A stretch of DNA of 64,000 bases from Candidatus Multivorans sp. (GTDB taxonomy: Bacteria > Acidobacteriota > Thermoanaerobaculia > Multivoradales > Multivoraceae), in contig OZ242167.1 in NCBI GenBank assembly GCA_965205295.1, forward strand, positions 2,898,097 through 2,962,096, in the 5' to 3' direction. The position numbers and the translations under genes are program-made. The notes under the pieces were generated by a model. That model had not been told where the DNA came from, made no database searches, and saw only the letters and a program-made list of their open reading frames with translations. Position 1 is the stretch's first letter, and each line of letters begins with the position of its first letter. Positions 1-64,000 of the stretch are shown one piece after another.

Positions 1-98
1 GGGGGCTTCGGAGTTGACGCCGGCTGTCTGACGCTGGTCAGCTACAGTTCCCGCGGAGGTTCGACCAGGATCCTGTGATCGCACGCGGTGTCAAGCGG

Positions 99-1691
99 AT
101 GCCGGCACTCGTCACGCTGGCCCTGATGCTCGCCGCGTGCGGGCTTCCAACCGACGAACAGAGCGCTGCCAGGTCGACCGCCCCAGGGGAGACACTCGAC
201 GACGCCGTCGTCGCCAGCCTTCGCGACGAGGGCTTGAAGCGCTCCCAGGTCATGGAGTTCGCCCGCGTTCTGACCGATCTCTACGGCCCCAGGTACGCGA
301 ACTCGCCTTCCTACGACGGCGCCGCGCGCTGGGCCCGGGACACGTTCGAGAGCTTCGACCTCGAGGCGGCGCTCGAACCCTGGGGCGAGTACGGCTACGC
401 CTGGGAGAACCACTACACGTCGGTTCACATCACCGCGCCGCGGTACCAGCCCGTCATCGGCTACGCCCAGCCCGGCGCCCGGGGCACGGGGGGGACGGTC
501 GCCGGGCCGGTGGCCACGCTCGATCTCTCAGCCATCCGCACGCCGAACGACCTGAACGCTCTGCGAGGACGGATCGCGGCATCGATCCTCCTGATCTCGC
601 CCGAGCGGGAACTGCTTCCGAACTTCTCGCCGCAGGCGGTCCGCCTGTCGGACGAGGAACTCGGTGAGATGGCGCGACTCGAGATCGCCGAACTCGCCGA
701 CGACAACGAACCATCAGCGGACGTCGAAGAGCCCGAACCCGAGCTGTCCCGCCACGAGATCGAGACGTTCCTCGAGCAGGAGGGCGTAGCAGTGCTGGTC
801 GAGATTGGCTCGGCCAACGTCGGCCCGATGGACAAGGGGATCGTCCACGTCTCCGGCGACGGCCCGCTGCCGCTCGACGAGCCGGTCCCGATGCCCAGGG
901 TCGTCGTTGCGGCCGAGCACTACAACCGGATGATGCGCCTCCTCGCGGCCGGAACGCCCGTGGAGATGGAGATCGAGGTCCGCAACGTCCTGAGCGCCGA
1001 CGATCCCGTCGACTACAACGTGATCGCGGACCTCGCAGGCGGCGACCTGGCTCACGAAGTCGTGATGATCGGCGGTCACCTCGACGCGGAGCCGGCCGGC
1101 ACCGGCGCCACCGACAACGCGGCCGGCAGCGCGATCGTGATCGAGGCCATGCGGCTGCTGCGGGCACTCGACCTCAAGCCGCGGCGAACGATCCGGGCGG
1201 CGCTCTGGGGCGCGGAAGAGAGCGGCCTGCTGGGTTCGCGCGGCTACGTGCGGGAGCACTTCGGCGACCCGGAGGCCGCCGAGAAGCCGGCCGCGCACGC
1301 GAACCTGTCCGTGTACTTCAACGTCGACTGGTACGGCCGCTTCCGCGGCATCTACCTGCAGGGCAACGACGAGGCGCGACCGATCTTCGAGTCCTGGATG
1401 GCGCCCTTCCACGATGTAGGGGCGTCCTGGATCGTGCCCGGGAACACCTGCTGCACAGACCACATGGCCTTTCTCGAAGCGGGCCTCCAGGGCTTCCAGT
1501 TCATCCAGGACGATCTGGAGTTCTTCAACGCGACCTTCCACACGAACATGGACGTGTACGACCGCCTGGTCGCCGAGGATCTGAAGCAGGGGTCCGTCAT
1601 CCTGGCCAGCTTCGCCTACCATGCCGCGATGCGCGACGGACCGTTCCCGCGCGCGGACGGCCTGGACAACGGACGGCGCTGGCACAAGTAG
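99..1691 (+). CDS. M28 family zinc peptidase (aminopeptidase-like), lipoprotein
   Basis: The ORF is in frame with the GTG at 75; ATG at 99 gives MPALVTLALMLAACG, a lipoprotein-type signal. Carries the M28 metal-ligand block GGHLDAEPAGTGATDNAAGSAIVIEAMRLL. Confidence 0.8.
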   Translation: MPALVTLALMLAACGLPTDEQSAARSTAPGETLDDAVVASLRDEGLKRSQVMEFARVLTDLYGPRYANSPSYDGAARWARDTFESFDLEAALEPWGEYGYAWENHYTSVHITAPRYQPVIGYAQPGARGTGGTVAGPVATLDLSAIRTPNDLNALRGRIAASILLISPERELLPNFSPQAVRLSDEELGEMARLEIAELADDNEPSADVEEPEPELSRHEIETFLEQEGVAVLVEIGSANVGPMDKGIVHVSGDGPLPLDEPVPMPRVVVAAEHYNRMMRLLAAGTPVEMEIEVRNVLSADDPVDYNVIADLAGGDLAHEVVMIGGHLDAEPAGTGATDNAAGSAIVIEAMRLLRALDLKPRRTIRAALWGAEESGLLGSRGYVREHFGDPEAAEKPAAHANLSVYFNVDWYGRFRGIYLQGNDEARPIFESWMAPFHDVGASWIVPGNTCCTDHMAFLEAGLQGFQFIQDDLEFFNATFHTNMDVYDRLVAEDLKQGSVILASFAYHAAMRDGPFPRADGLDNGRRWHK

Positions 1692-1720
1692 CCGCCGGAT
1701 CGCTGAAAGACTCACGAGCC

Positions 1721-2773
1721 ATGGAGTACCGCATCCTGGGACGCACCGGCGTGAAGGTCGCGCCCCTCTGCTTCGGCAGCGACAACTTCGCCGATCCCAC
1801 CCCGGCGCCGGAGTGCGTGCGGATGCTGGAAACCGCCATGGACGCCGGCATCAACCTGATCGACACCGGCGACGTCTACGCCGAGGGCGAAGGCGAGCGG
1901 ATCATCGGCCGGGCACTCAAGAACAACGGCCGGCGACACGAGTTGCTGATCGCCACCAAGGTCGACCACGGGCGCCGTCTCGTGGGCGAGAGCGTGACCG
2001 ACTACACCGGCAGCATCGGCCCCAACGAGTACGGCCACTCGCGCCTCAACCTGATCCGCGCCTGCGAGGGATCGCTCCGCAGGCTGCAGACCGACTACAT
2101 CGACCTCTACCAACTGCACCGCCCGTCGCCCGAGATCCCGTTCGACGAGATCCTGAGAGCGCTCGACGACCTGGTGCGGGCCGGCAAGATCCGCTACATC
2201 GGCTGCTCGACCCACCCGGCCTGGATGGTCGCCGAGGCCGTGATGACGAGCGAACTGAAGGGCTACGCCCGCTTCGTGTGCGAGCAGCCGCCCTACAACC
2301 TGCTCGACCGCCGGATCGAGAACGAGCTCATCCCCGTCTGCCGGCGCCTCGGCCTGGGCGTGATCACCTGGGCGCCGATGGCGATGGGCGTGCTCGCCGG
2401 CCGCTACCTGAGCGACTCGGACTACCCGGAGAACTCACGGGCGGCCCTGCGCGGCGGCTTCTACGCCGACCGCGTCACCCGCGCCGGTATCGAAGTCGGC
2501 CGCGAGTTCGCCCGCATCGCCGCCGACTCGGGGTTGACCCCGGCCCAGCTCGCGATCCTCTGGTCCAAGGACCAGCCGGGCATCACCGCGCCGCTGATCG
2601 GACCGCGCACGCACAAGCACCTGGAGGACCTGTTGCCGGTGCTCGAGATGTCGTTGACCTGTGAGCAGCGGGCGGCCTGCGATGCGCTGGTGCCCCCGGG
2701 CAGCGTCGTCGCCGACTTCCACAACACGGCGGACTGGATGAAGATGACGGTTCTTCCACCAGCCGGGAACTGA
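1721..2773 (+). CDS. aldo/keto reductase (AKR, Tas-like)
   Basis: MEYRILGRTGVKVAPLCFGSDNF, IDTGDVYAEGEGERIIG and the AKR C-terminal region LIGPRTHKHLEDLL are present. A close paralog lies at 32846..33892. Confidence 0.85.
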   Translation: MEYRILGRTGVKVAPLCFGSDNFADPTPAPECVRMLETAMDAGINLIDTGDVYAEGEGERIIGRALKNNGRRHELLIATKVDHGRRLVGESVTDYTGSIGPNEYGHSRLNLIRACEGSLRRLQTDYIDLYQLHRPSPEIPFDEILRALDDLVRAGKIRYIGCSTHPAWMVAEAVMTSELKGYARFVCEQPPYNLLDRRIENELIPVCRRLGLGVITWAPMAMGVLAGRYLSDSDYPENSRAALRGGFYADRVTRAGIEVGREFARIAADSGLTPAQLAILWSKDQPGITAPLIGPRTHKHLEDLLPVLEMSLTCEQRAACDALVPPGSVVADFHNTADWMKMTVLPPAGN

Positions 2774-2852
2774 ATCCGCATGCGCGTCTCGAAACACCCT
2801 CGGCCTTTGATGCAGTTGCCTCTGCCGTAGGCTGAATCCGCATGCGCGTCTC
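2771..2852 (+). repeat. 20-bp perfect direct repeat (TGAATCCGCATGCGCGTCTC) at 2771-2790 and 2833-2852; the second copy contains the start codon of the downstream gene, and the first copy opens a 16-codon upstream ORF
   Basis: Seen directly in the sequence: copy 1 starts at the AKR stop codon, copy 2 spans the ATG at 2842. The uORF at 2780..2830 encodes MRVSKHPRPLMQLPLP. Confidence 0.6.
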
Positions 2853-3906
2853 CAACGTAGTCCACGCCGTCGACACCCACGTCTGCGGCGAGCCCGGACG
2901 GGTGATCGTCGGCGGCGTCCTCGACGTCCCCGGGGCGACGATGTTCGAGAAGATGCGCTACCTCGAAACGGAGGCCGACGAACTCCGGCTGCGCATGCTG
3001 CGCGAGCCGCGCGGCTATCCGGCGGCGAACTGCAACCTGATCCTCCCGGCCACCCATCCCGATGCGGTCGCCGGCTACGTGATCATGGAGCAGGTCGAGT
3101 ACCCCGGCATGTCGGGCACGAACACGATCGCCGTCGCTACCGTGCTGATCGAGACCGGGATGGTGGCGTCAACGGAGCCGCTCACCGAACTCACCCTGGA
3201 GTCGCCCGCCGGCCTGATCCAAGTGCGCGCCGAGGTCGAGCGGGGCAAGGTGAAGCGGGTCGAGTTCAAGAACGTGCCGGCCTTCGCCGTCCATCTCGAC
3301 GCCGAACTCGAAGTGCCGGAACTCGGCAAGGTCACCGTCGATGTCGCCTACGGCGGCATGTTCTACGTCATCGCCGACGCGGATCAGGTCGGCCTCACCC
3401 TGGCGCCCGAGGAAGCCGCCGACGCCGCCCGGGTCGGCGAGATGATCAAGGCCGCCTGCCAGGAGCAGCTTCCCGCGCCCGTCCACCCGCTGAACCCGCA
3501 GATCCGCGGCGTCACGATCGGCCAGCTCTCCGCGCCGCCGCTGACATCAGGCGCCGACCGGCGCAACACGGTCATCGTGTCGACCGGCACGCTCGACTGG
3601 AACAAGCCGCTGACCTGGACCGGGGCGCTCGACCGCTCACCTTGCGGCACCGGCACCTGCGCCAAGATGGCGGCGATGTGGGCCAAGGGCGAGCTGCCGC
3701 TCGGCCAGGACTTCGTCCACGAGGGGATTCTGGGCACGACGTTCACGGGCCGCATGATTCGGGAGACTCGGGTCGGCGACTACGCGGCCGCCGTCCCGAC
3801 GCTGGCGGGGACGGCATGGATTACCGGCTTTGCCCAGTACGTGGTCGACCCGGAAGACCCGTTCCCCAACGGCTTCACGGTCGGCGACATTTGGGGCGGG
3901 CACTAG
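2842..3906 (+). CDS. proline racemase family enzyme (4-hydroxyproline epimerase / trans-3-hydroxy-L-proline dehydratase-like)
   Basis: MRVSNVVHAVDTHVCGEPGRVIVGG N-terminus; the family signature DRSPCGTGTCAKMA (second catalytic Cys position) is present. The first catalytic position appears to be Thr (PGMSGTNT). Confidence 0.8.
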   Translation: MRVSNVVHAVDTHVCGEPGRVIVGGVLDVPGATMFEKMRYLETEADELRLRMLREPRGYPAANCNLILPATHPDAVAGYVIMEQVEYPGMSGTNTIAVATVLIETGMVASTEPLTELTLESPAGLIQVRAEVERGKVKRVEFKNVPAFAVHLDAELEVPELGKVTVDVAYGGMFYVIADADQVGLTLAPEEAADAARVGEMIKAACQEQLPAPVHPLNPQIRGVTIGQLSAPPLTSGADRRNTVIVSTGTLDWNKPLTWTGALDRSPCGTGTCAKMAAMWAKGELPLGQDFVHEGILGTTFTGRMIRETRVGDYAAAVPTLAGTAWITGFAQYVVDPEDPFPNGFTVGDIWGGH

Positions 3907-3944
3907 CGAATGACTTCAGGAGTGAGTTGTCAGGAGGAGAGTTG

Positions 3945-4694
3945 ATGAGCGAAGACAGAGTGATGGTGGTCACCGGGGCCTCGAGCGGCCTCGGCGCCGA
4001 GGTTTCGGAGCACTTCGCGCTCCAGGGCTACCGCGTCGCCATGAACTACCTGATCGAGCCCGAGGCGCAGGCAACCTTCGACCGCATCGCGGCGAAGCTG
4101 GACGACGCCGACCGGCTGATGAAGGTCCAGGCCGACGTCGCCAACCGGGAGCAGGTGCGCGCCATGTTCGACGCCGTGGTCGAGCGGTTCGGGCGGGTCG
4201 ACGTGCTGATCAACTTCGCCGGCATCAACCGCGACGCGCCCTTCGTCGAGATGACGGACGCGATGTGGGACTCGGTCGTCTCCGCGCACCTGCGGGGCCA
4301 CTTCGTCTGCTGCCAGGAGTACGTGTTCCACAACCCGGACCGGCCCGGAGCGATCATCAACCTGGGCGCCGCCTGCGGCCAGATCGGGCGTAAGAACGGA
4401 GCCAACTTCTGCAGCGCCAAGGGCGGCGTGATCGCCCTGACCAAGTGCCTGGCGCAGGAACTGGCGCCGCGAATCCGGGTCAACTGCCTGGTGCCCGGCT
4501 CGGTCCGGACCCGGGAAGTGATCGACCGCTACGACCTGGAGACCGAGCAAGGCCTGGCTAAGGAACTGGCCTCCCTGCCCATGGGGCGGTTGGGCGAGTT
4601 CGAGGACATCACCAGGATGGCCGAATGCATGATCGGCGCCGAGTTCACCACCGGCGCCACGTTCTACGCCAACGGCGGCCAGTACATGCATTGA
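3945..4694 (+). CDS. short-chain dehydrogenase/reductase (SDR)
   Basis: ATG at 3945 is preceded by AGGAGGA at 3932-3938. TGASSGLG Rossmann motif, NAG motif (INFAGIN), and a C-terminal SDR fold. The long 3642 start in the ORF track is rejected. Confidence 0.85.
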   Translation: MSEDRVMVVTGASSGLGAEVSEHFALQGYRVAMNYLIEPEAQATFDRIAAKLDDADRLMKVQADVANREQVRAMFDAVVERFGRVDVLINFAGINRDAPFVEMTDAMWDSVVSAHLRGHFVCCQEYVFHNPDRPGAIINLGAACGQIGRKNGANFCSAKGGVIALTKCLAQELAPRIRVNCLVPGSVRTREVIDRYDLETEQGLAKELASLPMGRLGEFEDITRMAECMIGAEFTTGATFYANGGQYMH

Positions 4695-4708
4695 AGCGCA
4701 CCGCCGCC

Positions 4709-5176
4709 ATGCTCCGCGGCCTGGTCCGCTATCCCCTCGAGGTGGCGGTTTGCACGATCCTGGTCGCTCTGGTCGCGGTGACCTTCTCCCAGGTCGTCTT
4801 CCGCTACGTGCTGGAAGCCTCCCTGTCCTGGTCGGAGGAGCTGGCCCGGTTTCTCCTGATGTGGCTGGCGGCCCTGTCCGCCGCCTACGCGATGAAGACC
4901 GGCGCCCACTTCGCGCTCCGGTTCGTGGTCGACAGGACTCCGCCCAACGTGCAGCGGTGGATCGGCTCCGCGGTCGCGCTCAGCTCGGCCGCCTTCCTTG
5001 CCGTCTTCGCCTACCAGTCGCTCCGCTTCATCATCGAGGTCCACGACATGGTGGCGCCGGCGACGCGCATGTCGATGGCCATCCCGTACTCGTCGGCCTT
5101 TGTCGGCAGCGCGCTGACCCTGTACTACGTGCTCGTGAACTGGCGCCGGGAACTCCGGGCACAGGGACAGGAGTAG
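4709..5176 (+). CDS. TRAP transporter small permease (DctQ-like)
   Basis: Four-TM small hydrophobic protein (LVRYPLEVAVCTILVALVAVTFSQVVFRYVLE) immediately upstream of the DctM-like gene. Start trimmed to the ATG at 4709. Confidence 0.8.
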   Translation: MLRGLVRYPLEVAVCTILVALVAVTFSQVVFRYVLEASLSWSEELARFLLMWLAALSAAYAMKTGAHFALRFVVDRTPPNVQRWIGSAVALSSAAFLAVFAYQSLRFIIEVHDMVAPATRMSMAIPYSSAFVGSALTLYYVLVNWRRELRAQGQE

Positions 5177-5189
5177 GGCGCCGGGAACG

Positions 5190-6470
5190 ATGGGACTCCT
5201 GGTCATCCTCACCCTGGCGGCGGCGCTCCTTCTCGGCGTGCCGGTGGCCATCGCGCTGGCGCTGGCGGCGTTGGTCGGCCTGCTCTACAGTTCGCCGGAG
5301 TTCCTGATCGTCCTGCCGCAGAAGTTCCTGGCCGGTCTCGATTCGTTCCCGCTGCTGGCGGTGCCGCTGTTCGTCCTCGCCGGAGCGTTGATCTCCCACG
5401 GCGGCATGGCGCGCCGGATCGTCGACCTGGCGATGCAGTTCGTCGGCCGCCTCCCGGGCGGTCTCGGCCTGGTCGTCATCCTGTCGACGATGATGTTCTC
5501 CGGCATCTCCGGCTCCCCGAGCGCGAACACCGCCGCGATCGGGTCCGTCGCCCTGCCGGCGATGCGACAGCGGCAGTATCCAGCAGCCTTCGCGACCGCG
5601 GTCTTCGCCTCGGCCGGCGGCGTCTCGACCCTGGTGCCGCCCGCGATCGACCTGATCATCATCGGCGTCGTCTCGGGGATGTCGATCGGCGCCCTGTTCG
5701 CGGCCGGCATCACGCCAGCGATCGTGCTGGGTCTGGCGCTGATGGGCATGACCTACGTCCGCGCGCTCGCACTCAACCTGCCGCTCGAGGCGAAGGCGTC
5801 GTGGCCGCACAGACTCCGCGTGATCCGCAACGGCATCCTGCCGCTGTTCATGATCGCGATCATCCTCGGCGGCATCTACGGCGGCGTGTTCACGCCCACC
5901 GAGGCGTCCGCGGTCGCCGTGGTCTACGGCGCCCTGGTCTCCTTCTTCGTCTACCGGGAACTCAAGCTCGAGGACATCCCGAAGGTCCTGCTGCAGACGG
6001 CCTCGCTCTCCGGCGTCGTCCTGTTCGTGCTGGGGACGGCGTCCATGTTCTCGTTCGTTCTAACCTTCGACCGGCTGCCGCACCTGCTGGCCGAGTTGAT
6101 CACCGCCAACGCGCCCAACTGGATCGTCTTCATCCTCTTCGTCCACCTGATCTTCCTCGTGCTCGGGATGGTCATGGACGCCCTGCCGCCGATCATCATC
6201 CTGATGCCCATCCTGCTGCCGGCGGCGATGGCGCTCGGCATGGATCCGGTCCACTTCGGCATCCTGGTCGCCGCGAACGTCGGCATCGGCATGATCTCGC
6301 CGCCGGTCGGCATCTGCCTGTACGTGGCCTGCGGCATCTCGAAGACGCCGATCGAGAAGGTGACGCCGAAGCTCCTTCCCTTCCTCGCGCTGCTCCTCCT
6401 GATGCTGATGGTGATCACCTTCGTGCCCGGCGTCACGTTGTGGCTGCCGCACGCGCTCGGCTATGAGTGA
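5190..6470 (+). CDS. TRAP transporter large permease (DctM-like)
   Basis: 426-aa polytopic membrane protein with the typical DctM N-terminus MGLLVILTLAAALLLGVPVAIALAL. Overlaps the next gene by 8 nt. Confidence 0.9.
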   Translation: MGLLVILTLAAALLLGVPVAIALALAALVGLLYSSPEFLIVLPQKFLAGLDSFPLLAVPLFVLAGALISHGGMARRIVDLAMQFVGRLPGGLGLVVILSTMMFSGISGSPSANTAAIGSVALPAMRQRQYPAAFATAVFASAGGVSTLVPPAIDLIIIGVVSGMSIGALFAAGITPAIVLGLALMGMTYVRALALNLPLEAKASWPHRLRVIRNGILPLFMIAIILGGIYGGVFTPTEASAVAVVYGALVSFFVYRELKLEDIPKVLLQTASLSGVVLFVLGTASMFSFVLTFDRLPHLLAELITANAPNWIVFILFVHLIFLVLGMVMDALPPIIILMPILLPAAMALGMDPVHFGILVAANVGIGMISPPVGICLYVACGISKTPIEKVTPKLLPFLALLLLMLMVITFVPGVTLWLPHALGYE

Positions 6471-7455
6471 TCCGCGCCGCATCGCGGCATTCCTCGCCGT
6501 CTGCGCTCTCGCCATGCTCGGCAGCGGTTGCCGAGACGACGACGGCGTCACCGTGCTCAAGGTCGCCCACAACGGGCCGGTCGGACACCCGTTCCAGGTC
6601 GGCTTCGAGGAGTTCCGGCGCGTCCTGGAAGACCGCACCGACGGCGCGGTGCAGGTGCAGATCTTCGAGAACGAGCAACTGGGCACCGAGGAAGAGGCCA
6701 CCCTGATGGTCAAGCTGGGAGCGCTGGCCGCTTCCGCCGCGAGCGCCGGCGGCGGCATCTCGGCCTTCGTCCCGGAGGCGGAGATCTTCAACTTCCCCTT
6801 CATCTTCCGCGATCTCGATCACTTCTACCGGGTGCTCGACGGACCGGTCGGCGAGCGCGTGGCCGGCCGAATCGAGGACGAGCTCGATGTCGTCGTGCTC
6901 GGCTACTGGTTCGCCGGCCGCCGCAACGCCTGGAACGCGGAGCGGCCGGTGGTCACGCCGAGCGACTTCGAAGGTCTGAAGATCCGCGTCATCCCGACCC
7001 CGATCCTGGTCGACACCTTCAACGCCCTCGGCGCGCAGGCGACGCCGATGTCGTTCGGCGAGCTCTACTCGGCCCTGGAGCAGGGCGTGGTCGACGGCGC
7101 CGAGACGGACCACGTCGACCTCTACCAGGAGCGCTTCTACGAGGTCACCAAGTACGTGTCCTACACGCGGCACCTCTACCTCGCCGTGGCTCTCATCTTC
7201 AGCCGCAAGCTCTACGACGAGCTGCCGCCGGACGTCCAGGCGGCGGTGGTCGAAGCCGGCAGGGCCTCGACCCGGGTCCAGCGGCTGGCGATGACGTCGA
7301 TGACCGCGTCGGCGCTCGAGGAGTTGCAGAAGCTGGGCCTCGAGTTCAACGAGGTCGATCGCGCCCTGTTCGAGGACGAGGTGCGGCAGGTGTACTTGGA
7401 CAACGCCGCCCGAGTCGGCGGGCTCGAGGCGATCGAGGAGGTCGCCCGGCAGTAG
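6463..7455 (+). CDS. TRAP transporter substrate-binding protein (DctP family)
   Basis: Lipoprotein signal (LAMLGSGCRDD) and the DctP-type region VLKVAHNGPVGHPFQVGFEEFRRVLEDRTDGAVQVQIFENEQLG. Confidence 0.85.
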   Translation: MSDPRRIAAFLAVCALAMLGSGCRDDDGVTVLKVAHNGPVGHPFQVGFEEFRRVLEDRTDGAVQVQIFENEQLGTEEEATLMVKLGALAASAASAGGGISAFVPEAEIFNFPFIFRDLDHFYRVLDGPVGERVAGRIEDELDVVVLGYWFAGRRNAWNAERPVVTPSDFEGLKIRVIPTPILVDTFNALGAQATPMSFGELYSALEQGVVDGAETDHVDLYQERFYEVTKYVSYTRHLYLAVALIFSRKLYDELPPDVQAAVVEAGRASTRVQRLAMTSMTASALEELQKLGLEFNEVDRALFEDEVRQVYLDNAARVGGLEAIEEVARQ

Positions 7456-7485
7456 GCCTGACGGCAACCAAGACCGTCCGCTGCG

Positions 7486-7517
7486 CCGGATGCGGGCAGG
7501 ATGCCCGCGTTCCCAGG
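7486..7517. repeat. REP-like palindromic element copy A (CCGGATGCGGGCAGGATGCCCGCGTTCCCAGG)
   Basis: 7-bp inverted arms GCGGGCA/TGCCCGC around GGA. Intergenic, between dctP and the TonB receptor. One of at least 5 copies. Confidence 0.7.
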
Positions 7518-7578
7518 ATCGGAGCAATGTGCCCTGCCTCGAAGCAACCCGCAACCGCGTCCAACGATCTGAACTTTA

Positions 7579-7607
7579 TTGACCTCCGCCGGCCGCAGCG
7601 CTAACTT
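7579..7607 (+). promoter_or_regulatory. candidate sigma70-type promoter for the TonB-dependent receptor gene (TTGACC - 17 nt - TAACTT)
   Basis: Hexamers and spacer read directly. Followed by a ~112-nt leader and RBS GAAGGAGGA before the ATG at 7720. Confidence 0.3.
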
Positions 7608-7719
7608 CGTTGGAACTTCGAACCCCACGTCCATAGGCATTCCGCTCGGTTAAGGTCAAGCCGACCTGTGAGATAGCACCGTCAAGAGAGTCGGAAGCCC
7701 GAGAAGGAGGAAGGCGCAT

Positions 7720-10506
7720 ATGAAGCACAGCAGAGCCACGGATTCTCGCTCCCTTGCCCCCGTGGCGAGCAGCACACTGATCATCTGCCTGGGGGCGCTC
7801 TTCGCCTTCGCGGGAGCGGCCGCATGGGCCCAGTCGATCGAGCGCGGCTCGATCACCGGCACGCTCACGGACCCGAACGGCGACCGGATGCCGGGGGTCA
7901 ACGTCACTCTCACGTCGACGGAGTTGGGAGCGACGAAGGAGACGATGACGGACGGGAACGGGCGCTACCGTTTCGTCGCCCTGCTGCCGTCCACCTACAC
8001 CGTCGAAGCCGCGATCGAGGGCTTCTCGACCGCCCAGCAGGGCGAGATCGAGCTCACGGTCGGCAAGAGCCTGACCGTCGACCTGACGATGCAGTTGGGC
8101 AGCGTCGAGGACGTGATCATCGTCGAGGGCTCGCCCCTGATCGATGTCCGCAGTTCTCAGCTCCAGACGACGGAGCTCAACAACGAGATCCTGATGGAGG
8201 TGCCCACCTCCCGGAGCATCCGCGGCATCGTCAAGCTGGCGCCCGGAGCGCACTCACTGAACCCCGACTCGAACTCCCACTCCGCTTTCGGCTCGTCCGA
8301 CCAGGGGATCCAGTACTCCGTCGACGGCGTGATCATCAACAGCCCGGAGGCGGGTGAAAGCGAAGTGAACCTCGGCTTCCTTTCGGTTGAGGAAGTCACC
8401 ATTCTCGGCGCGGGCGCCCCGGCCGAGTACGGCGGCTTCAGCGGCGTCATCGTCAACGTGACCACGAAGCAGGGCTCGAACGACCTGATCGGCCTGGTGG
8501 ACCTGCAGCTCGCGGACAACGACTGGCAGTCGCAGAACACGAACGACCCCGACCTGCAGCGAAGCGGCAGCGATCGCTCAGACACGGACGTGCACTTCGA
8601 CGTCGGCGGGCCGGTCCAGGCGGACAAGGCGTGGTTCTTCACCTCGGCCAGGCTCCGCAGAGAGAAGTCGAAGGCGTCCGAGGGCCATCCCAACGATCCC
8701 TCCTACGAGTCGCCCCGCATTGTCGGCAAGATCAACTGGGCGCCCTCGCAGGAGAAGATCTTCAGCGGGATGGTCGAGTACAGCACCCACGACGCGCTCT
8801 ACCAAGGCGCCGACGAGGGTGACTTTGTCTCCCCGAACGCGACCTTCAGCAACCTCCAGACCCAGTGGACCTACAACTTCAACTACACGGACATGCTGTC
8901 GTCCAACACCCTGCTCGATCTCAAGTTCGGCGGCTACCACCAGCGCCAGGACGAGCTGCCGGACAACGGCGACACACCGGCCCACTACGACGGCTTCGAG
9001 GACCGGCTGTCCGAGAACTGGTTCGGCCCCTTCCGGGCGAACCGGGAGCGCTACCAGATCGTCGGCTCGCTGAGCCACTTCACCGACGACTTCCTCAGCG
9101 GCGAGCACGACTTCAAGTTCGGCGTCGAGATCGAGAACACCCTGGTCAACACGCTCAGCGGGTTCTCGGGCGGCAAGTACTACTACGACTTCGCCGGCGA
9201 GCCGTACTTCCTGTACGAGAGCACCGGCTACAACACCTTCGGCGACACCGACCGCATGGCCGGCTACGTGCAGGACTCCTGGGGGATCAACGACCGGGTG
9301 CGACTGAACCTCGGCGTGCGGTTCAACTACTGGCGCGGCAATCTGGAATCGGACGTGAACGGCGTCCGCTTCGACCAGGGCACCGTGTTCACGCCCGACC
9401 TCGCCATCGCGCCCCGCGTCGGCCTGAACATCAACCTCGGCGACAACAACGACTCCGTGCTCAAGGCGCACTGGGGCCGCTACTACCACCAGGTCATCGC
9501 CCTCTTCTACAGCCGGCTGGCCCCCGAGAGCGACTTCACGGGCTACCTCTGGAATCCCGACGACGAGATCTGGGAACTCGACTTCTCGGAAGCCCGGGGG
9601 CCGGGCCAGTGGACGATCGACGACGGCCTCAGCGTGCCCTACATGCACGCCCTGGATGTCGGCTGGGAGAAGGTCCTGACCCGCACCGTGTCCCTCGACG
9701 TCACCGCGACCTACCGGACGAACCACGACTTCCTCGACGGCGTGAACCTGACCGGTGAATTCGAACCCGCGCGGTACACGGATCCGGACAGCGGACGGAC
9801 CTTCAACGTCCTCAACCAGACCAACGAGGGAGACAACCGCTTCTACTTCACGAACGTCGGCTACTGCGAGGACTACGGGCAGGCCTACAAGCAGCTCACC
9901 TGCTTCCGGAAGACGCGCAAGTACGCCGGCATCACGGCAAGCCTGTCCCGGCGCTGGCGCAACAAGTGGCAGATGCAGGCTTCGTGGACCTACGGTTCGG
10001 CCAGGGGTAGCGACAGCAACCTGCTGCTCGAGTTCCAGGAGGGGAAGGGCTCGTCGCTTGGCGGCTCGAACTTCTACACCGACCCGAACGAGCAGATCAA
10101 CGCCCACGGGAACCTGCCGATCGACCCGACCCATCTGATCAAGGTCGTGGGCTCCGCCGAACTGCCGGGCGGGATCGTCGTCGGCGGCTTCTTCCGGTTC
10201 TTCTCCGGCAACACCTACAACCAGCTCATCAGGGTGGAGGACGTCGATCAGCGTTCCGAGATCTTCGGCGCCCCGGGGGGTTCCTTCCGTCACGACGAGG
10301 GCATGAGCCTCGATCTGAGGCTCGAGAAGGACATACAAATAGGGGAGAACCGCAAGATCGGGGTGGGAATCGACATCTTCAACGTCGGTAATCAGGACAC
10401 CGTGATCGAAGCCGAACAGTCGCTCAACAGCGACCGGCCCTTCGGTGCCCCGACACGTCTCGTGCGTGGGCGGGTCTGGCGGCTGGGGGCGCGGTTCCAC
10501 TTCTAA
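7720..10506 (+). CDS. TonB-dependent receptor with N-terminal carboxypeptidase-regulatory-like domain
   Basis: Signal peptide. CarboxypepD_reg-like segment GSITGTLTDPNGDRMPGVNVTLTS...GNGRYRFVALLPSTYTV, then a plug region and a long beta-barrel. C-terminal aromatic residue (F). Confidence 0.8.
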   Translation: MKHSRATDSRSLAPVASSTLIICLGALFAFAGAAAWAQSIERGSITGTLTDPNGDRMPGVNVTLTSTELGATKETMTDGNGRYRFVALLPSTYTVEAAIEGFSTAQQGEIELTVGKSLTVDLTMQLGSVEDVIIVEGSPLIDVRSSQLQTTELNNEILMEVPTSRSIRGIVKLAPGAHSLNPDSNSHSAFGSSDQGIQYSVDGVIINSPEAGESEVNLGFLSVEEVTILGAGAPAEYGGFSGVIVNVTTKQGSNDLIGLVDLQLADNDWQSQNTNDPDLQRSGSDRSDTDVHFDVGGPVQADKAWFFTSARLRREKSKASEGHPNDPSYESPRIVGKINWAPSQEKIFSGMVEYSTHDALYQGADEGDFVSPNATFSNLQTQWTYNFNYTDMLSSNTLLDLKFGGYHQRQDELPDNGDTPAHYDGFEDRLSENWFGPFRANRERYQIVGSLSHFTDDFLSGEHDFKFGVEIENTLVNTLSGFSGGKYYYDFAGEPYFLYESTGYNTFGDTDRMAGYVQDSWGINDRVRLNLGVRFNYWRGNLESDVNGVRFDQGTVFTPDLAIAPRVGLNINLGDNNDSVLKAHWGRYYHQVIALFYSRLAPESDFTGYLWNPDDEIWELDFSEARGPGQWTIDDGLSVPYMHALDVGWEKVLTRTVSLDVTATYRTNHDFLDGVNLTGEFEPARYTDPDSGRTFNVLNQTNEGDNRFYFTNVGYCEDYGQAYKQLTCFRKTRKYAGITASLSRRWRNKWQMQASWTYGSARGSDSNLLLEFQEGKGSSLGGSNFYTDPNEQINAHGNLPIDPTHLIKVVGSAELPGGIVVGGFFRFFSGNTYNQLIRVEDVDQRSEIFGAPGGSFRHDEGMSLDLRLEKDIQIGENRKIGVGIDIFNVGNQDTVIEAEQSLNSDRPFGAPTRLVRGRVWRLGARFHF

Positions 10507-10524
10507 CCGGCTACGCTCCCGTCC

Positions 10525-12891
10525 ATGCGCCGCGCCCTTCCGCGGTGGTTTGCGCCCATAGCCGTCGCGGCGGCTATCGTCGCGCTGGCCCTGCTCGCCA
10601 TCCGCCTCCTGCCGGACCGCGAGATCACAGCCCCCTCCGGCCACTCCCTCGGCCGGCTCCCGGACGGCGTCGCCGCGGGCGACCTGAGCCTGCTCCTCAT
10701 CACCCTCGACACGACCCGGGCCGACCGCATCGGCGCTTACGGCTTCGCCGACATCGAGACGCCGCACCTCGACCGCCTGGCCGCGGAAGGCGTCCTGTTC
10801 GAGCAGGCGCAGGCGGTGGCGCCGCTGACCCTGCCCGCTCACTCGTCGATCTTCACCGGCGAGTTTCCGCCGGCGCACGGCGTCCGCGACAACGGCGGCT
10901 TCTACCTTGCCGACGAGCACGTCGTCCTGGCCGAGATCCTGCGCGACGAGGGCTTCCGCACCGGCGGCTTCGTCGGCGCCTTCGTCCTCGACGCCAAGTG
11001 GGGCATCTCCCAGGGCTTCGACCACTATTTCGACGACTTCGAACTCAGCGACACGGTCCGCCTGGCACTGAACGAGATCGAGCGGCCGGCCGGCGAGGTC
11101 ACCGACGCCGCCCTCGCCTGGCTCGACGGAGCCCCTGACGCGCGCTTCTTCTCCTGGGTCCACTACTACGATCCGCACTCGCCCTACGAGCCGCCCGAGC
11201 CCTTCGCCGAGCGCTACCGGAACCGGCCCTACGTCGGCGAGATCGCCTACGTCGACTCCCAGATCGGCCGCCTGCTGGCCTGGCTCGACGACAACGATCG
11301 CGCCAGCGACACGGTCGTCCTCGTGATCGGCGATCACGGCGAGAGCCTCGGGGAGCACGGCGAGTCCGGCCACGGTTTCTTCGTCTACGAAGCAGCGACC
11401 CGGGTTCCCTTCATCCTCCGCGCGCCCTACGACACGATGCGGGGGCGCCGGGTAGCGGACGTGGTCCGCGCCGTGGACGTCTCGCCGACCGTCCTCGACC
11501 TTCTCGCCGTGGACGCGGGCCAGGACGAGCGCGACTCCTCCTTCCAGGGCGCCAGCCTGGTCCGGCTGCTGACCGGCGCTTCGGGGCCGCGCCTTCCGGC
11601 CTACGCCGAGGCGGTCTACCCGCGCTACCACTACGGCTGGAGCGATCTCGCCTCGCTGCGGCTGGAGAACATGAAGTACGTCGCGGCGCCCCGCCCCGAG
11701 CTGTACGACCTGGCCGCCGACCCGGGCGAGCTGAACAACCTCTACTCCGCCCGCCCCGACGAGGTCGATCGAATGGCCACGATCCTCCGCGCGCTCGAGT
11801 CGAGATGGGCGGACGCCGCCCTGCCCGCCCCGGTCGAGGAGATCGACCCGGACACCCGGGCGCGGCTCGCCGCCCTCGGGTATCTCGCCAGCTTCACCGG
11901 CGGCGAAGCGGCGCCGGTCGACCGCTCCACGCTCGGTGACCCCAAGGACAAGATCCACCTCTTCAACCTGATGCGCATTGCCCGCGAGGCGTCGCTGCAA
12001 GGCAACAGGGACGCGGCCGTGGAGGCCCTGGAACGCGTGCTCGCCGAGGATCCGGCGGTCATCGACGCCTGGGTGCGGCTAGGCGACGAGCAGATCCGGA
12101 CGGACCGGACCGAGGCTGCAATCGGGAGCTACCGCAAGGCCCTCGAACTGAAGCCCGACTACGCGCACGCGGTGATCAACCTCGCCAACGCCTACCGGCG
12201 GGCCGGCGCGGAAGAGGAGGCCATCCTCGGCTACCAGGAGTTCCTGCGGCTCGATCCCCGCAACGCGATGATCCACTACGAACTCGCCCGCATGCTGGTG
12301 GACCGCGGCGAGCTCGACGGCGCCGACCGGCACCTGAAGGAAGCGGCAACCCTGTCACCCGACATGGGAGCGGCCTGGGTGGGCCAGGGCGCCGTGGCCC
12401 TCCTGCGGTCCGACCTCGCGGCCGCCGTACGGCTGTTCGACGAGGCGCTGGCAATCCAGCCGGACGTGCGGCTGGCGCACTACAACCTCGCCCTGCTCGC
12501 CGAGCAGCGCGGCGACGGGCGCGCCGCGGTGGACTTCTACCGCAAGGAACTCGACTACCACCCGCAGAGCTACCGGGTCCAGTTCAACCTGGGACGGCTG
12601 CTCGGGTTGCTGGGCGACCGGTACGGAGAAGGCGAAGCGTTGTCGAAGTCGATCGAGATCAATCCTGACTTCGCCGTCGGCCACTTCTTCCTGGCCAAGT
12701 CCCTGATCGACCGCAACGAGCAACTGGACCGGGCGATGGAGCTGGCCCGCACCGGCCTCGAACTCGACCCCGGCGCCGACATGGCCCCGATGGGCCACTA
12801 CCTGCTCGCCGACATCTTCACCCGCCTCGGCCAGCCGGAAGCGGCCCAGCGGGAACTCGCCACGGCGCGAGCGTTGGAACGAGAGCGTTGA
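10525..12891 (+). CDS. sulfatase-like hydrolase/transferase fused to C-terminal TPR repeats
   Basis: N-terminal alkaline-phosphatase-superfamily region (LLLITLDTTRADRIGAYGF, VIGDHGESLGEHGESGHG) without a C/S-x-P-x-R FGly motif. C-terminal ~350 aa of TPR units. Confidence 0.75.
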   Translation: MRRALPRWFAPIAVAAAIVALALLAIRLLPDREITAPSGHSLGRLPDGVAAGDLSLLLITLDTTRADRIGAYGFADIETPHLDRLAAEGVLFEQAQAVAPLTLPAHSSIFTGEFPPAHGVRDNGGFYLADEHVVLAEILRDEGFRTGGFVGAFVLDAKWGISQGFDHYFDDFELSDTVRLALNEIERPAGEVTDAALAWLDGAPDARFFSWVHYYDPHSPYEPPEPFAERYRNRPYVGEIAYVDSQIGRLLAWLDDNDRASDTVVLVIGDHGESLGEHGESGHGFFVYEAATRVPFILRAPYDTMRGRRVADVVRAVDVSPTVLDLLAVDAGQDERDSSFQGASLVRLLTGASGPRLPAYAEAVYPRYHYGWSDLASLRLENMKYVAAPRPELYDLAADPGELNNLYSARPDEVDRMATILRALESRWADAALPAPVEEIDPDTRARLAALGYLASFTGGEAAPVDRSTLGDPKDKIHLFNLMRIAREASLQGNRDAAVEALERVLAEDPAVIDAWVRLGDEQIRTDRTEAAIGSYRKALELKPDYAHAVINLANAYRRAGAEEEAILGYQEFLRLDPRNAMIHYELARMLVDRGELDGADRHLKEAATLSPDMGAAWVGQGAVALLRSDLAAAVRLFDEALAIQPDVRLAHYNLALLAEQRGDGRAAVDFYRKELDYHPQSYRVQFNLGRLLGLLGDRYGEGEALSKSIEINPDFAVGHFFLAKSLIDRNEQLDRAMELARTGLELDPGADMAPMGHYLLADIFTRLGQPEAAQRELATARALERER

Positions 12892-12902
12892 GTGTCCACC
12901 GG

Positions 12903-14654
12903 ATGAGCCGGCATCCGGCGCTCGCACTCGCCATCCTCCTCGCTGCCTGCGGCCAACCTGACCACCCCACCTCCGCCCCGCACCCACCCATCTTCATCGA
13001 CGCCGCCCGTGGCGCGAACCTCGACTTCGTCTACTTCAACGGCATGTCCGGCGAGCACTACTTCAACGAGATGATGGGCGGCGGCGCGGCCCTGCTCGAC
13101 TTCGACAACGACGGCGACCTCGACCTCTACCTCGTCCAGGGCACGATGCTCGGCCGCGATCGTTCGCTCGAAGACGCGCTCTTCCCGCCGCCGAAGGACA
13201 CGCCGCTCACCGACCGCCTCTACCGCAACGACCTGGAGCCGCCGGCCGGGGCCAACGCCGCGAGTCGTCCCCGCTTCACCGACGTCACCACAGCAAGCCG
13301 CATCGCCGCCAATGGCTACGGCATGGGCGTCACCACCGGCGACTTCGACAACGACGGCTGGACAGACCTCTACGTCACCAACTTCGGCGCCAACCAGTTG
13401 CTGCGGAACCGGGGCGACGGCACGTTCGAAGACACAACATCGGCCTCCGGAGTCGACGACCCGCGCTGGTCCGTCGGCGCCACCTTCTTCGACTTCGACC
13501 GCGACGGCTGGCTCGACCTCTACGTCGGCAACTACGTCGACTACTCGCTCGCTACCCACACCCCGTGCCCGCTGGCGAGCGGCGCGCTGACCTACTGCGC
13601 CCCCGGCGCCTACCGGCCCGTGCCGGACAGCCTGTTCCGCAACCGCGGCGACGGCACGTTCGAGGACGTGTCGTTGCCGTCCGGGATCGGCCGCGAACCG
13701 GGCGCCGGCCTGGGCGCCGTCGCCGCCGACTTCAACGGCGACCGCTGGCTCGACCTGTACGTCGCGAACGACCTGATGTCGAACCGCCTCTGGATCAACC
13801 GCGGCGACGGAACCTTCGCCGACAACGCCCTGCTCGCCGGCGTCGCCGTCAACCGGGAGGGCCAACCCGAGGCCGGCATGGGCGTCGACGCCGGAGACTT
13901 CGACGGCGACGGCGATCCCGACCTCGTGCTAGGACACCTGGAACAGGAGACGAACACCCTCTACGTCAACGGCGGCGCCGGCCTGTTCCGGGACCAATCG
14001 GCGTCGTCCCAACTTGGGCCGCCGAGCCTGCCGTTCACTGCCTTCGGCATCGGCTGGATCGACTACGACAACGACAGTTGGCTCGACGTGCTCGCCGTCA
14101 ACGGCGCCGTGATCGGCATCGACGCGCTGATCCGCGCCGGCGATCCGTACCCGCTGCGGCAAGCGAACCAGCTTCTGCGCAACCTCGGCAACGGCTCCTT
14201 CGACGAGGTCACGCCCGAGGCTGGCGCCCTCTTCCAGTCGGCCGAAGTCAGCCGCGCCGCCGCGTTCGGCGATGTCGACAACGACGGCGACCTCGATGTC
14301 GTCGTCGTCAACAGCAACGGGCCCGCCCGCCTGCTTCTCAACCAAGTCGGGCAGGACCGCTCCTGGCTGGGCTTGAGGCTCGTAGCCCACAACCGCGACG
14401 CGCTGGGGGCGCAGGTCCTCGTCCACCGGCAGGGCGCGCCGCCGATCTGGCGCCACGTCCACACCGACGGCAGCTACGCGTCAGCCCGCGATCCGCGGGT
14501 GCTCGTCGGCCTCGGGCACGGCGACGGCGCTGAGGTCGGTCACGTCGAAGTCCGCTGGCCGGACGGTACGGCGGAGCGGTGGACGGATGTGCGCGTCGGC
14601 GGGTACCAGACGCTGGTCCAGGGCGAGGGGGAGGCGATCGGCCGGCGTCCCTGA
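12903..14654 (+). CDS. CRTAC1-family protein (FG-GAP/VCBS repeats + ASPIC/UnbV C-terminal domain), lipoprotein
   Basis: The ORF track start at 12888 is TTG; ATG at 12903 gives MSRHPALALAILLAACG. Repeated GDFDNDGW/ADFNGDRW/GDFDGDGDPD motifs and a C-terminal VEVRWPDGTAERW block. Confidence 0.8.
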   Translation: MSRHPALALAILLAACGQPDHPTSAPHPPIFIDAARGANLDFVYFNGMSGEHYFNEMMGGGAALLDFDNDGDLDLYLVQGTMLGRDRSLEDALFPPPKDTPLTDRLYRNDLEPPAGANAASRPRFTDVTTASRIAANGYGMGVTTGDFDNDGWTDLYVTNFGANQLLRNRGDGTFEDTTSASGVDDPRWSVGATFFDFDRDGWLDLYVGNYVDYSLATHTPCPLASGALTYCAPGAYRPVPDSLFRNRGDGTFEDVSLPSGIGREPGAGLGAVAADFNGDRWLDLYVANDLMSNRLWINRGDGTFADNALLAGVAVNREGQPEAGMGVDAGDFDGDGDPDLVLGHLEQETNTLYVNGGAGLFRDQSASSQLGPPSLPFTAFGIGWIDYDNDSWLDVLAVNGAVIGIDALIRAGDPYPLRQANQLLRNLGNGSFDEVTPEAGALFQSAEVSRAAAFGDVDNDGDLDVVVVNSNGPARLLLNQVGQDRSWLGLRLVAHNRDALGAQVLVHRQGAPPIWRHVHTDGSYASARDPRVLVGLGHGDGAEVGHVEVRWPDGTAERWTDVRVGGYQTLVQGEGEAIGRRP

Positions 14655-14712
14655 CCCTGTGGCACGATCAACCGCCATTGCCGCCAACACTGGCCTCCGA
14701 GAGAATGCGCCC

Positions 14713-14994
14713 ATGAAGTCCATCACTGTTCGCGAACTGCAAAGCCCCTCCGCCGACGTTTGGGGAATGCTCGCAAAGGAGAAAGACCTCGTCGTCCGGT
14801 CCAACGGCGAGCCGGTCGCGGTACTTTCCGCGGTCACTGCCTCGACGCTGGACGCGGCCCGTGCAGCACTTCGGCAAGCTCGGGCTCAAGCGGCGGTCGC
14901 CGGAATGCAGCGCCGCGCTGCTGAGGTCGGCCTTGACGAGTGGAGCCCGGAGGACATCAACGCCGAGATCAATGCCTCCCGTCGAGAAAAATGA
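14713..14994 (+). CDS. Phd/YefM-like type II antitoxin (putative)
   Basis: 94 aa. MKSITVRELQ...DLVVRSNGEPVAVLSAV matches the Phd/YefM beta-alpha N-terminal pattern. Lies immediately upstream of a PIN-domain gene in an A/T-richer islet. Confidence 0.55.
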   Translation: MKSITVRELQSPSADVWGMLAKEKDLVVRSNGEPVAVLSAVTASTLDAARAALRQARAQAAVAGMQRRAAEVGLDEWSPEDINAEINASRREK

Positions 14995-15096
14995 GGATCG
15001 TCGTCGCTAGCCTTGTCGCTCACTGTGCAGTCGCGACAGTCAGATCAACCGAATCGTCCCCCGGCGAGCAGGGACCACACTACCGATCGAGATACG

Positions 15097-16119
15097 ATGT
15101 ACATCCTTTTCGATAGCAACATCTGGATCAAGGAACTTGGTCTGAACTCCACTCTCGGCGCAGCTGCCAGGTACTTCATTCGGCAAAGGAACGCAGTCGT
15201 CGCTGTTCCGGAAGTAGTGAGAAGAGAGGTGACCACCCACTTCGCCGATGACCTACTTCGGCGCAAACAGACGATCCACGATTCGCATCGCCGCCTATGC
15301 ACTGTGATGGGAGAACTCAAAGAACCGATGCTGCCGAGCGACGAAGAACTCATTGCCCGTGCGGCTTCGCTCATTGACGACGTGGACGTACCTACGAAGC
15401 CGATCCCATTCACGCTCCCAGCTGCTGAGTCGTCGCTCGAGAAAATCCTTCGGAAACAACCACCGTCCGCCGAGAAACGAGAGCAGTTCAGGGACGGTGT
15501 CATCTGGCACAATTGCCTAGATCTCCTCCATGAATCGGACGTGTTTCTAGTTACCAGCGACAAGGACTTCTGTGAGGGTAGAGCACGAAGGAAGGGCCAG
15601 GTGCTCGCCGCGAACTTGCGCCAAGAAGCGGAAGAGAGCCACCACCGGCTCACGTTCGTGACGAGCCTTTCGGCTCTCCTCGTAGACATCGGGGGCGATC
15701 TCGACATCGACGACGAGAGCCTAGCCGACGGCATATTCGCCAAGGCTGAACAGTACATCGCGAACTTGCTTGACAGGCATGGCTTTGTCATTGGCGATGC
15801 CGCGCCATCCGTCCGGCGCAAGCTGTTCGTTACAGAGAAGGCCTCGAAGCTAGCTGTCGACGTAGAAGTGGTGTTTCCATGCTTCGACGCTAGCGGTGAC
15901 GATCGAACGGACGCGGCGATCAAGGCTCATGGCTCGGCTCTGTACGATACCGAGTCTCGAGAAGTGACCGTGCCTCACATGCCGGAGCTGGAACTGCGCT
16001 ATCGGGATGTGGCCGACGAAGAGAAGTCTCACCGGTCGCTCTTCCTATCGGGGACGGTCTCGATAGGTCCGCGTACCGTTGTACACGAGGTCAGGCTAAG
16101 CCGAAGTTCTAGGGCCTGA
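15097..16119 (+). CDS. PIN-like domain protein with ~170-aa C-terminal extension (putative toxin/nuclease)
   Basis: N-terminus MYILFDSNIWIKE (first PIN acidic residue) and VFLVTSDKDF (distal T-x-D-x-D-F PIN motif) near residue 150. The remaining ~170 aa have no recognisable domain. Start trimmed to the ATG at 15097. Confidence 0.55.
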   Translation: MYILFDSNIWIKELGLNSTLGAAARYFIRQRNAVVAVPEVVRREVTTHFADDLLRRKQTIHDSHRRLCTVMGELKEPMLPSDEELIARAASLIDDVDVPTKPIPFTLPAAESSLEKILRKQPPSAEKREQFRDGVIWHNCLDLLHESDVFLVTSDKDFCEGRARRKGQVLAANLRQEAEESHHRLTFVTSLSALLVDIGGDLDIDDESLADGIFAKAEQYIANLLDRHGFVIGDAAPSVRRKLFVTEKASKLAVDVEVVFPCFDASGDDRTDAAIKAHGSALYDTESREVTVPHMPELELRYRDVADEEKSHRSLFLSGTVSIGPRTVVHEVRLSRSSRA

Positions 16120-16235
16120 GCGTCGCGGATCGTTGCCGCGCCTAGGGTTTTACGGTTTCCGGGCCGCACAATGTACCCATGTCGCATAGTCAATCGTGGT
16201 AGACATGGAGACATGATAGAGCTAAGATAGAAGCC

Positions 16236-17954
16236 ATGTACATCGAACGCGTACCCAACCGCAACTCGCCACCCGCCGTGCTCCTGCGCGAGTCGTACCG
16301 ACAGGACGGAAGAGTCTGCAAACGGACGCTCGCCAACCTTTCCAAGTGGCCCGATCATCTCGTCGAAGGGCTTCGCACTCTCCTGAAGGGCGGCGTCGCA
16401 CTGCCTTCCCTGGACTCGGCCTTCGAGATCCTGCGTTCCAAACCGCACGGTCATGTCGCCGCCACGCTCGGCGCCGCGCGACAATGCGGCCTCCAGACAC
16501 TGCTCGACCGCCGACCCTCACGGGAGCGGACGCTCGCGGTCGCCATGATCATCGCGCGCATCCTGGAACCAGGCTCCAAGCTCGCCACCGCCCGCGGACT
16601 CTCAAGCGAGACCTCGCCCCACTCCCTCGGCGAGGAACTCGGAATCGAGGAGGCGGGCGCCGACGAGCTCTACTCCGCCATGGATTGGCTGCTCAAGCGG
16701 CAGCAACGCATCGAGCGACGGTTGGCCAAACAGCACCTCGAAGACGGTTCCCTCGTCTTGTGCGACGTGACTTCGGTCTACTTCGAGGGCGCGAAGTGCG
16801 CCCTCGCCCGGCGCGGGTACTCCAAGGACGGCAAGCCGGGCAAGCCCCAGATCGTCTTCGCGCTGCTCTGCGACCGGGACGGATGCCCGGTCGCGGTGGA
16901 GGTCTTCGAAGGCAACACCGCCGATCCCGGCACGTTGAGCGCCCAGGTGCAGAAGCTCAAGGAGCGCTTCTCGCTCGACCGCATGATCATGGTCGGCGAT
17001 CGGGGCCTGCTCACCAGCGCCCGCATCCGCGAGGACCTCGAACCCGGCGGTCTGTCCTGGATCACCGCCCTGCGCGCGCCGGCGATCCGCACGCTGGTGC
17101 AGCAAGGCCACCTGCAACTGTCGATCTTCGACGAACGGGACATGGCCGAAGTGAGCGCCCCCGAGCTGTACCCCGCAGAGCGGCTGATCGTGTGCCGGAA
17201 CCCGCTCCTGGCAGCCAGGCGGCGCCGCAAGCGCGAGGAGCTTCTCGACGCCACCGAGCGCAAGCTCGAGGCCGTCGCCGAAGCGACGAGGCGCTCACAG
17301 CGCTCCCTGCGGGGCAAGGACAAGATCGCCGCCCGCGCCGACCGCGCCCTGCGCGCCCACAAGGTCGGCAAGCACTTCGACACCGAGATCGAAGAAGACG
17401 GCTTCCGCTACTCCCGCAAGCTGGCGCAGATCGCCGAAGAGGCCGCCCTCGACGGCTTCTACGTCATCCGCACCAACGTGGCCGAGGCCGACCTCCCGGC
17501 GCCGGAGGCGGTCCGGGCCTACAAGAGCCTCAGCCGCGTCGAGCGCGCCTTCCGCAGCTACAAGAGCGTCGACCTCAAGGTCCGCCCCGTCCACCATCGC
17601 CTCGCCGACAGAGTGCGAGCCCACGTCTTCCTGTGCATGCTCGCCTACTACGTCGAGTGGCACATGCGACGCCTTCTCGCTCCCTTGCTCTTCGACGACG
17701 ACGACCCAAGGGACGAACGCTCCTCGCCCGTCCAGCCGGCTCGACGGTCCCAGGCAGCCCGCGCCAAGGCGAGCCGCAGGCGCACACCGGAAGGACTACC
17801 CGTCCACAGCTTCCAGACATTGCTCGACGACCTCTCCACACTGACCCGAAATCGCGTCCGAATGCAGGGCCAGGGAAACGCCGCCCTGGACGTCCTGGCC
17901 ACACCCACACCCCTCCAGGCCAAGGCGTTCAGCCTCCTCAACCTCCGACCTTGA
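16236..17954 (+). mobile_element. IS1634-family (IS4-like) transposase gene; element ends not resolved
   Basis: N-terminus MYIERVPNRNSPPAVLLRESYRQDGRVCKRTLANLSKWPD is typical of IS1634-family transposases. DDE-type C-terminal region. Terminal inverted repeats could not be identified by eye. Confidence 0.75.
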
Positions 17955-18110
17955 CCAACCGTACCCAGTAGACAACACTCCCAAATCCCAAGTTTGCCCC
18001 GTCATTGCAGGGAATTTCACGCATCGGACCGCAGAACTTCGGTCTAAGCGAAGGAGAGTGGCTGGGGCGGTACGAACGCGCCGATGCGTGAATAGGCCGC
18101 TCCGATCGGT

Positions 18111-19910
18111 TCAATACGGCGGAAGTACATCCCCCACCCGAGCACAGCACGCCTCGCCGCGCTCGTACCGCTCCAGGTTGCGGGCCAGACGCCGCCCCTC
18201 GCCGCCGCGCTCCAGCCGCTGCGCTTCCTGGACCAGAGTGCGCTGGATGTTGATCGCTTCCTCGAAACGGCCGACCTCGGCCAGTGCCATCGCCGCGGTC
18301 TCGGCCTTGGGCGCGGCGTTGTCGGCTTCGAGCAGCGCGCCGGCGATGGCGAGGGCACGCGGACCGTCACGGAGCGACGGGTCGGGGGCGCCGGCAAGCA
18401 GTCGCGCCAGGGAGTGAGCGGCGCGGTCGTCCGTTGAATCGACCCCCAGCCGCGCTTCGAGCGAGGCCTTGGCGTCGGCGAAACGCCCCAGGCCCATCAG
18501 GACGGTCGCCTCGCGCAGCCAGGCGAGGCCCTGTGCCGGATCGATCTCGCGGACGCGGGTGTAGTGCGGCAGGGCTTCGTCGAGCTGGCCGGTGCGCACG
18601 AGGGCTTCGGCGAGTCCGAAGTGGATGCGGGAGGCCCGCTCGTCCCCCGGCTCGTGCCGTAGCGCTTCCTGCAACGCGACGACGGCCTGCTCGAAGTTCC
18701 CGGTCTGCGCCAGCACGGCCCCCAGTCCGAGCCGGGCATCGCCGTTGCCGGCGTCGCTCTCGAGCACCCGGCGGTAGGTCGCCTCCGCTTCGTCCAGGCG
18801 TCCCAAGCGCGCCTGGACGCTGCCGAGGCTCAATCTCGCGTCGACCAGTTCCGGCTCGAGTTCGAGCGCCCGGCCGAGATGCTCCAGGGCGCGGTCGTTC
18901 TGGCCGAGCTCTCCCAGCAGGACACCGAGGTCGGAGTGGGCGCGGGCATTCTCCGGCTCCAGCCGGACCGCGACGCCGAAGTGCTCCAGCGCCGCCTGGG
19001 GATTGCCGCGGCGCACCAGGACGGTACCTAGGCTCTGATGGGCGCGCGGATTTGTGGCGTCGGCAGCCACGGCCTGCCGGTAGGCCTCCTCCGCTTCCGC
19101 CAATCGGCCCTCCCGCGCGGCGGCGTTGCCTCGCGTCAGGTGGGGCGAGGCGCCAATCGCCAGGGTCGTCAGCTCGTGCATCAAGGGGTCGGCCATCGCG
19201 ACTCTGGTCGTCCCGCTACGAGCCAGGGCCCGCTCGGCGTCCTCGAACCGGCCCTGCTCCCGATACGCCTGGCCGAGGTGGTAGTGGAGGACGGAAGCTC
19301 TCGGCTGGAGCGTCAATGCCCGCTCGAACTGTCCGATGGCTTCCGCGTATACGCCTCGCTCTTCGGCGACCCGGCCCATTCCATAGGCCACGGCGGCCGA
19401 GTCGTCCACCACCGCTGCCCGCACATAGAGGAGCTCCGCTTGGTCGACCTGGCCCTGTTCGAGCTCGAGGTCGGCGAGGCGGATCAGGGCCGGCGCGTCG
19501 TCGAGCCGCAGATCGAGCGCGTGACCGAACGCGGCCGCAGCCCCTTCGACATCCCCGCTGCCGGCTGCCAACACACCCAGGTAGTAGGCCCAGGCGAAGG
19601 ACTCCGGATCGAGGGCATGCGCTTCGCGGTAGCAGGCCTGGGCGGCTTCGAGGAGGCGGTGGGCCTGGTAGAGGCGGCCCAGCTCGCCGAGGGCCTGCGC
19701 CTGGTCGGCGGCGCTTGCGGCTTCGTCGGCGAGCAGTGCGTCGAGTTCGGCGCGGCGGGCCTCCAGCTCCCGGGCGAGTGGCGGTTCGAGTTCGGCCAGT
19801 TCCGGGTGAGGGATCCCGGCCGGCGACGCCGAAGTCTCGCCCAAGTCGGACGCGCAAGCCAGAAGCATCGCGAGGACAAGAGCAATCGTGCCTGCTTTCG
19901 CGATGCTCAC
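18111..19910 (-). CDS. TPR-repeat lipoprotein
   Basis: GTG start. Lipoprotein signal MSIAKAGTIALVLAMLLACASD, then ~14 TPR-like helical repeats. Confidence 0.8.
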   Translation of the reverse strand: MSIAKAGTIALVLAMLLACASDLGETSASPAGIPHPELAELEPPLARELEARRAELDALLADEAASAADQAQALGELGRLYQAHRLLEAAQACYREAHALDPESFAWAYYLGVLAAGSGDVEGAAAAFGHALDLRLDDAPALIRLADLELEQGQVDQAELLYVRAAVVDDSAAVAYGMGRVAEERGVYAEAIGQFERALTLQPRASVLHYHLGQAYREQGRFEDAERALARSGTTRVAMADPLMHELTTLAIGASPHLTRGNAAAREGRLAEAEEAYRQAVAADATNPRAHQSLGTVLVRRGNPQAALEHFGVAVRLEPENARAHSDLGVLLGELGQNDRALEHLGRALELEPELVDARLSLGSVQARLGRLDEAEATYRRVLESDAGNGDARLGLGAVLAQTGNFEQAVVALQEALRHEPGDERASRIHFGLAEALVRTGQLDEALPHYTRVREIDPAQGLAWLREATVLMGLGRFADAKASLEARLGVDSTDDRAAHSLARLLAGAPDPSLRDGPRALAIAGALLEADNAAPKAETAAMALAEVGRFEEAINIQRTLVQEAQRLERGGEGRRLARNLERYERGEACCARVGDVLPPY

Positions 19911-19971
19911 CGTCCGATCCTAGTTGCCGCCGCGCGCCGCCCCTCGTGTATCGTCGTCTCCCGCCGATTGA

Positions 19972-20937
19972 ATGTTCGTTTCTCGCTCCATCGCGATCCT
20001 GGTTCTGGCGTGCGGCTGCGCGGCGCCGCAAGCCGAATCAGCCGGGCCGAGCGCGAGAATCCCGGCCCTGATCATCGACGGCGTGAACAACCACGACTGG
20101 CAGCGCACCACCGCCGCCGTCAGGGCGACGCTCGAGCGGACTGGGCGGTTCACGGTTGACGTCAGCACTTCGCCCGGCCGGAGCGCGTCGCGCGAGGAGT
20201 GGGAGGCCTGGCGGCCCGTCTTCTCGGATTACGCAGTCGTGGTCAGCAACTTCAACAGCGACTGCGAGCGGGAAGACGGCGATTGCGAGCCCTACTGGTC
20301 GGCGAACCTTCGCGCCGACTTCGAGACCTTCGTTCGCGAGGGAGGCGGTTTCGTTCCGGTCCACGCGGCCGACAACCACGCCGCGGACTGGATCGAATAC
20401 AACGAGATGATCGCCGTCGGCGGTTGGGGGGGACGCCGGACCGGGGTCTCGGGCTCCATCCTGCGCAAGATCGACGGCATCTGGACCGCGACCTCACCCG
20501 ACGAGGGGTTGAGCGGCAGGCACGGTCGCATCCGCGAGTTCCAGGTCATCCACGATCGGCCCGACCACCCCATCCTGGCCGGGCTGCCGACCACCTGGAT
20601 GCACGCGGCAGACGAGCTCTACGCCTCACTGCGCGGCCCGGCCGGGAACGTCGAGGTCCTCGCGCACGCCAACTCCCTCGTGACCGAAGAGCTCGAGCCC
20701 ATGCTGATGCTCATCACCTACGGCCAGGGCCGCGTCTTCCACATCCCGATGGGGCACTACAACGACGAGTTCGAGCCCATCGGCGCCTCCCTGCACTGCG
20801 TCGGCTTCCAGACCGTGCTCGCCCGCGGCACGGAGTACGTGGCAACCGGCGAGGTGTCGATCGGCGTGCCGGCTGCCTTCCCAGGGCCGGACGAGCCGTC
20901 CGTTCTCGCCCCCGAACGCCTCGAGTGGCCGATGTGA
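19972..20937 (+). CDS. thuA: ThuA-domain protein (class I glutamine-amidotransferase-like)
   Basis: Signal peptide. ThuA-type segments FVPVHAADNHAADW and IAVGGWGG. Confidence 0.8.
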   Translation: MFVSRSIAILVLACGCAAPQAESAGPSARIPALIIDGVNNHDWQRTTAAVRATLERTGRFTVDVSTSPGRSASREEWEAWRPVFSDYAVVVSNFNSDCEREDGDCEPYWSANLRADFETFVREGGGFVPVHAADNHAADWIEYNEMIAVGGWGGRRTGVSGSILRKIDGIWTATSPDEGLSGRHGRIREFQVIHDRPDHPILAGLPTTWMHAADELYASLRGPAGNVEVLAHANSLVTEELEPMLMLITYGQGRVFHIPMGHYNDEFEPIGASLHCVGFQTVLARGTEYVATGEVSIGVPAAFPGPDEPSVLAPERLEWPM

Positions 20938-20951
20938 TCTGCCGCCGCGCC

Positions 20952-23885
20952 ATGCGTCCCGGCCTTTCCGGCCGGCTCTTCTTCCCGGTCCTGGCCGCGA
21001 CGCTGAGCGCGGCGCTTCAGGCCCAATCGCCGGTTCCCGCCACGCCGACACCGGTCGTCCCGGGCTACGAGCATCTGAGACTCGCCGGCGCGGCCAGCGA
21101 AGCGGCGCTCGGCGAAGTGCTGCTCGGCGAACTGAACTGCCTGTCCTGCCATGAACCGACGCTTGACGTGGCGAGACGGATACCCACCCGCACGGCCCCC
21201 GACCTCGCGGGGCTCAACCAACGGGTCACCGTGGAGTGGCTCACCGGTTATCTGGCCGATCCGGAAGAACACAAGCCGGGCTCGACGATGCCTGAGGTCC
21301 TGCACACTCTCGACACCGAGGATCGGAACCGCGTCGCGCGTTCCATCGCGCGCTTCCTCTTCTACGAGGAGGCGCCGCCCGAGCCGAATGCGGCCCCGGT
21401 CGCGGCCGACGATGCGAACGGCGGTGTAGCGGACGAGTTCCCGGTGTTCCGGTTCCGGACCGCGGTGGAGCGGGGGCGCAGGCTCTTCCACTCGATCGGT
21501 TGCGTCGCCTGCCATGCGCCCGAGGCATCCGGCGCCGAACCGGCGATCCCCTCCGTCCCGCTGCCCGACCTGGCGGCGAAGACCTCGGTCGCCGCGTTGA
21601 CTCGCTTCCTCCTGGACCCACGGTCGACAAGGCCAGGTGGGCGCATGCCGTCCCTGTACCTGACCCCGGCGGAAGCGGAGAATCTGGCGATCTATCTGCT
21701 GCGGGACCAGGAACCGCAGGTCGTCGAGCGCCGACAGGGCTTCGAGTTCGAGTACTTCCTCGATCCCATGCAGGACGAGGACGTAAGAGGCTTCTTCGAC
21801 CGGCCACCTGCCGATCTCGACGCGATGGAACCGGCCGCCGAGGGCCGGATCGGCCGCCTGTCACTACGCCTGCCGGTTGAGATGAACTACGGCAACCACG
21901 CGTACCGGTTTGCCGGCGTGATGCGGGTGCCCGAGACGGGGCGCTACACGTTCACACTGGCCTCGGACCGCCGCTCCGGTTCCTCGCTCGCGGTCGACGG
22001 CGAAGTGGTCGCCACGAAGTCAGGCGGAAGCGCCCGCGAGGCGGACGCACAGCTCGAACTGAACGCCGGGGACCATCCGGTCACGGTGGCGTACTTCATT
22101 CGCGGCGACACCCGGGAACCGTTCCTGACGGTGGGTCTCGCTGGCGATCCTCTACCCCAGGACGCGGCGCTCGAGGACTACACAACCTACGAGAACGTAC
22201 GGCTGCGGCCGGGTGGCGGCACCCTGGTTTCCAAGGACGCGGAGGACGCGGGCTGGGGCGCCCGACTCTTCGTCCGCCACGGCTGCGCGTCGTGCCACGG
22301 CTACGCGGGAATCCAACCCGACCGGCGCGACATCACGACCCCGCCGGCGCTCACCGACCTCGATCCGGCGGCCGTCGCCAGCGAACCCGGCATGCACACG
22401 GGCAACGACTCGCCGCGCTATCCGCTCGCCGGTCATCAGAAGCGCGCGATCCGAGCGGCCCTCGCTGCCCTTCAGGATCTCCCAACGCCCCGGACACCCG
22501 CCGACCAGATCGTCCATGCGATGGCGAGCTACAACTGCTACGCCTGCCATCGCCGAAACGCCGGGACGGTCGCGGTCGGCGGACCGGACCCCGTACGCGC
22601 GACGTACCTCGAGGTGGTCGGCGGCCAGGACCTCGGCGACGAGGGGCGGCTACCGCCGGACCTGCACGCCATCGGCGGGAAGCTGAAGCCCGAAGCGCTG
22701 CACTCGGTTCTGACGGCGGACGAACTGCACGTCCGCCGCGACTTCATGGAAGTCAGGATGCCGAACTTCGCCGGCGAAGCAATCGATCGGCTCGCCGACT
22801 CCCTGGCCACCGCCGACGCAGCGGCCGGCGACCTGAGCGAACCGGCCTTCTCGACCGAGGCGGCCTCCGACGGGATCGAACTGCTGGGCGAGCAGGCCAT
22901 GAGCTGCGTCACGTGCCACAACGTTCACGTCCATCCCGCCCAGGGCGTCTCGACCATCGACCTGGCCACCGTCTATGACCGGTTGCGGCCCGGATGGGTC
23001 ACGCGGTACCTGCGGGATCCGGCCGCGATCCGGCCGGGAACCCGCATGCCTGCCTTCTGGCCCGAGGGCGCCGCGAACTTCCAGCACCTGGGCGGCGGCA
23101 CCGTCGACGGCCAGATCGATGCGATCTGGAACGCCCTCTCGCTCGGCACCTCCATGCCGGCGCCCGAGGGCACGAACATCGGCGCCGAGCTGGTTCTCGT
23201 GCCGGACGAGCGCCCGATCGTGTTCCGCACCTTCATGGTCGACGTCGGACCGCGGTCGATCGCCATCGGCTACCCGGAGAACGTCCACGTCGCCTTCGAC
23301 GCGAACAACGTCCGCCTGGCGAAGATCTGGCGCGGCGGTTTCTTCGACGCCAAGGGCACCTGGCAGGGCCGAGCGGGCCGGTTCCTCGGTCCCTACGGCA
23401 CGGATGTGCTGGACCTTCCGCCCGGCCCGGCCATCGCGGACCTGGGCGACATCGACAGTCCGTGGCCCACGGCGGGCCGAGCCGACCGGAACGTGGGCGG
23501 CCGTTTCCTCGGCTACCGGCTCGACGACGAGGGCAGGCCGGTGCTGCGCTACCGCCTGCACGACCTCCTGGTCGAGGAGGCGCCGACGCCACTGCACAGC
23601 GGCGGCGGCACCAACCTGATCCGCCGCTTCCGGCTTACCGCCGGCTCGGCCCCCCGCCCCCTCTATCTGCTGCTGGCCGAGGGCGAAGAGATCGTCTCGA
23701 CGTCGGAGCGCTCATGGAGCGTCGATGGCCGGCTCGACGTATCGATTGCCTCCGAGGCCTCCGGTGCTGCCGAAGCGGATCTCGCGCCGTTCGTTCGGGA
23801 GTCCCAGGGCGTCCGGCAGCTCCTGCAGCGAATCGACCTTCAACCGAACGAAACGCTCGACATCGACGTGACTCTCTCCTGGTGA
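20952..23885 (+). CDS. large secreted multi-domain protein with several c-type heme-binding CxxCH sites and a PA14-like domain (PVC-type heme-binding protein family)
   Basis: ATG at 20952 gives a signal peptide, MRPGLSGRLFFPVLAATLSAALQAQ. CxxCH sites CLSCH, CVACH, CASCH, CYACH and CVTCH. PA14-like segment GRYTFTLASDRRSGSSLAVDG. Confidence 0.7.
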   Translation: MRPGLSGRLFFPVLAATLSAALQAQSPVPATPTPVVPGYEHLRLAGAASEAALGEVLLGELNCLSCHEPTLDVARRIPTRTAPDLAGLNQRVTVEWLTGYLADPEEHKPGSTMPEVLHTLDTEDRNRVARSIARFLFYEEAPPEPNAAPVAADDANGGVADEFPVFRFRTAVERGRRLFHSIGCVACHAPEASGAEPAIPSVPLPDLAAKTSVAALTRFLLDPRSTRPGGRMPSLYLTPAEAENLAIYLLRDQEPQVVERRQGFEFEYFLDPMQDEDVRGFFDRPPADLDAMEPAAEGRIGRLSLRLPVEMNYGNHAYRFAGVMRVPETGRYTFTLASDRRSGSSLAVDGEVVATKSGGSAREADAQLELNAGDHPVTVAYFIRGDTREPFLTVGLAGDPLPQDAALEDYTTYENVRLRPGGGTLVSKDAEDAGWGARLFVRHGCASCHGYAGIQPDRRDITTPPALTDLDPAAVASEPGMHTGNDSPRYPLAGHQKRAIRAALAALQDLPTPRTPADQIVHAMASYNCYACHRRNAGTVAVGGPDPVRATYLEVVGGQDLGDEGRLPPDLHAIGGKLKPEALHSVLTADELHVRRDFMEVRMPNFAGEAIDRLADSLATADAAAGDLSEPAFSTEAASDGIELLGEQAMSCVTCHNVHVHPAQGVSTIDLATVYDRLRPGWVTRYLRDPAAIRPGTRMPAFWPEGAANFQHLGGGTVDGQIDAIWNALSLGTSMPAPEGTNIGAELVLVPDERPIVFRTFMVDVGPRSIAIGYPENVHVAFDANNVRLAKIWRGGFFDAKGTWQGRAGRFLGPYGTDVLDLPPGPAIADLGDIDSPWPTAGRADRNVGGRFLGYRLDDEGRPVLRYRLHDLLVEEAPTPLHSGGGTNLIRRFRLTAGSAPRPLYLLLAEGEEIVSTSERSWSVDGRLDVSIASEASGAAEADLAPFVRESQGVRQLLQRIDLQPNETLDIDVTLSW

Positions 23886-23913
23886 TCTCGTGGCCCTTCT
23901 GAGTACCAGCACG

Positions 23914-25473
23914 ATGCAACCCGGCCGCGCCGCCGCGATGGCGCTGGTCGCCCTGCTGATCTCCCTGCCCCTGGCCCTTCTCGCCCAGGAACCCCTGGAC
24001 GATGGCCAGCGCGAAGAGACGGAGAAGGAGCTCCTCGACCGCCAGCGGGACGCCATCGGCGCGCAGGCCGCCGCGGAGGAGCTGTCCTACCGGCTGCTCA
24101 CGATGCCCCTCCAGGAGGGCATGTCGATGGAGGTCGGCGGGTTGTTGCAGCTCTCGGACGGCCGCATCATGGTGGGGACCCGGCGGGGCGAGATCTTCAT
24201 CGTCGAGAACGCGTTCAGCGATCCGCCGCAGCCGACGTTCAAGCAGTACGCCTTCGGTCTCGGGCAACCGCTTGGTCTGCTTGAACTGGACGGCTGGATC
24301 TACACGGCACAGCGGGGCGAGTTGACCCGGATCAAGGACACCGACGGCGACGATCGGGCCGACGTCTTCGAGACCGTCACGGATGCCTGGGAAACCAGCG
24401 GCGACTACCACGAGTACGTCTTCGGACCCCGCCTGACGCCGGACGGAAAGCTCTGGGTGACGCTGAACATCCCCTTCGGCGGCCAACCCTACGGGTTCGC
24501 CGACTGGCGGGGCTGGGCAGCCCGGGTCGATCCTGCGACCGGCGACGCCGAGTTCGTGGCGGCGGGCCTACGCTCTCCCGCCGGCGTCGAGGTCAGCCCC
24601 TGGGGCGAGGTCTTCTACACGGACAACCAGGGCGAGTGGAACAACGCCTCGAAGCTCTCGCTGATCGAGGTGGGCGACTTTCACGGTCATCCCCACGGCA
24701 TGGCCTCGACCCACCTTCCCGAGTCCCAGGTCGAGCCGCCGCCGGAGGGCCAGCCGCAGGGCGGAACCTTCATGAAGGACCTGCACGAGCTGATTCCGAA
24801 CTACCGCATGCCTTCCGTCTGGTTCCCCTACGTGAAGATGGGGCAGTCCCCCAGCGGTCTCAAGTGGGACACGACCGGCGGCAAGTTCGGCCCCTTCGCC
24901 GGTCAACTCTTCGTCGGCGACCAGCATCACGCGATGGTCATGCGGGTGTTCCTGGAGAAGATCGGCGGCCACTGGCAGGGCGCCGCGTTCAACTTCCGGC
25001 GCGGCCTCGACAGCGGCGTGATCCGCCTCGCGTTCGCCGACGACGGATCGCTCTTCGCCGGCATGTCGGACCGCGGCTGGGGCGGCGTCGGCCCCGAGCC
25101 GCACGGTCTCCAGCGGATCGTCTGGACCGGCGCCGTGCCGTTCGAGGTCCACGAGATGCGGGCTCAGTCCGACGGCTTCGAACTCACGTTCACCCGGCCG
25201 GTCGATCCCGCGAGCGCAGGGGACACCGCGTCCTACCGCATGCAGAGCTACACCTACCGCCTCAGCTCAAGCTACGGCGGACCGGAGGACGACAAGCAGC
25301 GGGTCGCCATCCAATCCGCCCGGGTCGCCGCCGACGGCATGAGCGTCCGCCTGACCGTCGAACCGCTGCGCGCCGGCTACGTCCACGAGCTGCATCTCGA
25401 CGGAGTCCGGAGCAAGGGCGGCGAACCGCTGCTCCACCCGGAGGCCTACTACACGCTCGTCAACATTCCATAG
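23914..25473 (+). CDS. beta-propeller dehydrogenase-like protein (soluble glucose/sorbosone dehydrogenase-like)
   Basis: ATG at 23914 gives the signal MQPGRAAAMALVALLISLPLALLAQEP; the track start at 23890 is GTG. Propeller-like repeats. Co-localised with the ThuA and heme-binding genes, as in PVC-type clusters. Confidence 0.6.
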   Translation: MQPGRAAAMALVALLISLPLALLAQEPLDDGQREETEKELLDRQRDAIGAQAAAEELSYRLLTMPLQEGMSMEVGGLLQLSDGRIMVGTRRGEIFIVENAFSDPPQPTFKQYAFGLGQPLGLLELDGWIYTAQRGELTRIKDTDGDDRADVFETVTDAWETSGDYHEYVFGPRLTPDGKLWVTLNIPFGGQPYGFADWRGWAARVDPATGDAEFVAAGLRSPAGVEVSPWGEVFYTDNQGEWNNASKLSLIEVGDFHGHPHGMASTHLPESQVEPPPEGQPQGGTFMKDLHELIPNYRMPSVWFPYVKMGQSPSGLKWDTTGGKFGPFAGQLFVGDQHHAMVMRVFLEKIGGHWQGAAFNFRRGLDSGVIRLAFADDGSLFAGMSDRGWGGVGPEPHGLQRIVWTGAVPFEVHEMRAQSDGFELTFTRPVDPASAGDTASYRMQSYTYRLSSSYGGPEDDKQRVAIQSARVAADGMSVRLTVEPLRAGYVHELHLDGVRSKGGEPLLHPEAYYTLVNIP

Positions 25474-25532
25474 ATGTGTAGCAGCGTTGCCGCCGCCGGC
25501 TGGTCAACTCGGCCGTGTGCGCGACCTCACCG

Positions 25533-25853
25533 TCAAGCCGAAGACGGGTCCGGCGCAGCCGGCACAAACTCGGCCTTGACCGCGAGCATCTGGGCGAGCT
25601 CAATCCGTTTCTCACGTTCTGCTGGCCAACCCACTACATCCGCGTGGAGCGAGTGGCGACTTTTCTCGGGAACGACATTCAGTTGAGACACAGACCGTAC
25701 GTCAGCGGCCAAGAAGAGCCCGTGTCCCTTGAACGACGCCATCCGAGATGTTTCGGAAGCAAGCTGGCGTACTTCAAGGCCGTCCAGCCCGTCAATTCGG
25801 TAAACCGACGTACGTAGATCGGCTGGGGGCATGAAGGCGGCGTACTTCACCAT
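25533..25853 (-). CDS. hypothetical protein (third gene of a three-gene cassette); start uncertain
   Basis: ORF 25533..25973. A start at M41 (MVKYAAFMPP) avoids a 62-nt overlap with the upstream gene. No recognisable domain. A/T-richer than flanks. Confidence 0.35.
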   Translation of the reverse strand: MVKYAAFMPPADLRTSVYRIDGLDGLEVRQLASETSRMASFKGHGLFLAADVRSVSQLNVVPEKSRHSLHADVVGWPAEREKRIELAQMLAVKAEFVPAAPDPSSA

Positions 25854-25911
25854 TCCATTCGAAACGGAGAAGTGGCTCTTGGAGTAGAGGAACCGGGCAA
25901 GGGACTCCCGG

Positions 25912-26412
25912 TCACGGATCGCCAGCCGCAGCCTCCTTCGCGATCCACAGAAGGTCCGACGGAAGCTGGACATCGGAGCGGCGACGGCCTGTCTCCCGGC
26001 GACCTGGAACGTGAACTGCGTAAAAGAGGCCGCCGTCTGGGCCGAAGCTCACGATCAGCGACCGCGCCCTACCACTTGACCATTGCATGGCCACCCCACC
26101 GTCAGGCTCAGGCACGATCTCGGGCATCGGCACATCGGGCGTGAGGGTCAACAGGGCATCATTCAGGGCGTCCTTCGCGCGACGCGACAACGGCTTGGCT
26201 TCGCCGCCATCCCAGCCGGGACTGGACGTCTCTTCGATGATCTCCCGCAGGTTCCTCACGGCATCCCGCCTTGACAACTGCCACGCGGAGACTGCGGATT
26301 CCGAAGTCTCTTCCTCCCTGACGATTCGAAACGCCTCCGGCCCAACAGCCGTCGAACGACGCCTCCCGAGTTGTCCCACCCAATCCTGAGCTTCCAAACC
26401 AACTAGAGTCAT
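25912..26412 (-). CDS. hypothetical protein (second gene of a three-gene cassette)
   Basis: 166-aa ORF overlapping the stop of the upstream gene by 4 nt (ATGA coupling at 26409-26412). No recognisable domain. Confidence 0.45.
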   Translation of the reverse strand: MTLVGLEAQDWVGQLGRRRSTAVGPEAFRIVREEETSESAVSAWQLSRRDAVRNLREIIEETSSPGWDGGEAKPLSRRAKDALNDALLTLTPDVPMPEIVPEPDGGVAMQWSSGRARSLIVSFGPDGGLFYAVHVPGRRETGRRRSDVQLPSDLLWIAKEAAAGDP

Positions 26413-27176
26413 GCGTACCTCTCGATTCCGTTGGCAGTCAAACTGCTGAAGAAGATCTCGTTCTTCCGGCCGCGAAGTTCGTCAATGCGCGCCCACACGT
26501 CGCAGTCCTCAAAGGCCCCATCTGGCGCCACGGCAAAGGCGTCGATATCGAGGATCACAGTGAACCCCGCCTTCTCTTCTCTAGCCAGGCGGGTCACTGT
26601 CGTCCTCTCGAAGGCGTCGTGACTCGAGACCTGAAGTCGCTCCAGAGACTGCCGAACTTGGCCCTGTCTGAAGCCCAGAGGTTGTCTCAGGGGCTCTACG
26701 AAGATCGTCTCGAAACCGACTCCGGGGGGAACCTGGATCTCGTTGATGTAGCGGACGCCAATCCGCGTAACCCGAACTTCCGACAACAACGACCTGTACG
26801 TCGTCCACAGAGCCTCAGCCTCCGCCCGAAGTTGCGCCCACTTCGTGTAGGGGCGCAGCTTGTTGAAAGTGAAGCCATCAAGGCGAAACTGGACGATCTT
26901 GTCTCCTTGAGAGTTCCTGAAGTGGTAACCACGTAGCGCCGCGGTCGCGGCAACCGCGGGATCAGTGCCTTCCTTCAACTCCGCCGAGACGTTCGCCGCG
27001 TAGTTGTTCCCCTTCTCGGGGAACTCGCTCTCGATCCCCCGATGAGCGGCATCGAATCTGGCCAACAGCTCGGCGTCCTGACCTTCCGGCAACTCGCAGC
27101 GCAGGTCTATCAGCGCCTCGCGAATCGGCGCGTTGGCCAGTGTACGAATGCGATTCGGCCGGGAAGAGTTAGTCAT
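26409..27176 (-). CDS. TIGR04255-like uncharacterised protein (first gene of a three-gene cassette)
   Basis: 255 aa. N-terminus NRIRTLANAPIREALIDLRCELPEG resembles the conserved N-terminal N-A-P-L-x-E-V-x-F-E-I-R-F block of the TIGR04255 family, recognised from memory only. Confidence 0.5.
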   Translation of the reverse strand: MTNSSRPNRIRTLANAPIREALIDLRCELPEGQDAELLARFDAAHRGIESEFPEKGNNYAANVSAELKEGTDPAVAATAALRGYHFRNSQGDKIVQFRLDGFTFNKLRPYTKWAQLRAEAEALWTTYRSLLSEVRVTRIGVRYINEIQVPPGVGFETIFVEPLRQPLGFRQGQVRQSLERLQVSSHDAFERTTVTRLAREEKAGFTVILDIDAFAVAPDGAFEDCDVWARIDELRGRKNEIFFSSLTANGIERYA

Positions 27177-27464
27177 TGCCGCGAATCCTGGTTCAGGGCA
27201 CCGGATGTCATCGGCTCTGCAGTGTGACCGGCAGGTCAGTGCCCCTCCGAGGGGCCGGGCACGGTATCACTCCCTCTCCGCCTGAGGAGTACCATCGGCG
27301 GGAGTCAGTGATGTCCATAAGGGGGCGGCCCAGGCACGGTGTCCTGGCCGAGCACATGCCGACTATATGGCCTCATGCATAAGCGTCAATCATGAGTCTG
27401 GCTAAGAGTAGCCAGGCCAGGTGCTGACGAAACCCCATTCCACTCTCCCATCAAAGGAGCCGCC

Positions 27465-29147
27465 ATGCGCCAGCCCCCCCTTCTTCTCACCTCGGTGGCG
27501 CTGACGATCGCCTGCGCTCCGGTGCCTCCGGCCGCGGAAGAGGCCGCGCCCGGCACCCACGACGACCTGCTGCAGCTCTTCGAGGAGTTCCGCGTCTTCC
27601 AGGAACCGGAGATCGTCGACGGCGTGCCCGACTACACCGCCGAGGCGATGGAGCGGCAGCGGCAGGGCCTGGAGGACTACAAGGCCCGGCTCCACGCGAT
27701 CGACATCTCGGACTGGCTGGTCTCCGAGCAGATCGACCACCACCTGGTCCGCGCCGAGATGAACGGGCTCGACTTCCACCACCGGGTGACCCGGCCCTGG
27801 TCGCGCGATCCGGCCTTCTACCTGATGTCCCAGGGCGGCGCCGGACCGGCGATGTCGGGCTTCCGGACCCTCTTCGAACTCGAGCCGCCGTTCGACGACG
27901 GCGAACTGGAGGAGTACCGGACGACCCTGCAGGCGGTGCCGAAGATCTACGAGCAGGCCAGGTCCAACCTGACCGAAGGCGCTTCGGATCTCGCCACGAT
28001 CGCGATCTGGGCCGCGCCTCGGGAGGCGCGCATCTACGACGAGATCGCGGAGCAGCTCGCCGAGCACCACCCCGCACTCGTCCCGGACGCCGAGGCGGCG
28101 CGCGACGCCGTCCTCGCTTTCGGCGGCTGGGTCGAGGAGAACAAGGACTCCATGACCGGCGTCGCCGGCATCGGCAAGGAGAACTACGACTGGTGGCTCC
28201 GCAACGTTCACCTCTCGCCCTACGGCTGGGAGGAGAGCCGGATGATCGTCGAGCAGGAGTACAACCGGCTCGTCACGTTCCTGGCGCTTGAGGAACACCG
28301 TAACCGCGACCTGCCGCCGTTCGACATCGCCGACACGCCGGAGAAGTACGCCGACAACCTCCACGAGGCGCTCGCCTACGTCGTCGAGTTCCTGCGCGAC
28401 GGCGAAGTCATGACCGTGCCGGAGTGGGTCGACGCCACCGACTACAGCGACCCGAACGAGCCGCCGGAGTCGTTACCCTCCGACCCGAGCATCGACCACA
28501 AGGCGCGCGAGCGCGAGATCCTGCCCGGCGAGACCCACGAGTACGTCGGCCACATGCTCGACGGGCAACGGCTCGACCGTGACGAACGGCCGATCCGCGG
28601 CGCCGACCGCCGCTTCAACATGGAGTGGATGCGGATGGAGGGCTGGGCGGTCGCCCTGGAGGAACTCATGATGCAGGCCGGCGTCCTCGACGAACGGCCG
28701 CGCCACGGCCGCGAGGTCGAGTACCTGATGAACATCTCCCACATGAGCCTGGCGCTGCCCGATCTCGCGATGCACGCGAACCTGATCACCTTCGACGAGT
28801 CGCGCAAGCTCTGCGCCGCGTTGATGTCCAAGGGCTGGTCCCAGGAGGACGAACGCATGGTCTGGTACGAGATGGAGTCCAACCTGCGCTTCCCCGGCTT
28901 CCACACCGGGGTCGTCGTCGGCAAGGCCCACTTCATGAAGCTGTTCCGCGAACGGGCAATGCAGCTCGGCGACGACTTCGTGCTCCGTGACTTCATCGAC
29001 GAGTTCCTCGCCGGCGGCATCATCCCGATCTCGCTCATCCGCTGGGAGATGACCGGCTACGACGACGAGATCCGGTTCCTCACCGGCGAGGACGACGTGC
29101 CGAACCGGATGTTCGATCCGGCGCTGCAACTCGCGGACCGGATGTAG
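27465..29147 (+). CDS. DUF885-family protein, lipoprotein
   Basis: RBS AAGGAG at 27452. Lipobox LTIACAP. Sequence features typical of DUF885 (PDYTAEAMERQRQGLEDYKARLHAIDIS..., size ~560 aa). Confidence 0.7.
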   Translation: MRQPPLLLTSVALTIACAPVPPAAEEAAPGTHDDLLQLFEEFRVFQEPEIVDGVPDYTAEAMERQRQGLEDYKARLHAIDISDWLVSEQIDHHLVRAEMNGLDFHHRVTRPWSRDPAFYLMSQGGAGPAMSGFRTLFELEPPFDDGELEEYRTTLQAVPKIYEQARSNLTEGASDLATIAIWAAPREARIYDEIAEQLAEHHPALVPDAEAARDAVLAFGGWVEENKDSMTGVAGIGKENYDWWLRNVHLSPYGWEESRMIVEQEYNRLVTFLALEEHRNRDLPPFDIADTPEKYADNLHEALAYVVEFLRDGEVMTVPEWVDATDYSDPNEPPESLPSDPSIDHKAREREILPGETHEYVGHMLDGQRLDRDERPIRGADRRFNMEWMRMEGWAVALEELMMQAGVLDERPRHGREVEYLMNISHMSLALPDLAMHANLITFDESRKLCAALMSKGWSQEDERMVWYEMESNLRFPGFHTGVVVGKAHFMKLFRERAMQLGDDFVLRDFIDEFLAGGIIPISLIRWEMTGYDDEIRFLTGEDDVPNRMFDPALQLADRM

Positions 29148-29220
29148 GAAGGCTGCCAACCCCCATCCGGGCTAGAACGCGGACCCGGTTGGCGCTCGAC
29201 TCACCGGCTCGGCGAGCGGG

Positions 29221-29280
29221 GCTTGACAACTCGCCCCTTTTTGCCAACAATCTTGTTGCCAACAGATTCGTTGGCATATG
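29221..29280 (+). promoter_or_regulatory. candidate promoter/operator: CTTGACA (-35-like) followed by a direct repeat TTGCCAACA x2 (29241-29249, 29256-29264) and the inverted partner GTTGGCA (29270-29276)
   Basis: Read directly. Lies ~30 nt upstream of the ATG at 29303 of the ATPase-like gene pair. Confidence 0.4.
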
Positions 29281-29302
29281 CCCCCAACGAGGAGAAGGGC
29301 GA

Positions 29303-30244
29303 ATGGCACTGAGAAAGGCGGGTTTCGATGAACTCGCCGTCTCCGAACTGAAGATCAAGCTGCGAGCGGGACTGAACCCCGGTGACTGGCAGCACAAGGG
29401 CGATCTCATCTTCCAGGCGCTCGCGAAGAGCAAGCGGCCGGTTGTACTCGCTGTCGACGAGCTTCCCATTCTCGTCAGCCGGTTGCTGAAGGGGAGTGAC
29501 CAGCGCACTACCGCAGAGCGAACTCAGGCAACTGAAGAGTTCCTGAGTTGGCTGCGCAAGAACGCCCAAGCCCACCGAGGGCGGATCTGTCTGATCCTCT
29601 CCGGCAGCGTCGGCCTCCACCCCATACTCCATCAAGTCGGGTTGACAGCCCAGGCGAACATCTACACCCCCTTCGATCTGAGGCCCTGGAACCAGGAAAC
29701 GGCGACCGACTGCCTCGCCGAGCTGGCGGTGACGTACAACCTCAACCTCTCCCAAGAGGTCCGGGCCAAGATGTGCCGGCACCTGCGCAGCCTGGTACCG
29801 CACCATGTGCAGCAGTTCTTCGACCACCTGCACGAGCACCTGCGGCGCCACCGTCGCCATACTGCCTCGCTCGAGGACGTGGCTCATGTGTACGAGCAGG
29901 AGTTGCTTGGCGTTCGCGGTCAAACGGACCTTGACCACTACGAGAGCCGGCTCAAGGTGGCCTTGGACTCGGAGGGCTACAAGGCTGCACTCGAACTTCT
30001 GACCGAGGCCGCGACGAATGACGGCCTACTTAGCGGCGAAGCCCTCGCCCGTTACAACGTCGACTACGAACGGACTACCTCTATTCAATATGTGTTCCAC
30101 GTCCTCGAGCACGACGGCTATCTTGAGCCGTCGGCAGACGGTCATCGATTCATATCGGGCCTGGTCGAGGACTGGTGGCGAGCCCGCCACGCCCAGCACT
30201 TCGTACCGATTGCTGAACGCGGGCTCTCCAGGGGGACGAACTGA
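29303..30244 (+). CDS. ATPase-like protein lacking a P-loop (Walker B/sensor region only), paralogous to the NTPase domain of the downstream gene
   Basis: RBS GGAG upstream of the ATG at 29303. PVVLAVDELPILVS (Walker-B-like), then RICLILSGSVGLHPIL and TPFDLRPWNQETATDCLAE. The same motif order occurs in the downstream protein (LVLLVENLN...RIALLASATS...LAPLDTDECMILWE). No GxxxxGK[ST] anywhere. Confidence 0.5.
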   Translation: MALRKAGFDELAVSELKIKLRAGLNPGDWQHKGDLIFQALAKSKRPVVLAVDELPILVSRLLKGSDQRTTAERTQATEEFLSWLRKNAQAHRGRICLILSGSVGLHPILHQVGLTAQANIYTPFDLRPWNQETATDCLAELAVTYNLNLSQEVRAKMCRHLRSLVPHHVQQFFDHLHEHLRRHRRHTASLEDVAHVYEQELLGVRGQTDLDHYESRLKVALDSEGYKAALELLTEAATNDGLLSGEALARYNVDYERTTSIQYVFHVLEHDGYLEPSADGHRFISGLVEDWWRARHAQHFVPIAERGLSRGTN

Positions 30245-32844
30245 TGACCGTAGCGACGCGGAAGTTCAACCCGGGATTCCTGACCGAGGACGCACTCGTA
30301 GCTTCCTTTTGCGTACGCACCCGCGAGTTCGAGTCGATCGTCGAGACCCTCCGCGGATGTACCGGGAACTCGAACCAGCACCAGATCGTCATCGGACCGC
30401 GCGGCAGCGGCAAGACGACGCTGCTCCTCCGCGTCGCTGCCGAGATCGGCCGCGACGTCGAACTCGCCCGCAACTTCTTCCCGATTCGATTCGCGGAGGA
30501 GAGCTACGAAGTCTCAACCGCCGGCGAGTTCTGGCTCGAGTGCTTGGCCCAACTCGCCGAGCAAGCGCCTCAAGACAAGGATGAGCCGGACCTGAGTCGA
30601 ACGCTCAAGGAACTGCGAAGTGTCGAAGACGATCAGCTCCTCGCGGATCGTTGCCTCGGAACCCTGCTTGACTACTCCGACCACCAAGGGAAGCGCTTGG
30701 TCCTCCTCGTCGAGAACCTGAACATGATGTTCCGGGACATTGTCGATCCCGATGCGGGCTGGAGGCTGCGTCATACCCTCCAGACCGAATCCCGAATCGC
30801 GTTGCTGGCCAGCGCCACGAGCCGGTTCGGCGAAATTGACAACCCCGACAGTGCCCTCTACGAACTCCTCCGCGTCCACACGCTGGCGCCTCTAGACACC
30901 GACGAATGCATGATCCTCTGGGAAGCAGAATCGGGCGAGTCCCCATCACGCGAGGAGGTCCGACCCTTGGAGATCCTGACCGCCGGCAGCCCACGCCTGC
31001 TGGCGATCGTCGCCCGGACGGGCGCAGGCAGGTCTCTGCGGGACCTGCTGGATCACCTCCTCGATTTGATCGATGACCACACCGAGTACTTCAAGAGCCA
31101 CATCGAGGCGCTTCCGGCGCAGGAGCGCCGCGTCTACCTGGCTCTCGCCGAACTCTGGGAACCGGCGACGACGAAGGAGGTCGCAGGTCGAGCCCGCCTA
31201 GACACGAACAAGTGCAGCGCACAACTCAAGCGCCTGTCCGACCGCGGCGCAGTACGAGTCGTCGGCGGCTCATCACGCCGGAAGCAGTTCTACCTGACGG
31301 AACGGCTCTACAACATCTACTACCTGCTTCGGCGCCATCGAGGCCTGGACCGGCCGGTTCGGGCGCTCCTCCGATTCATGTCGTCGTACTACACAGGCTT
31401 CGAATTGGTGACGGTGATGACTGAGTTCGTCAAAGACACCATCAGACCCCGAACAAGAGTGAACGCCTTGCGAGCCGCGGCGTTGGAACAGCTACCGGAC
31501 TTGGCCAACGCCGAACTCGGGGCGCCCGGATGCACGACAAGCCGCGAACAGGCGCTGCTGAGGCTCGTGGCCGCGTCCGGCCAAATCGCCTACTACCGAC
31601 GCCTCGACCGCCCGGAGGAAGCGCTTGGCGCTTGCGAGGCGGCGCTCACCGCCTTTCAACCCGGCGGCCTTCCAGGGAGATTCAAGTCCGCTCGAACCTT
31701 GAGCGTAAAGGCAGACCTGCTCCGAAGCCTGAGCCGGCACGAAGAAGCCATCGCCGTATGCGATGAGGCCCTGAGGCTTTCGGAACCCGGTGAACACGAG
31801 GTTGCCGCCGCACATGACTTCTTCAACGCCGCGATAGTGGATGTCCTTCACACGAAGGCCACCTCGCTTTGCGAAGTTGGCCGCAACGAGGCCGCAGCCG
31901 ACGCCTACCTTGAAGTCGAGCGTCGATTCGGCGAGAGCGAGAAGATGTCCCACAGAATGGACGCGGCCGCCGCCTTGATCAGCAGAGCCATGATTCTGGA
32001 CGACATGGGCGGTGGCCAAGAGGCTCTGAGCCAGTGTAGTGCGGTTCTTGATCGATTCGGTGCAGTCGGCCAAGCGGAGATGGAGGAGTGGATGGGCTTT
32101 GCGCTGCTGATGAAGGGAGATCTCCTCGACCGCTCGGATAGGCCGAAAGAAGCCCTGGTCGCTCTCGATCAAGCGCTACGGCGATTCGAGAACAGCGACC
32201 TCCCCAAAGCCGACGATTCCGTCCTCGCTACCTTCGCGGCAAAGGGAGCTCTACTCTGGAAGCTGGGGGAAGAAGACGCTGCACGAGCCGCCTTCAACGA
32301 CGCCCTAGAGCGCCTGAGAGGCGAGCAGGCCGATGGCGCCGCGGATTGGCGAGCCAGGGTACAACTCCTGCGGGGCAGTCTGGAGTTGGACTGCAAGGAG
32401 TACGAGAGCGCCCGGAAGGCCGCCAGCGAGGTGTTGGCTCACGACCCCGACGGCGATCCCCAGCTCCGCAGCCGGGCTTTTCTGCTCGGCGCTCGATCCG
32501 CTCTGTTCGACACTCCCGCAGCAGCCGAGAGCGATCTCGCAGCCGCCCTAGACCTGCTGTCGGCCCTGGATTCTCTTCCAGTCGAGACGTTCGACGCTCT
32601 CGCCGAGGCCGCGGTCGAACTCGGTCCGGCCCGCGTCCTCAAGCTGATCGAGGGCTCGGCTTCGGCCGAGTCGCTTCTTCCGCTCACGACGGCGCTGAAA
32701 CTGGAACTTGGACGCGCGCCACGCGTCGCACGCGAGGTGGAGGAAGTAGCCAAGGACATTCGACGAAGCTTGGCGACGGCGAGACGGAAGCGCGGTGCTA
32801 CCGACGAAGAGAACCCAAGACCCGAACGTGAGGAGCCTTCCTGA
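30244..32844 (+). CDS. P-loop NTPase (AAA+/STAND-like) with winged-helix domain and long C-terminal TPR-like array
   Basis: Walker A IVIGPRGSGKTTLLL and Walker B RLVLLVENLN. A wHTH-like segment (PAQERRVYLALAELWEPATTKEVAGRARLDTNKCSAQLKRLSDRGAVRVV). ~500 aa of TPR-like helical repeats. Start overlaps the upstream stop (TGATG). Confidence 0.65.
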   Translation: MTVATRKFNPGFLTEDALVASFCVRTREFESIVETLRGCTGNSNQHQIVIGPRGSGKTTLLLRVAAEIGRDVELARNFFPIRFAEESYEVSTAGEFWLECLAQLAEQAPQDKDEPDLSRTLKELRSVEDDQLLADRCLGTLLDYSDHQGKRLVLLVENLNMMFRDIVDPDAGWRLRHTLQTESRIALLASATSRFGEIDNPDSALYELLRVHTLAPLDTDECMILWEAESGESPSREEVRPLEILTAGSPRLLAIVARTGAGRSLRDLLDHLLDLIDDHTEYFKSHIEALPAQERRVYLALAELWEPATTKEVAGRARLDTNKCSAQLKRLSDRGAVRVVGGSSRRKQFYLTERLYNIYYLLRRHRGLDRPVRALLRFMSSYYTGFELVTVMTEFVKDTIRPRTRVNALRAAALEQLPDLANAELGAPGCTTSREQALLRLVAASGQIAYYRRLDRPEEALGACEAALTAFQPGGLPGRFKSARTLSVKADLLRSLSRHEEAIAVCDEALRLSEPGEHEVAAAHDFFNAAIVDVLHTKATSLCEVGRNEAAADAYLEVERRFGESEKMSHRMDAAAALISRAMILDDMGGGQEALSQCSAVLDRFGAVGQAEMEEWMGFALLMKGDLLDRSDRPKEALVALDQALRRFENSDLPKADDSVLATFAAKGALLWKLGEEDAARAAFNDALERLRGEQADGAADWRARVQLLRGSLELDCKEYESARKAASEVLAHDPDGDPQLRSRAFLLGARSALFDTPAAAESDLAAALDLLSALDSLPVETFDALAEAAVELGPARVLKLIEGSASAESLLPLTTALKLELGRAPRVAREVEEVAKDIRRSLATARRKRGATDEENPRPEREEPS

Positions 32845-32845
32845 C

Positions 32846-33892
32846 ATGCAATACCGAACCCTCGGCCGCACCGGCCTGAAGGTCTCGCCGCTCGGGCTCG
32901 GCACGAGCAACTTCGGCGATGTGACGCCCGAGGACGAGGCGCGGCGGATCATCGAGCGGACGCTCGACTCCGGGGTCAACCTGATCGACCTCGGCCACAT
33001 CTACGGCGATGGCAAAGCCGAGCGGATCGTCGGCAGTGTGCTCAAGGAGAGCGGCCGGCGGCACGAGGTCCTGATCTCGACCAAGATCTACCCCGGCGAG
33101 TTCGATGACGACACTGGTCTCGCCCGGTCGGAGCATGTGCCGGGGCACAACGCGAACGAGCAGGGACTCTCCCGGGCCGGGATCCTCAACGCCTGCGACG
33201 CGGCCCTGCGCCGCCTGCAAACGGACCACATCGACCTGTACCAGACGCACCGGCCGGACTTCGGCATCCCCATCGACGAGACGCTGCGTGCGTTCGACGA
33301 CCTGGTCCGGGCCGGCAAGGTCCGGTACATCGGCTGCTCGACCTACCCCGCCTGGAGCGTGATGGAAGCGCTGATGGTGAGCGAGCTGAAGGGGTACGTC
33401 CGCTTCTCGTCCGAGCAGGCGCCCTACAACCTGCTCGACCGGCGGATCGAGAACGAGCTGATCCCGCTCTGCCGCAAGCACGGTCTCGGCATTCTCGCCT
33501 GGGCGCCCCTCGGCATGGGCGTGCTGGCGGGGAGGTACTCCGATGCGGCGAAGTACCCGGAAGGCTCCCGCGCCGACCTGCTCGGCAAGTACTACGCGCG
33601 GCGGGTCACGAAGCGCGCCATCCAGGTCGGCGTCGAGTTCGCCAAGCTCGCGGCCGAGGCCGGGATCACGCCGGCCCAGCTCGCGATCCTGTGGTGCAAG
33701 GACCAGCCAGGGATCACGGCGCCGCTTATCGGCCCGCGGACCTGCGAACACTTCGACGAACTCGTCGCCGTCCAGGAGATGACGCTCGACCCCGAGATCG
33801 CAGCCGCCTGCGACGCCCTGGTACCGCCCGGGAGCGCGGTGTCGGACTTCCACAACACCTCGGGGTGGATGAAGACCCAGCTCACCTGGTAG
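32846..33892 (+). CDS. aldo/keto reductase (paralog of 1721..2773)
   Basis: ATG at 32846 with AGGAG at 32831. MQYRTLGRTGLKVSPLGLGTSNFGD. Highly similar in sequence and length to the first AKR. Confidence 0.85.
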   Translation: MQYRTLGRTGLKVSPLGLGTSNFGDVTPEDEARRIIERTLDSGVNLIDLGHIYGDGKAERIVGSVLKESGRRHEVLISTKIYPGEFDDDTGLARSEHVPGHNANEQGLSRAGILNACDAALRRLQTDHIDLYQTHRPDFGIPIDETLRAFDDLVRAGKVRYIGCSTYPAWSVMEALMVSELKGYVRFSSEQAPYNLLDRRIENELIPLCRKHGLGILAWAPLGMGVLAGRYSDAAKYPEGSRADLLGKYYARRVTKRAIQVGVEFAKLAAEAGITPAQLAILWCKDQPGITAPLIGPRTCEHFDELVAVQEMTLDPEIAAACDALVPPGSAVSDFHNTSGWMKTQLTW

Positions 33893-33930
33893 GAGAATCC
33901 ACCGAGCGGTTATGGCAGTATTGCCGCGTT

Positions 33931-34212
33931 ATGGTCAAGGTCACCTACTCCCTCGACGACGCCACCGTTCGCCGCATCCGCCGGACCGCTGAGCGGCTCG
34001 GCAAGCCGCAGAGTCAGGTCGTCCGCGAGGCGGTAGCCGACTTCGCCGCCCGGGCCGACCGGCTGAGCGAGGTCGAGCGCCTTCGCATGCTGAAAGTGAT
34101 CAGCGACCTCCGCGAGGCGCCGCCGACGCGGTCGAGAGAGGAAACGAACGCCGAACTGCGGGATATCCGCGCCTCGCGGCGGTTCGGATGGCGCAGGGAA
34201 ACGGGTCCGTGA
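33931..34212 (+). CDS. vapB: ribbon-helix-helix (CopG-like) VapB-type antitoxin
   Basis: MVKVTYSLDDATVRRIRRTAERLGKPQSQVVREAV is an RHH N-terminus. Stop overlaps the start of the PIN gene (TGATG). Confidence 0.6.
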   Translation: MVKVTYSLDDATVRRIRRTAERLGKPQSQVVREAVADFAARADRLSEVERLRMLKVISDLREAPPTRSREETNAELRDIRASRRFGWRRETGP

Positions 34213-34583
34213 TGGTCCACCTGGACACGTCGGCCCTGGTTGGGGCGCTGACGGGTCCACATGATTCGATCAACCGCCTGTTCGCACTCGTCGACGAAGG
34301 GCACCGGCTGGCGCTCTCCTCCATCGTTCTCTACGAGTGGTTGCGGGGGCCGCGGCGGATGCCGGAGCTGCAGGCGCAGGAGGAGCTCTTTCCCTCGGCC
34401 GCCGCCGTCCCATTCGACGCCGAAGCGGCAGCGCGCGCGGCCGTGATCTACGGCGCCGTAACGAACCCCCGCGGCCGCGAGGCGGACATCGCCATCGCGG
34501 CCTGCGCGATCGTCCACGACGCGGCGATCTGGACGCTGAACCCGGCCGATTTCGACGACGTGCCAGGGCTCGAACTGGTGTAG
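34212..34583 (+). CDS. vapC: PIN-domain toxin VapC
   Basis: MVHLDTSALV N-terminal PIN motif; ~124 aa; distal acidic residues present. Confidence 0.75.
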   Translation: MVHLDTSALVGALTGPHDSINRLFALVDEGHRLALSSIVLYEWLRGPRRMPELQAQEELFPSAAAVPFDAEAAARAAVIYGAVTNPRGREADIAIAACAIVHDAAIWTLNPADFDDVPGLELV

Positions 34584-34612
34584 CGATCCGGTTCGGCGCG
34601 AAAACGAGCAGT

Positions 34613-36037
34613 TCACCGGACCAGGATGAGTTCCTGCTGCGGCGGCGACAGGAACTCGATGCCGTCCTCCGTCGCGAGCGCTTCCTCGTGGTCCCACCAC
34701 AGGAGGTACTGGTCCTCGCCCTCCGGGGCCGGCGAGGGCATGTAGAAGAAGTACTCGATGACGAAGTGGTGGTACGGCGCGAGCGGGATCTCCCTCGACC
34801 AGTCCGGGCCCAGGGAGCCGATCCGGGGCCCGAAGTAGGTCTCGACCGACTCGGGCCCGGCACCCTTCATCTGGCCGTGGGAGTCGATCGAGATGTGGGT
34901 CTTCGTGGCGTCAGAGTCGGCCGCATACGCCGGGAAGTCGTTCTTGGCTGACACCATGTGGAGCTGGTTGTCGCGGACGACGATCCCGGCCTCCTCGAAT
35001 CTGCGCGTGTAGTCGCCGATGATCTCGCGCGGCGTCAGGCCGGCCCGAATCGTCTCGGCCAGGATCGCGTCGACCTTCAGGTACTCGTCCCAGAGCTTCT
35101 GGATCTCGGGCGGCGGCTCCGTCTCGCCCTCGCGTAGCACGTAGGCGTACATGCCGATGCTCGGGTTGGTGAGGATGTCGCCGTCCTGGACCACGGCGTC
35201 CTCCCAGCCTTCGCTGCGGCCGCGCTGGGACTGTCCCGTCTTCATCCGGCGCATCACCGTGAGCTCGGCGTCGTCGGTCCGGGTCACGCCCGGCTCGATC
35301 GCAGCCACGGCCTCCTCGAACCGCTCGAGTTCGTCCTGCCGCATCCGCTTCAGCAGCTCGACCTCGCTCGGTACGTGGCGGTTGATGTAGTCCATCATCA
35401 GCCACTCGGACGAGATGAGCCGGCTCGCGTACTCCGCGCCGAGTTCCTCGGACAGGAGCACGTAGTCGGTGTGCGAGAGGCCGTCGATCTCGCCCCGGTA
35501 GGTCACCCAGGGGCCGAGGTCGTGCTTGAAGTTGACGGCGATGACTTCCGGGTCGCGCGCGGCGACGAAGTCCTTGAGTCCCACGAAGCGGTAGTCGTAC
35601 TCGGTCGTCGGACCGCCGACCGGCTCCTGGACCCGGACCGCGGGCGCTGTGATGTCGTAGGCGCCGCTCGCTTCCACGTACCGGTAGTCCCTCTCGCCCC
35701 AGCCGCGGTGGGCGGCGCCCCAGCGCCGGCCGAGCACCGCCCGTTCGATCCGGTCGCCGCCGCGGTCGGTGAACACGAAGACCCCGGACGTGCTGCCGAG
35801 TTCGTGGGCGCCGAACGGGTCCGGCACCGCCTCCCGCATCACGTGGATCCACATGTCGACGCCGCGCTCCCGCATGATCTCAGGGAGGACGACGTCGAAC
35901 TTGTCGCGGCGGATCTGGTGGTTCTCGGCTTCGTACCGGGCGGGAGCAAGTGGCTGGTCCTGAGCGGTTGCCGGTGCCGCTACGGCCAGAGCGAACAGCA
36001 GGCAGAACATCTGTGCTCGCTTGGTCTTCGAGTTCAT
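34613..36037 (-). CDS. secreted hypothetical protein
   Basis: ATG with GAGGT RBS. Signal peptide MNSKTKRAQMFCLLFALAVAAPATAQ. No motif recognised confidently. Confidence 0.5.
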   Translation of the reverse strand: MNSKTKRAQMFCLLFALAVAAPATAQDQPLAPARYEAENHQIRRDKFDVVLPEIMRERGVDMWIHVMREAVPDPFGAHELGSTSGVFVFTDRGGDRIERAVLGRRWGAAHRGWGERDYRYVEASGAYDITAPAVRVQEPVGGPTTEYDYRFVGLKDFVAARDPEVIAVNFKHDLGPWVTYRGEIDGLSHTDYVLLSEELGAEYASRLISSEWLMMDYINRHVPSEVELLKRMRQDELERFEEAVAAIEPGVTRTDDAELTVMRRMKTGQSQRGRSEGWEDAVVQDGDILTNPSIGMYAYVLREGETEPPPEIQKLWDEYLKVDAILAETIRAGLTPREIIGDYTRRFEEAGIVVRDNQLHMVSAKNDFPAYAADSDATKTHISIDSHGQMKGAGPESVETYFGPRIGSLGPDWSREIPLAPYHHFVIEYFFYMPSPAPEGEDQYLLWWDHEEALATEDGIEFLSPPQQELILVR

Positions 36038-36060
36038 GTGCTTACCTCGTGGCGGCCAGG

Positions 36061-36092
36061 CCGGATGCGGGCGAGACGCCCGCGTTCCCAGG
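36061..36092. repeat. REP-like palindromic element copy B (CCGGATGCGGGCGAGACGCCCGCGTTCCCAGG)
   Basis: Intergenic between two minus-strand genes. The arms carry a compensatory pair relative to copy A (GCGGGCG/CGCCCGC). Confidence 0.7.
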
Positions 36093-36126
36093 GCCTGAAC
36101 GACCCGTCGTCCCGCGTTGCAGCCTT

Positions 36127-36993
36127 CTACTCACCGGTGAACTCATACGGCTCGATCACCAGCGGGGCGCCTTCGTACTTCCCGTCAGGAATCACGGTCG
36201 CCAGACTGTACTCGGGGCGGCTCAGAACCTCGAACAGGACCGGCTCCCCCACCTGCACCTTCTCGCGCGTATTCAGCGGCCACTCGTGGCCGATCTCGTC
36301 GAGCCGCCCTGGGAAGTCCTGAGCGCCGATGAAGGACGTGTACACCCAGTAGATGTACTCCGCCGCCATGCAGCCGTAGTCGCAGGTCTCGTCGTCGTAG
36401 GTGTACCAGGCGCCTTCCGGATACTCGTCCGGGGGTCCGTCGAAGCGGCCGCCGCGCGCCTTGTCCATGGCGTCGGTCAGCTCGGAGCCCGGCTCCAGAC
36501 CGAAGGTCTCCGGATAGGCGACGGCGAGGCCGTTGTCCGTGATCATGTGGAAGATCTCCTCGAGCGAGGCGTCGAAGACACCCCGCTCCCGGGCGTCGAT
36601 CCGGGTCTCCTCGTCGTACAGACCCTGACCCCGGGGCGCGTTGGCCCAGTCCATCTCGTGCGCCTCGTCCTGCGTACCGGTCATCACGATCGTGCCCCCG
36701 GTGTCCAGCATCGCCTGGTGGATCTTCGGATTGTCGACCTCGCCGTCCTCGTCGTTGTCGAGAAACTGCGCCAGGACGCCGGCCGCGTGCAGGAGCTTGT
36801 CGTCGCCGGTCGTGTTCGTGGCCAGGATCGGCACGCCGTGGACCATCACCTTCTTGACCCAGGCGATTTCGCTTGTCGCCGGCTCGGTCGCGTCGGCGGC
36901 GCCAGCGCCTTCGTCCGGCGCCGCGCCGCAGGCAACAACGATCACGAAGACCAACAGCTCCGAGGCGAGACGTTGGCAGTTTCGAGGCTTCAT
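36127..36993 (-). CDS. hypothetical lipoprotein
   Basis: Start at M9 gives MKPRNCQRLASELLVFVIVVACG (lipobox). No recognised domain. Confidence 0.5.
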   Translation of the reverse strand: MKPRNCQRLASELLVFVIVVACGAAPDEGAGAADATEPATSEIAWVKKVMVHGVPILATNTTGDDKLLHAAGVLAQFLDNDEDGEVDNPKIHQAMLDTGGTIVMTGTQDEAHEMDWANAPRGQGLYDEETRIDARERGVFDASLEEIFHMITDNGLAVAYPETFGLEPGSELTDAMDKARGGRFDGPPDEYPEGAWYTYDDETCDYGCMAAEYIYWVYTSFIGAQDFPGRLDEIGHEWPLNTREKVQVGEPVLFEVLSRPEYSLATVIPDGKYEGAPLVIEPYEFTGE

Positions 36994-37077
36994 GGTTCGT
37001 CCTCCTTGCAGCGTCATAGCTGCTCTTGTTGCATCATCCGCGCCCGGTCAGGCCGTGGCGGCCGGCTCGCGGCGGCC

Positions 37078-37677
37078 TCAAGGGGCGAGGTATTCGCGCC
37101 GTACGGCGTCTTCGATCAGTTCCTCGGCGTAGCGCCACAGATCGGGCGCGCCATCTTCGATGCAGCAGTTGATCTCCCGTACCTGGTCCGCCCGCACGCC
37201 ATGCTTCCGCCAGACACCGCCGCCGTTCACGTAGTTGAGCAGCATCGGCTGCAGGCGGTCCATCGCCTTGGCGAACTTCGCTTCCGGGCTCTCCCGCGCC
37301 TCGAACTCGTCCCAGAGGGCACGCAGCTCGGCCCCCGTCTCGGCCGGCAACAGCCCGAAGATGCGGTCGGCAGCACGCTCCTCGCGCTCCTCCTGGTCCT
37401 CCACACCCGCCTTGTCGTAGACGAACGTGTCGCCGGCATCGATCTCCACCAGATCGTGCACCACCAGCATCTTGAGCACCTTGAGCTGATCGAGCACCTT
37501 GAAGGCCGCGTGTTCCGCCAGCACCAGGGCCATCAATGCCAACTGCCAGGAATGCTCCGCGGAGTTCTCCCGGCGGTCGTTTCCGACGATGGAGGTGCGC
37601 CGCAGCACCTGCTTGAGGCGGTCGGCTTCGACCAGAAACCGAATCTGCTGCGCAAGGCGTTCGCTGGCTTCCTGCAT
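37078..37677 (-). CDS. HD-domain phosphohydrolase (YfbR-like 5'-deoxynucleotidase family)
   Basis: ENSAEHSWQLALMALVL...HDLVEIDAGD carries the HD motif pair. Confidence 0.75.
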   Translation of the reverse strand: MQEASERLAQQIRFLVEADRLKQVLRRTSIVGNDRRENSAEHSWQLALMALVLAEHAAFKVLDQLKVLKMLVVHDLVEIDAGDTFVYDKAGVEDQEEREERAADRIFGLLPAETGAELRALWDEFEARESPEAKFAKAMDRLQPMLLNYVNGGGVWRKHGVRADQVREINCCIEDGAPDLWRYAEELIEDAVRREYLAP

Positions 37678-37708
37678 GCCGCAACGGTACCCGACTCCTC
37701 TCGCGGAC

Positions 37709-39052
37709 CTACTGTTCCAACTGCACGACGCCATCGCTGAACTGCAGGAGCTCGACGCCCCGCAGCATGTCCGTCCCGTCCCGGTCCGGCTGCGAGTCGA
37801 CGACCATCGTCGAGTCGCCGTCCCCGCTGACTTCGTAGTCCGCCGCCGGGCCGCCGAAGACGGCCGTGTCGTCGCCGGCGCCGCCGTCCAGCGTGTCGTT
37901 GCCGCCGCCGCCCTCGAGCCGGTTCGCGCCGGCGTTGCCGGTGAGCACGTTGTCGTGGACGTTGCCGCGCAGGTTCGCGTCGCCGTCGCCGGTCAGCGCG
38001 GCGTTGCGAAGATGCTGGGTCTTCATGGTGTAGCGCTCATCCGGATCGAACGCCATCGAGAACGTCCCGCTGAAGTCCAGAGGCAGTTCCGGCGTGTAGG
38101 TCAGATGCGGCCCGACGAACTTCGTGACCAGCGCGTAGCCGAGCGGGTCCTTCTCCGGCATCAAAGCGCGGCTGCCCGCGAAGTACTCCCCGAAGTGCGA
38201 ATGGCCCTCCGGAATGTCGCCAGGCTCGATGTCGCGCCCCTCGTACTTGGTCGGCGGCACGGTCCAGAGGTCGTAGTAGTTGTCGATCAGGACGCCCACG
38301 TACTCGTTCGGGTGGTTCTCCGTCTCTTCTCTGGGCCAGCCCACCCAGCCCTTCGTTTCCGCCTCATCGTTCGCCGCTCTCATCTCGGCGATCATCGAAG
38401 TGAGCGTCGGCTTGATCCCGTAGTCGTGGATCAGGTGCCAGATCTCCTCGTAGGCGGCGTCGCGGGTGACGTGGGCCATGTAGTCCGCGTCGCCGACCGC
38501 CGGGCTCTCGTTCGCGCGCAGGTCCTGCATGCTCAGGTCCGTCGCCCCCGGCAGCCCCGAACGCATCGCCTCGTCCAGATCCTCCTCCGTGTTGAAGAAC
38601 ACCATCGTCGCCTTGCGGTCCGCCATCGCGTTGGCGATCCCGCTCTTGTCGTCGCCGTAGACCGAGCCGGGGACGTCGGTGAGCAGGAACTCCATCACGT
38701 TCCGGCCGTGCTTGATCTGGTCGCGGGTCCAGCCGTCCGAGGCCAGGATGTGGATCCGCCTGCCGTCCGGCGTCGGATAGTAGGTGTACTTGACGAAGTG
38801 CTCGCGGAACACCTCCGGCACGTCGGCCGGGAGGTCGACGATGCCGTCGGGCGAACCGGAGGTGTCGATGTCCGGCAGCGTGACGAGTTCCCGCGGGCCG
38901 CAGGCGGCCAGGAGCAGGCACCCGGTGGCGACCGCTAGCGCTACGGCGGCAGAACTACAGAAGGCCGACGCTTCGCGTCGGATGCCGGCGGGGGCGCCGG
39001 CGCACCCAGTTTCCGCCGCGCAAGCTCCTTGCAACGTCTTTGCTTGCCTCAT
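37709..39052 (-). CDS. lipoprotein with C-terminal hemolysin-type (RTX) calcium-binding repeats
   Basis: GGAGGAG RBS. Lipobox LLLAACG. C-terminal GNAGANRLEGGGGNDTLDGGAGDD nonapeptide-like repeats. Confidence 0.6.
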   Translation of the reverse strand: MRQAKTLQGACAAETGCAGAPAGIRREASAFCSSAAVALAVATGCLLLAACGPRELVTLPDIDTSGSPDGIVDLPADVPEVFREHFVKYTYYPTPDGRRIHILASDGWTRDQIKHGRNVMEFLLTDVPGSVYGDDKSGIANAMADRKATMVFFNTEEDLDEAMRSGLPGATDLSMQDLRANESPAVGDADYMAHVTRDAAYEEIWHLIHDYGIKPTLTSMIAEMRAANDEAETKGWVGWPREETENHPNEYVGVLIDNYYDLWTVPPTKYEGRDIEPGDIPEGHSHFGEYFAGSRALMPEKDPLGYALVTKFVGPHLTYTPELPLDFSGTFSMAFDPDERYTMKTQHLRNAALTGDGDANLRGNVHDNVLTGNAGANRLEGGGGNDTLDGGAGDDTAVFGGPAADYEVSGDGDSTMVVDSQPDRDGTDMLRGVELLQFSDGVVQLEQ

Positions 39053-39080
39053 GCTCTTCTCCTCCTCAGTCGTTCTCCGG

Positions 39081-40475
39081 TCAGTCCTGCAGGTACAGCT
39101 CCCAGAAGCTGGCTTGCCCCTCGTCTCTCGAGCGGTTCACGATCTTCCCATCCTTGATCACCATGGACAGGCTGCGCATGTGCGAGATGTGCTCGAGCGG
39201 GTTCTTCTCCAGCACGATCAGGTCGGCGAGCTTGCCGGCCTCGACCGTGCCGAGGTCGTCGAGCATCCCCATCATCTCGGCGCTGTTGCGGGTCGCGGCC
39301 TGGATGGCGCCCATCGGCGGAATGCCGTGGAACGCGAGCTGTTCGATCTCCAGGATGCCGATCTCCGAGATCGGATTCGAGTCGCTGCCGGTGGTCAGGC
39401 GGACGCCTGCGGCGTACGCCTTGTTGATCACGTCGCGGGCCAGCTCCGCCCGCTCCTGGCTCCGCTCGTCGGCGTGCGACACCCGCACCCGGCCTTCGAC
39501 GACCTCCGGCGCGTCGACGTAGCCGGCCTCCCGGATCAGCCGTTCCCGTTCGGCGATGAACTCGGTGCTCAGGTTGCACTGGATGGTCGGATCGAGGAAG
39601 GTCCCTGCCTCGGCCATCATCCGGATCGTGTCGTCGGAGAGGTCGTTGCCATGCTCGATGCTCTCGGCACCCGCCATCACCGCGATCCGGGTGGTCTCGT
39701 CGCCGGCGTGAACGGTGACCGGGATGCCGTGTCGATGGGCCTCGTCGATGCCGGCGATCAGCTCTTCCGGCGGCATCCGGCTGCCGAGGAACTTGATGAG
39801 TTCGGCCCCGTTCGCGATGTTGTCAGCGACCACGGCGCGAATGCCCTCCGGCCCCTTGCCGGTCCGCACCAGCCAGTCCGTGTCCCCGTCGGTCGAGAGC
39901 GGCGGTCCGCCTGCAACGATCCTGGGTCCGACGAAGACGCCGGCATCGAACGCCTGCTTCCAGGCCACGTCCATGAAGTCGCGCTCGCCGGTGATCCGGA
40001 GCGTCGTGAAGCCGGCCTTGAGCGCGTCCATCGCGTTGCGGCCGGCGCGAATCGCCGCACGCAGCAGCGGCTCGTCGGGCAGCAGGCCCTTGGGGTCGGG
40101 CAGCAGGTCGCCGAGGTGGGAGTGGTTGTTCCACAGGCCGGGCAGGACGTAGGCGCCGTCCAGGTCGATCACCCGCGCATCGGCGCCCGGGTCGGGCGCG
40201 GAGGCCGAAGGCGTATGGATCGCCGCGATGCGGTTCCCCTCGATGACCACCGTGGCGTCCTCGATCGGCGGCGCGCCGGTGGCGTCGATCACCGTGGCGT
40301 TGGTGAGGACGGTTGTCTGGGCAAAGGCCGGAGCAGCCGAAGCGAGCAGCACCGCTGCCGAGAAGAAGAGGAAGCGACACCTCGGCTGGACACGGACCGG
40401 CCTGCGGCCGGATGCGGGCAGGATGCCCGCGTTCCCAGGGAAGGCTCCGCGGTGTTTCTTCGTGTTCCGCTTCAT
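39081..40475 (-). CDS. metal-dependent amidohydrolase family protein (paralog 1)
   Basis: Strong RBS GAAGGAGGA 6 nt before the ATG at 40475. LPGLWNNHSHLGD metal-binding HxH motif. The N-terminal n-region contains an in-frame REP-like element encoding FPGNAGILPASGRR. Confidence 0.75.
   Translation of the reverse strand: MKRNTKKHRGAFPGNAGILPASGRRPVRVQPRCRFLFFSAAVLLASAAPAFAQTTVLTNATVIDATGAPPIEDATVVIEGNRIAAIHTPSASAPDPGADARVIDLDGAYVLPGLWNNHSHLGDLLPDPKGLLPDEPLLRAAIRAGRNAMDALKAGFTTLRITGERDFMDVAWKQAFDAGVFVGPRIVAGGPPLSTDGDTDWLVRTGKGPEGIRAVVADNIANGAELIKFLGSRMPPEELIAGIDEAHRHGIPVTVHAGDETTRIAVMAGAESIEHGNDLSDDTIRMMAEAGTFLDPTIQCNLSTEFIAERERLIREAGYVDAPEVVEGRVRVSHADERSQERAELARDVINKAYAAGVRLTTGSDSNPISEIGILEIEQLAFHGIPPMGAIQAATRNSAEMMGMLDDLGTVEAGKLADLIVLEKNPLEHISHMRSLSMVIKDGKIVNRSRDEGQASFWELYLQD
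40408..40439. repeat. REP-like palindromic element copy C, lying inside the 5' coding region of the amidohydrolase gene
   Basis: Identical to copy A. Translated in-frame as PGNAGILPASG. Confidence 0.65.
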
Positions 40476-40506
40476 TCGCCGTCCTCCTTCAATGACGCGT
40501 TGACTG

Positions 40507-41898
40507 CTACTGATCGGATGCCGTCGCGCCGCGCTGGAAGCCCGCCGCCTCCTCGGACTCCGAGAGGAAACCCTCGGGCAGCTCCATCGGGCCGTAGTAG
40601 TCCCAGTAGCTCGCCGTTCCGAGCTGCCCGTCCAGGTCGACCACGACGCCGCCCTTGAGCACCATCACGGTCTTGCGGATGTTCGAGATGTTCTCGAGGG
40701 GACTGTCCCCCAGGACGACCAGGTCGGCCAGCTTCCCCTCCTCCACCGTGCCGAGAACGTTGAGCACGCCCTGCACCTCGGCCGCGTTGCGGGTCGCCGC
40801 GATGATCGTGTCCATCTCGCTGACCCCGGAGATGACGAACTGCTCCATCTCCAGGAATCCCATCTCGCCGATCGGCATCGAGTCCGAACCGATCAGGAGC
40901 TTCACTCCCGCCTCGGCCGCCTTGGCCAGCGCCTGCCGCTGGTCTCGCGCGAACTCCGGCGACCGTTCGTCAGCAAAGGCGACCATCGTCCGCAACCGCA
41001 CGATCTCCTCGTCGTCCGAGTATCCGAGTTCCGCCAGCCGCGCCTCGCGCTCGCGGATGTACTCGGCGCTCAGATTGCAGATGATCGTCGGGTCGTAGAA
41101 CGTGCCCTTCTCGGCCATCAACTCGATCGTCTCGTCGGTCAGCCCGTAGCCATGCTCGAGACAGTCCACCCCGGCCTCCACCGCGGCCCGCGCCCCCGGC
41201 TCGCGGACATGCGAAGTGACGTGAACACCGAGGCTGTGCGCCGTCTGGACCGCCGCCTCAAGCTCGTCCGGCAGCATCTCGACGCTGAACAGCTTGATCG
41301 CCCTGGCGCCCCTCTGGACGCGCGACCGCACCTCCTTGCGGATCGCGGCCACGCCGTCGGCGCCTTCCTCGACCGAACCCCGATGCCCGGCGGTCGGACT
41401 CACCGGTTCGCCGCTGGCGAAGACCCTCGGACCAAGGAAGAAGCCATGGTCGAACGCCTGCTGCCAGGCGACGTCGATGTAGTCCTCCTCGCCCACCGAG
41501 CGCACGCTGGTGAAGCCGTGGCGCAGCCCGTCTATCGCGTTTAGTCCCGCGCGGATGACCTTGGATGGCATCCGTTCGTCGTCCAGGGCGTGGTTGTCCG
41601 GGAACATCACGCTCAGATGGGTGTGCATGTTCCAGAACCCGGGCAGCACCCAGGCGCCGTCGAGATCGTGGACGTCGGCCGCGTCACCGCCGTCAGGGGC
41701 CCGGTACGGACCCTCCCTAATCGACGCGATCCGCTCGCCCACGATTGCGATCGTCATGTCCTCCTGGACGGGACCGCCCGTGCCGTCAATGATGTTGACG
41801 TCGGTCAGGACGATCGTCTGCGCGGCGAGGCCGGCCGGCACGAAACCGGCAAGGAGTATCGGCATCACCCGAACCAGACCGATCCGGAACGTTTTCAT
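40507..41898 (-). CDS. metal-dependent amidohydrolase family protein (paralog 2)
   Basis: Start at the ATG at 41898 (MKTFRIGLVRVMPILLAGFVPAGLAAQ signal). LPGFWNMHTHLS HxH motif. Tandem paralog of 39081..40475. Confidence 0.75.
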   Translation of the reverse strand: MKTFRIGLVRVMPILLAGFVPAGLAAQTIVLTDVNIIDGTGGPVQEDMTIAIVGERIASIREGPYRAPDGGDAADVHDLDGAWVLPGFWNMHTHLSVMFPDNHALDDERMPSKVIRAGLNAIDGLRHGFTSVRSVGEEDYIDVAWQQAFDHGFFLGPRVFASGEPVSPTAGHRGSVEEGADGVAAIRKEVRSRVQRGARAIKLFSVEMLPDELEAAVQTAHSLGVHVTSHVREPGARAAVEAGVDCLEHGYGLTDETIELMAEKGTFYDPTIICNLSAEYIREREARLAELGYSDDEEIVRLRTMVAFADERSPEFARDQRQALAKAAEAGVKLLIGSDSMPIGEMGFLEMEQFVISGVSEMDTIIAATRNAAEVQGVLNVLGTVEEGKLADLVVLGDSPLENISNIRKTVMVLKGGVVVDLDGQLGTASYWDYYGPMELPEGFLSESEEAAGFQRGATASDQ

Positions 41899-41959
41899 CG
41901 CAACGAATCGTCTACTGTACACGGCCGATCCACGCCGGGCGCCTGCGGGCGATGCGCGT

Positions 41960-43845
<1,886 letters not shown>

Positions 43846-43849
<4 letters not shown>

Positions 43850-46704
43850 CCGCCCGCTCCGGCGACCCCCGGCCGGTCGCCTTCGAAGCGCCCGGGCCGG
43901 TGCAGGTCGTAGATCACGATCGCCTCGGCCGCGTGATCGGCCGCCGCGTCGGCGCGTCTGGCGGCGGCGATTGCCCGGTCCCGGGCGTTGTCGTCCGGCC
44001 TGTACTTCGCATGAAGTTCCTGGTGGCGCTCCGCGCCCTCGCGATCGCCAAGCTGGCCGTAGATCAAACCCAGGTTGTAGTGGGCAGTGACGTTCTCCGG
44101 GTCGATGACCAGGGCGCTCTCGAACGACTCCCGCGCCTCGTTGAGCCGCGCCGCGCGCGCCTCGGCGCGGGCAGGGCCCCGCTCGCGCTTGGCGCGCTCG
44201 AACAGAGCCAGACCGAGCTGGTTCTGCAGCCGCACGTCGCGGCTGAAGTCGAAGCCGCGGCGCCGCATCTCCTCGCTGTCGGCGTCGAGGATCGAGCGGA
44301 AGTTCGCGATCGCCTCGTCGACGGCGCCGTTCTGGAAGTTGACCAGCCCGGTGAACCACGCGACCGACCACGCCGCAGCCGCCGGGTCGAAGGTGGCGGC
44401 CCGCTCGAGGGCCGCGATCGCGTCGTCGGTGACCGTGCCCTGCGCCAGGTAGACGCGGGCGAGGTTGAGCGGTCCGTCGGGACGGCCTAACTCCTCGACC
44501 CGGGTGAACGCCTCGATCGCCTGCCGCAGCTCGCCGCGGCCGGTGCCGCCCTTGCGCAGGAGGCCGATGCCGTAGTCGTTCCAGCGTTGCCAGAGAGGCT
44601 TGGCGGGTTCGCGGACCTCCGGACCGGATGCGGGCGAGACGCCCGCGTGCCCAGGGGCGGAGGCGCCCGCCACCGGGAAGGTCACCGTGTCCCGGGCCAG
44701 GTCGAGAATCGGCAGTTCGTTCACCGTGTCCTCGCCGTAGATGTAGCGCAGGTACGTCGTGTCGAACTTGCGGTAGCGGAGCGTCGCCTCGACGGTCAGG
44801 CTGCCCGTGGCCGCCGCCGGCGGTACTTCCAGCCGGTAGTGGACCACGTCGCCCGCCCCCGGCGGGATCTGATGGTCGTACAGCGGCACGAAGATGTCCT
44901 CGGCGTTGCGGCGATCGATCCGCGCGCCGTCGCGGTCGAGCATGTAGACGTTGATGAAGTGGGACCAGGGGTCGACCCGGTTGCCCTCGCCCAAACCGCC
45001 GCTCCGCCCCACCAGCCGGCCGCTGTCGTCGCGCACCGCGATGTCCAGCCAGAGCTGGTTGGAGTCAACGGTGCCCTGGGTCAGGTGATGCCCCAGACCG
45101 AGGGTGCGTACAACGACCTCCAGCAGATAGTCCTCGCCCGCCTCGAGCGCCGGTATCTCGGGGCGCACCGGCGCGATCACCTCGTCCTCGATCGCGCCGC
45201 CCGGCTTGACGCCGAAGATGTCCACGTCGACGACGCCCTCGTTGAACTCGCGGTGCGCCTCGATCACCCAGTCCGGAAAGTCGAGCAGGTGGGGAATGCC
45301 GGTGTTGGCGGACGGGAACAGGTGGTCGTGGACCTGGGTGACATCAGGCTGTTCGCTCTCCGGGTGGCGGCGAGAACCGAAGTCGTCCGACGGCAGCAGG
45401 TCCATGTGGCAACCGTTGCAGTTCGGCTCGGCCTCGGGCGGGTAGTAGAAGCTCGCCACGCCGTGGCCCGAGACGCCGGAGAGCAGGTGCGAGTCGTAGT
45501 GGTTCTGTCCGCGCAGGAACTTGTAGTGGTTGAGTTCCTCCGGCAGGTGGACCTTGTGGCATGTGCCGCAGAACTCCGCCGTCGTGTGCAGGGGCTTGAG
45601 GAAGGTCCGTTTGTGCAGTTCGGGCTTCGCCTTGACCAGTTGGTGGTTGACGAACTGGAGGAAACCGGGCTCCGCGAACGCGAACGGGTAGTGCTGGGGC
45701 TCCTCGATCGTGTAGTCGGCGTTGCCGCGGGGACTGTTGACGTGGGTGATCGCGTGGCAGGACGTGCAGGTGATGCCGGCGTGCGCGGCCGGCTGCTCGA
45801 CATCGAACTCCGGGTCGTCGAAGGCGCCCGAGAAGAAGACCACCGGATCGTGGCAGCCGGCGCAGAAGCGGGACGCCTGCACGTCGCCGGAGCGCTCGTA
45901 CGCCTTGTCGCGGGTCTCCTGGACGGAGAAACTGTAGGCGGGGTTGTTGAAGGAGCTGAAGCGGTGGGCGCTGTAGGTCCAGCGGCCGTGGATGTCGGCA
46001 TGGCAGTCCACGCAGTAGGCGTCGTTCATCAACGCCCGCTCGGGGATGAAACCGCCGCTCGCGGTGCGCGCCAGGGCCGGGAAGAAGTACTGCTCTCCCG
46101 ACTCCGGACCTTCCACGTTCCACGCCCGCGGATCCTGGAACTGCAGCACCAGCGCCACGCCGACCAGAACCACGGCGGCGGCCGCCACGCGCGCACCGAT
46201 CCGCCAGTTGATTCGCTTGCCGGCGAGCCGGTGCAGCACGAACAGCCAGGCAGCCACCAGCGGCGCCAGGACGTGCAGCCAGTAGGCCACGCCGCGGACC
46301 GCCGGGTCGTTCACCGTGATGACCCCTTCGATCCGGGTCAGCACGATGCCGCTCAGAAGGAGCACGAGCGCCGTCCCGAACAGCGCATACCCCACCTTCA
46401 CCGCGCGCCGGTTGGGTCGATTGCGCGCGTTCCGCATGTGCGCCAGACCGAACCAGATCACCGGCGCCACGAACAATCCCCCCACCGCCAGGTGAAGCAG
46501 AAACATCGAGATGTAGAACCAGTTCTGGTAGGTCGCGCCGGTTGCCGCCTCGGCAACGCGAACGCCGGAGAGGTAGAACGAGTTCACCGCCAGCAGAGCG
46601 AACAGTCCGAAGACCACCCACAGGAGCGGTTTCAGCCTGGGGCCGATCGCCGGCCGGTAGCGCCGGCGTGCGGGCGGCTTTGCGCCGCCCGCGCTCGCTG
46701 TCAC
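43846..46704 (-). CDS. membrane-anchored multiheme cytochrome c fused to C-terminal TPR repeats
   Basis: GTG start overlapping the PBP stop. N-terminal TM helices. Five CxxCH sites (CVDCH, CAGCH, CTSCH, CGTCH, CNGCH). C-terminal TPR units. The interdomain linker contains REP-like copy D in-frame. Confidence 0.7.
44624..44655. repeat. REP-like palindromic element copy D, inside the coding sequence of the multiheme-TPR gene
   Basis: CCGGATGCGGGCGAGACGCCCGCGTGCCCAGG. Read on the minus strand it encodes PGHAGVSPASG in the gene frame, with no stop codons. Confidence 0.6.
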
Positions 46705-48506
46705 TTGCTCGCTCCGGTCGCTGCCGCGTGCCGTTGCGGAGCCCGAGACGCCGCCTCGATCTCTTCGTCGACCAGCCTGTCTAGCGCCCGCAGCAGACGG
46801 AACGTGACGGCGTAACCGGCGCGGCGAACCCGTGCCGACGTCGGCTGGCCGGTGACCCTTACCGCGAAGGCGTATCGGGGCGGCTGCCTCTCGTCAGAGG
46901 GGAAGAAGCCGACGTAGTTCACATGGAACGGCTTGTCCGGATCGCGCGCCGTGCCCGTCTTCATCGCCACCCGGAGACGCTGCGGCGCCACACGGTTCGC
47001 CGAGCCGCCCGGAGACACGACCGCACGCATCGACTCGTGCAGCACCGGCAGCCAGGACGGGTCGAGAACCTCGACGCCCTGGCGCGGACCGTCGCCGGCC
47101 GGTGTCCGCGGCGAGATGCCCAGAAGTCCGTCCGCCTGCAGAACGAAGCTCGGCTCGCGCCGGCGGCCGTCCGAGAGGGTGGCGGCGAAGATGGCCGCCC
47201 CCAAGGGCGTGATCGAGGCTTCCTCCAGGCCGATCGAGAGATCGCCGAGCTGCCTGCCCGGGTGACGGTACTCATGCACCACACCGACGGCGTTCCGCGG
47301 CACCGCCTCGCCGCTCCTGCCGCCGATGACGAAGCCGTAACGTTCGTACTCTTCGACCAGCGCCCGGTCGCCGACGTCCATCGCGAGCTTGGCGAAGGCG
47401 ACGTTGCAGCTACTGGCCATCGCTGCGGAGAGCCCCCGGAGCCGGCCGTTGATCGCGCTGCAGTAGAGCCGCTGACCGTCCATCAGCACCGAGCCGCGGC
47501 AGGTCATGTCGGCGATCTCCTGGTCGGGGTCGAGACCGGCCCGCATCGCCGCCGTCGTGGTGATCAGCTTGGCGATCGACGCCGGCTCGCGCGGATCGAG
47601 GACGCTGTCGCCGTTCGACCGCCACCGGCGGCTTCGACCGCGGTTGCTCACCGCGGCCAGGACCGCGCCCGACGGGATCTCCACGATCGCGATCGCGCCC
47701 TCTTCCCTGCCCAGCGCCACGTCGGCCGCCTCGCTCCAGGCCCGGTCGATCGTCAGCCGCAGGGCTCGCGCACGGGCCACGGCGCCGCTCATCGCCCCCG
47801 GTCCGGCGGCGGCAAGACCCGGAGGCTGGAGGGCGGAAGGCAGCAGATGGGTCGCCAACTCGACCGGCACCAGGCCGGCCGGCAGATCCTCTACCAGCGT
47901 CAACGAACGGTCGTCGCCGATCGATCCCAATGGCCGGCCCCTTCGGTCGAAGAGCAGTTGCTGCACGCCCGAGGCGTCGACCGCCTGTGCCCGCCGCAGA
48001 CGCCGCTCGAACGCAGACGCCGGCGGCGGTTCGTCCGCGGCCGATTCTGCTCCAGCTTCCTCGGCGCGATTCACACCGAGTTCCACCTCGGCCGCGGCCA
48101 GCAGTGCCGGCGGCAGATGCTCGGCGTGGTCTTCGTACAACGCCGCCACTTCGCGCCAGCGGCCCTCCCCGGCCGCGTGCCGGGCGGCCAGGCTGAGCAG
48201 GCCTGGAGACCGCTCGGCGAGTCGCTCGAATCCCTCGCCGGCAGTCGCCGCTTCCGCCAGACCGAGTTCGAGCCGCGCCTGTCCGACCTTCTGCTGAACC
48301 CGCCACGCCGAGAACGCCGCCACCGCGAGGACGGCCAGCAGCGCCGCCTGAACCCGGCGGCGCAGCGGCCACAACGTCCGCCAGGTCTCCCAGCGGAAGA
48401 TGGGCGACTGCAGGCCGGCGGCCAGTACCTGTTCGAGGCGGCGGCGCACCACAGCACCTGGACCGTCGGCAGGGCCGCGCTCAGCGTCCTTGGGTGTACC
48501 GCTCAT
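46701..48506 (-). CDS. penicillin-binding-protein-type transpeptidase domain protein with N-terminal membrane/helical region
   Basis: SxxK (PASIAKLIT), SxN (SCN) and KTG (KTGTA) motifs in order. Confidence 0.7.
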   Translation of the reverse strand: MSGTPKDAERGPADGPGAVVRRRLEQVLAAGLQSPIFRWETWRTLWPLRRRVQAALLAVLAVAAFSAWRVQQKVGQARLELGLAEAATAGEGFERLAERSPGLLSLAARHAAGEGRWREVAALYEDHAEHLPPALLAAAEVELGVNRAEEAGAESAADEPPPASAFERRLRRAQAVDASGVQQLLFDRRGRPLGSIGDDRSLTLVEDLPAGLVPVELATHLLPSALQPPGLAAAGPGAMSGAVARARALRLTIDRAWSEAADVALGREEGAIAIVEIPSGAVLAAVSNRGRSRRWRSNGDSVLDPREPASIAKLITTTAAMRAGLDPDQEIADMTCRGSVLMDGQRLYCSAINGRLRGLSAAMASSCNVAFAKLAMDVGDRALVEEYERYGFVIGGRSGEAVPRNAVGVVHEYRHPGRQLGDLSIGLEEASITPLGAAIFAATLSDGRRREPSFVLQADGLLGISPRTPAGDGPRQGVEVLDPSWLPVLHESMRAVVSPGGSANRVAPQRLRVAMKTGTARDPDKPFHVNYVGFFPSDERQPPRYAFAVRVTGQPTSARVRRAGYAVTFRLLRALDRLVDEEIEAASRAPQRHAAATGASK

Positions 48507-48568
48507 GCTTCAGTAGCCCGCATCGTTCGCCGCGGTGAGGGCGGCACGGCGCACGTCAGCAGCCGGGC

Positions 48569-50098
48569 TCAGAATACCAATTGGACCCACTCACCATCGA
48601 TCTCGGTGATCGTGGAACGCACACCGGGCAGGATCGGCTCGCTCAGCAACGTGGCTCGCCACGCATCCAACTCGGCTTCGAGACGGGCGACGACCTCTGG
48701 CCGATCCGCCGCCAGGTTGTTCAACTCGCCGAGGTCGGCCTCCAGGTCGTAGAGCAGGGTGGCCTGCCCGTGGGGCGAATCCGTGGGCCAGCCGCCTTCG
48801 GGCGGCTGCAAACGGCCGTCCCCGCGCAGATCGTCGGGCCGGAACTCGGTGCGATTCAGCTTGATCAGCTTGTACTGGGCGTCGCGGATCGCGACGCTGG
48901 CGCCGGCCCGCCAGTACAGGTACTCGTGCGGCGCGCCGTCCGCCTCGCCGGTCATGTACGGCAGCAGGTTCACGCTGTCGCCGGTCGAGGCCTCTTCGCC
49001 GGCCGCTGCCGTGAAGGTGGCCGTGAAGTCGAGGGTGATCACCGGGTGATCAAACGTCTGCCCTCCCTCGACTCCTTCCGGCCAACTGATGATGAAGGGA
49101 ATCCGGACGCCGCCCTCGTGGTGGTAGCGCTTGAAACCGAAGAGCGGCGCGTTCGAGCACGCGCCGTGGATGTAGCCGGCGCAGCCGTTGTCGCTGGCGA
49201 AGACGATCATCGTGTTCTCGTACACGCCCTGCGCCTTGAGCGTCTCGACCACCTGCCGCACACTCTCGTCGAGCGACGCGACCATGGCCGCGTAGACGCG
49301 GGTGCGCTGATCTTCGATGTGGCGGTAGCCGTCCAGGTACTCGGCCGTGGCCTGGAGCGGCGTGTGCGGCGTCGTGTGGCTGAGGTAGAGGAAGAAGGGT
49401 TCTTCACCGCTCGCGCTGCGCTCGATGAAGCTTGTCGCCTCCTCCGTGAACACGTCGGTCAGGTAGCGGTCGACCTTCTCCTCCTCGAACCCCCGCAGCA
49501 CCTTGTTCCGGCGGACCGTCGGCCCGTCTTCGCCGCGGATCGAGCCGTACTCCACGCCCGGCAGGCTGGAGTCGATGAAGATGCTGCCGCCTTCGAGCAC
49601 GCCGAAGTACTCGTCGAAGCCGCGGCTCATCGGATGGTGAGGCTCCTGGTGGCCCAGGTGCCACTTGCCGATCATGCCGGTGCGGTACCCCAGCGCCTTC
49701 ATCCGGTCGGCCAGGGTCGTCTCCTCGAGGCTCATGCCGGCGCCGACATCCCGGCCGGCCGGGTTGAACTCCCAGCCGTGGCGCTGCTGGTAGCGCCCGG
49801 TCATCAGCCCGGCCCGCGACGGACTGCACACCGGATGGCTGACGTAGCCCGCCGTGAAGCGAACCCCGCTCGCGGCCAGCGCGTCGATGTTCGGGGTCGA
49901 GATCACCTCGCTGCCGTAGATGCCGATGTCGGCGTAGCCGAGATCGTCGGCGAGGATGAAAACGATGTTCGGCGGCGAGCCCGCCTCGGCGCCGACGGTG
50001 GGGGTATCGGCCTCGGGCGCGGCGCAGGCCAGGGACACAAGGGCGCCCATCGTCAGCGCCCGTGCCGCCACGGAGGACCGGTTTCTCATCGTTTGCAT
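48569..50098 (-). CDS. arylsulfatase (formylglycine-type sulfatase)
   Basis: RBS GGGAGGA before the ATG at 50098. CSPSRAGLMTGRY (C-x-P-S-R) FGly motif. Signal peptide. Confidence 0.85.
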   Translation of the reverse strand: MQTMRNRSSVAARALTMGALVSLACAAPEADTPTVGAEAGSPPNIVFILADDLGYADIGIYGSEVISTPNIDALAASGVRFTAGYVSHPVCSPSRAGLMTGRYQQRHGWEFNPAGRDVGAGMSLEETTLADRMKALGYRTGMIGKWHLGHQEPHHPMSRGFDEYFGVLEGGSIFIDSSLPGVEYGSIRGEDGPTVRRNKVLRGFEEEKVDRYLTDVFTEEATSFIERSASGEEPFFLYLSHTTPHTPLQATAEYLDGYRHIEDQRTRVYAAMVASLDESVRQVVETLKAQGVYENTMIVFASDNGCAGYIHGACSNAPLFGFKRYHHEGGVRIPFIISWPEGVEGGQTFDHPVITLDFTATFTAAAGEEASTGDSVNLLPYMTGEADGAPHEYLYWRAGASVAIRDAQYKLIKLNRTEFRPDDLRGDGRLQPPEGGWPTDSPHGQATLLYDLEADLGELNNLAADRPEVVARLEAELDAWRATLLSEPILPGVRSTITEIDGEWVQLVF

Positions 50099-50201
50099 TG
50101 CAATCCTCCCGTCAGTCTGCACTCACGACCGGAACACAACATCGTACTGGACACCGCCGCGTTTCGCCGCCAGCCGACCGTGGGCTACGCTCCGCGCTGC
50201 C

Positions 50202-51398
50202 ATGACGACCGAAGCCGAGCGCCAGCCCGCGCCCCCCGACCTGCCCGCCTCGGTGCAGCGACTCGAACTCGACGAGCGGGAGGTCTTCCTGGTCGGCACC
50301 GCGCACGTCTCGCCGCAGAGCGTGCGCGACACGAAGGATGCGATCGAGGCGCTCGAGCCCGACACCGTCTGCGTCGAACTCTGCGAGGCCCGCTACCGCA
50401 ACCTGGAGGACCAGGAGTCGTGGCGCAAGCTGGACATCTTCCAGGTCCTGCGCGAGGGCAAGGCGGCGCTGCTGCTCAGCTCGTTCCTGATGCACTCCTT
50501 CCAGCGGCGGATCGCCCAGCGCTTCGGCATCGAGCCCGGCGCCGAGATGAGAGAGGCGATCGCCCGGGCCCGGGAACGCGGCGCACGCCTCGAACTGATC
50601 GACCGCGACATCCAGATCTCGCTGAAGCGCACCTGGGCCTCACTCGGCTTCTGGCAGCGAACGAAGGTGATGACCCAGTTGGCCGGCAGCGCCTTCGTCG
50701 GCGACGACCTGAAGGAAGAGGACATCGAGCAGCTCCGCGACAGCGGCAATCTGACCGACCTGATGTCGGCCCTCGCCGAGGCGCTGCCGAGCGTCAAGGA
50801 AGCCCTGATCGACGAGCGAGACGCGTACATGGCGGAGAAGCTGCGCCGGTCGGCGGGCCCGCGCACGGTGGCCGTCGTCGGCGCCGGGCATCTGCCCGGG
50901 ATCGCGAACCTCGCGGGCTCGTTCTGCGACCTGGAGGAACTCGAGCGACTGCCCGAGCCGCCGCTCTGGCCGCGCATCGTCAAGTGGGCTCTACCGATCG
51001 CGATCATCGGGCTTTTGGCCTACGGCTTCCTCACCGGTGATCGCGAGCGCTCGGTCGAGTCGATCTACCTCTGGATCCTGATCAACGGCAGCTTGTCCGC
51101 CCTCGGCGCCGCCATTGCCCTGGGGCATCCGTTGACGGTCCTTTCCGCCTTCGCCGCCGCGCCCCTGACCAGTTTGAACCCCCTGATCGCCGCCGGCTGG
51201 GTCGCCGGCCTGGTCCAGGCCGTGCTCCGCCGGCCTCTCGTGGCGGACATGGAGAACCTCGCCGACAGCCTCAGTTCCGCGCGCGGCTTCTGGTCCAACC
51301 GTCTTACCCGCGTGCTGCTCGTTGTCGTGCTGAGCAACCTCGGCAGCGTGCTGGGCACCGCGGTCGCCCTGCCCTGGATCGCCGCGCGATTGCTCTAG
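50202..51398 (+). CDS. TraB/GumN family protein
   Basis: ATG at 50202. EVFLVGTAHVSPQSVRDTKDAIEALEPDTVCVELCEARY is the TraB-family N-terminus. C-terminal TM segments. Confidence 0.75.
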   Translation: MTTEAERQPAPPDLPASVQRLELDEREVFLVGTAHVSPQSVRDTKDAIEALEPDTVCVELCEARYRNLEDQESWRKLDIFQVLREGKAALLLSSFLMHSFQRRIAQRFGIEPGAEMREAIARARERGARLELIDRDIQISLKRTWASLGFWQRTKVMTQLAGSAFVGDDLKEEDIEQLRDSGNLTDLMSALAEALPSVKEALIDERDAYMAEKLRRSAGPRTVAVVGAGHLPGIANLAGSFCDLEELERLPEPPLWPRIVKWALPIAIIGLLAYGFLTGDRERSVESIYLWILINGSLSALGAAIALGHPLTVLSAFAAAPLTSLNPLIAAGWVAGLVQAVLRRPLVADMENLADSLSSARGFWSNRLTRVLLVVVLSNLGSVLGTAVALPWIAARLL

Positions 51399-51508
51399 CG
51401 GCTGCCTGAGCAGCGACTGGACAAGTCTCCGAGACCCTGGCGGGGCGCTTCGCGCAGACCCTGATTGCACTCGGTGCATGCCAGACTGATCCCCAACCGA
51501 GGAAGCCA

Positions 51509-51549
51509 CCGGATCCTGCGGGCAGTCCGGATGCAAGATGTCCTTGCAT
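51509..51549. repeat. degenerate REP-like/palindromic sequence upstream of the XRE-ImmA gene (CCGGATCCTGCGGGCAGTCCGGATGCAAGATGTCCTTGCAT)
   Basis: Contains the CCGGAT and TGCGGGCAG pieces of the REP family. Also carries a separate palindrome ATGCAAG-ATGTC-CTTGCAT. Confidence 0.35.
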
Positions 51550-51612
51550 TGTCCCATCCGCAACGACTATTCTTGCTCCGCCAACTCTGACCCGGAAGGA
51601 GTGGCCGACACC

Positions 51613-52743
51613 ATGACGACGTCCCCGATCGGCGCGCGGATCAAGGCGCTACGCGAGCAGCACGGACTCACGCAGGAGCAACTCGCCCGCGTCTTCGGCT
51701 TCAAGGACCGTCAGACCGTCTCGGCAATCGAGAACGGCACCCGTCGCTTGACGGCAGAAGAACTGCTCCTCGCCGTCGAGAAGTTCCGCGTTTCGCTGCA
51801 CTACTTCACCGACCCCTTTCTGCTGGTCGGCGAAGGACGGTTCTCGTGGCGCCACTCGGGACTGACTGACGAGGAACTCCTCCAGTACGAGCGGCGCGCC
51901 GGCCGCTGGATCGCCGCGTATCGCCACTTGGCACCTCAAGTTGGTGTTGCAGCACCATTCCTGCGCCGCTCGCTTCCACTGAAGAAGAACTCTAGCTACG
52001 AGGCCGCCATGGCGGCTGGAGAGCGGTTCGCGGACGAGTTTGAAGTCGGTCCGACGCCCGCGGAGAGCCTGGCCCGGGTCATGGAACAGGAATTCGGGAT
52101 CCTGGTTCTGATGGTGGATGCCGAGCCAGGGATCTCTGGCGCGGCCTGCCGCCTTCCGGAACTGGACGTTGCGCTCATCGCCCGCGGAGAGGTCGCCGGC
52201 CGCCGCCACTTCGACCTCGCTCACGAGTTCTTTCACCTTCTTACCTGGCAGGCCATGCCACCCGAGCACTCGGAGCACGCCAGTAACACCAGTCGCAGTC
52301 GAGTGGAGCAACTCGCAGACCATTTTGCCGGCGCTCTACTGATGCCAGCGGCCGTCATCAAGCGGTACGGCCCATGGTCAGACCTCGACGAGGAAGCGTT
52401 GGTCGTGCGTCTAAACAACGTCGCGGATGGACTTCAGGTCACCTCGTCCGCCCTGCGCTGGCGCCTGGTCGCACTCGGGGAGATCAGCAAGAGCGCTGGC
52501 ACCTCACTGCCCGAGACGGCGCTGCGCAACAACGGTCGTCCAAGCGTCGAAATCAACGATGGGGCCATCAAGATAGACCGGCCACCAGCCCGTTTCTCGC
52601 GCCGCTTCACCGAAGTCATCTCCCGAGCGGTCGAACAAGGACTCATCTCCCTTCGCCGCACGGCGTCTCTGCTCGAATCTCCCGTCGAAGGTGTCGGCGA
52701 CCTGTTCGCCGAGCATGGTCTCAAGCGTCCCGTCGAACTGTGA
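51613..52743 (+). CDS. XRE-family HTH fused to ImmA/IrrE-family zinc metallopeptidase (COG2856-like)
   Basis: N-terminal HTH (IKALREQHGLTQEQLARVFGFKDRQTVSAIENG). HEFFH zinc motif in DLAHEFFHLLTW. Confidence 0.75.
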   Translation: MTTSPIGARIKALREQHGLTQEQLARVFGFKDRQTVSAIENGTRRLTAEELLLAVEKFRVSLHYFTDPFLLVGEGRFSWRHSGLTDEELLQYERRAGRWIAAYRHLAPQVGVAAPFLRRSLPLKKNSSYEAAMAAGERFADEFEVGPTPAESLARVMEQEFGILVLMVDAEPGISGAACRLPELDVALIARGEVAGRRHFDLAHEFFHLLTWQAMPPEHSEHASNTSRSRVEQLADHFAGALLMPAAVIKRYGPWSDLDEEALVVRLNNVADGLQVTSSALRWRLVALGEISKSAGTSLPETALRNNGRPSVEINDGAIKIDRPPARFSRRFTEVISRAVEQGLISLRRTASLLESPVEGVGDLFAEHGLKRPVEL

Positions 52744-52749
52744 TTTCCG

Positions 52750-52842
52750 ATGCCTCCTCATCCCGGTCCCGTCCTCGTGGACACGAACGTCATCTTCGAG
52801 TGCCACCGCACGAATTCCTGGCGCGCCCTGACCAGCGGCTGA
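52750..52842 (+). pseudogene. remnant of a PIN-domain (VapC-like) gene
   Basis: A 30-codon ORF, MPPHPGPVLVDTNVIFECHRT..., has a PIN N-terminal motif and stops early. A +1-frame continuation (...RLTEKITAVPLKKIREIKVAN) also ends early. Too short for a PIN fold. Confidence 0.4.
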
Positions 52843-52947
52843 CGGAGAAGATCACCGCGGTCCCGCTCAAGAAGATCCGCGAGATCAAGGTGGCAAACTG
52901 AACGAAGCGCCCCTGACCAACGGGGCAGGCACCAAGGGAGTTGATTC

Positions 52948-53655
52948 ATGACGGAACCGACCACCTACGAGCAGATTGGCGACGTGGCCCTGGTCACCCT
53001 GGACGACGGCAAGGCCAACGCCTTCGGACCGCCCATGATCGCCGCCGTCAACGACATGCTCGACCGTGCCGCAGACGATGCCAGAGCCATCGTCCTGACC
53101 GGCCGGCCCGGCGTGTTTTCGGGCGGGTTCGACCTCAACGTGTTTCGTGCCGGAGACGCGGCGCAGGCCCGCGCCATGGGACTCGCCGGAGCGCGTCTGA
53201 TGATGCGCCTGTACGGATGGCCGCAGCCCCTGGTCGTCGCGGCCAGCGGACACGCCATCGCGCTCGGCGCGCTCTGTCTGCTCACCGGCGATCATCGCCT
53301 GGCTGCGGACGGTGAGTTCCGATTCGGTCTGAACGAGGTCGCGATCGGTAGAACGCTGCCGCCGTTCGCCTGGTTGCTGGCCAAGGAGCGGCTTTCCAAG
53401 CGCGCTCTGACGCAAGCCGCTCTTACCGCGAAGATGTACAACCCCGAGGGCGCGCGCGATGCCGGTTTCCTGGACGCGGTCGCGGCGGCCGACGAGCTGC
53501 GCGATGTCGCCCTCGAGCGGGCCGCGCAGTTGGCCGAACTCGACGCCAATGCGTATTCGGGAATGAAGCAGGGCCTGAGAGGCGAAGGCATCGACGCCGT
53601 CCTTGCCGATCTCGGGGAGGCGCCGCCAGATGGCGCCGCTCTGATCCCGGCCTAG
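52948..53655 (+). CDS. enoyl-CoA hydratase/isomerase (crotonase) family protein
   Basis: RBS AAGGGAG. VALVTLDDGKANAFGPPMIAAVNDMLD...GRPGVFSGGFDL oxyanion-hole region. Confidence 0.8.
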   Translation: MTEPTTYEQIGDVALVTLDDGKANAFGPPMIAAVNDMLDRAADDARAIVLTGRPGVFSGGFDLNVFRAGDAAQARAMGLAGARLMMRLYGWPQPLVVAASGHAIALGALCLLTGDHRLAADGEFRFGLNEVAIGRTLPPFAWLLAKERLSKRALTQAALTAKMYNPEGARDAGFLDAVAAADELRDVALERAAQLAELDANAYSGMKQGLRGEGIDAVLADLGEAPPDGAALIPA

Positions 53656-53690
53656 AACCGCCTACACCGCTACAATTGTCGGACTCTCAA

Positions 53691-53954
53691 ATGGTGCCGA
53701 CGATGAACAAGGAAGCCACGGTCCAGCAAGTCCAGCTCATGGGCCACCGGATCCGGCGGCTGCGGCGGAAGAACAAGCTGACGCAGCAGGCGCTGGCGGA
53801 GCGGGTCGGGATTCCGCCGTCCGACCTGTCGCGGATCGAGCGGGACGAGCTCCGGGTCAGCCTGGATGTCCTGATCCGCATCGTCGCCGAGTTCGATGTC
53901 GGGCTCGACGAGTTGATGGGCAAGCCGGCAGGCGCACGGCGCGGCCGGCGCTAG
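53691..53954 (+). CDS. XRE-family HTH transcriptional regulator
   Basis: LTQQALAERVGIPPSDLSRIERDE is a Cro/C1-type HTH. The track start at 53676 is TTG; the first ATG is at 53691. Confidence 0.7.
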   Translation: MVPTMNKEATVQQVQLMGHRIRRLRRKNKLTQQALAERVGIPPSDLSRIERDELRVSLDVLIRIVAEFDVGLDELMGKPAGARRGRR

Positions 53955-53979
53955 CCACTTGCGCGGTAGAACTATCTGA

Positions 53980-54011
53980 CTTGGGAACCCGGGCATCTTG
54001 CCCGCATCCGG
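53980..54011. repeat. REP-like palindromic element copy E (opposite orientation, one stem mismatch)
   Basis: CTTGGGAACCCGGGCATCTTGCCCGCATCCGG is the reverse complement of the family consensus. Intergenic between the XRE gene and pgi. Confidence 0.6.
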
Positions 54012-54035
54012 CGCGAAGCGCCGGTCTGATTGCCC

Positions 54036-55664
54036 TTAGCCGACCGCCCCGATCAACCGCCTCAGCCCGTCCTCCACGCCGCCGTCGAGGTGAACGGCGA
54101 GCACCCGCCGCCGCCGCTCGACGAGCACTTCGTAGTCGCCCCAGGCCTGCGCGAGCTGGACCTGGCCGAAGGTCAGGCCAACGCCTGGTACCGGGATGTC
54201 GGCGGCCGGCGGATCGGCCGTGATCTGCAGGAACAGCCCGCAGTTGGGGCCGCCCTTATGCGCCTGTCCGGTCGAGTGCAGGAAGCTCGGCCCGAATCCC
54301 AGCACCGACGCGCCGCCCGTGAGGCGGGCGATCCGCTGGCGCAGGGCCTCCAGCAACTCGCGGTTGACGGGGTTGCGGTCGAGGTAGGCCGAGACGACGG
54401 CGTAGCCGCCCGGAAACGTCGCGACGTGAGTGCCCAGGAGTTGGGCCAGGCCGAGGGTGCTGACATCGTTCAGCCGGACGACGCCGCCGGGCTCCGGCGC
54501 ATCGCCGGCCTCGATCCGCTCGACGTAGCGCCGGGTGACGACCTTGGACGACTCCACGTCCGGCTGGTCGAAGGGGTTGATCCCGAGCAGCGCGCCCGCG
54601 ACCGCCACGCCGAACTGCCAGCGGAAGAACTCACCGCCGAGGTCGGCCGGAAGCTCGGCGTCGATCACCGCTCGCGGTCCGAGTGCCGGCGCGCCGGCCC
54701 CGACGTGGGCGTCGCCCCCCAGCACGATGTCGAGGCGGTCGGGGCGCGGCTCCGGCGGCAGGCCAGCCGCGTCCACCGGCAGCAGCAGCACCTCACCCTT
54801 GCCGAGCGACTCGGCGATCAACTGCTCGACCCAGGCGACCATCCCAGCGGCCCTGGCCGGCGCATGGAGATAGAGCTTGTCGCGGCCGCAGTCGTGCGCC
54901 GCGGCGAGCAGCAGGCCCAACTCGACCCCAAGGTTCGAGGGTTCCTCCTCCGCGCTCCGCCGGCACGCTGCCGCCATCGCCCGCGCGCTAGCGAGCAGCG
55001 GCTTGAGATCGATCCCGGCTACGGCCGCCGGAACCATCCCAAACGCCGAGAGGACGGAGAACCGGCCGCCGATGTCCGGATGCCCGAAGACGACCGCGGC
55101 GCCCGCTGCCCGGGCACGCGCTTCGAGAGCCGAGCCCGGATCGGTGATCGCCAGCGCGGCCGACGGCGCCGCCGGACCCAACCGGTCGAGCAGCAGCTCG
55201 AACGCGAGCCGGGTCTCGATCGTGCCGCCCGACTTGGACGCAGCGATCACTCGTAGCGCTGCCGGGTCGACCTCGGCGAGCGCCGAAGCGATCTCGCGCG
55301 GGTCCGTCGTGTCGAGCACGATGAACGGAGCACAGGCGTGCCGCGGCAACGCCCGCCACAGCAGATCGGCGCCGAGAGCCGAGCCGCCCATCCCGAGCAG
55401 GAGGCAGCGCTGGAACGGAGGGCCGGCGAGTTGATCGGCGATGTCCGCTGTCGCCGCTTCGACGCGGTCGCCGTCAGCCGTTAGCAGCGCAGTCCGGGTC
55501 AGCCGCTCGACGTCGAGCCACCCAAGCCACTCCTCCTCGCCGGAACCGGTCCACAGGGAGCCGTCGCGGGACCACAGGCGGTCCGTGCCGTTGATGTCGC
55601 GCCACTGGCGGCGCCGGCGTTCCACGGCGCCTGCGAATTCGGAATCGGTGTGGACGAGGATCAC
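54036..55664 (-). CDS. pgi: glucose-6-phosphate isomerase
   Basis: GTG start. VIAASKSGGTIETRLAFE, GGRFSVLSAFG and AWVEQLIAESLGKG align with PGI signature regions (ASKTFTTQET, GGRYSLWSAIG, QQGNMESNGK). Confidence 0.7.
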   Translation of the reverse strand: MILVHTDSEFAGAVERRRRQWRDINGTDRLWSRDGSLWTGSGEEEWLGWLDVERLTRTALLTADGDRVEAATADIADQLAGPPFQRCLLLGMGGSALGADLLWRALPRHACAPFIVLDTTDPREIASALAEVDPAALRVIAASKSGGTIETRLAFELLLDRLGPAAPSAALAITDPGSALEARARAAGAAVVFGHPDIGGRFSVLSAFGMVPAAVAGIDLKPLLASARAMAAACRRSAEEEPSNLGVELGLLLAAAHDCGRDKLYLHAPARAAGMVAWVEQLIAESLGKGEVLLLPVDAAGLPPEPRPDRLDIVLGGDAHVGAGAPALGPRAVIDAELPADLGGEFFRWQFGVAVAGALLGINPFDQPDVESSKVVTRRYVERIEAGDAPEPGGVVRLNDVSTLGLAQLLGTHVATFPGGYAVVSAYLDRNPVNRELLEALRQRIARLTGGASVLGFGPSFLHSTGQAHKGGPNCGLFLQITADPPAADIPVPGVGLTFGQVQLAQAWGDYEVLVERRRRVLAVHLDGGVEDGLRRLIGAVG

Positions 55665-55892
55665 GGTGGCGGATCGTAACCCCGTCCGCGACGGGGTTGG
55701 CCGCGCCTAGGGCTTGAAGGGGTCGAGGCCCGTGCCAGCCTCGAAGATCGCCCGGGACACTTTCTCTTCGGTAAGGATCATGCGTCGAGTGTAGCCCTGT
55801 GGGCGGTGGCTGCGGCGTGGCGCGACGCACCTGATTGGCGAGGCGCACCCGATTGGAAGAAACTCGACGCCATCTCCTGTTAGCTTTGGTCC

Positions 55893-57035
55893 ATGCGCCG
55901 CGGAACTTCACCCGGATCAGACGGACGGTTGCGGCCGCGCTTTGCCGCCGCGACCGGATTGGTCGTCCTCGCCGTTCTCGCCTTCGTCTTCGGCTCGAGG
56001 TGGCAGGGCGCCGTCCTGCAGGCTGACACCCGCGGCGAGCCACGGCCGGTCACGCAGAGTGCCGGCCTGCTGCCGGCGGAACGTTCGACGGTCAACCTCT
56101 TCCGGCAGGCCTCGCCGTCGGTGGTCTACATCACAACCGCGACGCGGGAACGGCGCGTCGACTACTTCGGACGCCGCTTCGATCGCATTCAGGACGGCAC
56201 CGGAAGCGGCTTCCTGTGGGACAGCCAAGGCCATGTGGTCACCAACTACCACGTGATCCAGAACGCAGACACCGCCCAGGTCACCCTGTACGACCAGACC
56301 ACGTGGCCCGCGACCCTGGTCGGCAAGGATCCGGAGATGGACCTGGCAGTCCTCCGAATCGAAGCGCCGGCCGAGAAGCTGCGGCCCATTCCCGTGGGCT
56401 CGTCGAGCGACCTGCAGGTCGGCCAGTCGGTGTTGGCGATCGGCAACCCCTTCGGTCTCGACTACACCCTGACGACCGGAGTGATCAGCGCCCTCGACCG
56501 CGAAGTGCAGTCGATCACCGGACGCGAGTTGCAAGGCGTCATTCAGACTGACGCCGCGATCAACCCGGGAAACTCCGGCGGTCCACTCCTTGACTCGAGC
56601 GGACGGTTGATCGGCGTAAACACGCAGATCGTCTCGTCCGGCGGCGCCTGGGCCGGTATCGGCTTCGCGATTCCGGTGGACACGGTGAACTGGGTCGTCC
56701 CGGAATTGATCCTGCACGGACAGGTCAACCGCCCCCAACTCGGCGTCACGCTGGTGGACGGCGCCCGCCTGCGGCCAAGCGTGGACGGCGTGCTGGTTCT
56801 GGACGTGGTCCGCAACTCCGGGGCCGACCGCGCGGGGTTGCGCGGCAGCCGACGCACCCGTCAGGGCATCGTCCTGGGCGACGTGATCACCGGGATCGAG
56901 GGCCAACCGGTCCGGTCGGTCAGCGACGTGCGCGCCCTGCTCGAGCGCGAGCAACCGGGCGACTCGGTGACCGTGAGTCTGCTCCGCGGCGACGAGGAAG
57001 CCAAGGCGGAAATCCGGCTCTCTGCGCCGCGTTGA
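55893..57035 (+). CDS. S1C (HtrA/DegP-like) serine protease with PDZ domain
   Basis: GSGFLWDSQGHVVTNYHVI (His), DLAVLRI (Asp) and GNSGGPLL (Ser) form the catalytic triad. C-terminal PDZ. Confidence 0.85.
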   Translation: MRRGTSPGSDGRLRPRFAAATGLVVLAVLAFVFGSRWQGAVLQADTRGEPRPVTQSAGLLPAERSTVNLFRQASPSVVYITTATRERRVDYFGRRFDRIQDGTGSGFLWDSQGHVVTNYHVIQNADTAQVTLYDQTTWPATLVGKDPEMDLAVLRIEAPAEKLRPIPVGSSSDLQVGQSVLAIGNPFGLDYTLTTGVISALDREVQSITGRELQGVIQTDAAINPGNSGGPLLDSSGRLIGVNTQIVSSGGAWAGIGFAIPVDTVNWVVPELILHGQVNRPQLGVTLVDGARLRPSVDGVLVLDVVRNSGADRAGLRGSRRTRQGIVLGDVITGIEGQPVRSVSDVRALLEREQPGDSVTVSLLRGDEEAKAEIRLSAPR

Positions 57036-57089
57036 GACGGAGTCTTGGCTGCGAGAACCGGACCACTCGGCTAACATCCAGCCGCCAAC

Positions 57090-58859
57090 GTGAGTCAGCG
57101 CGGTCTCTTGCTCCAGGCGGCACTTCTTGCCGCCCTTGTGACGGCGGTCCCTGGGACCCCGGTCGCCGAAGCACAGACGGCAGGCACGCCAGCGCGCGGC
57201 GACTTCGTACCGGTCACGGACGCCATGCTCCAGGACCCGAGCGACGACGACTGGTTGATGTGGCGCCGGACGCTCGACGGGTGGGGCTACAGCCCGCTCG
57301 ACCAGATCACGCGCGAGAACGTCAACGACCTGCGGCTGGTCTGGTCCCGCGGCATGAGCGACGGCCGCCAGCAGGGGACGCCGCTCGTCTACGACGGCGT
57401 GCTGTACATGCCGAACCCCATGGACGTCATCCAGGCCATCGACGCCGTGACCGGAGTCCTCCTCTGGGAGTACCGGCGCGATCTACCGGACAACATCCTC
57501 CGGCAGGTCGGATCTCTCGCGGCCAACAACCGCAACATCGCGATCTTCGACGGTCTGATCATCGACACGAGCGTCGACGAGTTCGCCTTCGCCCTCGATG
57601 CGGCAACGGGCGAGCTGGTCTGGGAGACGATGATCCTCGACTACAAGACGCAGCCGGCGATGCAGAGCTCGGGCCCGATCATCGCCGACGGCAAGGTGAT
57701 CTCGGGCCGCAGTTGTTTGCCCCGCGGCGGTCCCGACGCCTGCGTCATCGTCGCCCACGACGCCAGGACCGGGGCCGAACTCTGGCGGCGCCGCACCATT
57801 CCGGCGCCCGGTGAGCCGGGCAACGAAACCTGGGGCGACATCCCGTTCGAGGACCGCACGCACGTCGGCGCCTGGATGGTGCCCAGCTACGACCCGGCCC
57901 TGGAGCTCATCTACATCGGCACCTCGGTGACGTCGCCGGCGCCGAAGTTCCTGCTCGGGGGCAGGGATCTCAGGCACCTGTACCACAACTCCACTCTCGC
58001 GCTGAAGGCGCAAACGGGCGAGATCGAGTGGCACTACCAGCACCTCAACGACCACTGGGACCTCGACCACCCCTTCGAGCGCCTCCTCGTCGATACCGCC
58101 GTGGCGCCCGACGCCGACGCGGTCGACTGGATCAATCCCCGCCTGGCGCCGGGCGAGGTGCGCAAGGTGATTACCGGGGTTCCCGGCAAGACGGGCATCG
58201 TGTACACCCTCGACCGCGAGACCGGCGAGTTCCTGTGGGCGAGGCCGACGATCAGACAGAACGTCATCATGGAGATCGACGGCGACGGCAAGGTCACCGA
58301 GAACACGGAGGTAGTGTTCCGGGAGCTGGGCCAGGAGGCGCACGTCTGCCCCACGTACATCGGCGGCAAGGACTGGCAGGCGGGCGCCTACAGCCCGCTG
58401 ACGAACGCGATGTACGTGCCGATGCGCAACTCGTGTGCCCTGATGACGGCGACACGCGCGGGCCGGCTCGCGATCTACGCCCTGGACGCCGAGCACGAGA
58501 TCGCGCCGGGCACCGACCTGAGCGGAAGCATCCACGCCGTGTCCGCCGAGACGGGCAGATCGCTGTGGACGTACGAGCAGCGGGCGGGGCTGATGTCGCT
58601 GTTTGTGACCGGCGGCGGCCTGGTCTTCGTCGGCGACGGGAACGGTCGCTTCCGCGCCCTGGACCAGGAAACCGGCGAAAGTCTCTGGGAGATCAACCTC
58701 GGCTCACCGGTCACCGGCTTCCCCATCACCTTCGGGGTCGACGGACGTCAGTACGTCGTCGCCAGCACGGGGAGTACGTCCGCGGCCCTCTCGGCCGGGC
58801 TCACGCCGGAACTGCGCCCCAGCTCGGGCAACAACCTGTTCGTGTTCGCGCTGCCCTAG
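57090..58859 (+). CDS. PQQ-dependent dehydrogenase (methanol/ethanol family quinoprotein)
   Basis: GTG start with signal peptide. DDDWLMWRRTLDGWGYSPLDQITRENVNDLRLVW is the characteristic N-terminal propeller blade. Eight-bladed W-motif repeats. Confidence 0.75.
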   Translation: MSQRGLLLQAALLAALVTAVPGTPVAEAQTAGTPARGDFVPVTDAMLQDPSDDDWLMWRRTLDGWGYSPLDQITRENVNDLRLVWSRGMSDGRQQGTPLVYDGVLYMPNPMDVIQAIDAVTGVLLWEYRRDLPDNILRQVGSLAANNRNIAIFDGLIIDTSVDEFAFALDAATGELVWETMILDYKTQPAMQSSGPIIADGKVISGRSCLPRGGPDACVIVAHDARTGAELWRRRTIPAPGEPGNETWGDIPFEDRTHVGAWMVPSYDPALELIYIGTSVTSPAPKFLLGGRDLRHLYHNSTLALKAQTGEIEWHYQHLNDHWDLDHPFERLLVDTAVAPDADAVDWINPRLAPGEVRKVITGVPGKTGIVYTLDRETGEFLWARPTIRQNVIMEIDGDGKVTENTEVVFRELGQEAHVCPTYIGGKDWQAGAYSPLTNAMYVPMRNSCALMTATRAGRLAIYALDAEHEIAPGTDLSGSIHAVSAETGRSLWTYEQRAGLMSLFVTGGGLVFVGDGNGRFRALDQETGESLWEINLGSPVTGFPITFGVDGRQYVVASTGSTSAALSAGLTPELRPSSGNNLFVFALP

Positions 58860-58884
58860 CGGAACCCGGCGCCGGTCTTCCGAG

Positions 58885-58958
58885 TGGCTGGGAGGCAGGG
58901 ACTCGAACCCCGATTCTACGGTCCAGAGCCGTATGTCCTACCGTTGGACGACCTCCCA
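58885..58958 (-). tRNA. tRNA-Gln (anticodon CUG), CCA encoded
   Basis: Hand-folded cloverleaf: acceptor UGGGAGG/CCUCCCA, anticodon stem UACGG/CCGUA, loop CU-CUG-GA, T-arm CGGGG-UUCGAGU-CCCUG, discriminator G, CCA. Resembles E. coli tRNA-Gln ends. Confidence 0.8.
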
Positions 58959-59079
58959 GCGGAAGCGGCAAGCCGGGCAGTTTAGCGCGAACGACCGCGA
59001 TTGTCCGCCGGAGTGCCGGCGCTTTGCTTTGTGCCGCGAGCTCAGCGGCGGGGCGCCCTGTCCTTCAGGTTTTCCTCGA

Positions 59080-59487
59080 TCAGTTCTGGTCGGGTCTGGT
59101 CCAGTCCTCGCAGGTCAGACCCGCGACACGGTCGAACTCGCGCCGGTTTGCGGTCACGAGTACAAGTCCGCGCGCCAGCGCCTGGCCCGCTATCAACAGG
59201 TCGTACGGGCCAATGGTCTGCCCGCCTGCCTCCTGGTCGCTTCGCACCTTCCCTGCAACTCGGGCATCCTCCACATCGAAGGGCAGAACCTCGAAGCCGG
59301 CGCTGTCGAGCAAAGCGAGGTTCTGCCAGGCTCGGCGACTCTTGAAGGCCCCGTAGTACAACTCGTACACAGCCGGCGCGGGTACACCGACCTCCCCAGG
59401 ACCGTAGCGACCCAGCCGTTCGCGGGCCGCTGGCGACGTGCCGTTGAGCAAGGCGATGCAGATGTTCGTGTCCAGCAGGAAACGCAT
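59080..59487 (-). CDS. vapC: PIN-domain toxin VapC
   Basis: MRFLLDTNICIALL and the distal LVLVTANRREF motif. Start overlaps the vapB stop (TGATG). Confidence 0.8.
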   Translation of the reverse strand: MRFLLDTNICIALLNGTSPAARERLGRYGPGEVGVPAPAVYELYYGAFKSRRAWQNLALLDSAGFEVLPFDVEDARVAGKVRSDQEAGGQTIGPYDLLIAGQALARGLVLVTANRREFDRVAGLTCEDWTRPDQN

Positions 59488-59735
59488 CAGTCGAAGATGT
59501 CGTCCAACGCCGGCCGGGACGGCATCTCAGGCTGGCATCTCCCTTCGGCGAAGAAGTCGTCCGAGAACTTCCCCGCGATCTCGTCGAGCCACGCCCAGTC
59601 CGACGCGATGGGCTCCAGGATGACGGTTGTTCCGCGCTTGCGGATGAAGACCTCGCCGCCCTCCATCCGGAACTCCTTCGGCAGCCGTACCGCCTGTGAG
59701 CGGCCGGACCAGAACAGCTTGGCAGTCTTGGACAT
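59487..59735 (-). CDS. vapB: AbrB/MazE-type (SpoVT/AbrB) antitoxin VapB
   Basis: MSKTAKLFWSGRSQAVRLPKEFRMEG is a swapped-hairpin AbrB-like N-terminus. Start at M55 of the track ORF. Confidence 0.7.
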   Translation of the reverse strand: MSKTAKLFWSGRSQAVRLPKEFRMEGGEVFIRKRGTTVILEPIASDWAWLDEIAGKFSDDFFAEGRCQPEMPSRPALDDIFD

Positions 59736-59771
59736 GCGCACCTCCCGGGAAGGTATACAGCGTTGGAATAT

Positions 59772-59794
59772 ACCATTGGCGCGCGTAGCACGCC
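59772..59794. promoter_or_regulatory. inverted repeat GGTATAC-N9-GTATACC-like (GGTATA...TATACC) in the vapB upstream region; candidate VapB operator
   Basis: Arms at 59772-59777 and 59789-59794, read directly. Lies between the divergent vapB and cytochrome P460 starts. Confidence 0.4.
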
Positions 59795-59882
59795 CGCGAG
59801 AGCGCAGTAGCTGCAAGCCGCGGTGTTTCTTCCGTTCCGGATCACGTCCGCCTTCTCTCGTTATCTGGAAGCCAAGTCTAGA

Positions 59883-60497
59883 ATGCCGGCACGCCAAAAC
59901 CCTGGAGGCTCACCTGTGCGAAAAATCATCATCGGAACAGCCATCATCGCGCTGATCGCCGCATTCGCCGCGGCCGTGCAGCTAACGGCGGCGGACGCCG
60001 CACCGTCGCTCGACGACATGGTCGAGCCGGCCTACAACGCCGACGGCGACCTGATCCTCCCGGAGGGCTACCGCACCTGGGTATTCGTCGGGGCGTCGCT
60101 GGGTCTGAGCTACAGCGAGGACGCCGGCGAGCGCGAAGGTCCGGGCGCGTTCACCAACGTCTACATCCAGCCGGAGGCGTACCGCTACTTCATGGAGACG
60201 GGCGAGTTCCCCGAGAAGACCATGCTCCCCATGGACGTGTTCCGGCCCGGCTCCCGCGAGTCGATCAACCAGGCGGGGTACTTCGAGAAGGACTTCGCCG
60301 GGATGGAAGTGGCGGTCAAGGACAGCGAGCGGTACCCGGAGGGTTGGGCCTACCTGAGCTTCCGCGACCGGGCCGGGGGCCTGAAGGCGTCAGCGGCGGC
60401 GTTCCCGAAGGAGAGCTGCTACGACTGTCATGCGGAGCATGCCGCGACGGACAACGTGTTCACGCAGTTCTATCCGGTGTTGCAGCGGGGGGAGTAG
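59883..60497 (+). CDS. cytochrome P460 family protein
   Basis: Signal/TM (IIIGTAIIALIAAFAAA). C-terminal heme site CYDCH near the end of a ~200-aa protein, as in cytochrome P460. Confidence 0.7.
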   Translation: MPARQNPGGSPVRKIIIGTAIIALIAAFAAAVQLTAADAAPSLDDMVEPAYNADGDLILPEGYRTWVFVGASLGLSYSEDAGEREGPGAFTNVYIQPEAYRYFMETGEFPEKTMLPMDVFRPGSRESINQAGYFEKDFAGMEVAVKDSERYPEGWAYLSFRDRAGGLKASAAAFPKESCYDCHAEHAATDNVFTQFYPVLQRGE

Positions 60498-60531
60498 GGG
60501 GCCGCTGAAGGCCTGAGGGCTGCCCCCTCCT

Positions 60532-62247
<1,716 letters not shown>

Positions 62248-62272
62248 GGTCCATAGCGTACCACAGGGCTCG

Positions 62273-62364
<92 letters not shown>

Positions 62365-62407
62365 CGAGCGAGGGAGTGTAGCAGCGGGCGGCTTCGATGA
62401 CCGTCCG

Positions 62408-62821
62408 CTACCGGCCGGAAACTCGCGCCGCGACGTCGACCCGGGCCTGGGCCGCGTCCAGGCGGTCCTTCAGGGCGCCCTGGTCCTCGGAGCTGGCGCG
62501 GTCGTACTCCCCGGCCAGCCGGTCGCGGTCGCTCGTGGCGGCGGTGCGGTCGATGTCCTCGGCGGCCTCGGCGGTCTCGGTGAGCACGGTCACCGTGTCG
62601 TCGGAGACCTCGCAGAAGCCCGGCGCCGTAGCGACGAAGCGACGTGGTCCGCCGGCCGCCGGCTGGTAGCTGAGCTCGCCAGGGCGCAGGGTGCTGATCA
62701 GCGCCGTGTGCCCGGGCAGAATGCCGAGGTCGCCGAGGCGACCCGGTAGGCCGACGTCGCTGCACTCGACTTCGAGCAGCTTCTCGGCATGGGTCACCAG
62801 GATGAGGTTCAAGCCCGTCAC
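62408..62821 (-). CDS. atpC: F0F1 ATP synthase epsilon subunit
   Basis: GTG start. [46 protein letters not shown] is a typical epsilon N-terminal beta-sandwich. Confidence 0.8.
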
Positions 62822-62835
62822 GTGGTTCGCTCCCG

Positions 62836-64000
<1,165 letters not shown>

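Follow-up and report, generated by a model that had tools for sequence, protein, structure and literature searches.

A probable scar of an old duplication at the junction of an aldo-keto reductase gene and a proline-racemase-family gene in Candidatus Multivorans

Attenuators of the trpL, hisL and leuL type place a short open reading frame (ORF) with several codons for one amino acid 5' of a gene. In classical leader-peptide attenuation expression rises when the amino acid is scarce, a logic that fits biosynthetic rather than catabolic genes. We examined a direct repeat between an aldo-keto reductase (AKR) gene and a proline-racemase-family gene in the window, the whole 64,000-nucleotide stretch of Candidatus Multivorans DNA that was analysed. 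This locus resembles such attenuators in having a short ORF with several proline codons 5' of a gene. It differs from them in that it has no tandem regulatory codons and no terminator or antiterminator, does not form a 5' leader, is unconserved, and belongs to a catabolic-type rather than a biosynthetic cluster.

Short ORFs are also able to deliver ribosomes, translational coupling weakens with distance, and the nearest start is used (reviewed in PMC12548453). The MIRU-borne ORFs of mycobacteria (Supply et al. 1997, cited in PMC12548453) and synthetic bicistronic designs (BCD) share with our locus an ORF of about 16 codons that runs from an upstream stop to a downstream start and holds the weak Shine-Dalgarno (SD)-like element of the downstream gene, which lacks a strong SD of its own. 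Their ORFs overlap the downstream start at a spacing of -4 or -1, whereas a gap of 6-11 nt is seen here. The present element, in addition, is not interspersed or mobile and appears to have arisen from the gene's own start.

Small tandem-duplication relics offer a third comparison. Like them, the locus has head-to-tail copies in each of which one gene ends and its neighbour begins, together with unduplicated orthologues and independent collapse products, including a one-period deletion in one relative (L003). Unlike them, only 21-24 nt of the roughly 60-nt unit can still be aligned in the window, the expected AKR-tail half is without demonstrable homology, and the scar is unusually long-lived, being common to several species-level lineages. 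The finding is largely ordinary: a decayed remnant, common to several related uncultured Acidobacteriota and lost in others. Taken as a whole, the explanation that the repeat is the scar of an old, small junction duplication and not a regulatory leader is probably correct. Understanding of the pathway and of general regulation is unchanged by it.

The repeat and its flanking genes

The junction separates genes two and three of a co-oriented cluster, M28 peptidase-AKR-racemase-SDR-TRAP. Its features, all on the forward strand, are listed below; L002 is a related locus, and lineage A is the window's own.

1721..2773 (+): AKR gene, Pfam PF00248 (E = 1.6e-72); its stop, TGA 2771-2773, lies in repeat copy 1
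2770..2790 (+): repeat copy 1, CTGAATCCGCATGCGCGTCTC; AKR stop, spacer ATCCGC and relic racemase start ATG 2780
2777..2784 (+): palindrome CGCATGCG at the core of copy 1; in lineage A only, predicted pairing with the copy-2 core (2839-2846)
2780..2803 (+): putative decayed copy of racemase codons 1-8; the L002 equivalent retains 31/34 nt, and other lineages have ATGCGCGTCTCCAACGCACCTCAC-like relics
2780..2830 (+): short ORF, 16 codons plus TAG, encoding MRVSKHPRPLMQLPLP; probable by-product of the relic start, possible ribosome relay
2804..2831 (+): insert interior, of uncertain origin; CTGCCGTAGG (2822-2831) is kept in every insert-bearing locus
2832..2852 (+): repeat copy 2, CTGAATCCGCATGCGCGTCTC, with the real start ATG 2842 inside; period of 62 from copy 1
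2842..3906 (+): proline-racemase-family gene, 354 aa, Pfam PF05544 (E = 4.9e-114), domain from residue 10

Sequence reading and a pattern search both found TGAATCCGCATGCGCGTCTC in exactly two copies, at 2771-2790 and 2833-2852. When up to 3 mismatches were allowed, 0.03 matches were expected by chance, and two matches arose in 0 of 100 shuffles. The sequence-only reading had described a 20-bp repeat; its existence and both positions were confirmed, and its length was corrected, the exact repeat being one base longer at 21 nt. Identity between the copies reaches 23/24 over 2770-2793 versus 2832-2855. No longer exact direct repeat within 300 nt occurs anywhere in the 64-kb window. The unit consists of the AKR stop, a 6-nt spacer, the racemase ATG and 3.7 codons, and the two copies lie head to tail: copy 1 carries TGA 2771-2773 and an ATG, and copy 2 carries TGA 2833-2835 and ATG 2842.

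The AKR protein ends in DFHNTADWMKMTVLPPAGN; relatives conserve its sequence up to WMKM, and the tail beyond is hypervariable. Against NCBIfam, the racemase fell below every equivalog cut-off (best score 340 versus a required 550, for trans-3-hydroxy-L-proline dehydratase). Exact-protein look-ups of the window's racemase, AKR and SDR matched no record, and a literature search on 'Candidatus Multivorans' returned nothing. The racemase start is ATG 2842, and the aligned start codon is used in all fetched homologues examined. A racemase frameshift or an alternative start at ATG 2780 was rejected: ATG 2780 and ATG 2842 do not share a frame, and it is at 2842 that the N-terminus conserved in all homologues begins. 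Gene callers should retain ATG 2842 as the start of the racemase-family gene. ORFs on the minus strand of this region were set aside as G+C-rich artefacts.

Related loci and the origin of the repeat

The window was compared with 22 other close loci that have the same gene order. At 14 of these the AKR stop lies -1 to 6 nt from the racemase ATG and there is no repeat. These tight loci keep the M28 peptidase-AKR-racemase order, with SDR and TRAP next wherever the fetched flank reaches. The window's insert of about 60 nt was present at the remaining eight (L001, L002, L009, L012, L081, L082, L161 and L016), in four lineages. A metagenome scan had added only two close relatives, L081 and L082; a protein-database route added L161, which bears the insert, L162, which is tight, and L163-165, which represent a third genomic context.

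Both ends of the insert are conserved. The ATGCGCGT relic at its 5' end is invariant in all nine insert-bearing loci (window included), and the 3' end reads CTGCCGTAG(G)CTGA in every one of them; a conserved CTGCCGTAGGCTGA block terminates the insert just upstream of the real ATG. The common 5' and 3' ends therefore indicate a single origin of the insert. Third codon positions of the flanking genes are about 45% divergent across the four lineages, about 55% being invariant. The relic resembles the racemase start most fully in L002, where 31/34 nt, counted from CTGA to the end of pseudo-codon 8, are identical to the real start and cover its first 8 codons; L001, L009, L012 and L016 retain the first 13-16 of 16 relic nt.

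These likenesses make it very likely that the repeat was left behind by a local event that duplicated or rearranged the racemase 5' end. The narrower reading, a one-step tandem duplication spanning the junction, is somewhat favoured. Under this model, the ancestral AKR gene would have stopped a few bases before the racemase-family ATG, in a tight, translationally coupled arrangement. A tandem duplication of about 60 nt over the junction would then have placed a second stop, a spacer, an ATG and the first racemase codons directly after AKR, leaving the real racemase gene about 60 nt further downstream. Substitutions and indels of 1-2 nt would have caused the upstream copy to decay into an arbitrary short ORF of 15-19 codons, the frame of which, in the window's lineage, happens to read four CCN codons. 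At least four species-level lineages would have kept the insert arrangement. Gene conversion may have produced the perfect 21-nt identity seen in the window's lineage, which would then not be original; L002 shows signs of such conversion between its copies. The sequence-only reading had suggested, as a fallback, a recent local duplication. The duplication is borne out by the comparison and its recency is not, the insert being common to at least four species-level lineages.

A second route to the same structure is gene replacement, which we consider possible and rather unlikely. A racemase of paralogous or foreign origin, together with some 35 nt of its native 5' UTR (with GTAGGCTGR in it), would have been joined after resident codon 5-8, stranding the resident start behind the AKR stop; the upstream identity in the window's lineage would then reflect later gene conversion. 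In favour of replacement, racemases of 86-90% identity are found in at least three genomic contexts. At L018 and L020 it lies behind a divergent ABC substrate-binding-protein gene, with no AKR, and has (C/G)GTAGGCTGG or GATAGGCTGG upstream, so that a similar GTAGGCTGG motif precedes a racemase that has no AKR neighbour. However, L018 retains CTTCAAC, the lineage-C-specific relic codons, suggesting that L018 derives from an insert-bearing locus and not the reverse.

The spacers and the interior of the insert also bear on replacement. In lineages B, C and D the copy-1 spacer (GC, an overlap, and GCGAGC) differs from that of copy 2 (ATCCGC or GTTCCGC), as replacement would have it. Comparison of the interior (about 28 nt, from the relic codons to copy 2) with AKR tails gave no significant similarity, which also favours replacement, with shuffle p values of 0.05-0.99; this test has low power because the AKR tails are hypervariable. 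Replacement nevertheless requires an illegitimate join and a later conversion, where the 60-nt tandem duplication requires one step, and it sits poorly with the L003 deletion, which has the length of exactly one period and is both in register and in frame.

We also considered a small MIRU-like element, mobile or interspersed, that would target start codons and bring its own coupled ORF. Such an element would resemble the insert in size, in its position between coupled genes and in an ORF that bridges stop and start. The 5' part of the present insert, however, is recognisable as the racemase's own start. Neither the 41-nt interior nor the 72-nt unit has a second copy in the 64-kb window or across about 165 related loci, which total roughly 0.75 Mb. 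A MIRU-like repeat was rejected because no other copies were found in either set, and we regard this origin as extremely improbable.

Insert-bearing lineages are scattered and basal in the phylogeny. Twelve tight loci form a clade with L009 (100% bootstrap), and only 1% of replicates recover those 12 as monophyletic without L009. A second clade (100% bootstrap) unites the window, L001 and L002 with L003, which has no insert. Relative to the window, L003 lacks exactly one period (62 nt), deleted in register and in frame, and its AKR tail, ending in PPAVG, is encoded by copy-2-side sequence. In the tight clade the junction reads GCGCCTGAGCATGCGCGTCTCCAACG, which is that of L009 copy 1; the real start of L009 reads ATGCATGTCTCCCAC. 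Because the tight-clade junction matches L009 copy 1, collapse in that clade appears to have re-used the relic start. The best reading of these sequences is that recombination between the copies has collapsed the insert, on at least three occasions, into a tight junction, and both products, L003 and the tight clade, are consistent with such recombination. The locus would offer a clean natural case in which a junction micro-duplication was born, long tolerated, homogenised by conversion and repeatedly collapsed, with one collapse putting the relic start codon to use for a functional gene.

Proline content of the short ORF

The sequence-only reading gave the short ORF correctly: ATG 2780, TAG 2828-2830, four Pro in 16 residues and an end 11 nt before ATG 2842. 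Its frame differs from that of the racemase because 62 is not a multiple of 3. The same reading proposed that the peptide is a Pro-rich leader with translational attenuation, which would sense prolyl-tRNA or proline and attenuate the downstream proline-derivative gene. With four Pro among its 16 residues, the final one directly ahead of the stop, the peptide shows a nominal enrichment that is marginal (binomial p = 0.047 against a six-frame Pro frequency of 9.5% in a 67% G+C window). The Pro codons are scattered and none are consecutive, which speaks against a sensing role.

The orthologous short ORFs have 15-19 codons, are unrelated in sequence past codons 4-5, and stop at TAG or at a TGA 5 nt further on; indels account for the variation in frame and length among loci. 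The short peptides of L001 (MRVSNHLHLDAVASAVG), L002 (MRVSNVIHLDAGASAVG) and L016 (MRVLSALHRALRSSRAAVG) contain no Pro, and those of L009 and L012 contain two each. Orthologous junctions without the repeat and without conservation of the ORF were what the sequence-only reading had named as telling against its proposal, and both were found: the repeat is absent from 14 of the 22 other close loci, leaving most orthologous junctions with no short ORF at all, and the peptide is unconserved where the insert exists. Folding of the leader RNA, also proposed as a check, gave a stability no better than shuffles (z = 0.19).

A scan found no terminator-like site near 2771-2852, an Rfam search of the element gave no match, and an alignment fold showed no covariation (compensatory pairs 1/23). 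The element lies inside an operon between two genes and has no 5' leader position, and attenuation logic suits biosynthetic, not catabolic genes. Proline attenuation fails because the peptide is unconserved and there is no terminator, Rfam match or unusually stable fold. We regard a proline-sensing leader as a false lead that can be set aside, with only the slightest chance of being right.

Translational coupling across the junction

The position of the short ORF suggests how ribosomes might cross the scar. Ribosomes ending AKR at TGA 2771-2773 would restart at ATG 2780, the closest one at a distance of 6 nt. They would then translate the 16-codon ORF, terminate at TAG 2828-2830 and restart 11 nt downstream at ATG 2842, where the Shine-Dalgarno match is weak. 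The relic ORF would in this way relay the original translational coupling across the scar.

Both hops are short in all nine insert-bearing loci: the gap from the AKR stop to the relic ATG is -1 to 6 nt, and that from the end of the short ORF to the real ATG is 6-11 nt. The anti-SD duplex energy is -2.6 kcal/mol at ATG 2842 versus -10.3 kcal/mol at the next gene (SDR), and CTGCCGTAGG contains a weak SD-like AGG 10 nt upstream of the real ATG. The relic ATGCGCGT is invariant, as against about 55% of third codon positions among the four lineages. This 8-nt invariance, however, was noticed post hoc, has a crude p of about 0.01 and comes from four independent lineages only. A stop before the real start would be expected by chance in about two-thirds of cases because two of the three frames are closed by TAG or TGA anyway. 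Judged from these sequence features, a selected relay function, rather than mere tolerance, is conceivable and somewhat doubtful. If it exists, the gene's own duplicated start would preserve translational coupling across an insertion, on the principle seen in MIRUs and synthetic bicistronic designs.

A scar with no selected role has close to an even chance of being the full account. The racemase would then use its own weak ribosome-binding site (RBS) or long-range coupling, and the short ORF would be incidental, whether translated or not. The peptide, frame and length of the short ORF are unconserved, chance alone closes two frames in three, nothing stands out in the fold, and loci that lost the insert, at least three times on the reading above, retain the same gene order. 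Set against neutrality are the very weak SD match at the real start and the retention, in nine of nine loci and four lineages, of ATGCGCGT and the short stop-to-ATG gap while the rest decayed, both of which are suggestive only.

A more elaborate selected role was also considered. Here the relic ORF would be a coupling adaptor, its relic ATG, two-frame stops and RBS-proximal block having been kept by selection during the divergence of several species, and would pass ribosomes on in two short hops; in the window's lineage, the palindromic repeat core would in addition lock the real AUG until upstream translation. This combination appears unlikely. Were it true, it would be a naturally evolved, non-mobile equivalent of bicistronic design.

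The palindromic core raises the related possibility of RNA occlusion, in the window's lineage only. In the predicted structure, the core CGCAUGCG pairs 2777-2784 with 2839-2846 and hides the AUG of the racemase; a ribosome that either terminates on AKR or reads the short ORF would melt the stem and expose the start. An RNA-unfolding model of coupling is established (PMC12548453). The stem appears in both the minimum-free-energy (MFE) and centroid structures, where it occludes both ATGs. For the real AUG, the probability of being unpaired is 0.02-0.17 in L001 and about 0 in both L002 and the window, and about 6-8 inter-copy base pairs are expected in these three loci. By contrast, no such stem is predicted for lineages B, C or D, where at most 1.1 pairs are expected in L009, L012, L081, L082 and L016. 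Overall stability equals that of shuffles, covariation is absent, and pairing of this kind is an automatic consequence of any direct repeat of a palindrome. The stem was rejected as a general explanation because it is predicted only in lineage A, and occlusion within that lineage is quite unlikely.

The repeat and its gene neighbourhood

The intergenic region between the aldo-keto reductase (AKR) and proline-racemase-family (racemase) genes carries a direct repeat and a short ORF within the following gene order:

75-1691, M28 peptidase gene, first in the order and followed by the AKR gene
1721-2773 (+), AKR gene
ATG 2780 to TAG 2828-2830, short ORF encoding MRVSKHPRPLMQLPLP
2842-3906 (+), racemase gene (PF05544), between the AKR and SDR genes
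ATG 3945, SDR oxidoreductase gene, 3' of the racemase gene, with a strong GGAGGAG before its ATG
after the SDR gene, TRAP transporter genes DctQ, DctM and DctP

A pattern search allowing up to 3 mismatches, with 2400-3200 also read directly, found exactly two copies of the 20-mer, at 2771-2790 and 2833-2852; 0.03 matches were expected by chance, and 0/100 shuffles contained two copies. The copies are identical over 21 nt (CTGAATCCGCATGCGCGTCTC, 2770-2790 and 2832-2852) and match at 23/24 positions on extension, with a period of 62; a scan of the whole window found no longer exact direct repeat within 300 nt. Copy 1 begins with the TGA at 2771-2773, the AKR stop, and copy 2 contains the racemase start. 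The repeat, the short ORF and the 11 nt separating its stop from ATG 2842 were thus confirmed as described in the sequence-only reading. The other local exact repeats in the window (15-19 nt) all cluster at 13097-13810, for example CGACTTCGACAACGACGGC, with copies 150-245 nt apart (DFDNDG if in frame), and probably reflect a repeat-domain coding region.

"Proline racemase" is only a family label, because the protein scores under every NCBIfam equivalog cut-off (best, trans-3-hydroxy-L-proline dehydratase, 340 against 550). It reads MSGTN and SPCGTG at the two motifs bearing the family's catalytic residues. A 350-aa ORF overlapping the racemase 3' end (3642-4694) was rejected as an artefactual 5' extension: homology in relatives begins near 3945. 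The opposite-strand ORF 3930-4691 is conserved less (60-73% versus 77-93% in most loci). A second AKR gene, 61% identical to the first, lies at 32846-33910 (+), with its ATG 1 nt past the TGA of an 866-aa ORF (30244-32844), another tight junction.

Junctions in related loci

The loci whose junctions were read came from genomes (80), metagenomes (80) and protein look-ups (5). The nearest genomes are uncultured Acidobacteriota MAGs labelled Thermoanaerobaculia, Holophagales or 'Ca. Multivorans', with best matches at 95% amino-acid identity. The window and 22 close loci share the order M28 peptidase-AKR-racemase, and SDR and TRAP genes come next wherever the fetched flank extends to them. In 14/22 close loci there is no repeat, and the AKR stop and racemase ATG are -1 to 6 nt apart (tight loci: L003-L008, L010, L011, L013-L015, L017, L019, L052 and L162). 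An insert of the same architecture separates the two genes by 59-73 nt in the window and eight other loci, which form four lineages. More distant relatives (74-82% identity) have ordinary intergenic regions of 11-64 nt, several with a GGAG-type Shine-Dalgarno sequence.

Short ORFs of the insert-bearing loci (lineage; locus; peptide; stop; number of Pro)
A; window; MRVSKHPRPLMQLPLP; TAG; 4
A; L001; MRVSNHLHLDAVASAVG; TGA; 0
A; L002; MRVSNVIHLDAGASAVG; TGA; 0
B; L009; MRVSNAPHFDRLALP; TAG; 2
C; L012, L081, L082; MRVFNAPQADRLALP; TAG; 2
C; L161; MRVFNAPQAERLALP; TAG; 2
D; L016; MRVLSALHRALRSSRAAVG; TGA; 0

Each of these nine loci has a relic racemase start, ATGCGCGT..., at -1 to 6 nt after its AKR stop, and alignments place CTGCCGTAG(G)CTGA plus a 6-7-nt spacer ahead of the real ATG. 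The L002 relic agrees with the real start at 31/34 nt, counted from CTGA to pseudo-codon 8.

The sequence-only reading had proposed that the proline-rich short ORF acts as a leader peptide in translational attenuation. With a six-frame proline frequency of 9.5% as background, the four prolines in the window reach p = 0.047. Reading frames vary through 1-2-nt indels, within lineage A too, and the peptide that the short ORF encodes is not conserved. No terminator-like site was found near it, the fold of 2750-2880 was not better than shuffles (z = 0.19), an alignment fold showed essentially no covariation, and an Rfam search of the region gave no match. Both outcomes that the sequence-only reading had set as refuting its idea were seen, with orthologues lacking the repeat and the short ORF unconserved, and the attenuation interpretation is refuted. 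The other suggestion had been a recent local duplication; the repeat is best read as the scar of an old duplication where two coupled genes meet.

Origin and loss of the insert

In the simplest model of its origin, a tandem duplication of about 60 nt would have arisen across a tight junction, with a duplicated unit comprising the AKR tail, stop, spacer, ATG and first racemase codons. The model is weakest at the interior of the insert (~28 nt), which showed no significant similarity to any AKR tail; both the sequence and the length of these tails are hypervariable, which left the test with low power. An interspersed element of the MIRU type is an unlikely source: neither the window nor ~0.75 Mb of related loci holds a second copy of the interior.

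Alternatively, a paralogous racemase could have replaced the resident one, bringing its own 5' UTR. L018 (3001-4071) and L020 (3001-4062) fit such a replacement: their racemases, 86-90% identical to that of the window, have no AKR upstream and stand behind a divergent ABC substrate-binding-protein gene, yet are preceded by GTAGGCTGG or ATAGGCTGG, with the TGA of the motif reading TGG in both. However, L018 keeps CTTCAAC, the relic codons specific to lineage C, which suggests that it derives from an insert-bearing locus. The racemase gene appears to have changed its context repeatedly. In L018, two additional small ORFs (83 and 117 aa, 1860-2464) separate the substrate-binding-protein gene from the racemase, and a paralogue similar to the 32846-33910 AKR lies directly 3' of the racemase. 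In a third context (L163-L165, ENA and Logan contigs), an 88% identical racemase with a 5' region unrelated to the insert lies by itself, with an amine-oxidase-like gene on one side and a large opposite-strand HEAT-repeat gene on the other.

Neighbour-joining trees were built for the AKR and racemase genes, and their concatenated alignment was bootstrapped. Twelve tight loci (the tight clade: L004-L008, L010, L011, L013-L015, L019, L052) grouped with L009, and the window with L001, L002 and L003, each at 100% bootstrap; the twelve without L009 were monophyletic in just 1% of replicates. The end blocks common to all copies of the insert indicate that it arose once. Given its scattered, basal distribution, this implies that it would have been lost independently at least three times: within the tight clade, in L003 and in L017. 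Two products of collapse are explicit. One is L003, which departs from the window by exactly 62 nt, one period, in register; its AKR now has the end ...PPAVG*, for which the copy-2-side sequence GCCGTAGGCTGA codes.

The other is the tight-clade junction GCGCCTGAGCATGCGCGTCTCCAACG, which has the sequence of L009 copy 1 and not that of the real L009 start (ATGCATGTCTCCCAC); a collapse of the duplication would therefore have joined the relic start to the functional gene. The first 15 nt of the tight-clade racemase equal the L009 relic copy, and the N-terminus reads MRVSN in the tight clade, MHVSH in L009 and MHVSQ in lineages C and D; the collapse apparently swapped the first five racemase codons for those preserved in the relic. 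Relic codons 6-8 of L002 (GTGATTCAC) resemble the real gene, whereas all other lineages are GCACCTCAC-like there, which indicates copy 2 to copy 1 gene conversion in lineage A. Such conversion may lie behind the perfect 21-nt identity in the window despite the old duplication; across the four lineages, invariant bases occupy only ~55% of third codon positions.

Translation of the racemase gene

The real racemase start has a weak anti-Shine-Dalgarno match (-2.6 kcal/mol); the SDR gene reaches -10.3 and the relic start -4.3. AKR termination and the racemase are evidently coupled in relatives with a tight junction. Coupling efficiency drops with growing stop-start distance, terminating ribosomes take the nearest start, and short ORFs, MIRU ORFs and bicistronic designs are able to 'deliver' ribosomes (review PMC12548453). 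A ribosome finishing the AKR at 2771-2773 would first meet ATG 2780, translate 16 codons and stop at 2828-2830, 11 nt from ATG 2842. It is plausible that this incidental short ORF relays ribosomes from the AKR stop to the racemase start: 9/9 insert-bearing loci keep the geometry (upstream gap -1 to 6 nt, downstream gap 6-11 nt), and the relic ATGCGCGT is invariant among them. This evidence is suggestive rather than decisive: it comes from no more than four independent lineages, and chance alone closes two of the three frames.

Through the palindromic core CGCAUGCG, the two copies are predicted to pair and bury the real AUG in lineage A, with no such pairing predicted in lineages B, C and D. 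In lineage A, a ribosome positioned on the AKR stop would melt the stem between copy 1 and copy 2.

What the first reader, a model, noticed from the sequence alone, without database searches (positions are those of the whole stretch)
7486..54011. Dispersed ~32-bp hairpin-forming palindromic element (REP-like) with compensatory stem variation
At least five copies of CCGGAT-GCGGGCR-NGA-YGCCCGC-GTTCCCAGG occur: 7486-7517, 36061-36092, 40408-40439, 44624-44655 and 53980-54011 (inverted), plus a degenerate relative at 51509-51549. Copies A and C have arms GCGGGCA/TGCCCGC. Copies B and D have GCGGGCG/CGCCCGC, a compensatory pair that preserves the hairpin. That pattern argues for structural selection rather than chance. 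Most copies sit between convergent or tandem genes, as REP/BIME-type elements do. The element is not arrayed, so it is not CRISPR.
Basis: seen in the sequence. Interest (0 to 1): 0.7.

Follow-up and report, generated by a model that had tools for sequence, protein, structure and literature searches.

The report
REP hairpin repeats with cognate transposase
The repeated 32-base hairpin is a genuine REP-type miniature mobile element of the uncultured acidobacterial genus Candidatus Multivorans: sister genomes hold its partner transposase gene (RAYT) flanked by copies, its conserved flank differs from the classical REP tag, and some copies sit in frame inside working genes.

Summary
All five copies exist at the stated coordinates; chance expects none. 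The sixth, "degenerate" copy is probably not a member. The window is 95-98% identical to a Candidatus Multivorans chromosome (Acidobacteriota, Thermoanaerobaculia). The CCGGAT-extended form was found only in that genus plus one related MAG: at least 104 copies in 63 fetched loci, from a truncated scan. Two sister genomes carry a Y1/HUH tyrosine transposase gene (RAYT; HVH and YIEGNP motifs) flanked by inverted clusters of this element, the defining REPtron arrangement. Copies are present or absent between close relatives. Intergenic copies lie mostly between convergent or same-direction genes. Relatives carry insertions in a homoisocitrate/isopropylmalate-type dehydrogenase, PGI and a helicase, plus tandem arrays of 26-57-nt units. 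The family lacks the canonical GT[AG]G foot; it has a 9-nt foot, CCYGGGARC. That foot, with different compensated stems, flanks related RAYT genes in MAGs labelled Verrucomicrobiae, Chloroflexota and Planctomycetota. The 27-nt core occurs in at least 120 metagenome contigs, often as REPIN-like doublets. Verdict: a REP/RAYT system, a non-canonical variant of a known kind, of moderate interest.

The parts
7486..7517 (+). REP copy A (subtype AGGAT), 30 nt after the stop (7455) of the + gene 6463..7455 and upstream of the + gene starting ~7720
   Evidence: The orthologous copy is conserved in L021 (OZ253534.1).
36061..36092 (+). REP copy B (subtype GAGAC), between two minus-strand genes: 35 nt after the stop of 36127..37017 and 23 nt before the ATG (36037) of 34613..36037. 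The mRNA would read CCTGGGAAC...
   Evidence: Absent from syntenic L121 and L119.
40408..40439 (+). REP copy C (subtype AGGAT), in frame inside the signal-peptide n-region of amidohydrolase gene 39081..40475 (-), where it encodes PGNAGILPASG
   Evidence: Window, L121 and L119 share the same RBS and ATG AAG CGG AAC start, and only the window has the insert.
40397..40411 (+). Companion hairpin H2 (CCGGCC-TGC-GGCCGG), whose 3' arm shares the CCGG of copy C
   Evidence: An H2-type hairpin accompanies 30% of copies against 2% in shuffled controls.
44624..44655 (+). REP copy D (subtype GAGAC, foot GTGCCCAGG), in frame in the linker between the multiheme-cytochrome and TPR parts of gene 43846..46704 (-), where it encodes PGHAGVSPASG
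   Evidence: Across orthologues it is absent from the 943-aa clade and from all 65-69%-identical orthologues, truncated in L034 and P0006, of the other subtype in L121, and a tandem doublet in L120.
44658..44670 (+). Possible remnant of a truncated second unit (CGGAG GCGCCCGC) next to copy D. This is an inference.
   Evidence: The 24-nt deletion in L034 lies between the CGCCCG direct repeats.
53980..54011 (-). REP copy E (subtype AAGAT, 2 mismatches including one at the stem base), between the convergent genes 53676..53954 (+) and 54036..55664 (-, PGI)
   Evidence: The whole 82-nt spacer is missing in L121. The orthologous element is inverted in L120.
54008..54024 (-). Companion hairpin H2 of copy E (CCGGCGC-TTC-GCGCCGG on the element's strand)
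   Evidence: H2+H1 folds at -18.7 kcal/mol as ssDNA
53961..53972 (+). One surviving arm (GCGCGGTAGAAC) of the outer inverted repeat that encloses H2+REP in relatives. The partner arm is missing in the window.
43846..46704 (-). Host gene of copy D: multiheme c-type cytochrome (five CxxCH motifs) with a C-terminal TPR domain, 952 aa
39081..40475 (-). Host gene of copy C: secreted amidohydrolase, 464 aa
51520..51549 (+). It is a local hairpin (GCAAG/CTTGC) without the foot and is judged not to be a family member.

Best explanation
The element is a REP (repetitive extragenic palindrome) family that a REP-associated tyrosine transposase (RAYT, a Y1/HUH single-strand DNA endonuclease-ligase) spreads and maintains in Candidatus Multivorans genomes. 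The functional core is a perfect 7-bp GC stem with a 3-4-nt loop plus a conserved 9-nt foot: 5'-CCTGGGAAC-GCGGGCR-TCN-YGCCCGC-3'. The window's + strand shows this as ...GCGGGCRNGAYGCCCGC-GTTCCCAGG. The Multivorans copies carry an additional CCGGA(T) on the other side, and about a third carry a second hairpin. Shown here: the family, its hairpin, the RAYT gene flanked by inverted copies in sister genomes, presence/absence differences between close relatives, in-frame intragenic copies, and tandem arrays. Inferred by analogy with E. coli TnpA-REP and IS200/IS605: the enzyme binds the folded hairpin on single-stranded DNA, uses the foot as its recognition and cleavage sequence, and cuts and rejoins DNA so that hairpin-plus-foot units are copied to new sites, often next to existing copies. 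The element has no stop codon in any of its six frames. Units whose total inserted length is a multiple of three therefore survive in tolerant protein regions such as signal-peptide n-regions, inter-domain linkers and surface loops. Transcribed copies at 3' ends of genes may additionally act as RNA hairpins; this was not tested.
For: Five window copies against none expected. The stem-loop is stable as ssDNA at -9.9 to -10.6 kcal/mol, z about -3.2. phmmer with E. coli RayT against 4729 ORFs from 636 kb gave one hit, L025 2169..2813 (-), E = 2e-9. That protein matches Pfam Y1_Tnp at 33.7 bits (cut-off 23) and NCBIfam REP_Tyr_transpos at E = 1.9e-22, and its HVH and Y-x-x-x-N-P motifs align with E. 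coli RayT at 32% identity. The gene has an inverted copy 45 nt upstream and three tandem copies starting 2 nt after its stop. The 77%-identical homologue (L124) has about 9 tandem 26-nt units upstream and 2 copies downstream. The 69% and 62% homologues (L125, L126) are flanked by the same hairpin and foot. Polymorphism between relatives: L119 has 0 copies in 22.8 syntenic kb, L121 has 1 and L120 has 6. Sites B, C and D are empty in L119, site E is empty in L121, and new sites are filled in L021, L034 and L120. Intergenic placement is typical of REPs: 32 convergent, 28 unidirectional, 4 divergent, with a median of 52 nt to the upstream stop against 108 nt to the next start. Tandem arrays of 26-, 28-, 33- and 57-nt units show that hairpin plus foot is the repeating unit. 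The foot is conserved and the stems are compensated next to RAYT homologues in MAGs labelled as other phyla.
Against: No RAYT gene lies in the window, and none of the 120 best RAYT homologues came from a contig the size of the window's closest relative, OZ253534.1, so this lineage may have lost the enzyme. The NCBIfam score is 79.8 bits, just under the curated 80. The canonical 5' GT[AG]G foot of RAYT-associated REPs (PMC3733652, PMC6006769) is absent. No filled/empty pair shows a clean junction for the bare 32-nt unit: the indels are 45, 82 and 120 nt and include extra sequence, so some differences may be deletions rather than insertions. Orientation shows no bias relative to local GC skew (29 of 59 loci), which ssDNA transposition coupled to replication might have produced. 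Within the genus only one stem pair covaries. No biochemical activity has been shown.
Confidence: 0.88

Rival explanations
1. The hairpins are host-selected RNA elements, either U-tract-less terminators or 3'-end mRNA stabilisers. On this view they spread by ordinary duplication and recombination rather than by a transposase, and the RAYT association is incidental.
For: Intergenic copies lie mainly after convergent or co-directional genes and closer to the upstream stop. The hairpin is stable. Some copies are conserved at orthologous sites across species.
Against: No T/U run follows the stem. Copies occur equally in both orientations relative to transcription (14 against 14 for unidirectional sites). 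Copies also lie inside coding sequences and 5' of start codons. A 9-nt single-stranded foot is conserved far more strictly than a terminator needs. The element flanks RAYT genes in at least four independent genomes. A secondary RNA role is not excluded.
Confidence: 0.07
2. The element is the core of a MITE mobilised through terminal inverted repeats by a DDE-type transposase, and the short 32-nt copies are decayed fragments of it.
For: At site E and at L120 5331 the REP and its companion hairpin are enclosed by outer inverted repeats (up to 18 bp, GAGCTTGCGCGGCAGAAC / GTTCTGCCGCGCAAGCTC). L120 5331 is a clean insertion relative to the window, with CTAG on both sides. The inner segment is inverted between L120 and the window.
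Against: Only a few of about 108 copies have these outer repeats. Tandem arrays repeat hairpin plus foot only. The copies flanking RAYT genes lack the outer repeats. No DDE transposase was seen next to any copy.
Confidence: 0.03
3. The repeat reflects selection on a peptide module (PGNAGVSPASG), and the DNA similarity is a by-product of a shared coding motif.
For: Most of the well-supported intragenic copies use the frame that gives PGxAG(VS/IL)PASG, a flexible Pro/Gly/Ser-rich linker.
Against: Most copies are intergenic. Intragenic copies use all three frames of one strand and at least one frame of the other. The nucleotide sequence is conserved more strictly than the peptide. The same DNA flanks transposase genes.
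Confidence: 0.01

Closest known systems
REP/RAYT systems ('REPtrons') of Proteobacteria: E. coli REP/BIME with TnpA-REP (RayT), and Pseudomonas REPINs
   Same: A short GC-rich hairpin with a conserved single-stranded foot. Many dispersed copies lie mainly between convergent and co-directional genes. A Y1/HUH transposase gene is flanked by inverted copies. Subfamilies coexist within a genome, clusters occur, and relatives in metagenomes form inverted doublets (REPIN-like).
   Different: The foot is the 9-nt CCYGGGARC rather than the tetranucleotide GT[AG]G. The stem is a short perfect 7 bp without bulges. In Ca. Multivorans most copies are singletons or direct tandem arrays rather than inverted doublets. 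The host is an uncultured acidobacterial genus. The same foot is shared across MAGs labelled as several phyla, whereas classical REP families are described as genus- or species-specific (PMC3733652, PMC6006769).
Rickettsia palindromic elements (RPE) and other intragenic GTAG/CGTC-tagged REPs (Di Nocera et al. 2013, PMC3733652)
   Same: Palindromic repeats are inserted in frame into genes that apparently remain functional. The inserts fall in N-termini, linkers and loops, and occur as single, double or clustered copies.
   Different: RPEs carry a CGTC tag and, according to that paper, CGTC repeats are not associated with tyrosine transposase genes. Here a RAYT is associated and the tag differs. 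The hosts differ too (a metagenome-assembled genus versus an obligate intracellular bacterium), and the genes affected here are metabolic or secreted proteins rather than mainly DNA-repair genes.
IS200/IS605-family ends and their miniature derivatives (PATEs)
   Same: Hairpin-dependent recognition by a Y1/HUH enzyme on single-stranded DNA, no terminal inverted repeats on the core unit, and no obvious target-site duplication for the core unit.
   Different: The transposase gene is not part of a multi-copy IS: only single, diverged homologues were found among the loci held. The protein also has the class-2 Y-x-x-x-N-P motif of RAYTs rather than the Y-x-x-x-Q motif of IS200 (PMC6006769).

Membership tests
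REP/RAYT system (REPtron) | Short (20-40 nt) GC-rich palindrome able to form a stem-loop | tested here: met
   A 7-bp perfect stem with a 3-nt loop. ssDNA dG is -9.9 to -10.6 kcal/mol, z about -3.2, and at most 1 of 200 shuffles folds as well.
REP/RAYT system (REPtron) | Many dispersed copies per genome | tested here: met
   5 copies in the 64-kb window against 0 expected. A whole-genome count could not be made.
REP/RAYT system (REPtron) | Mostly extragenic, between convergent or co-directional genes, rarely between divergent genes | tested here: met
   32 convergent, 28 unidirectional and 4 divergent among 108 unique copies. About 10-15% are truly intragenic.
REP/RAYT system (REPtron) | Cognate RAYT gene flanked by the same REPs in inverted orientation | tested here: met
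   Met in sister genomes L025 (OZ251997.1) and L124, and in the more distant L125, L126 and L228. Not present in the window itself.
REP/RAYT system (REPtron) | Protein has HUH and catalytic Tyr (Y-x-x-x-N-P) motifs of class-2 Y1 enzymes | tested here: met
   MPNHVHVLI and TEYIEGNPVKAGL. Pfam PF01797 scores above its cut-off. NCBIfam NF047646 scores 79.8 bits against a cut-off of 80.
REP/RAYT system (REPtron) | Conserved 5' GT[AG]G tetranucleotide at the foot of the hairpin (canonical REPs: PMC3733652, PMC6006769) | tested here: not met
   The foot is CCTGGGAAC (CCYGGGARC in other phyla). No GTAG or GTGG is adjacent to the stem on either strand.
REP/RAYT system (REPtron) | REPIN organisation (two REPs in inverted orientation forming a long hairpin) | tested here: inconclusive
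   The window copies are singletons, and Ca. Multivorans loci show mainly singletons and direct tandems. In metagenome relatives 66 of 105 adjacent pairs are tight inverted doublets.
REP/RAYT system (REPtron) | RAYT binds, cleaves and rejoins the REP as single-stranded DNA | not testable with these tools
   Requires biochemistry.
CGTC-tagged REPs / Rickettsia RPE | CGTC tetranucleotide at one end of the palindrome | tested here: not met
   No terminal CGTC. CGTC occurs only across the stem-loop boundary of one subtype on the reverse strand.
CGTC-tagged REPs / Rickettsia RPE | In-frame insertion into functional ORFs | tested here: met
   Window copies C and D, the dehydrogenase (a gap against PDB 3asj at query residues 113-131), PGI, a helicase, FG-GAP proteins and an aconitase-family small subunit.
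MITE | Terminal inverted repeats and target-site duplication | tested here: not met
   The core unit has neither. A minority composite form has outer inverted repeats of 12-18 bp with CTAG on both sides.
CRISPR array | Regularly spaced repeats separated by unique spacers, usually with cas genes | tested here: not met
   The window copies are 4-29 kb apart. The arrays in L102 and L124 consist of identical 26-57-nt units without unique spacers.
Intrinsic terminator | GC-rich hairpin followed by a T/U run | tested here: not met
   The stem is followed by GTTCCCAGG on one strand and ATCCGG on the other.

The most novel reading that the evidence does not exclude
This may be the first recognised example of a REP superfamily defined by a 9-nt CCYGGGARC foot instead of GT[AG]G. 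It would be partnered with a widely distributed RAYT clade (thousands of homologues) found in MAGs labelled Acidobacteriota, Verrucomicrobiae, Planctomycetota and Chloroflexota. The foot stays fixed across these groups while the 7-bp stem is replaced by fully compensated variants, and one 27-nt form recurs in contigs from 37% to 71% GC. That would imply an unusually long and conserved RAYT recognition sequence, and either horizontal spread of REPtrons or very old vertical persistence. In Ca. Multivorans the family has also colonised coding sequences in all three frames of one strand.
Probability: 0.45. Interest if true: 0.6.

Novelty: new variant of a known kind. Interest (0 to 1): 0.45.

Why it matters
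REP/RAYT systems have been characterised almost entirely in Proteobacteria, using the GT[AG]G foot as the search key. Families with another foot are therefore missed by those automatic searches. A family with a long, cross-phylum foot and lineage-specific compensated stems separates the two things a RAYT must read: the shape of the hairpin and the sequence of the foot. It also gives a concrete substrate for biochemistry. The in-frame copies show how such elements add 11-residue Pro/Gly/Ser-rich or Arg-rich segments to enzymes and secreted proteins. On the practical side, they cause annotation errors: public gene calls for the RAYT homologues in L125 and L126 run straight through REP arrays, because the element has no stop codon in any frame.

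Tried and rejected
(1) A viral-contig scan with the flank-anchored pattern gave three hits, all without a hairpin, so they are chance matches. (2) Rfam at gathering thresholds found only two tRNAs in the window and no known RNA family at the copies. (3) Replication-linked orientation bias, tested as element strand against the GC skew of each 8-kb locus, gave 29 of 59 loci (p = 1). There is no support, though the proxy is noisy. (4) I looked for a target-site duplication or a fixed target for the bare unit. The recurrent CGGA downstream and CCGGA upstream looked like one, but the cleanest empty site (GAGA|CCGGA|CGAAG) does not show duplication. The downstream CGGAG is better read as the stump of a truncated second unit. 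(5) I tried to assign the RAYT to a published subclass (PMC6006769, Table 1) by motifs. NHVH, YIEGNP and a length of 214 aa fit no subclass cleanly, so this is left open. (6) The second repeat family, GCGCCCG-ATGA-CGGGCGC, is absent from the window. (7) The 'degenerate' sixth copy was rejected as a member. (8) CRISPR, terminator and peptide-motif readings were rejected, as set out under the rival explanations and the membership test.

Full report
OBSERVATION. A search with the degenerate 32-mer and up to three mismatches returns those five and nothing else, and none of 100 dinucleotide-preserving shuffles gave a match. Copies A (7486) and C (40408) read GCGGGC-A-GGA-T-GCCCGC. Copies B (36061) and D (44624) read GCGGGC-G-AGA-C-GCCCGC. 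Copy E (53980, minus strand) reads GCGGGC-A-AGA-T-GCCCGG. As single-stranded DNA the unit folds into a 7-bp stem with a 3-nt loop at -9.9 to -10.6 kcal/mol (z about -3.2), with a further GGA/TCC extension. A foot-anchored hairpin scan finds no additional copies in the window. The sixth, 'degenerate' copy at 51509-51549 has a different stem and no foot, and it aligns with orthologous DNA of a relative that has no copies at all. I do not count it as a member.

WHERE THE COPIES SIT. The window is 67% G+C, so I called genes by codon-position G+C.
- Copy A lies 30 nt after the stop of a plus-strand gene.
- Copy B lies between two minus-strand genes, 35 nt after one stop and 23 nt before the next ATG.
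- Copy E lies between convergent genes.
- Copy C is inside a gene. It lies in the first 25 codons of a secreted amidohydrolase (MKRNTKKHRGAF-PGNAGILPASG-RRPVRVQPRCRFLFFSAAVLLASAAPAFAQ). Two syntenic relatives share the same ribosome-binding site and the same ATG AAG CGG AAC start but lack the insert.
- Copy D is also inside a gene. It lies at codon ~683 of a 952-aa multiheme cytochrome/TPR protein, in frame, and encodes PGHAGVSPASG in the linker before the conserved KPLWQRWNDYGIGLL motif.

COPY D ACROSS ORTHOLOGUES. I compared this linker across 120 orthologues.
- The element peptide is present only in the closest clade (about 91-98% identity).
- It is absent from a 943-aa sister clade and from all orthologues at 65-69% identity.
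- It is truncated in some orthologues (AGVSPASG). At the DNA level this is a 24-nt deletion between CGCCCG direct repeats.
- Two lineages have the other stem subtype at the same site (PGSAGILPASG).
- One genome has a tandem pair of exact 33-nt units, one of each subtype.

HOST AND DISTRIBUTION. I scanned one genome per species with a flank-anchored pattern that left the stem free. It returned the hairpin-bearing family only from Candidatus Multivorans MAGs (Acidobacteriota; Thermoanaerobaculia) and one related Thermoanaerobaculia MAG. About 50 hits in other taxa had no hairpin. The window is 95-98% identical to OZ253534.1.

In the 63 family loci plus the window there are 104 copies, 96 of them unique. 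The stem is essentially invariant. Only the seventh pair varies (G-C or A-T, never G-T), together with one loop position, giving the subtypes GAGAC, AGGAT, AAGAT, GGGAC and a 33-nt AGGGAT form. A formal pair count gives one covarying pair out of seven.

About 30% of copies carry a second hairpin (typically CCGGCGC-TTC-GCGCCGG) whose 3' arm is the CCGG at the start of the core, against 2% in shuffled controls.

Among 108 unique copies, 32 lie between convergent genes, 28 between co-directional genes and 4 between divergent genes. Their median distance is 52 nt to the upstream stop and 108 nt to the next start. This is the placement described for REPs (PMC3733652).

THE ENZYME. I took E. coli RayT from the K-12 record and searched it against all 4729 ORFs of the 636 kb then held. 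It gave a single hit, E = 2e-9: a 214-aa ORF in L025 (OZ251997.1).
- It has the HUH motif MPNHVHVLI and the tyrosine motif TEYIEGNPVKAGL.
- It matches Pfam Y1_Tnp above its cut-off.
- It matches the NCBIfam 'REP-associated tyrosine transposase' model with E = 1.9e-22, at 79.8 bits against a curated cut-off of 80.
- It aligns with RayT through both motifs at 32% identity.

The gene is flanked in the REPtron manner. An inverted copy (CCTGGGAAC-hairpin-ATCCGG) lies 45 nt upstream of the ATG. Three tandem copies (CCGGAT-hairpin-GTTCCCAGG) start two bases after the stop. Each side is capped by a second hairpin family, GCGCCCG-ATGA-CGGGCGC.

Its 77%-identical homologue lies on the same contig as the syntenic locus L120. 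It has about nine tandem 26-nt units upstream and two copies downstream. Homologues at 69% and 62% identity are flanked by the same hairpin and foot but without CCGGAT. The window itself has no RAYT. No close homologue was seen from a contig the size of OZ253534.1 among the best 120 hits, so the window's own lineage may lack the enzyme. Loss of the gene is documented for E. coli strains in PMC6006769.

MOBILITY. Three syntenic loci fetched through the cytochrome orthologues show large differences over the same about 23 kb: L119 has no copies, L121 has one and L120 has six.
- Sites B, C and D are empty in L119.
- Site E, together with its whole 82-nt spacer, is missing in L121, where the two stop codons abut.
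- L021, 98% identical to the window, has an extra 120 nt containing a copy exactly where two window genes overlap by ATGA.
- L034 and L120 have a 45-nt insert containing a copy in the N-terminal tail of the FG-GAP protein.
- L120 has a copy inside PGI.
- L120 also has a clean insertion of a ~92-nt composite: outer inverted repeats around the second hairpin and the REP, with CTAG on both sides.

Indel lengths inside coding sequence are multiples of three (33, 24, 45, 120). L102 holds 22.5 tandem copies of a 28-nt unit (hairpin, foot and two bases) and 5.5 copies of a 57-nt composite. These facts fit an element that is gained, lost and amplified locally. However, no junction shows a clean insertion of the bare 32-nt unit, so the exact cut sites remain unknown.

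INTRAGENIC COPIES. The element has no stop codon in any of its six frames. Well-supported internal copies lie in several genes:
- the cytochrome/TPR protein;
- a homoisocitrate/isopropylmalate-type dehydrogenase, where the alignment to PDB 3asj breaks at query residues 113-131 around TWERGRLARIR;
- an aconitase-family small subunit;
- PGI;
- a helicase, which has two copies between its domains;
- an FG-GAP protein;
- a DUF1156 protein.

All three frames of the CCTGGG strand are used: PGNAGVSPASG, WERGRLARIR and LGTRASRPHP. One well-supported copy uses the other strand (PDAGETPAFPG). In the crude gene calls, 15 of 17 internal copies have the CCTGGG strand as sense. I read this as a filter for tolerable peptides, which is an inference. 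Several apparent N-terminal or internal cases are ORF over-extensions, for example L079, where the acyl-CoA dehydrogenase domain begins well downstream of the copy. Intragenic REPs as such are already documented (PMC3733652).

BEYOND THE GENUS. Their G+C ranges from 0.37 to 0.71 and their flanks are unrelated. The dominant foot is GCGCTCCCAGG rather than the Multivorans GCGTTCCCAGG. In these contigs 66 of 105 adjacent pairs are tight inverted doublets with the feet outermost, which is the REPIN architecture.

RAYT homologues of 53-58% identity from MAGs labelled as other phyla were then examined.
- Verrucomicrobiae, Chloroflexota and Planctomycetota MAGs have flanking hairpins with the same foot (GCTCCCRGG / CCYGGGARC) but different, fully complementary stems: GCCGGCA, GCCAGCA, GCCGCCA, GCGGGCC and GCGGACG.
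- The Oscillospiraceae-labelled contig has a similar hairpin with only a partial foot.

Across the loci held, 185 of 264 foot occurrences abut a perfect hairpin of at least 6 bp, against 0 of 14 in reversed-sequence controls, and 11 distinct stems occur. This is the real covariation signal. It indicates that the foot is read as sequence and the stem as shape.

COMPARISON WITH THE LITERATURE. Di Nocera et al. (PMC3733652) sort REPs into GTAG- and CGTC-tagged superfamilies. They describe REPtrons, intragenic REPs and clustered blocks, and in Acidobacteria they report only tyrosine-transposase genes flanked by inverted repeats. Quentin et al. (PMC6006769) find canonical 5' GT[AG]G REPs around five RAYT subclasses, atypical structures around two, and none around subclasses 2.1 and 2.3. 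The present foot is neither GT[AG]G nor CGTC. A full-text search for 12-15-mers of the element found only unrelated human TERT-promoter primers, and no paper in the library mentions Candidatus Multivorans. Supplementary tables and subscription journals were not covered, so prior description cannot be excluded.

VERDICT. It works like a REP/RAYT system. It fails one textbook membership feature, the GT[AG]G foot, so I file it as a new variant of a known kind. The steps from 'RAYT gene flanked by copies' to 'RAYT mobilises copies by single-strand cleavage at the foot' are inferred, not shown.

Noticed in passing
L025 2040-2075 and 2925-2960; L102 4894-5208; also L026, L066, L079, L115, L117: A second dispersed hairpin family, GCGCCCG-ATGA-CGGGCGC followed by ACGGACTGGTTCACGGG. 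It caps both ends of the RAYT locus and alternates with the REP in a 57-nt tandem array. It is absent from the window.
   Followed up: partly
window 53961-54030; L120 3950-4075 and 5290-5385; L007, L032, L086, L096: A MITE-like composite: outer inverted repeats of up to 18 bp (GAGCTTGCGCGGCAGAAC / GTTCTGCCGCGCAAGCTC) enclose the companion hairpin and the REP. The inner part is inverted in L120 relative to the window. A separate copy in L120 is a clean insertion with CTAG on both sides. The window retains only one arm.
   Followed up: partly
L102 1439-2068: 22.5 tandem copies (99% identical) of a 28-nt unit consisting of the REP hairpin, its foot and two bases. The first unit is preceded by CCGGA. 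It could be real amplification or an assembly artefact of long reads.
   Followed up: no
L125 3001-3819; L126 3001-4014: The public gene calls for these RAYT homologues (272 and 337 aa) run through flanking REP copies, because the element has no stop codon in any frame. These are likely annotation over-extensions.
   Followed up: partly
window 1720-2653 and 32845-33784: Two paralogous stretches, 71-79% identical. The second is orthologous to a gene annotated with an aldo/keto reductase domain in L120, which points to a duplicated reductase gene 31 kb apart.
   Followed up: no
window 12669-14654 and 41960-43849: Two FG-GAP/UnbV_ASPIC repeat proteins with internally repeated ~80-nt coding units. 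The second is translationally coupled to the cytochrome/TPR gene: its TTG start overlaps that gene's TGA stop.
   Followed up: partly
window 58888-58958 (-) and 62276-62364 (-): Two tRNA genes, the only Rfam matches in the window.
   Followed up: no
window 61365-61492: A GCC-rich low-complexity tandem stretch inside the long minus-strand ORF 60532..62247.
   Followed up: no
L025 2169-2813: The RAYT gene has lower G+C (0.62) than its surroundings (0.67). Homologues of 52-67% identity are very numerous and come from MAGs labelled as several phyla, which hints at horizontal transfer of the REPtron.
   Followed up: partly
window 51398-52938 compared with L120 5173-5388: The window gene at about 51614-52743 and its flanks are missing in L120, where about 215 nt containing the composite REP element stand in their place.
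   Followed up: no

Follow-up and report, generated by a model that had tools for sequence, protein, structure and literature searches.

The interval between a CRTAC1-like gene and the gene for a TPR lipoprotein in the DNA of this uncultured member of the Acidobacteriota raises the question of whether one mobile insertion separated two formerly contiguous genes, or whether the pieces of the interval have separate histories. The window is the whole stretch of DNA analysed (64,000 nucleotides); the interval (14655-18110) is bounded by the stop codons of the two converging genes. The initial annotation had framed it in this way, with the CRTAC1 gene ending at 14654 and the lipoprotein gene at 18111-19910, and both the coordinates and the Pfam domains agree. 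The small ORF, the PIN ORF (54 bits with PF16289, cut-off 32) and the IS1634 transposase (353 bits with NF033559) are all present in the interval, and the second CRTAC1/TPR pairing noted at 41960-46704 is real. Orthologues of the CRTAC1-like gene show 81-83% amino acid identity with conserved synteny, and those of the lipoprotein gene 74-80% identity. We find that the interval is a mosaic of three layers differing in age and not a single islet: an antitoxin gene of long standing, a foreign gene for a nuclease that took the place of the original toxin, and an insertion sequence (IS) that is intact and arrived very recently. Our main reading, to which we assign a probability of about 0.8, is that of a type II toxin-antitoxin (TA) locus remodelled twice, in which a VapBC module underwent a toxin swap and then an IS insertion. 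The features of the locus are:

12888-14654, plus strand: CRTAC1-like gene with FG-GAP_3 repeats and UnbV_ASPIC (Pfam); left flank of the variable site
14713-14994, plus strand: Phd/YefM-type (VapB) antitoxin gene, 93 aa (family profile of its homologues and conservation of the site)
14991-15006, plus strand: VapC (PIN_3) relic, consisting of the ATGA overlap and codons M-R-I-V-V (identity to L095-L097)
15007-16100, plus strand: lower-GC replacement DNA (GC 0.574), comprising the 5' flank and the first 334 codons and two bases of the PIN_12 gene
16096-16101, no strand: left copy of the target-site duplication, CTAAGC (CTAAG if the IS starts at 16101)
16102-18043, plus strand: IS1634-family IS, 1,942 bp (NF033559, inverted repeats, limits of homology to L082/L083)
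16200-16228: predicted promoter-like site in the IS
16236-17954, plus strand: transposase ORF, 572 aa (NF033559)
18044-18049, no strand: right copy of the target-site duplication, CTAAGC
18050-18091, plus strand: severed 3' end of the PIN_12 gene, 13 codons (EGEWLGRYERADA) and stop (from proteins P0002 and P0187)
18062-18090, no strand: inverted duplicate of 18148-18176 (25 of 29 nt), whose source lies inside the 3' end of the TPR-lipoprotein gene
18111-19910, minus strand: TPR lipoprotein gene (Pfam); right flank of the variable site

Base Composition of the Interval

Against a GC background of 0.676 (mean of 1-kb windows, sd 0.026), the PIN_12 gene has a GC content of 0.572 (z = -3.96), and no background window is equally low; the value for the small antitoxin ORF is 0.638. 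The IS is host-like, with 0.662 overall (z = -0.5) and 0.678 in the transposase ORF, while its short non-coding ends are low in GC (0.54-0.55). The whole interval, at 0.632, lies below the window mean. The earlier description of 3.4 kb of A/T-richer DNA is thus correct for about 1.1-1.4 kb around the PIN_12 gene and incorrect for the IS, and the PIN_12 gene is the sole strongly foreign-looking piece of the interval.

An Antitoxin Gene Long Resident at the Site

Taken alone, the antitoxin encoded in the window reaches only 15.9 bits with PF02604 (E = 0.011, residues 2-42), which is below the gathering threshold of 29.8 bits. The Phd-like label that it had been given is not earned by this protein by itself; it is earned by the family. 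About 35 homologues with 57-69% identity mostly carry PF02604, which is matched at E <= 0.01 by 24 of 26 of them; the L095 homologue reaches 31.7 bits and thereby exceeds the cut-off, one homologue is named Phd/YefM antitoxin by NCBI, and the family profile matches VapB-5 (3dbo_A) and VapB46 in the PDB. The window protein departs from its family at 9 of 52 near-invariant columns, including an L79P exchange in the C-terminal region. Scanning the small ORF with PADLOC and PHROGs gave no matches. Antitoxin homologues occupy the same site in L095-L099, remnants are present in L003 and L004, and in L090-L094 the homologues adjoin the same TPR lipoprotein. The antitoxin gene is a long-term resident of the site within this clade.

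A Relic of the Original Toxin Gene

In the relatives that carry an antitoxin of 93-97 aa at the same site, its stop overlaps by 4 nt (ATGA) the start of a 136-aa VapC toxin of the PIN_3 type (70 bits). We inspected the partner toxin for two clusters of antitoxin homologues, and the 4-nt overlap with PIN_3 was found in all 10 places covered. The window retains 16 nt of VapC, namely the overlap and the first five codons: ATGAGGATCGTCGTCG is identical in L095-L097, which go on with GACACGAAC (D-T-N...), and the window departs from them from 15007 onward. On this sequence comparison, the PIN_12 gene took the place of VapC, leaving the 16-nt relic behind. A metagenome scan for the junction between relic and cassette (ATGAGGATCGTCSTCGCTAGCCTT) yielded no match.

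As in VapBC-5 of M. tuberculosis (PDB 3dbo) and VapBC46 (PDB 6jqy), the window possesses a small upstream antitoxin with a Phd/YefM N-terminal motif, and the PIN (PF13470) toxin of approximately 136 aa, overlapped by ATGA, that is found in VapBC systems is present in its relatives at this site. In contrast to VapBC systems, the cognate VapC of the window is reduced to five codons, and the nuclease encoded downstream comes from another Pfam family, is 2.5 times the size, has an extra C-terminal domain and starts 102 nt past the antitoxin stop; its neutralisation by the antitoxin is putative. Relatives bearing the same genes at the same place with host-like composition would speak against a mobile insertion. 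Antitoxin homologues together with a PIN_3 VapC do occur there; the PIN_12 gene is still foreign-looking.

The PIN_12 Nuclease and the Right Junction of Its Cassette

The PIN_12 ORF as it now reads spans 15097-16119 and encodes 340 aa. Assignment of its product to the PIN_12/DUF4935 family follows from an HMM score above threshold, the PIN acidic residues and a two-domain architecture, with a VapC-like PIN nuclease domain and an alpha+beta C-terminal domain in the uninterrupted protein of 348 aa. DUF4935/PIN_12 (PF16289) belongs to the VapC structural group of the PIN-like superfamily (Matelska et al., 2017, PMC5499597), and its genes are "usually mono-cistrons" (PMC5499597). The window gene resembles the family in the length of its product (about 340-350 aa) and in an N-terminal PIN domain with conserved acidic residues; in contrast to this mostly monocistronic family of unknown function, it sits behind a retained VapB-type antitoxin in a former VapBC locus. 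Beyond this locus, its closest homologues reach about 43% identity, no exact copies of the window's PIN_12 protein or transposase are on record, and PADLOC and PHROGs scans of the PIN_12 protein gave no matches. Four homologues with 36-40% identity sit in defence-type neighbourhoods, and none of these four has a Phd-like partner beside it. PIN_12 also occurs in an L086-type MZB-PLD-PIN_12-TIR operon.

With its full set of PIN acidic residues and an intact conserved core, the PIN_12 protein may still be a competent Mg-dependent nuclease. Its most likely role would be that of an effector working alone, in defence or in the manner of a toxin, with transcription reading through from the promoter of the antitoxin gene, and the kept antitoxin would most likely be an orphan repressor or anti-addiction remnant and not a cognate inhibitor.

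The right breakpoint of the cassette can be placed only within about 18050-18110. This region contains the 29-nt inverted duplicate of part of the lipoprotein gene, whose 25 matching positions compare with at most 21 of 29 in shuffled sequence, and because of it the PIN_12 tail WLGRYERADA resembles NLERYERGEAC of the lipoprotein. The junction region with the duplicate is identical in L081 and L106; in L095, L090 and L001 the DNA at this position is too short to hold it. We interpret the duplicate as the scar of the cassette's right junction.

A Complete and Recently Inserted IS

The transposase reaches 352.9 bits with NF033559 (transpos_IS1634, cut-off 100), covering positions 5-482 of the 483 in the profile, and also matches PF01609 (DDE_Tnp_1). 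The ends of the element and its target duplication, which the initial annotation had been unable to locate, can be recognised: the termini carry CCGAAGTTCT in inverted orientation (16101-16110 and 18033-18042), flanked by clean CTAAGC copies. CCGAAGTTCT is found exactly twice in the 64 kb, only at the IS ends (chance expectation 0.09); the inverted-repeat arms match at 15 of 19 positions, and positions 1, 7 and 8 of the terminus are C, T and T. Homology to the independent copies in L082 and L083 (91.7% nucleotide identity) stops at the same positions, and many contigs with IS homologues are 1.94-1.97 kb in length. The repeats flanking the L082 and L083 copies are imperfect (CTTAGA / ACTAGA) and back the IS termini, not the length of the duplication. 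Fifteen metagenome loci that match the left end of the IS have no right end within 1.7-2.3 kb and are consequently not copies of it.

Members of the IS1634 family measure 1,500-2,000 bp, have ends of the type C-----YT and generate direct repeats of 5-6 bp (De Palmenaer et al., 2008, PMC2266710). The window IS fits this description with its single 572-aa ORF, its length of 1,942 bp, its termini CCGAAGTT and a duplication of 5-6 bp that is A+T-richer than the genome. The closest transposase found shares 91% identity with that of the window; the IS itself is probably a new member of this family or an isoform not yet named. The proposal that the element is decayed or part of a larger composite did not survive: it is complete, with its own inverted repeats and 6-bp duplication, and neither self-BLAST of the IS nor a search with the terminal 10-mer detected a second copy in the 64-kb window, so that the two bracketing IS copies of a composite transposon were not found there. 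One transposase on record departs from that of the window at two residues, which suggests that the source genome has two or more copies of the IS.

The IS sits in the last 13 codons of the PIN_12 gene, with the insertion junctions GGCTAAGC / CGAAGTTC on the left and CTTCGGT / CTAAGCGAAGG on the right. Two uninterrupted alleles, L081 and the same-species contig L106 (about 99% identical; flanking alignments 98.96% and 99.83% identical in nucleotides to the window), carry antitoxin and PIN_12 genes at this site without the IS and read GGTCAGGCTAAGCGAAGGAG. Where L106 and L081 have a single CTAAG(C), the window has two, with a 1-nt ambiguity in the length of the duplication (5 versus 6 bp). The window is 1,948 nt longer than both alleles, which is accounted for by the 1,942-bp IS and a 6-bp duplication. 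Proteins P0002 (L081, 82% amino acid identity) and P0187 (L106), each of 348 aa, end in ...HEVRLSEGEWLGRYERADA, the exact C-terminus predicted by excising 16102-18049, and P0187 is identical to the window's PIN_12 protein through residue 335. The severed 13-aa tail is non-conserved and has low pLDDT. Since a same-species contig lacks the IS, its insertion is recent.

The twofold remodelling that we favour comprises three steps. Comparison with relatives shows that the CRTAC1-like/TPR-lipoprotein junction in these Acidobacteriota carries a canonical VapBC module. In the line that comprises the window, L106 and L081, VapC was replaced from codon 6 onward by about 1.1 kb of lower-GC DNA, providing the 348-aa PIN_12/DUF4935 gene; the antitoxin and the 16-nt relic stayed in place, and the 29-nt inverted duplication marks the right junction. 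Finally, a complete IS1634-family element entered the last 13 codons of PIN_12, duplicating CTAAGC and swapping the disordered, non-conserved 13-aa tail for RSSRA.

Turnover of the Site Among Relatives

At the same junction, relatives carry VapBC, an orphan HigA-like XRE gene, a frameshifted type I hsdM, a GSDH-like pseudogene, or nothing. The antitoxin survives the deletion of PIN_12 in L100-L105; of these, L100-L102 have also lost the lipoprotein gene, and what remains of the cassette is 49 nt of its 5' flank, together with the relic and the antitoxin. Between the window and L081, the antitoxin gene and the C-terminal half of PIN_12 are 98-100% identical and the flanking genes 85-90%; inside this block, the PIN_12 nuclease domain shows 68-84% nucleotide identity. 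Because blocks of such high identity stand amid the more divergent flanks, antitoxin and PIN_12 move as a unit. Movement as a unit is also expected of a functional two-gene module.

Accessory-gene hotspots (defence/TA islands) between core genes are similar to this site in that cargo differs among relatives and identity forms a recombination mosaic. In comparison to them, the site spans very little DNA (0 to a few kb) and possesses no integrase, tRNA or flanking repeats: we found no tRNA in 9000-24000, no match in an Rfam scan of the region, no integrase among the ORFs of the interval and no flanking repeat pair at 14655/18110. A classical integrative genomic island, with integrase, tRNA/tmRNA target and flanking direct repeats, was accordingly rejected. 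Turnover of the site appears to proceed by illegitimate and homologous recombination, not by a dedicated integration system.

In L001 and L002 the site is empty. The CRTAC1 and TPR-lipoprotein genes abut with overlapping stop codons, and the C-terminal tail GEGEAIGRRP of the CRTAC1-like protein, common to occupied sites, is replaced by the shorter GEGDQ. This state looks like a deletion, since a clipped CRTAC1 tail is fused to the stop codon of the neighbour, and the empty sites of L001 and L002 are probably secondary deletions. CGATCGG is found on either side of the site, but a simple deletion of the window's configuration between these two copies would give a different junction, and this route was rejected. 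L001 and L002 are not sister genomes (0 of 200 bootstraps in a single-gene, distance-method tree with 200 replicates); their identical junction therefore reflects either inter-lineage recombination or unreliable single-gene rooting, and insertion versus deletion of the original VapBC module at the site cannot be firmly polarised.

Less probably, the empty state of L001 and L002 would be ancestral, and VapBC, and later its PIN_12 version, would have been gained more than once through homologous recombination in the flanking genes. Such gains would fit the identity of the junction GGAGATCAATAGGGCGG in two non-sister lineages, the transfer of the whole interval between species that is directly visible from the comparison of the window with L081, and the lower identity of the antitoxins (57-69%) relative to the flanking genes (74-86%). 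However, both branches of the deepest ingroup split (window/L004 versus L003/L095-L099) contain the antitoxin or remnants of it, and the longer C-terminal tail is present in outgroup CRTAC1 proteins as well as in ingroup loci with other downstream neighbours. The earlier idea of accessory DNA is borne out by the empty sites, and the transposase does belong to a genuine mobile element; the interval did not arrive as one unit.

Do Antitoxin and PIN_12 Form a Working Pair?

An in situ toxin exchange might have made a hybrid module in which the VapB antitoxin controls the two-domain PIN_12 nuclease, a proposal that we regard as unlikely. The antitoxin would then be the cognate inhibitor and transcriptional repressor of PIN_12, either after the swap or already before it, and the two genes would constitute a functional VapB-PIN_12 TA or abortive-infection system spreading as a unit between co-resident species. 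Both genes share strand and order, and since no promoter or terminator was called between them, co-transcription is plausible. The near-identical antitoxin and PIN_12 3' half shared with L081 amid diverged flanks, the intact antitoxin ORF in every PIN_12-bearing genome seen, and the pairing of Phd/YefM-type antitoxins with PIN toxins (e.g., VapB-5, VapB46) all favour such a pair, and the divergence of the antitoxin at conserved positions could be adaptation to a new partner. In opposition to this, the spacer of 102 nt (from 14994 to the ATG at 15097) replaces the canonical 4-nt overlap and is far from tight operon spacing; none of the four PIN_12 homologues examined has such a partner, the family is described as mostly monocistronic (PMC5499597), and the pairing is seen in only three assemblies (window, L106 and L081) of closely related organisms. 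The antitoxin does not depend on PIN_12, since it persists in L100-L105, a finding that is nonetheless compatible with a module.

Delivery of antitoxin, PIN gene and transposase together as one foreign islet by a decayed IS or composite transposon is highly improbable: the empty sites in L001 and L002 and the lower GC content of the interval as a whole would suit it, but the IS has its own inverted repeats and a target duplication inside the PIN gene, is host-like in GC content and has no second copy in the window, antitoxin homologues reside at the same site in many relatives with a different toxin, and L106 and L081, which carry antitoxin and PIN_12 without the IS, contradict it.

Implications

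The twice-remodelled TA locus is a well-documented yet ordinary case of accessory-locus turnover that does not overturn current understanding. Related assemblies show its intermediates, i.e., the empty site, the canonical VapBC, the toxin-swapped pair with relic and scar, and the IS-interrupted version, and further states in which the nuclease is lost or the antitoxin overwritten; together they show how a TA locus, small and flanked by core genes, changes through replacement, deletion, transposition and recombination between species. For an IS1634-family element of uncultured Acidobacteriota, exact ends, a target site and signs of recent activity can now be given. The antitoxin is a candidate, testable partner for DUF4935/PIN_12, a family of no known function. 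If the two genes do form a pair, this would be a first hint that members of the usually solitary PIN_12 family can act as toxins or effectors in TA or abortive-infection systems of two genes; co-resident symbiont species would be exchanging the module whole, with its nuclease domain diversifying along the way.

Organization and base composition of the interval

The interval between a CRTAC1-like gene and a TPR lipoprotein gene (14655-18110) is a VapBC locus in which a foreign PIN_12 nuclease gene has taken the place of the toxin gene; an IS1634-family element, intact and active in recent times, later struck the locus. It contains three plus-strand ORFs.

Genes in and around the interval 14655-18110
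12888-14654, plus strand: CRTAC1-like gene (FG-GAP_3 and UnbV_ASPIC); its stop codon forms the left bound
14713-14994, plus strand: small ORF, 93 aa, sub-threshold Phd/YefM match
15097-16119, plus strand: PIN_12 ORF, 340 aa (PF16289, 54 bits; cut-off 32)
16236-17954, plus strand: transposase ORF, 572 aa (NCBIfam IS1634 transposase, 353 bits; cut-off 100)
18111-19910, minus strand: converging TPR lipoprotein gene; its stop codon forms the right bound

The initial annotation had described this interval as a single foreign, A/T-rich islet composed of a Phd-like antitoxin, a PIN protein and an IS1634 transposase. These genes are present, and the CRTAC1/TPR pairing noted at 41960-46704 is genuine, but the interpretation as one islet does not hold. 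The dip in GC content exists, but has the PIN gene at its centre and extends over about 1.1-1.4 kb rather than over 3.4 kb, because the low GC resides in this gene and the IS is overall host-like. Against a window average of 0.676 (sd 0.026; 1-kb windows), the PIN_12 gene has a GC content of 0.572 (z = -3.96), a value reached by none of the background windows, and its GC3 is 0.66 versus 0.84-0.92 in neighbouring genes. The corresponding values of the small ORF are 0.638 and 0.69. Host-like values apply to the complete IS (0.662) and to the transposase ORF (0.678; GC3 0.86), with low GC confined to the short non-coding ends of the element (0.54-0.55). GC content also falls below the window mean at 26001-27000 (0.608) and 29001-32000 (0.62-0.63).

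The resident VapBC pair and the replacement of its toxin

By itself, the 93-aa ORF matches Phd/YefM only below threshold (E = 0.011). About 35 homologues (57-69% identity) were found; 24 of the 26 aligned match PF02604, and their profile matches VapB-5 and VapB46 of M. tuberculosis. By homology, the small ORF is thus a resident VapB-type antitoxin. We inspected the genomic context of two clusters of antitoxin homologues. In the first (L095-L099), genes for sulfatase-TPR, CRTAC1, antitoxin, a 136-aa PIN_3 VapC, TPR lipoprotein (minus strand) and cytochrome c follow one another, and the site is that of the window; in the second (L090-L094), the same antitoxin-VapC pair lies beside the same lipoprotein and cytochrome genes. 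The antitoxin stop and toxin start codons overlap as ATGA in every case inspected in these clusters.

The window has kept ATGAGGATCGTCGTCG at 14991-15006, identical to L095 and comprising the ATGA overlap and the VapC codons M-R-I-V-V. L095 then continues with GACACGAAC (D-T-N, the PIN motif), whereas the window departs from position 15007 into the lower-GC DNA carrying the PIN_12 gene. This arrangement indicates that the VapC toxin was swapped in place for PIN_12. On the right, the breakpoint of the cassette can be placed only to about 18050-18110. An inverted copy connects 18062-18090 with 18148-18176, a segment within the lipoprotein gene's 3' end (25/29 nt; at most 21/29 in shuffled sequences); this copy explains the similarity of the original PIN_12 tail (WLGRYERADA) to the C-terminus of the lipoprotein (NLERYERGEAC). 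We read it as the scar left when recombination brought in the cassette.

A recent IS1634-family insertion

The best-placed inverted repeat consists of the arms 16101-16119 and 18024-18042. In the 64 kb there are exactly two occurrences of its core CCGAAGTTCT, one in each arm and in inverted orientation (0.09 expected), and CTAAGC flanks both arms (16096-16101 and 18044-18049); one ambiguous nucleotide leaves the target duplication at 5 or 6 bp. In length, ends and direct repeats, the element fits the description published for IS1634-family members (1,500-2,000 bp, terminal C-----YT and 5-6 bp direct repeats; PMC2266710). A promoter-like site lies directly upstream of the transposase start codon.

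After in silico excision of 16102-18049, the PIN ORF is predicted to run on through HEVRLS-EGEWLGRYERADA to a stop codon. Two database proteins of 348 aa end in precisely this way: P0002, 82% identical to the window PIN_12, and P0187, the same as the window protein up to residue 335. Their contigs (L081 and L106, respectively) possess the same gene order, lack the IS and read GGTCAGGCTAAGCGAAGGAG at the site. L106 belongs to the same species as the window (nucleotide identity 98.96% over window 9097-16106 and 99.83% over 19942-23969), and the interval itself is essentially 100% identical. Since this same-species contig is without the IS, the insertion is a recent, strain-level polymorphism; the IS itself is complete.

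Homology to independent copies of a related IS (L082 1366-3310 and L083 1362-3311; 91.7% nucleotide identity, unrelated context) breaks off at these same two ends. The copies adjoin a Methylase_S gene for type I restriction specificity and are flanked by imperfect repeats (CTTAGA/ACTAGA; CTTAGG/CCTAGA), which, together with the CTAAG of the window, hint at a CTNAG-like target preference. A transposase variant with two differing residues is on record from a contig of 4,813,793 bp, equal in length to the one encoding the PIN_12 and antitoxin proteins of the window, which suggests at least two IS copies in that genome. The window contains no second copy, and a composite transposon is therefore rejected. 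The 22-mer CCGAAGTTCTNGGGCNTGAGCG occurs in 15 JGI metagenome contigs (L107-L121); no matching right end lies within 1.7-2.3 kb of it, and these matches were rejected as copies of the window IS.

The PIN_12 protein and its relation to the antitoxin

The insertion exchanges the last 13 residues of PIN_12 for RSSRA. When 27 homologues are aligned, conservation of the core stops at the HEVRL-equivalent motif, beyond which the tails vary. The AlphaFold model (pLDDT 86, pTM 0.77) is mostly of low confidence at residues 317-348 (pLDDT below 50 at 317-336 and 342-348). PIN_12 thus probably tolerates the insertion. The family-invariant residues D6, E39, E44, D133 and D155 are all kept, in agreement with Matelska et al. 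(2017).

Matelska et al. (2017) list the function of DUF4935 as unknown and describe its genes as usually monocistronic. PADLOC and PHROGs hold no model for the protein. Four inspected homologues (36-40% identity) all lack a Phd-like neighbour and lie amid defence-type genes: AbiJ_NTD3 and RES (L084), MZB, PLDc_2 and TIR_2 (L086), a type ISP restriction enzyme and PemK (L087), and DruA nearby on a JGI contig. In L086 (1-4333), the PIN_12 gene (about 40% identical) is the third of four tightly packed genes with overlapping ends, in the order MZB-PLDc_2-PIN_12-TIR_2; this operon looks like an uncharacterised defence system.

The retained antitoxin might control PIN_12. In favour of this, window and L081 share blocks of 98-100% identity over the antitoxin and the 3' half of PIN_12, amid flanking core genes of only 85-90%, so that the interval is exchanged between species as a unit. 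Inside this block, the PIN-domain half is hyper-divergent (68-90% nucleotide identity; window 15061-15760 versus L081 2990-3700), which looks like either a different allele recombined in or diversification limited to the nuclease domain. We nevertheless consider such control unlikely: a 102-nt spacer separates the genes, no conserved antitoxin-PIN_12 pairing was found elsewhere, and the window antitoxin departs at 9 of 52 near-invariant family positions (0-6 in other members), L79P in its C-terminal part among them. The only two of the 26 homologues that miss PF02604 are the PIN_12-linked copies. L100-L102 retain the antitoxin, the VapC relic and 49 nt of the cassette 5' flank, but a single deletion has taken out PIN_12 together with the lipoprotein gene. 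This shows PIN_12 to be dispensable and the antitoxin to persist after its loss. Across L100-L105 (e.g., L100 1730-2460), the antitoxin is 99% identical, and a single deletion with the junction CAACCGAATC/CTAGTTGCC fuses window-equivalent 15055 to 19921, removing PIN_12 and the entire TPR lipoprotein gene.

History and variability of the site

A scan of the genome collection yielded eight orthologous loci with conserved flanks (81-83% aa identity).

Content of the site in related loci
L001, L002: empty site; the two stop codons overlap, GGAGATCAATAGGGCGG
L003: orphan HigA-like XRE gene, C-terminal two-thirds of the antitoxin, decayed toxin start
L008: HigA-like gene alone
L004: first ~29 antitoxin codons and a frameshifted GSDH-like gene
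L053: frameshifted type I hsdM
L005: altogether different neighbour

The HigA-like XRE/HTH_3 gene (95 aa, minus strand; L003 11781-12068, L008 11757-12041) has no adjacent HigB-type toxin in either locus; in L003 it overwrote the 5' third of the antitoxin gene. The same junction carries the restriction-modification hsdM gene in L053 (12558-14052), and in L004 (11993-13613) the glucose/sorbosone dehydrogenase-like gene with an unassigned 378-aa ORF.

In a CRTAC1 neighbour-joining tree, the group excluding the window and L004 was monophyletic in 99.5% of bootstraps, and L001 and L002 were sisters in none; by this topology, the antitoxin is present on both sides of the deepest split. The outgroup and most of the ingroup possess a CRTAC1 tail of 3-11 residues past G-x-G that L001 and L002 lack. 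Because of both observations we prefer a history in which an old VapBC module was deleted secondarily at L001 and L002, a reading that depends on a single-gene tree amid inter-lineage recombination.

A second small variable spot adjoins the first. Only the window and L106 have its ThuA-family gene (19972-20937, between the TPR lipoprotein and cytochrome-c genes) intact; the gene persists as internally deleted remnants in L081 and L100-L105, and is missing there from L001-L003 and L008. Window and L106 are 77-95% identical at 18999-20076 (5' half of the lipoprotein gene and its upstream region) and in two CRTAC1 patches (13151-13450 and 14201-14650), and about 100% in the rest of the region; the divergent stretches look like recombination mosaics in surface-protein genes.

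All three components of the interval are of known kinds. The locus is mildly unusual only in its well-resolved toxin replacement and in the candidate pairing of an antitoxin with a DUF4935 protein.

Follow-up and report, generated by a model that had tools for sequence, protein, structure and literature searches.

A mobile two-gene cassette of an ATPase and an effector-less STAND-like NTPase, with an apparently decayed ATPase allele, in Candidatus Multivorans sp.

Closest described systems and organisation of the locus

STAND NTPases of the Avs/AVAST and bNACHT type are built from a P-loop nucleotide-binding domain (NBD), a GxP helical domain, a winged helix and a long, variable TPR-like sensor. 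They are patchily and horizontally distributed and sometimes lie beside defence genes. The winged helix is the standard third domain of any STAND NTPase. Regulators of the MalT/LAL and AfsR/SARP types also combine an ATP-switched NTPase with a TPR-like sensor, and act at sequence-specific promoter sites. The defence system Septu pairs an ABC-type ATPase (PtuA) with an HNH nuclease (PtuB). For the PF01637 'archaeal ATPases' PABY2304 and SSO1545, we know of no established function or partner.

We analysed a stretch of 64,000 nucleotides from Candidatus Multivorans sp. (the window), in which a PF01637-type gene, A, is followed by a STAND-like gene, B:

29303..30244, plus strand: gene A remnant, ATG start, 313 aa (open frame from 29189), a PF01637-type ATPase without residues 8-111
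30244..32844, plus strand: gene B, 866 aa, an effector-less STAND-like NTPase, apparently intact

Both reading frames, their overlap by TGATG (30242-30246) and the neighbouring DUF885 and aldo-keto reductase genes are as given in the first-pass annotation. The low GC content that it had noticed by eye was stronger than apparent. The module has a GC content of 0.630, compared to 0.674 ± 0.019 for the window, and falls among the lowest 0.7% of 3.7-kb windows; its GC3 is 0.74-0.76, as against 0.93-0.94 in the flanking genes. Within the clade, the flanking genes are 90-94% identical, A 74-88% and B 55-89%. The A-B segment is compositionally foreign and is a horizontally acquired, self-contained two-gene cassette.

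The two genes form a real, translationally coupled unit, with B directly behind A on the same strand in all 80 genome loci; both genes were also present at 41 metagenome loci, all of these loci having been found through A. The pair occurs in about eight major lineages (Acidobacteriota, Latescibacterota, Chloroflexota, Binatia, Gemmatimonadota, Alpha- and Gammaproteobacteria, and Spirochaetia) and is kept down to 24-26% identity on Clostridium plasmids. The majority sit as single insertions in 3-7 Mb chromosomes, and some relatives are plasmid-borne. The cassette is patchily distributed, and its evolution is faster than that of its flanks. Besides A and B, no gene is conserved, the next-best ORF cluster being present at no more than 12 of the 80 loci. 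Thus, A-B is a widespread, mobile two-gene module and a strictly conserved pair. The possibility raised at first pass, that B belongs to a well-known regulator family and that A is absent from homologous loci, was not borne out, as B matched no known regulator family and A was present throughout this A-derived set.

Searches against the system models of PADLOC-DB 2.0.0 gave no significant match for A or B; only neighbouring genes matched (Septu). No Avs or NLR model matched, and what PADLOC did return was at P-loop level, the best being mad8 (E 1e-4). As had been supposed, the pair has no specific name in PADLOC, Pfam, NCBIfam, PDB or the literature searched, and A-B is previously unnamed in these sources. 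Lee et al. 2026 (PMC13581612) classify 589 STAND clades, to one of which B may belong.

B shares the domain order of the Avs/AVAST and bNACHT proteins, and the cassette shares their mode of distribution. Unlike Avs/AVAST, however, the B family has no fused effector (nuclease, protease, SIR2, TIR and similar), its Walker B reads E-N, a second ATPase gene is obligate in the main clade, and an iteron operator travels along. In contrast to the MalT/LAL and AfsR/SARP regulators, B would bind DNA via its internal winged helix, a second ATPase is co-encoded, and no target operon beyond its own is conserved at the 80 loci. Like Septu, A-B is a two-gene cassette with an ATPase, but the two systems share no homology. 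A is just 16-18% identical to PABY2304 (PDB 2qen) and SSO1545 (PDB 2fna), and the A protein of the window, unlike PF01637 proteins, lacks the whole P-loop half.

Domains of B and the iteron operator

The following features were assigned in B:

30394..30417, plus strand: Walker A, GPRGSGKT (aa 51-58)
30697..30717, plus strand: Walker-B-like strand LVLLVEN (aa 152-158), non-canonical, with E-N in place of D-E/D
31114..31296, plus strand: winged helix-turn-helix (aa 291-351), with a TrmB-like match at aa 293-347; candidate iteron-binding domain
31441..32568, plus strand: TPR-like sensor array (aa about 400-775), which varies within the family
32581..32811, plus strand: conserved C-terminal helical domain (aa 780-856), with invariant residues

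The description of B as a STAND-like protein (NBD, GxP helical domain, winged helix, TPR) without a fused effector held, and no enzymatic or membrane effector was recognisable in either A or B. B had also been credited with two intact Walker motifs. This is correct for Walker A, in which G51, P52, R53, G54, G56, K57 and T58 are invariant in 33 homologs. Walker B, in contrast, is not canonical: the LLVEN sequence is a family trait, with L152, V153, V156, E157 and N158 invariant in the 33 homologs and IVENL at this position in a Clostridium homolog of 21% identity. The near-invariant GxP motif GSPRL (aa 247-251) precedes the winged helix, in agreement with the secondary structure of the model. 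In Pfam, B scored 35.5 bits with AAA_16 (cut-off 32.6) and exceeded the cut-offs of AAA_22, TPR_12, TPR_1, TPR_2 and TPR_8. The curated STAND models stayed below cut-off (nSTAND_NTPase5, 24.4 bits with a cut-off of 34; NACHT, 15.3 with a cut-off of 26.7), and NACHT was reached only by a 27%-identical Moraxella relative (E 3.5e-7).

The winged helix of B matched Pfam TrmB with an E-value of 2e-5 and 24.8 bits, just below the cut-off of 25.6. Weaker matches were to HTH_20 and DUF7342 in Pfam, and weak ones to Csa3/CARF-wHTH-like models in PADLOC. The domain is rich in invariant residues, including R295, R296, R330, R334, R346 and K347. A also has a winged helix of its own. The Pfam TPR matches of B span aa 446-740, and in the AlphaFold2 model the residues from about 400 to 856 form a helical solenoid; the NTPase part of the model has low confidence (pLDDT 40-60 in places). 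The C-terminal domain (invariant S805, L812, P813, A817, L818, G823, V828, E831, V835, A836, D838 and L843) keeps 40-57% identity, also in proteins with short or divergent TPR arrays. Over its whole length, B has a dN/dS of 0.25-0.31, and over the NTPase part one of 0.15-0.22. The NTPase module begins at residue 1 in nearly all of the best 150 representatives, which range from ~300 to 1589 aa.

Upstream of A, three elements precede the start codon:

29223..29251, plus strand: sigma-70-type promoter, with -35 TTGACA at 29223-29228, a 17-nt spacer and -10 AACAAT at 29246-29251
29240..29278, plus strand: operator of three iterons at 15-bp spacing, palindromic core GTTG(G/C)CAAC
29291..29299, plus strand: Shine-Dalgarno-like GGAGAAGGG, 4 nt 5' of the A start codon and kept in L001, L002 and L005

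The promoter agrees with the consensus at 10 of 12 positions and is the sole promoter-like site in 28900-33200; TTGACA (up to 1 mismatch) occurs within 50 nt upstream of the first iteron at 45 of the 80 related loci. Iteron 1, TTTGCCAAC at 29240, overlaps the -10 element, iteron 2, GTTGCCAAC at 29255, covers the expected start of transcription, and iteron 3 at 29270 is the half-site GTTGGCAta. The repeat TTGCCAACA occupies 29241-29249 and 29256-29264, and GTTGGCA follows at 29270-29276. The operator contains the only 15-bp-spaced site pair in the window.

The operator-like repeat proposed at first pass proved to be real and conserved far beyond chance. Across the 80 loci, GTTG[GC]CAAC (up to 1 mismatch) occurs 15.9 times per kb within the 110 nt that precede A and 0.21 times per kb elsewhere, and the iteron motif is 74-fold enriched upstream of A. 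Successive iterons are spaced by exactly 15 bp in 55 of 61 cases. The iterons share the consensus (a/t)t(t/c)GTTG[C/G]CAACaa(a/t), and 70 of the 80 loci have 2-4 of them in a chain. Divergent paralogous pairs and one Clostridium pair have co-varying iterons. When metagenomes were matched to the three-iteron pattern, A and then B followed within 20-140 nt in 41 of 120 matches. B-only homologs, in which A is absent, have the same iterons upstream, pointing to B as the binder. Thus B is likely to bind the iterons, as judged from this co-occurrence.

Genomic context and possible role of the cassette

The immediate neighbours of A-B are mostly genes of metabolism or housekeeping (acetate kinase, hydrolases, cupins, transporters), so that defence islands are not its consistent setting. 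Septu genes (PtuA, E 7e-115; PtuB, E 2e-55) lie within ~7 kb at 13 of the 80 loci, in several phyla, and are immediate neighbours in about 9. The usual order is PtuA-PtuB-A-B on one strand, with the A-B promoter/operator between PtuB and A-B. The window contains neither PtuA nor PtuB. B-only relatives on conjugative plasmids adjoin cyclase or Pycsar-effector, AbiE, Fic and Tn3 genes, and distant A-B pairs adjoin DUF262, WYL, DUF3800, GIY-YIG and integrase genes. IMG/VR viral contigs and GenBank phages yielded no relatives.

On balance, we lean towards reading the locus as a horizontally acquired A-B cassette, with A decayed in this genome, that constitutes an iteron-autoregulated STAND sensor module, most likely of a conflict or defence type. 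B would bind the iterons via its winged helix and repress its own operon. Its TPR array would bind a protein ligand, the likeliest candidate being a phage or mobile-element protein, given the genomic contexts. By analogy with other STAND proteins, ligand and ATP would switch or oligomerise B, and the switched form would change operator occupancy and engage A. A would be the ATP-driven output component, because it is the sole partner with canonical hydrolysis motifs (GKTS plus DE); since no effector is recognisable in the pair, this output step is conjecture. In the present genome, only the sensor/regulator half, B, would still be able to act, as in the natural B-only relatives.

A tentative alternative, which we consider rather unlikely, is that A and B are a signal-sensing regulator pair outside defence. 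A MalT- or AfsR-like B would bind the iterons, with A as co-regulator, and, depending on a cellular or environmental ligand, the two would control their own and perhaps other iteron-bearing promoters. The overlap of the conserved operator with the promoter, the TrmB-like winged helix, the resemblance of the TPR array to MalT domain III and Rap proteins, the lack of an effector domain in both proteins and the mostly metabolic neighbours are consistent with such a role. In plasmids of Agrobacterium, iterons and a cyclase operon share a divergent intergenic region, and orphan iteron arrays without A or B nearby exist (for example at locus L133), but many such 'orphan' arrays are 15-nt coding repeats. 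Beside the cassette, no target gene is conserved at the 80 loci, and B has no LuxR-type HTH or SARP/BTAD domain (Pfam, E up to 1) or other dedicated output DNA-binding domain that we could find. The patchy, multi-phylum occurrence, foreign composition and fast evolution of the cassette, its repeated inactivation among close relatives and its recurrence beside Septu and other defence or mobile genes likewise argue against this role.

We also consider it unlikely that the cassette is an undescribed immune module, in which B, as an effector-less STAND/TPR receptor and repressor of its own iteron operator, would derepress and/or co-assemble with its dedicated PF01637-type AAA+ partner A on sensing an invader protein. 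A would then act on DNA or consume ATP, halting infection with no nuclease, protease or NADase, and the repeated knock-outs of A with B kept would reflect the cost of the effector.

The deletion allele of A

The remnant of A in the window contains the following features:

29324..29325, plus strand: deletion junction, GCGGGTT joined to TCGATGA, from DNA comparison with L001, L002, L003, L006 and L007
29456-29461, plus strand: Walker B residues D52-E53
about 30023-30190, plus strand: C-terminal winged helix

In the family, A is ~417 aa long (homologs about 415-425 aa), consists of a P-loop domain, a helical domain and a winged helix, and has a near-invariant Walker A, TAQRRMGKTS; the 22 relatives in our alignment were all near family length and contained it. 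Full-length A belongs to PF01637 by HMM match and by fold, with scores at or near the cut-off of 33.2 bits (34.7 for P0030, 32.5 for P0002); the A protein of the window had no PF01637 match in Pfam. Models of the orc1/cdc6 family, tried for A as an ORC/Cdc6 initiator, were unmatched.

The first-pass annotation had A as an inactive, P-loop-less paralog working by design with an active NTPase. Walker A is indeed absent and Walker B (VVLAVDELP) kept, but the design was not supported. Relative to intact relatives, 312 nt are missing in frame, and the protein runs from MALRKAG straight to DELAVSE. No microhomology was seen at the junction. Strands beta-1 and beta-2, Walker A and helix alpha-1 are within the lost span (model elements E36-39, H46-60 and E64-69). 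The window copy's deletion is private; in L003, whose locus is the most closely related intact one (B 89% identical), A has the full 417 aa. An identical junction is present in a second, non-identical assembly, P0241, with only 2 conservative residue differences between the alleles, and the gap is therefore no assembly artefact. In two sister genomes, A was broken independently, with B intact, by a frameshifting 455-nt deletion (L005) and by an IS21 insertion (L214). Among the 120 best homologs, there was no other P-loop-less A, fragments excepted. As far as comparison with these relatives indicates, A, elsewhere as a rule an intact ATPase, is present in the window as a decayed allele and not as a paralog designed to be inactive. 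It can no longer be an NTPase, while B, promoter and operator are intact. The supposed roles of active B and degenerate A are reversed in the family, where A has the canonical motifs and B the E-N variant. Nor is A a close paralog of B, since their profile-profile alignment covers the P-loop stretch only, with a probability of 22%.

It is improbable, in our view, that the 313-aa remnant is functional and maintained in this lineage alone, as a P-loop-less adaptor or regulator of helical domain and winged helix acting with B. The deletion is exactly in frame, leaves start codon, Shine-Dalgarno sequence and TGATG coupling in place, and occurs in two assemblies. The remnant's dN/dS (0.21-0.28) does not exceed that between intact relatives; pseudogene-like drift is thus not demonstrated, and some function might persist. 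However, an in-frame outcome has a one-in-three chance, and pairwise dN/dS reflects mostly history before the deletion. With the central strand beta-1 and the P-loop gone, the residual half NBD is unlikely to fold, and the losses of A in sister genomes point to loss of function, not to a novel design.

Finally, it is highly improbable that the cassette serves a mobile element in replication, maintenance or target selection, with A as an ORC/Cdc6- or TnsC-like AAA+ protein on an iteron origin or target. Tandem iterons beside a gene do recall iteron plasmids and archaeal origins, and part of the relatives are plasmid-borne, but the best fold matches for A are PF01637 proteins and NLR/CED-4 rather than initiators, the iterons lie between -35 and start codon, an operator position, and accompany B-only genes too, no conserved transposase, integrase, Rep or Par gene goes with the cassette, and most copies are single chromosomal insertions.

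In conclusion, a decayed allele in a single genome can look like a designed architecture, which calls for caution. The cassette itself joins an effector-less STAND receptor, a second ATPase and a portable operator. If it is defensive, as we favour, it would represent an NLR-like sensor that signals without a fused effector, and would tie immune sensing to transcriptional autoregulation; in the regulatory case, it would be a mobile STAND transcription switch of a new class. With cultured relatives available on plasmids of Agrobacterium, Sphingobium and Clostridium, both readings are directly testable.

A conserved two-ATPase module

Both ORFs proposed in the first-pass annotation are present in the window, preceded by the repeats and a promoter:

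29223..29251 (+), promoter TTGACA-17-AACAAT, matching at 10/12 positions and the sole such site in 4.3 kb
29240, 29255 and 29270 (+), iterons with 15-bp spacing, overlapping the promoter
29241-29249, 29256-29264 and 29270-29276, repeats upstream of A as annotated
29303..30244 (+), gene A
30244..32844 (+), gene B

The genes overlap by TGATG (30242-30246) and are flanked, as described, by a DUF885 gene and an aldo-keto reductase (AKR) gene. A lacks a Walker A motif and has the Walker B sequence VVLAVDELP. B had been credited with intact Walker A and B motifs; the Walker A was found (GPRGSGKT), but the Walker B is LLVEN, which is invariant in the family and departs from the canonical hhhhD[DE]. 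The predicted winged helix of B is TrmB-like (residues 293-347, E 2e-5, slightly below the Pfam cut-off), and its TPR repeats matched Pfam models above their cut-offs. In the AlphaFold2 model of B, an alpha/beta NTPase region is followed by a confident helical solenoid at residues ~400-856. The A/T-richness of the segment proved stronger than it appears by eye: the GC content of the module is 0.630 vs 0.674 ± 0.019 for the window (among the lowest 0.7% of 3.7-kb windows), and GC3 is 0.74-0.76 vs 0.93-0.94 in both flanking genes. In contrast, the idea that A is a close paralog of B was ruled out by profile-profile alignment (hhalign), which matched the P-loop stretch only (probability 22%).

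A genome scan returned 341 loci with relatives of A, and the best 80, all from metagenome-assembled genomes (MAGs), were examined. A homolog of B adjoined A in 80/80, on the same strand and with its start at most ~100 nt past the A stop codon or overlapping it. These 80 loci belong to Acidobacteriota, Latescibacterota, Chloroflexota, Binatia, Gemmatimonadota, Alpha- and Gammaproteobacteria and Spirochaetia; a bias toward sponge-symbiont habitats is suggested from MAG names alone. Clustering of all ORFs within ±10 kb at the 80 loci revealed no third conserved gene, the next cluster occurring in at most 12/80. The AKR and DUF885 genes were excluded as module partners because both are limited to the Thermoanaerobaculia clade.

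Across phyla, identity to the window-clade proteins is 58-64% for A and 63-71% for the NTPase/winged-helix part of B. The TPR part of B is ~30% identical and highly variable in length, and conservation returns in the C-terminal ~90 residues. B has an FNPGF motif near its N-terminus, and its conserved C-terminal domain covers aa 780-856. Clostridium plasmids keep the pair at 21-26% identity, with the FxP N-terminal motif, VENL strand and GSPRL motif retained in B. Cultured bacteria with homologs include Clostridium estertheticum (plasmid pCF003-70), Agrobacterium (pAtCFBP7129a) and Sphingobium baderi. The NTPase/winged-helix module of B has 1401 cluster representatives (E ≤1e-30) and begins at residue 1 in nearly all those listed. 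This indicates that the family as a whole lacks an N-terminal effector, in agreement with the absence of a fused effector noted for B.

HMM searches against PADLOC and NCBIfam gave no match above the P-loop and TPR level; across PADLOC, NCBIfam and Pfam, no system-level or regulator-family match was obtained for A, B, their full-length relatives or the distant plasmid homologs. Single-sequence and profile searches of the PDB likewise returned P-loop and TPR similarity alone. The pair is not described in the searchable papers on STAND/TPR/AAA_16, Septu/PtuA, nSTAND, PF01637 or sponge symbionts. A 2026 STAND census defines 589 clades (PMC13581612), and B may be included among them. A phage origin was considered; the lack of A relatives in IMG/VR and of B relatives in GenBank phages argues against it.

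An iteron operator upstream of A

The repeat before A, initially called operator-like, is a property of the family. The core GTTG[GC]CAAC shows 74-fold enrichment within 110 nt upstream of A at the 80 loci, neighbouring iterons are spaced by 15 bp in 55/61 cases, and chains of 2-4 iterons occur in 70/80 loci. Where a divergent second copy of the pair is present in inverted orientation, it has GTTG[TA]CAAC iterons with unchanged spacing, and the Clostridium A-B pair has tandem TTTA[CG]TAAACAAA iterons. As a cis element, the array co-evolves with A and B. Expanded arrays were seen upstream of position 10001 in two related loci, with at least 7 copies of ggaatcgatggcaac in L053 and 5 copies of aaattcgttggaaa[cg] in L031.

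A blind metagenome scan with a three-iteron pattern gave at least 120 matches. In 41 of 120, a homolog of A (31-58% identical) lay 20-140 nt downstream, followed by B. Many of the remaining matches were 15-nt coding repeats and a few were orphan intergenic arrays, and no second target family of an iteron regulon emerged from the 120. The orphan arrays, which are operator-like, have AT-rich spacers and have no A or B homolog nearby, are those of loci L133 (1374-1418, with an RNase H-like gene on one side and a 76-aa ORF on the other), L116, L143 and L153.

Plasmids of Agrobacterium and Sphingobium carry a clade of B-only genes (40% identical) with the same iterons upstream and no A within 8 kb. 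Since the iterons are kept where A is absent, binding is most simply assigned to the winged helix of B as the candidate domain, and B is probably the iteron binder.

Genomic context and a proposed mechanism

The immediate neighbours of A-B are mostly metabolic or housekeeping genes, and Septu (PtuA, E 7e-115; PtuB, E 2e-55) lies within ~7 kb of the pair in 13/80 loci, by rough estimate rather than calculation well under one locus being expected by chance. The Septu-linked loci belong to Latescibacterota, Binatia, and Alpha- and Gammaproteobacteria. PtuA-PtuB-A-B is the usual arrangement; in some loci Septu lies downstream, and certain Septu copies are remnants. B-only relatives adjoin cyclase and ThiF genes, or a cyclase and a Pycsar effector, with AbiE, Fic and Tn3, and distant A-B pairs adjoin DUF262, WYL, DUF3800, GIY-YIG and integrase genes.

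A second, inverted A'-B' pair, 40-50% identical, and/or a second PtuA-PtuB is present at position ~14-21 kb of several loci from Gammaproteobacteria and Binatia (L049, L052, L061, L085 and L068), indicating that paralogous cassettes cluster together; in L049 and L052 the second pair carries the variant GTTG[TA]CAAC iterons. On two Agrobacterium plasmids (L091/L216, 3286-7959), a conserved ThiF-like adenylyltransferase gene and two cyclase-domain genes are transcribed divergently from the B-only gene. Both transcription units share an intergenic region of 160 nt that contains the iterons, and the plasmid flanks differ between the two. Moraxella osloensis plasmid p4 (L093, 7001-10055) encodes a B-like protein (27% identical) that scores as NACHT; an overlapping upstream 321-aa ORF, which has no Pfam match and does not resemble A, may encode a different partner.

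A mechanism can be proposed from the conserved, translationally coupled two-gene unit and the conserved operator over its promoter, from the canonical ATPase motifs of A and the Walker A and E-N Walker B of B, from the variable TPR region and conserved C-terminal domain of B, and from the lack of an effector domain in either protein. B would repress its own operon via the iterons. Its TPR array would bind a protein ligand, and ligand plus ATP would cause B to switch or oligomerise, altering operator occupancy and engaging A as a hydrolysing partner. The purpose would be conflict or defence, a role that we assign tentatively. The main rival is a STAND transcription switch outside defence, which we consider rather unlikely.

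Deletion of gene A and turnover of the cassette

The homology search with A returned 2555 relatives; among the best 120, nearly all are 415-425 aa long with PF01637, PF13401 and PF13191. The N-terminus of P0002, a homolog 83% identical to window A, reads MALRKAGSNWVDGDRFF...TAQRRMGKTS...HVDELSVSEAKIKLRAG, whereas the window protein reads MALRKAG-FDELAVSELKIKLRAG. DNA comparison placed the deletion junction at 29324/29325 (GCGGGTT|TCGATGA), with 312 nt missing in frame and no microhomology. An assembly artefact was excluded, because a second, non-identical assembly (37-kb contig) has the identical junction and differs from window A by two other substitutions. A search of JGI metagenomes for the exact junction gave no match. 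In a model of full-length A (pLDDT 79), the deleted part comprises strand beta-1, the P-loop, helix alpha-1, strand beta-2 and the helices after it; judged from this model, the nucleotide-binding core cannot form from the remnant.

The first-pass annotation had proposed an inactive P-loop-less paralog paired by design with an active NTPase. Instead, the window allele of A arose by deletion: of 23 aligned family members, the window protein alone (1/23) has lost the near-invariant Walker A block, and the earlier framing is an artefact of viewing one decayed allele. Pairwise dN/dS gave no excess indicative of relaxed selection on the remnant (0.21-0.28, not above the values between intact copies), so either the deletion is recent or the remnant is still under constraint. 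Given the predicted loss of the core, a functional P-loop-less remnant is improbable, and less likely than a transcription switch.

The DUF885-A-B-AKR order is syntenic across related Thermoanaerobaculia and 'Ca. Multivorans' MAGs, with A or B altered in several:

Related loci and their identity to B of the window
L003: B 89% identical, 866 aa; A intact, 417 aa
L005: B 85% identical, 867 aa; A with a separate 455-nt out-of-frame deletion
L214: B at least 90% identical, 866 aa; A split by an IS21 element (IstA/IstB)
L007: B 78% identical (first 476 aa), shortened to 667 aa; A intact

Further B fragments of 575 aa are known. Within the clade, identity is 90-94% for the flanking proteins, 74-88% for A and 55-89% for B; compared with L003, window A has a dS of 0.50 and window B one of 0.22. 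The lower identity of the cassette than of its flanks, together with the unequal dS, means that turnover or recombination is faster in the cassette than in the surrounding DNA. The dS contrast across 29303-32844 also suggests recombination within the cassette among close relatives. Two other elements were noted in the window:

25912-27176 (-), two overlapping ORFs of 166 aa and 255 aa, no Pfam match, in a low-GC patch (0.60-0.62)
33928-34583 (+), ribbon-helix-helix (RHH) and PIN-domain pair, VapBC-like toxin-antitoxin, directly downstream of the aldo-keto reductase gene

The first pair occurs at the same position in L005 and is absent from L003, L006 and L002, which marks it as another variable cassette; its 166-aa ORF weakly matches PADLOC PDC-M32A (E 2.6e-5). 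An RHH gene also lies downstream of the aldo-keto reductase gene in L003 and L214.

A role of the module in replication or transposition is highly improbable, again less likely than a transcription switch. Under the proposed repressor mechanism, only the B half would still be able to work in this genome, resembling the natural B-only state. We hold the decay of the window module and its anatomy as described here with high confidence. A-B is a real STAND cassette of two ATPases, widely transferred and unannotated, that brings its own portable operator and can readily be tested in relatives available in culture.
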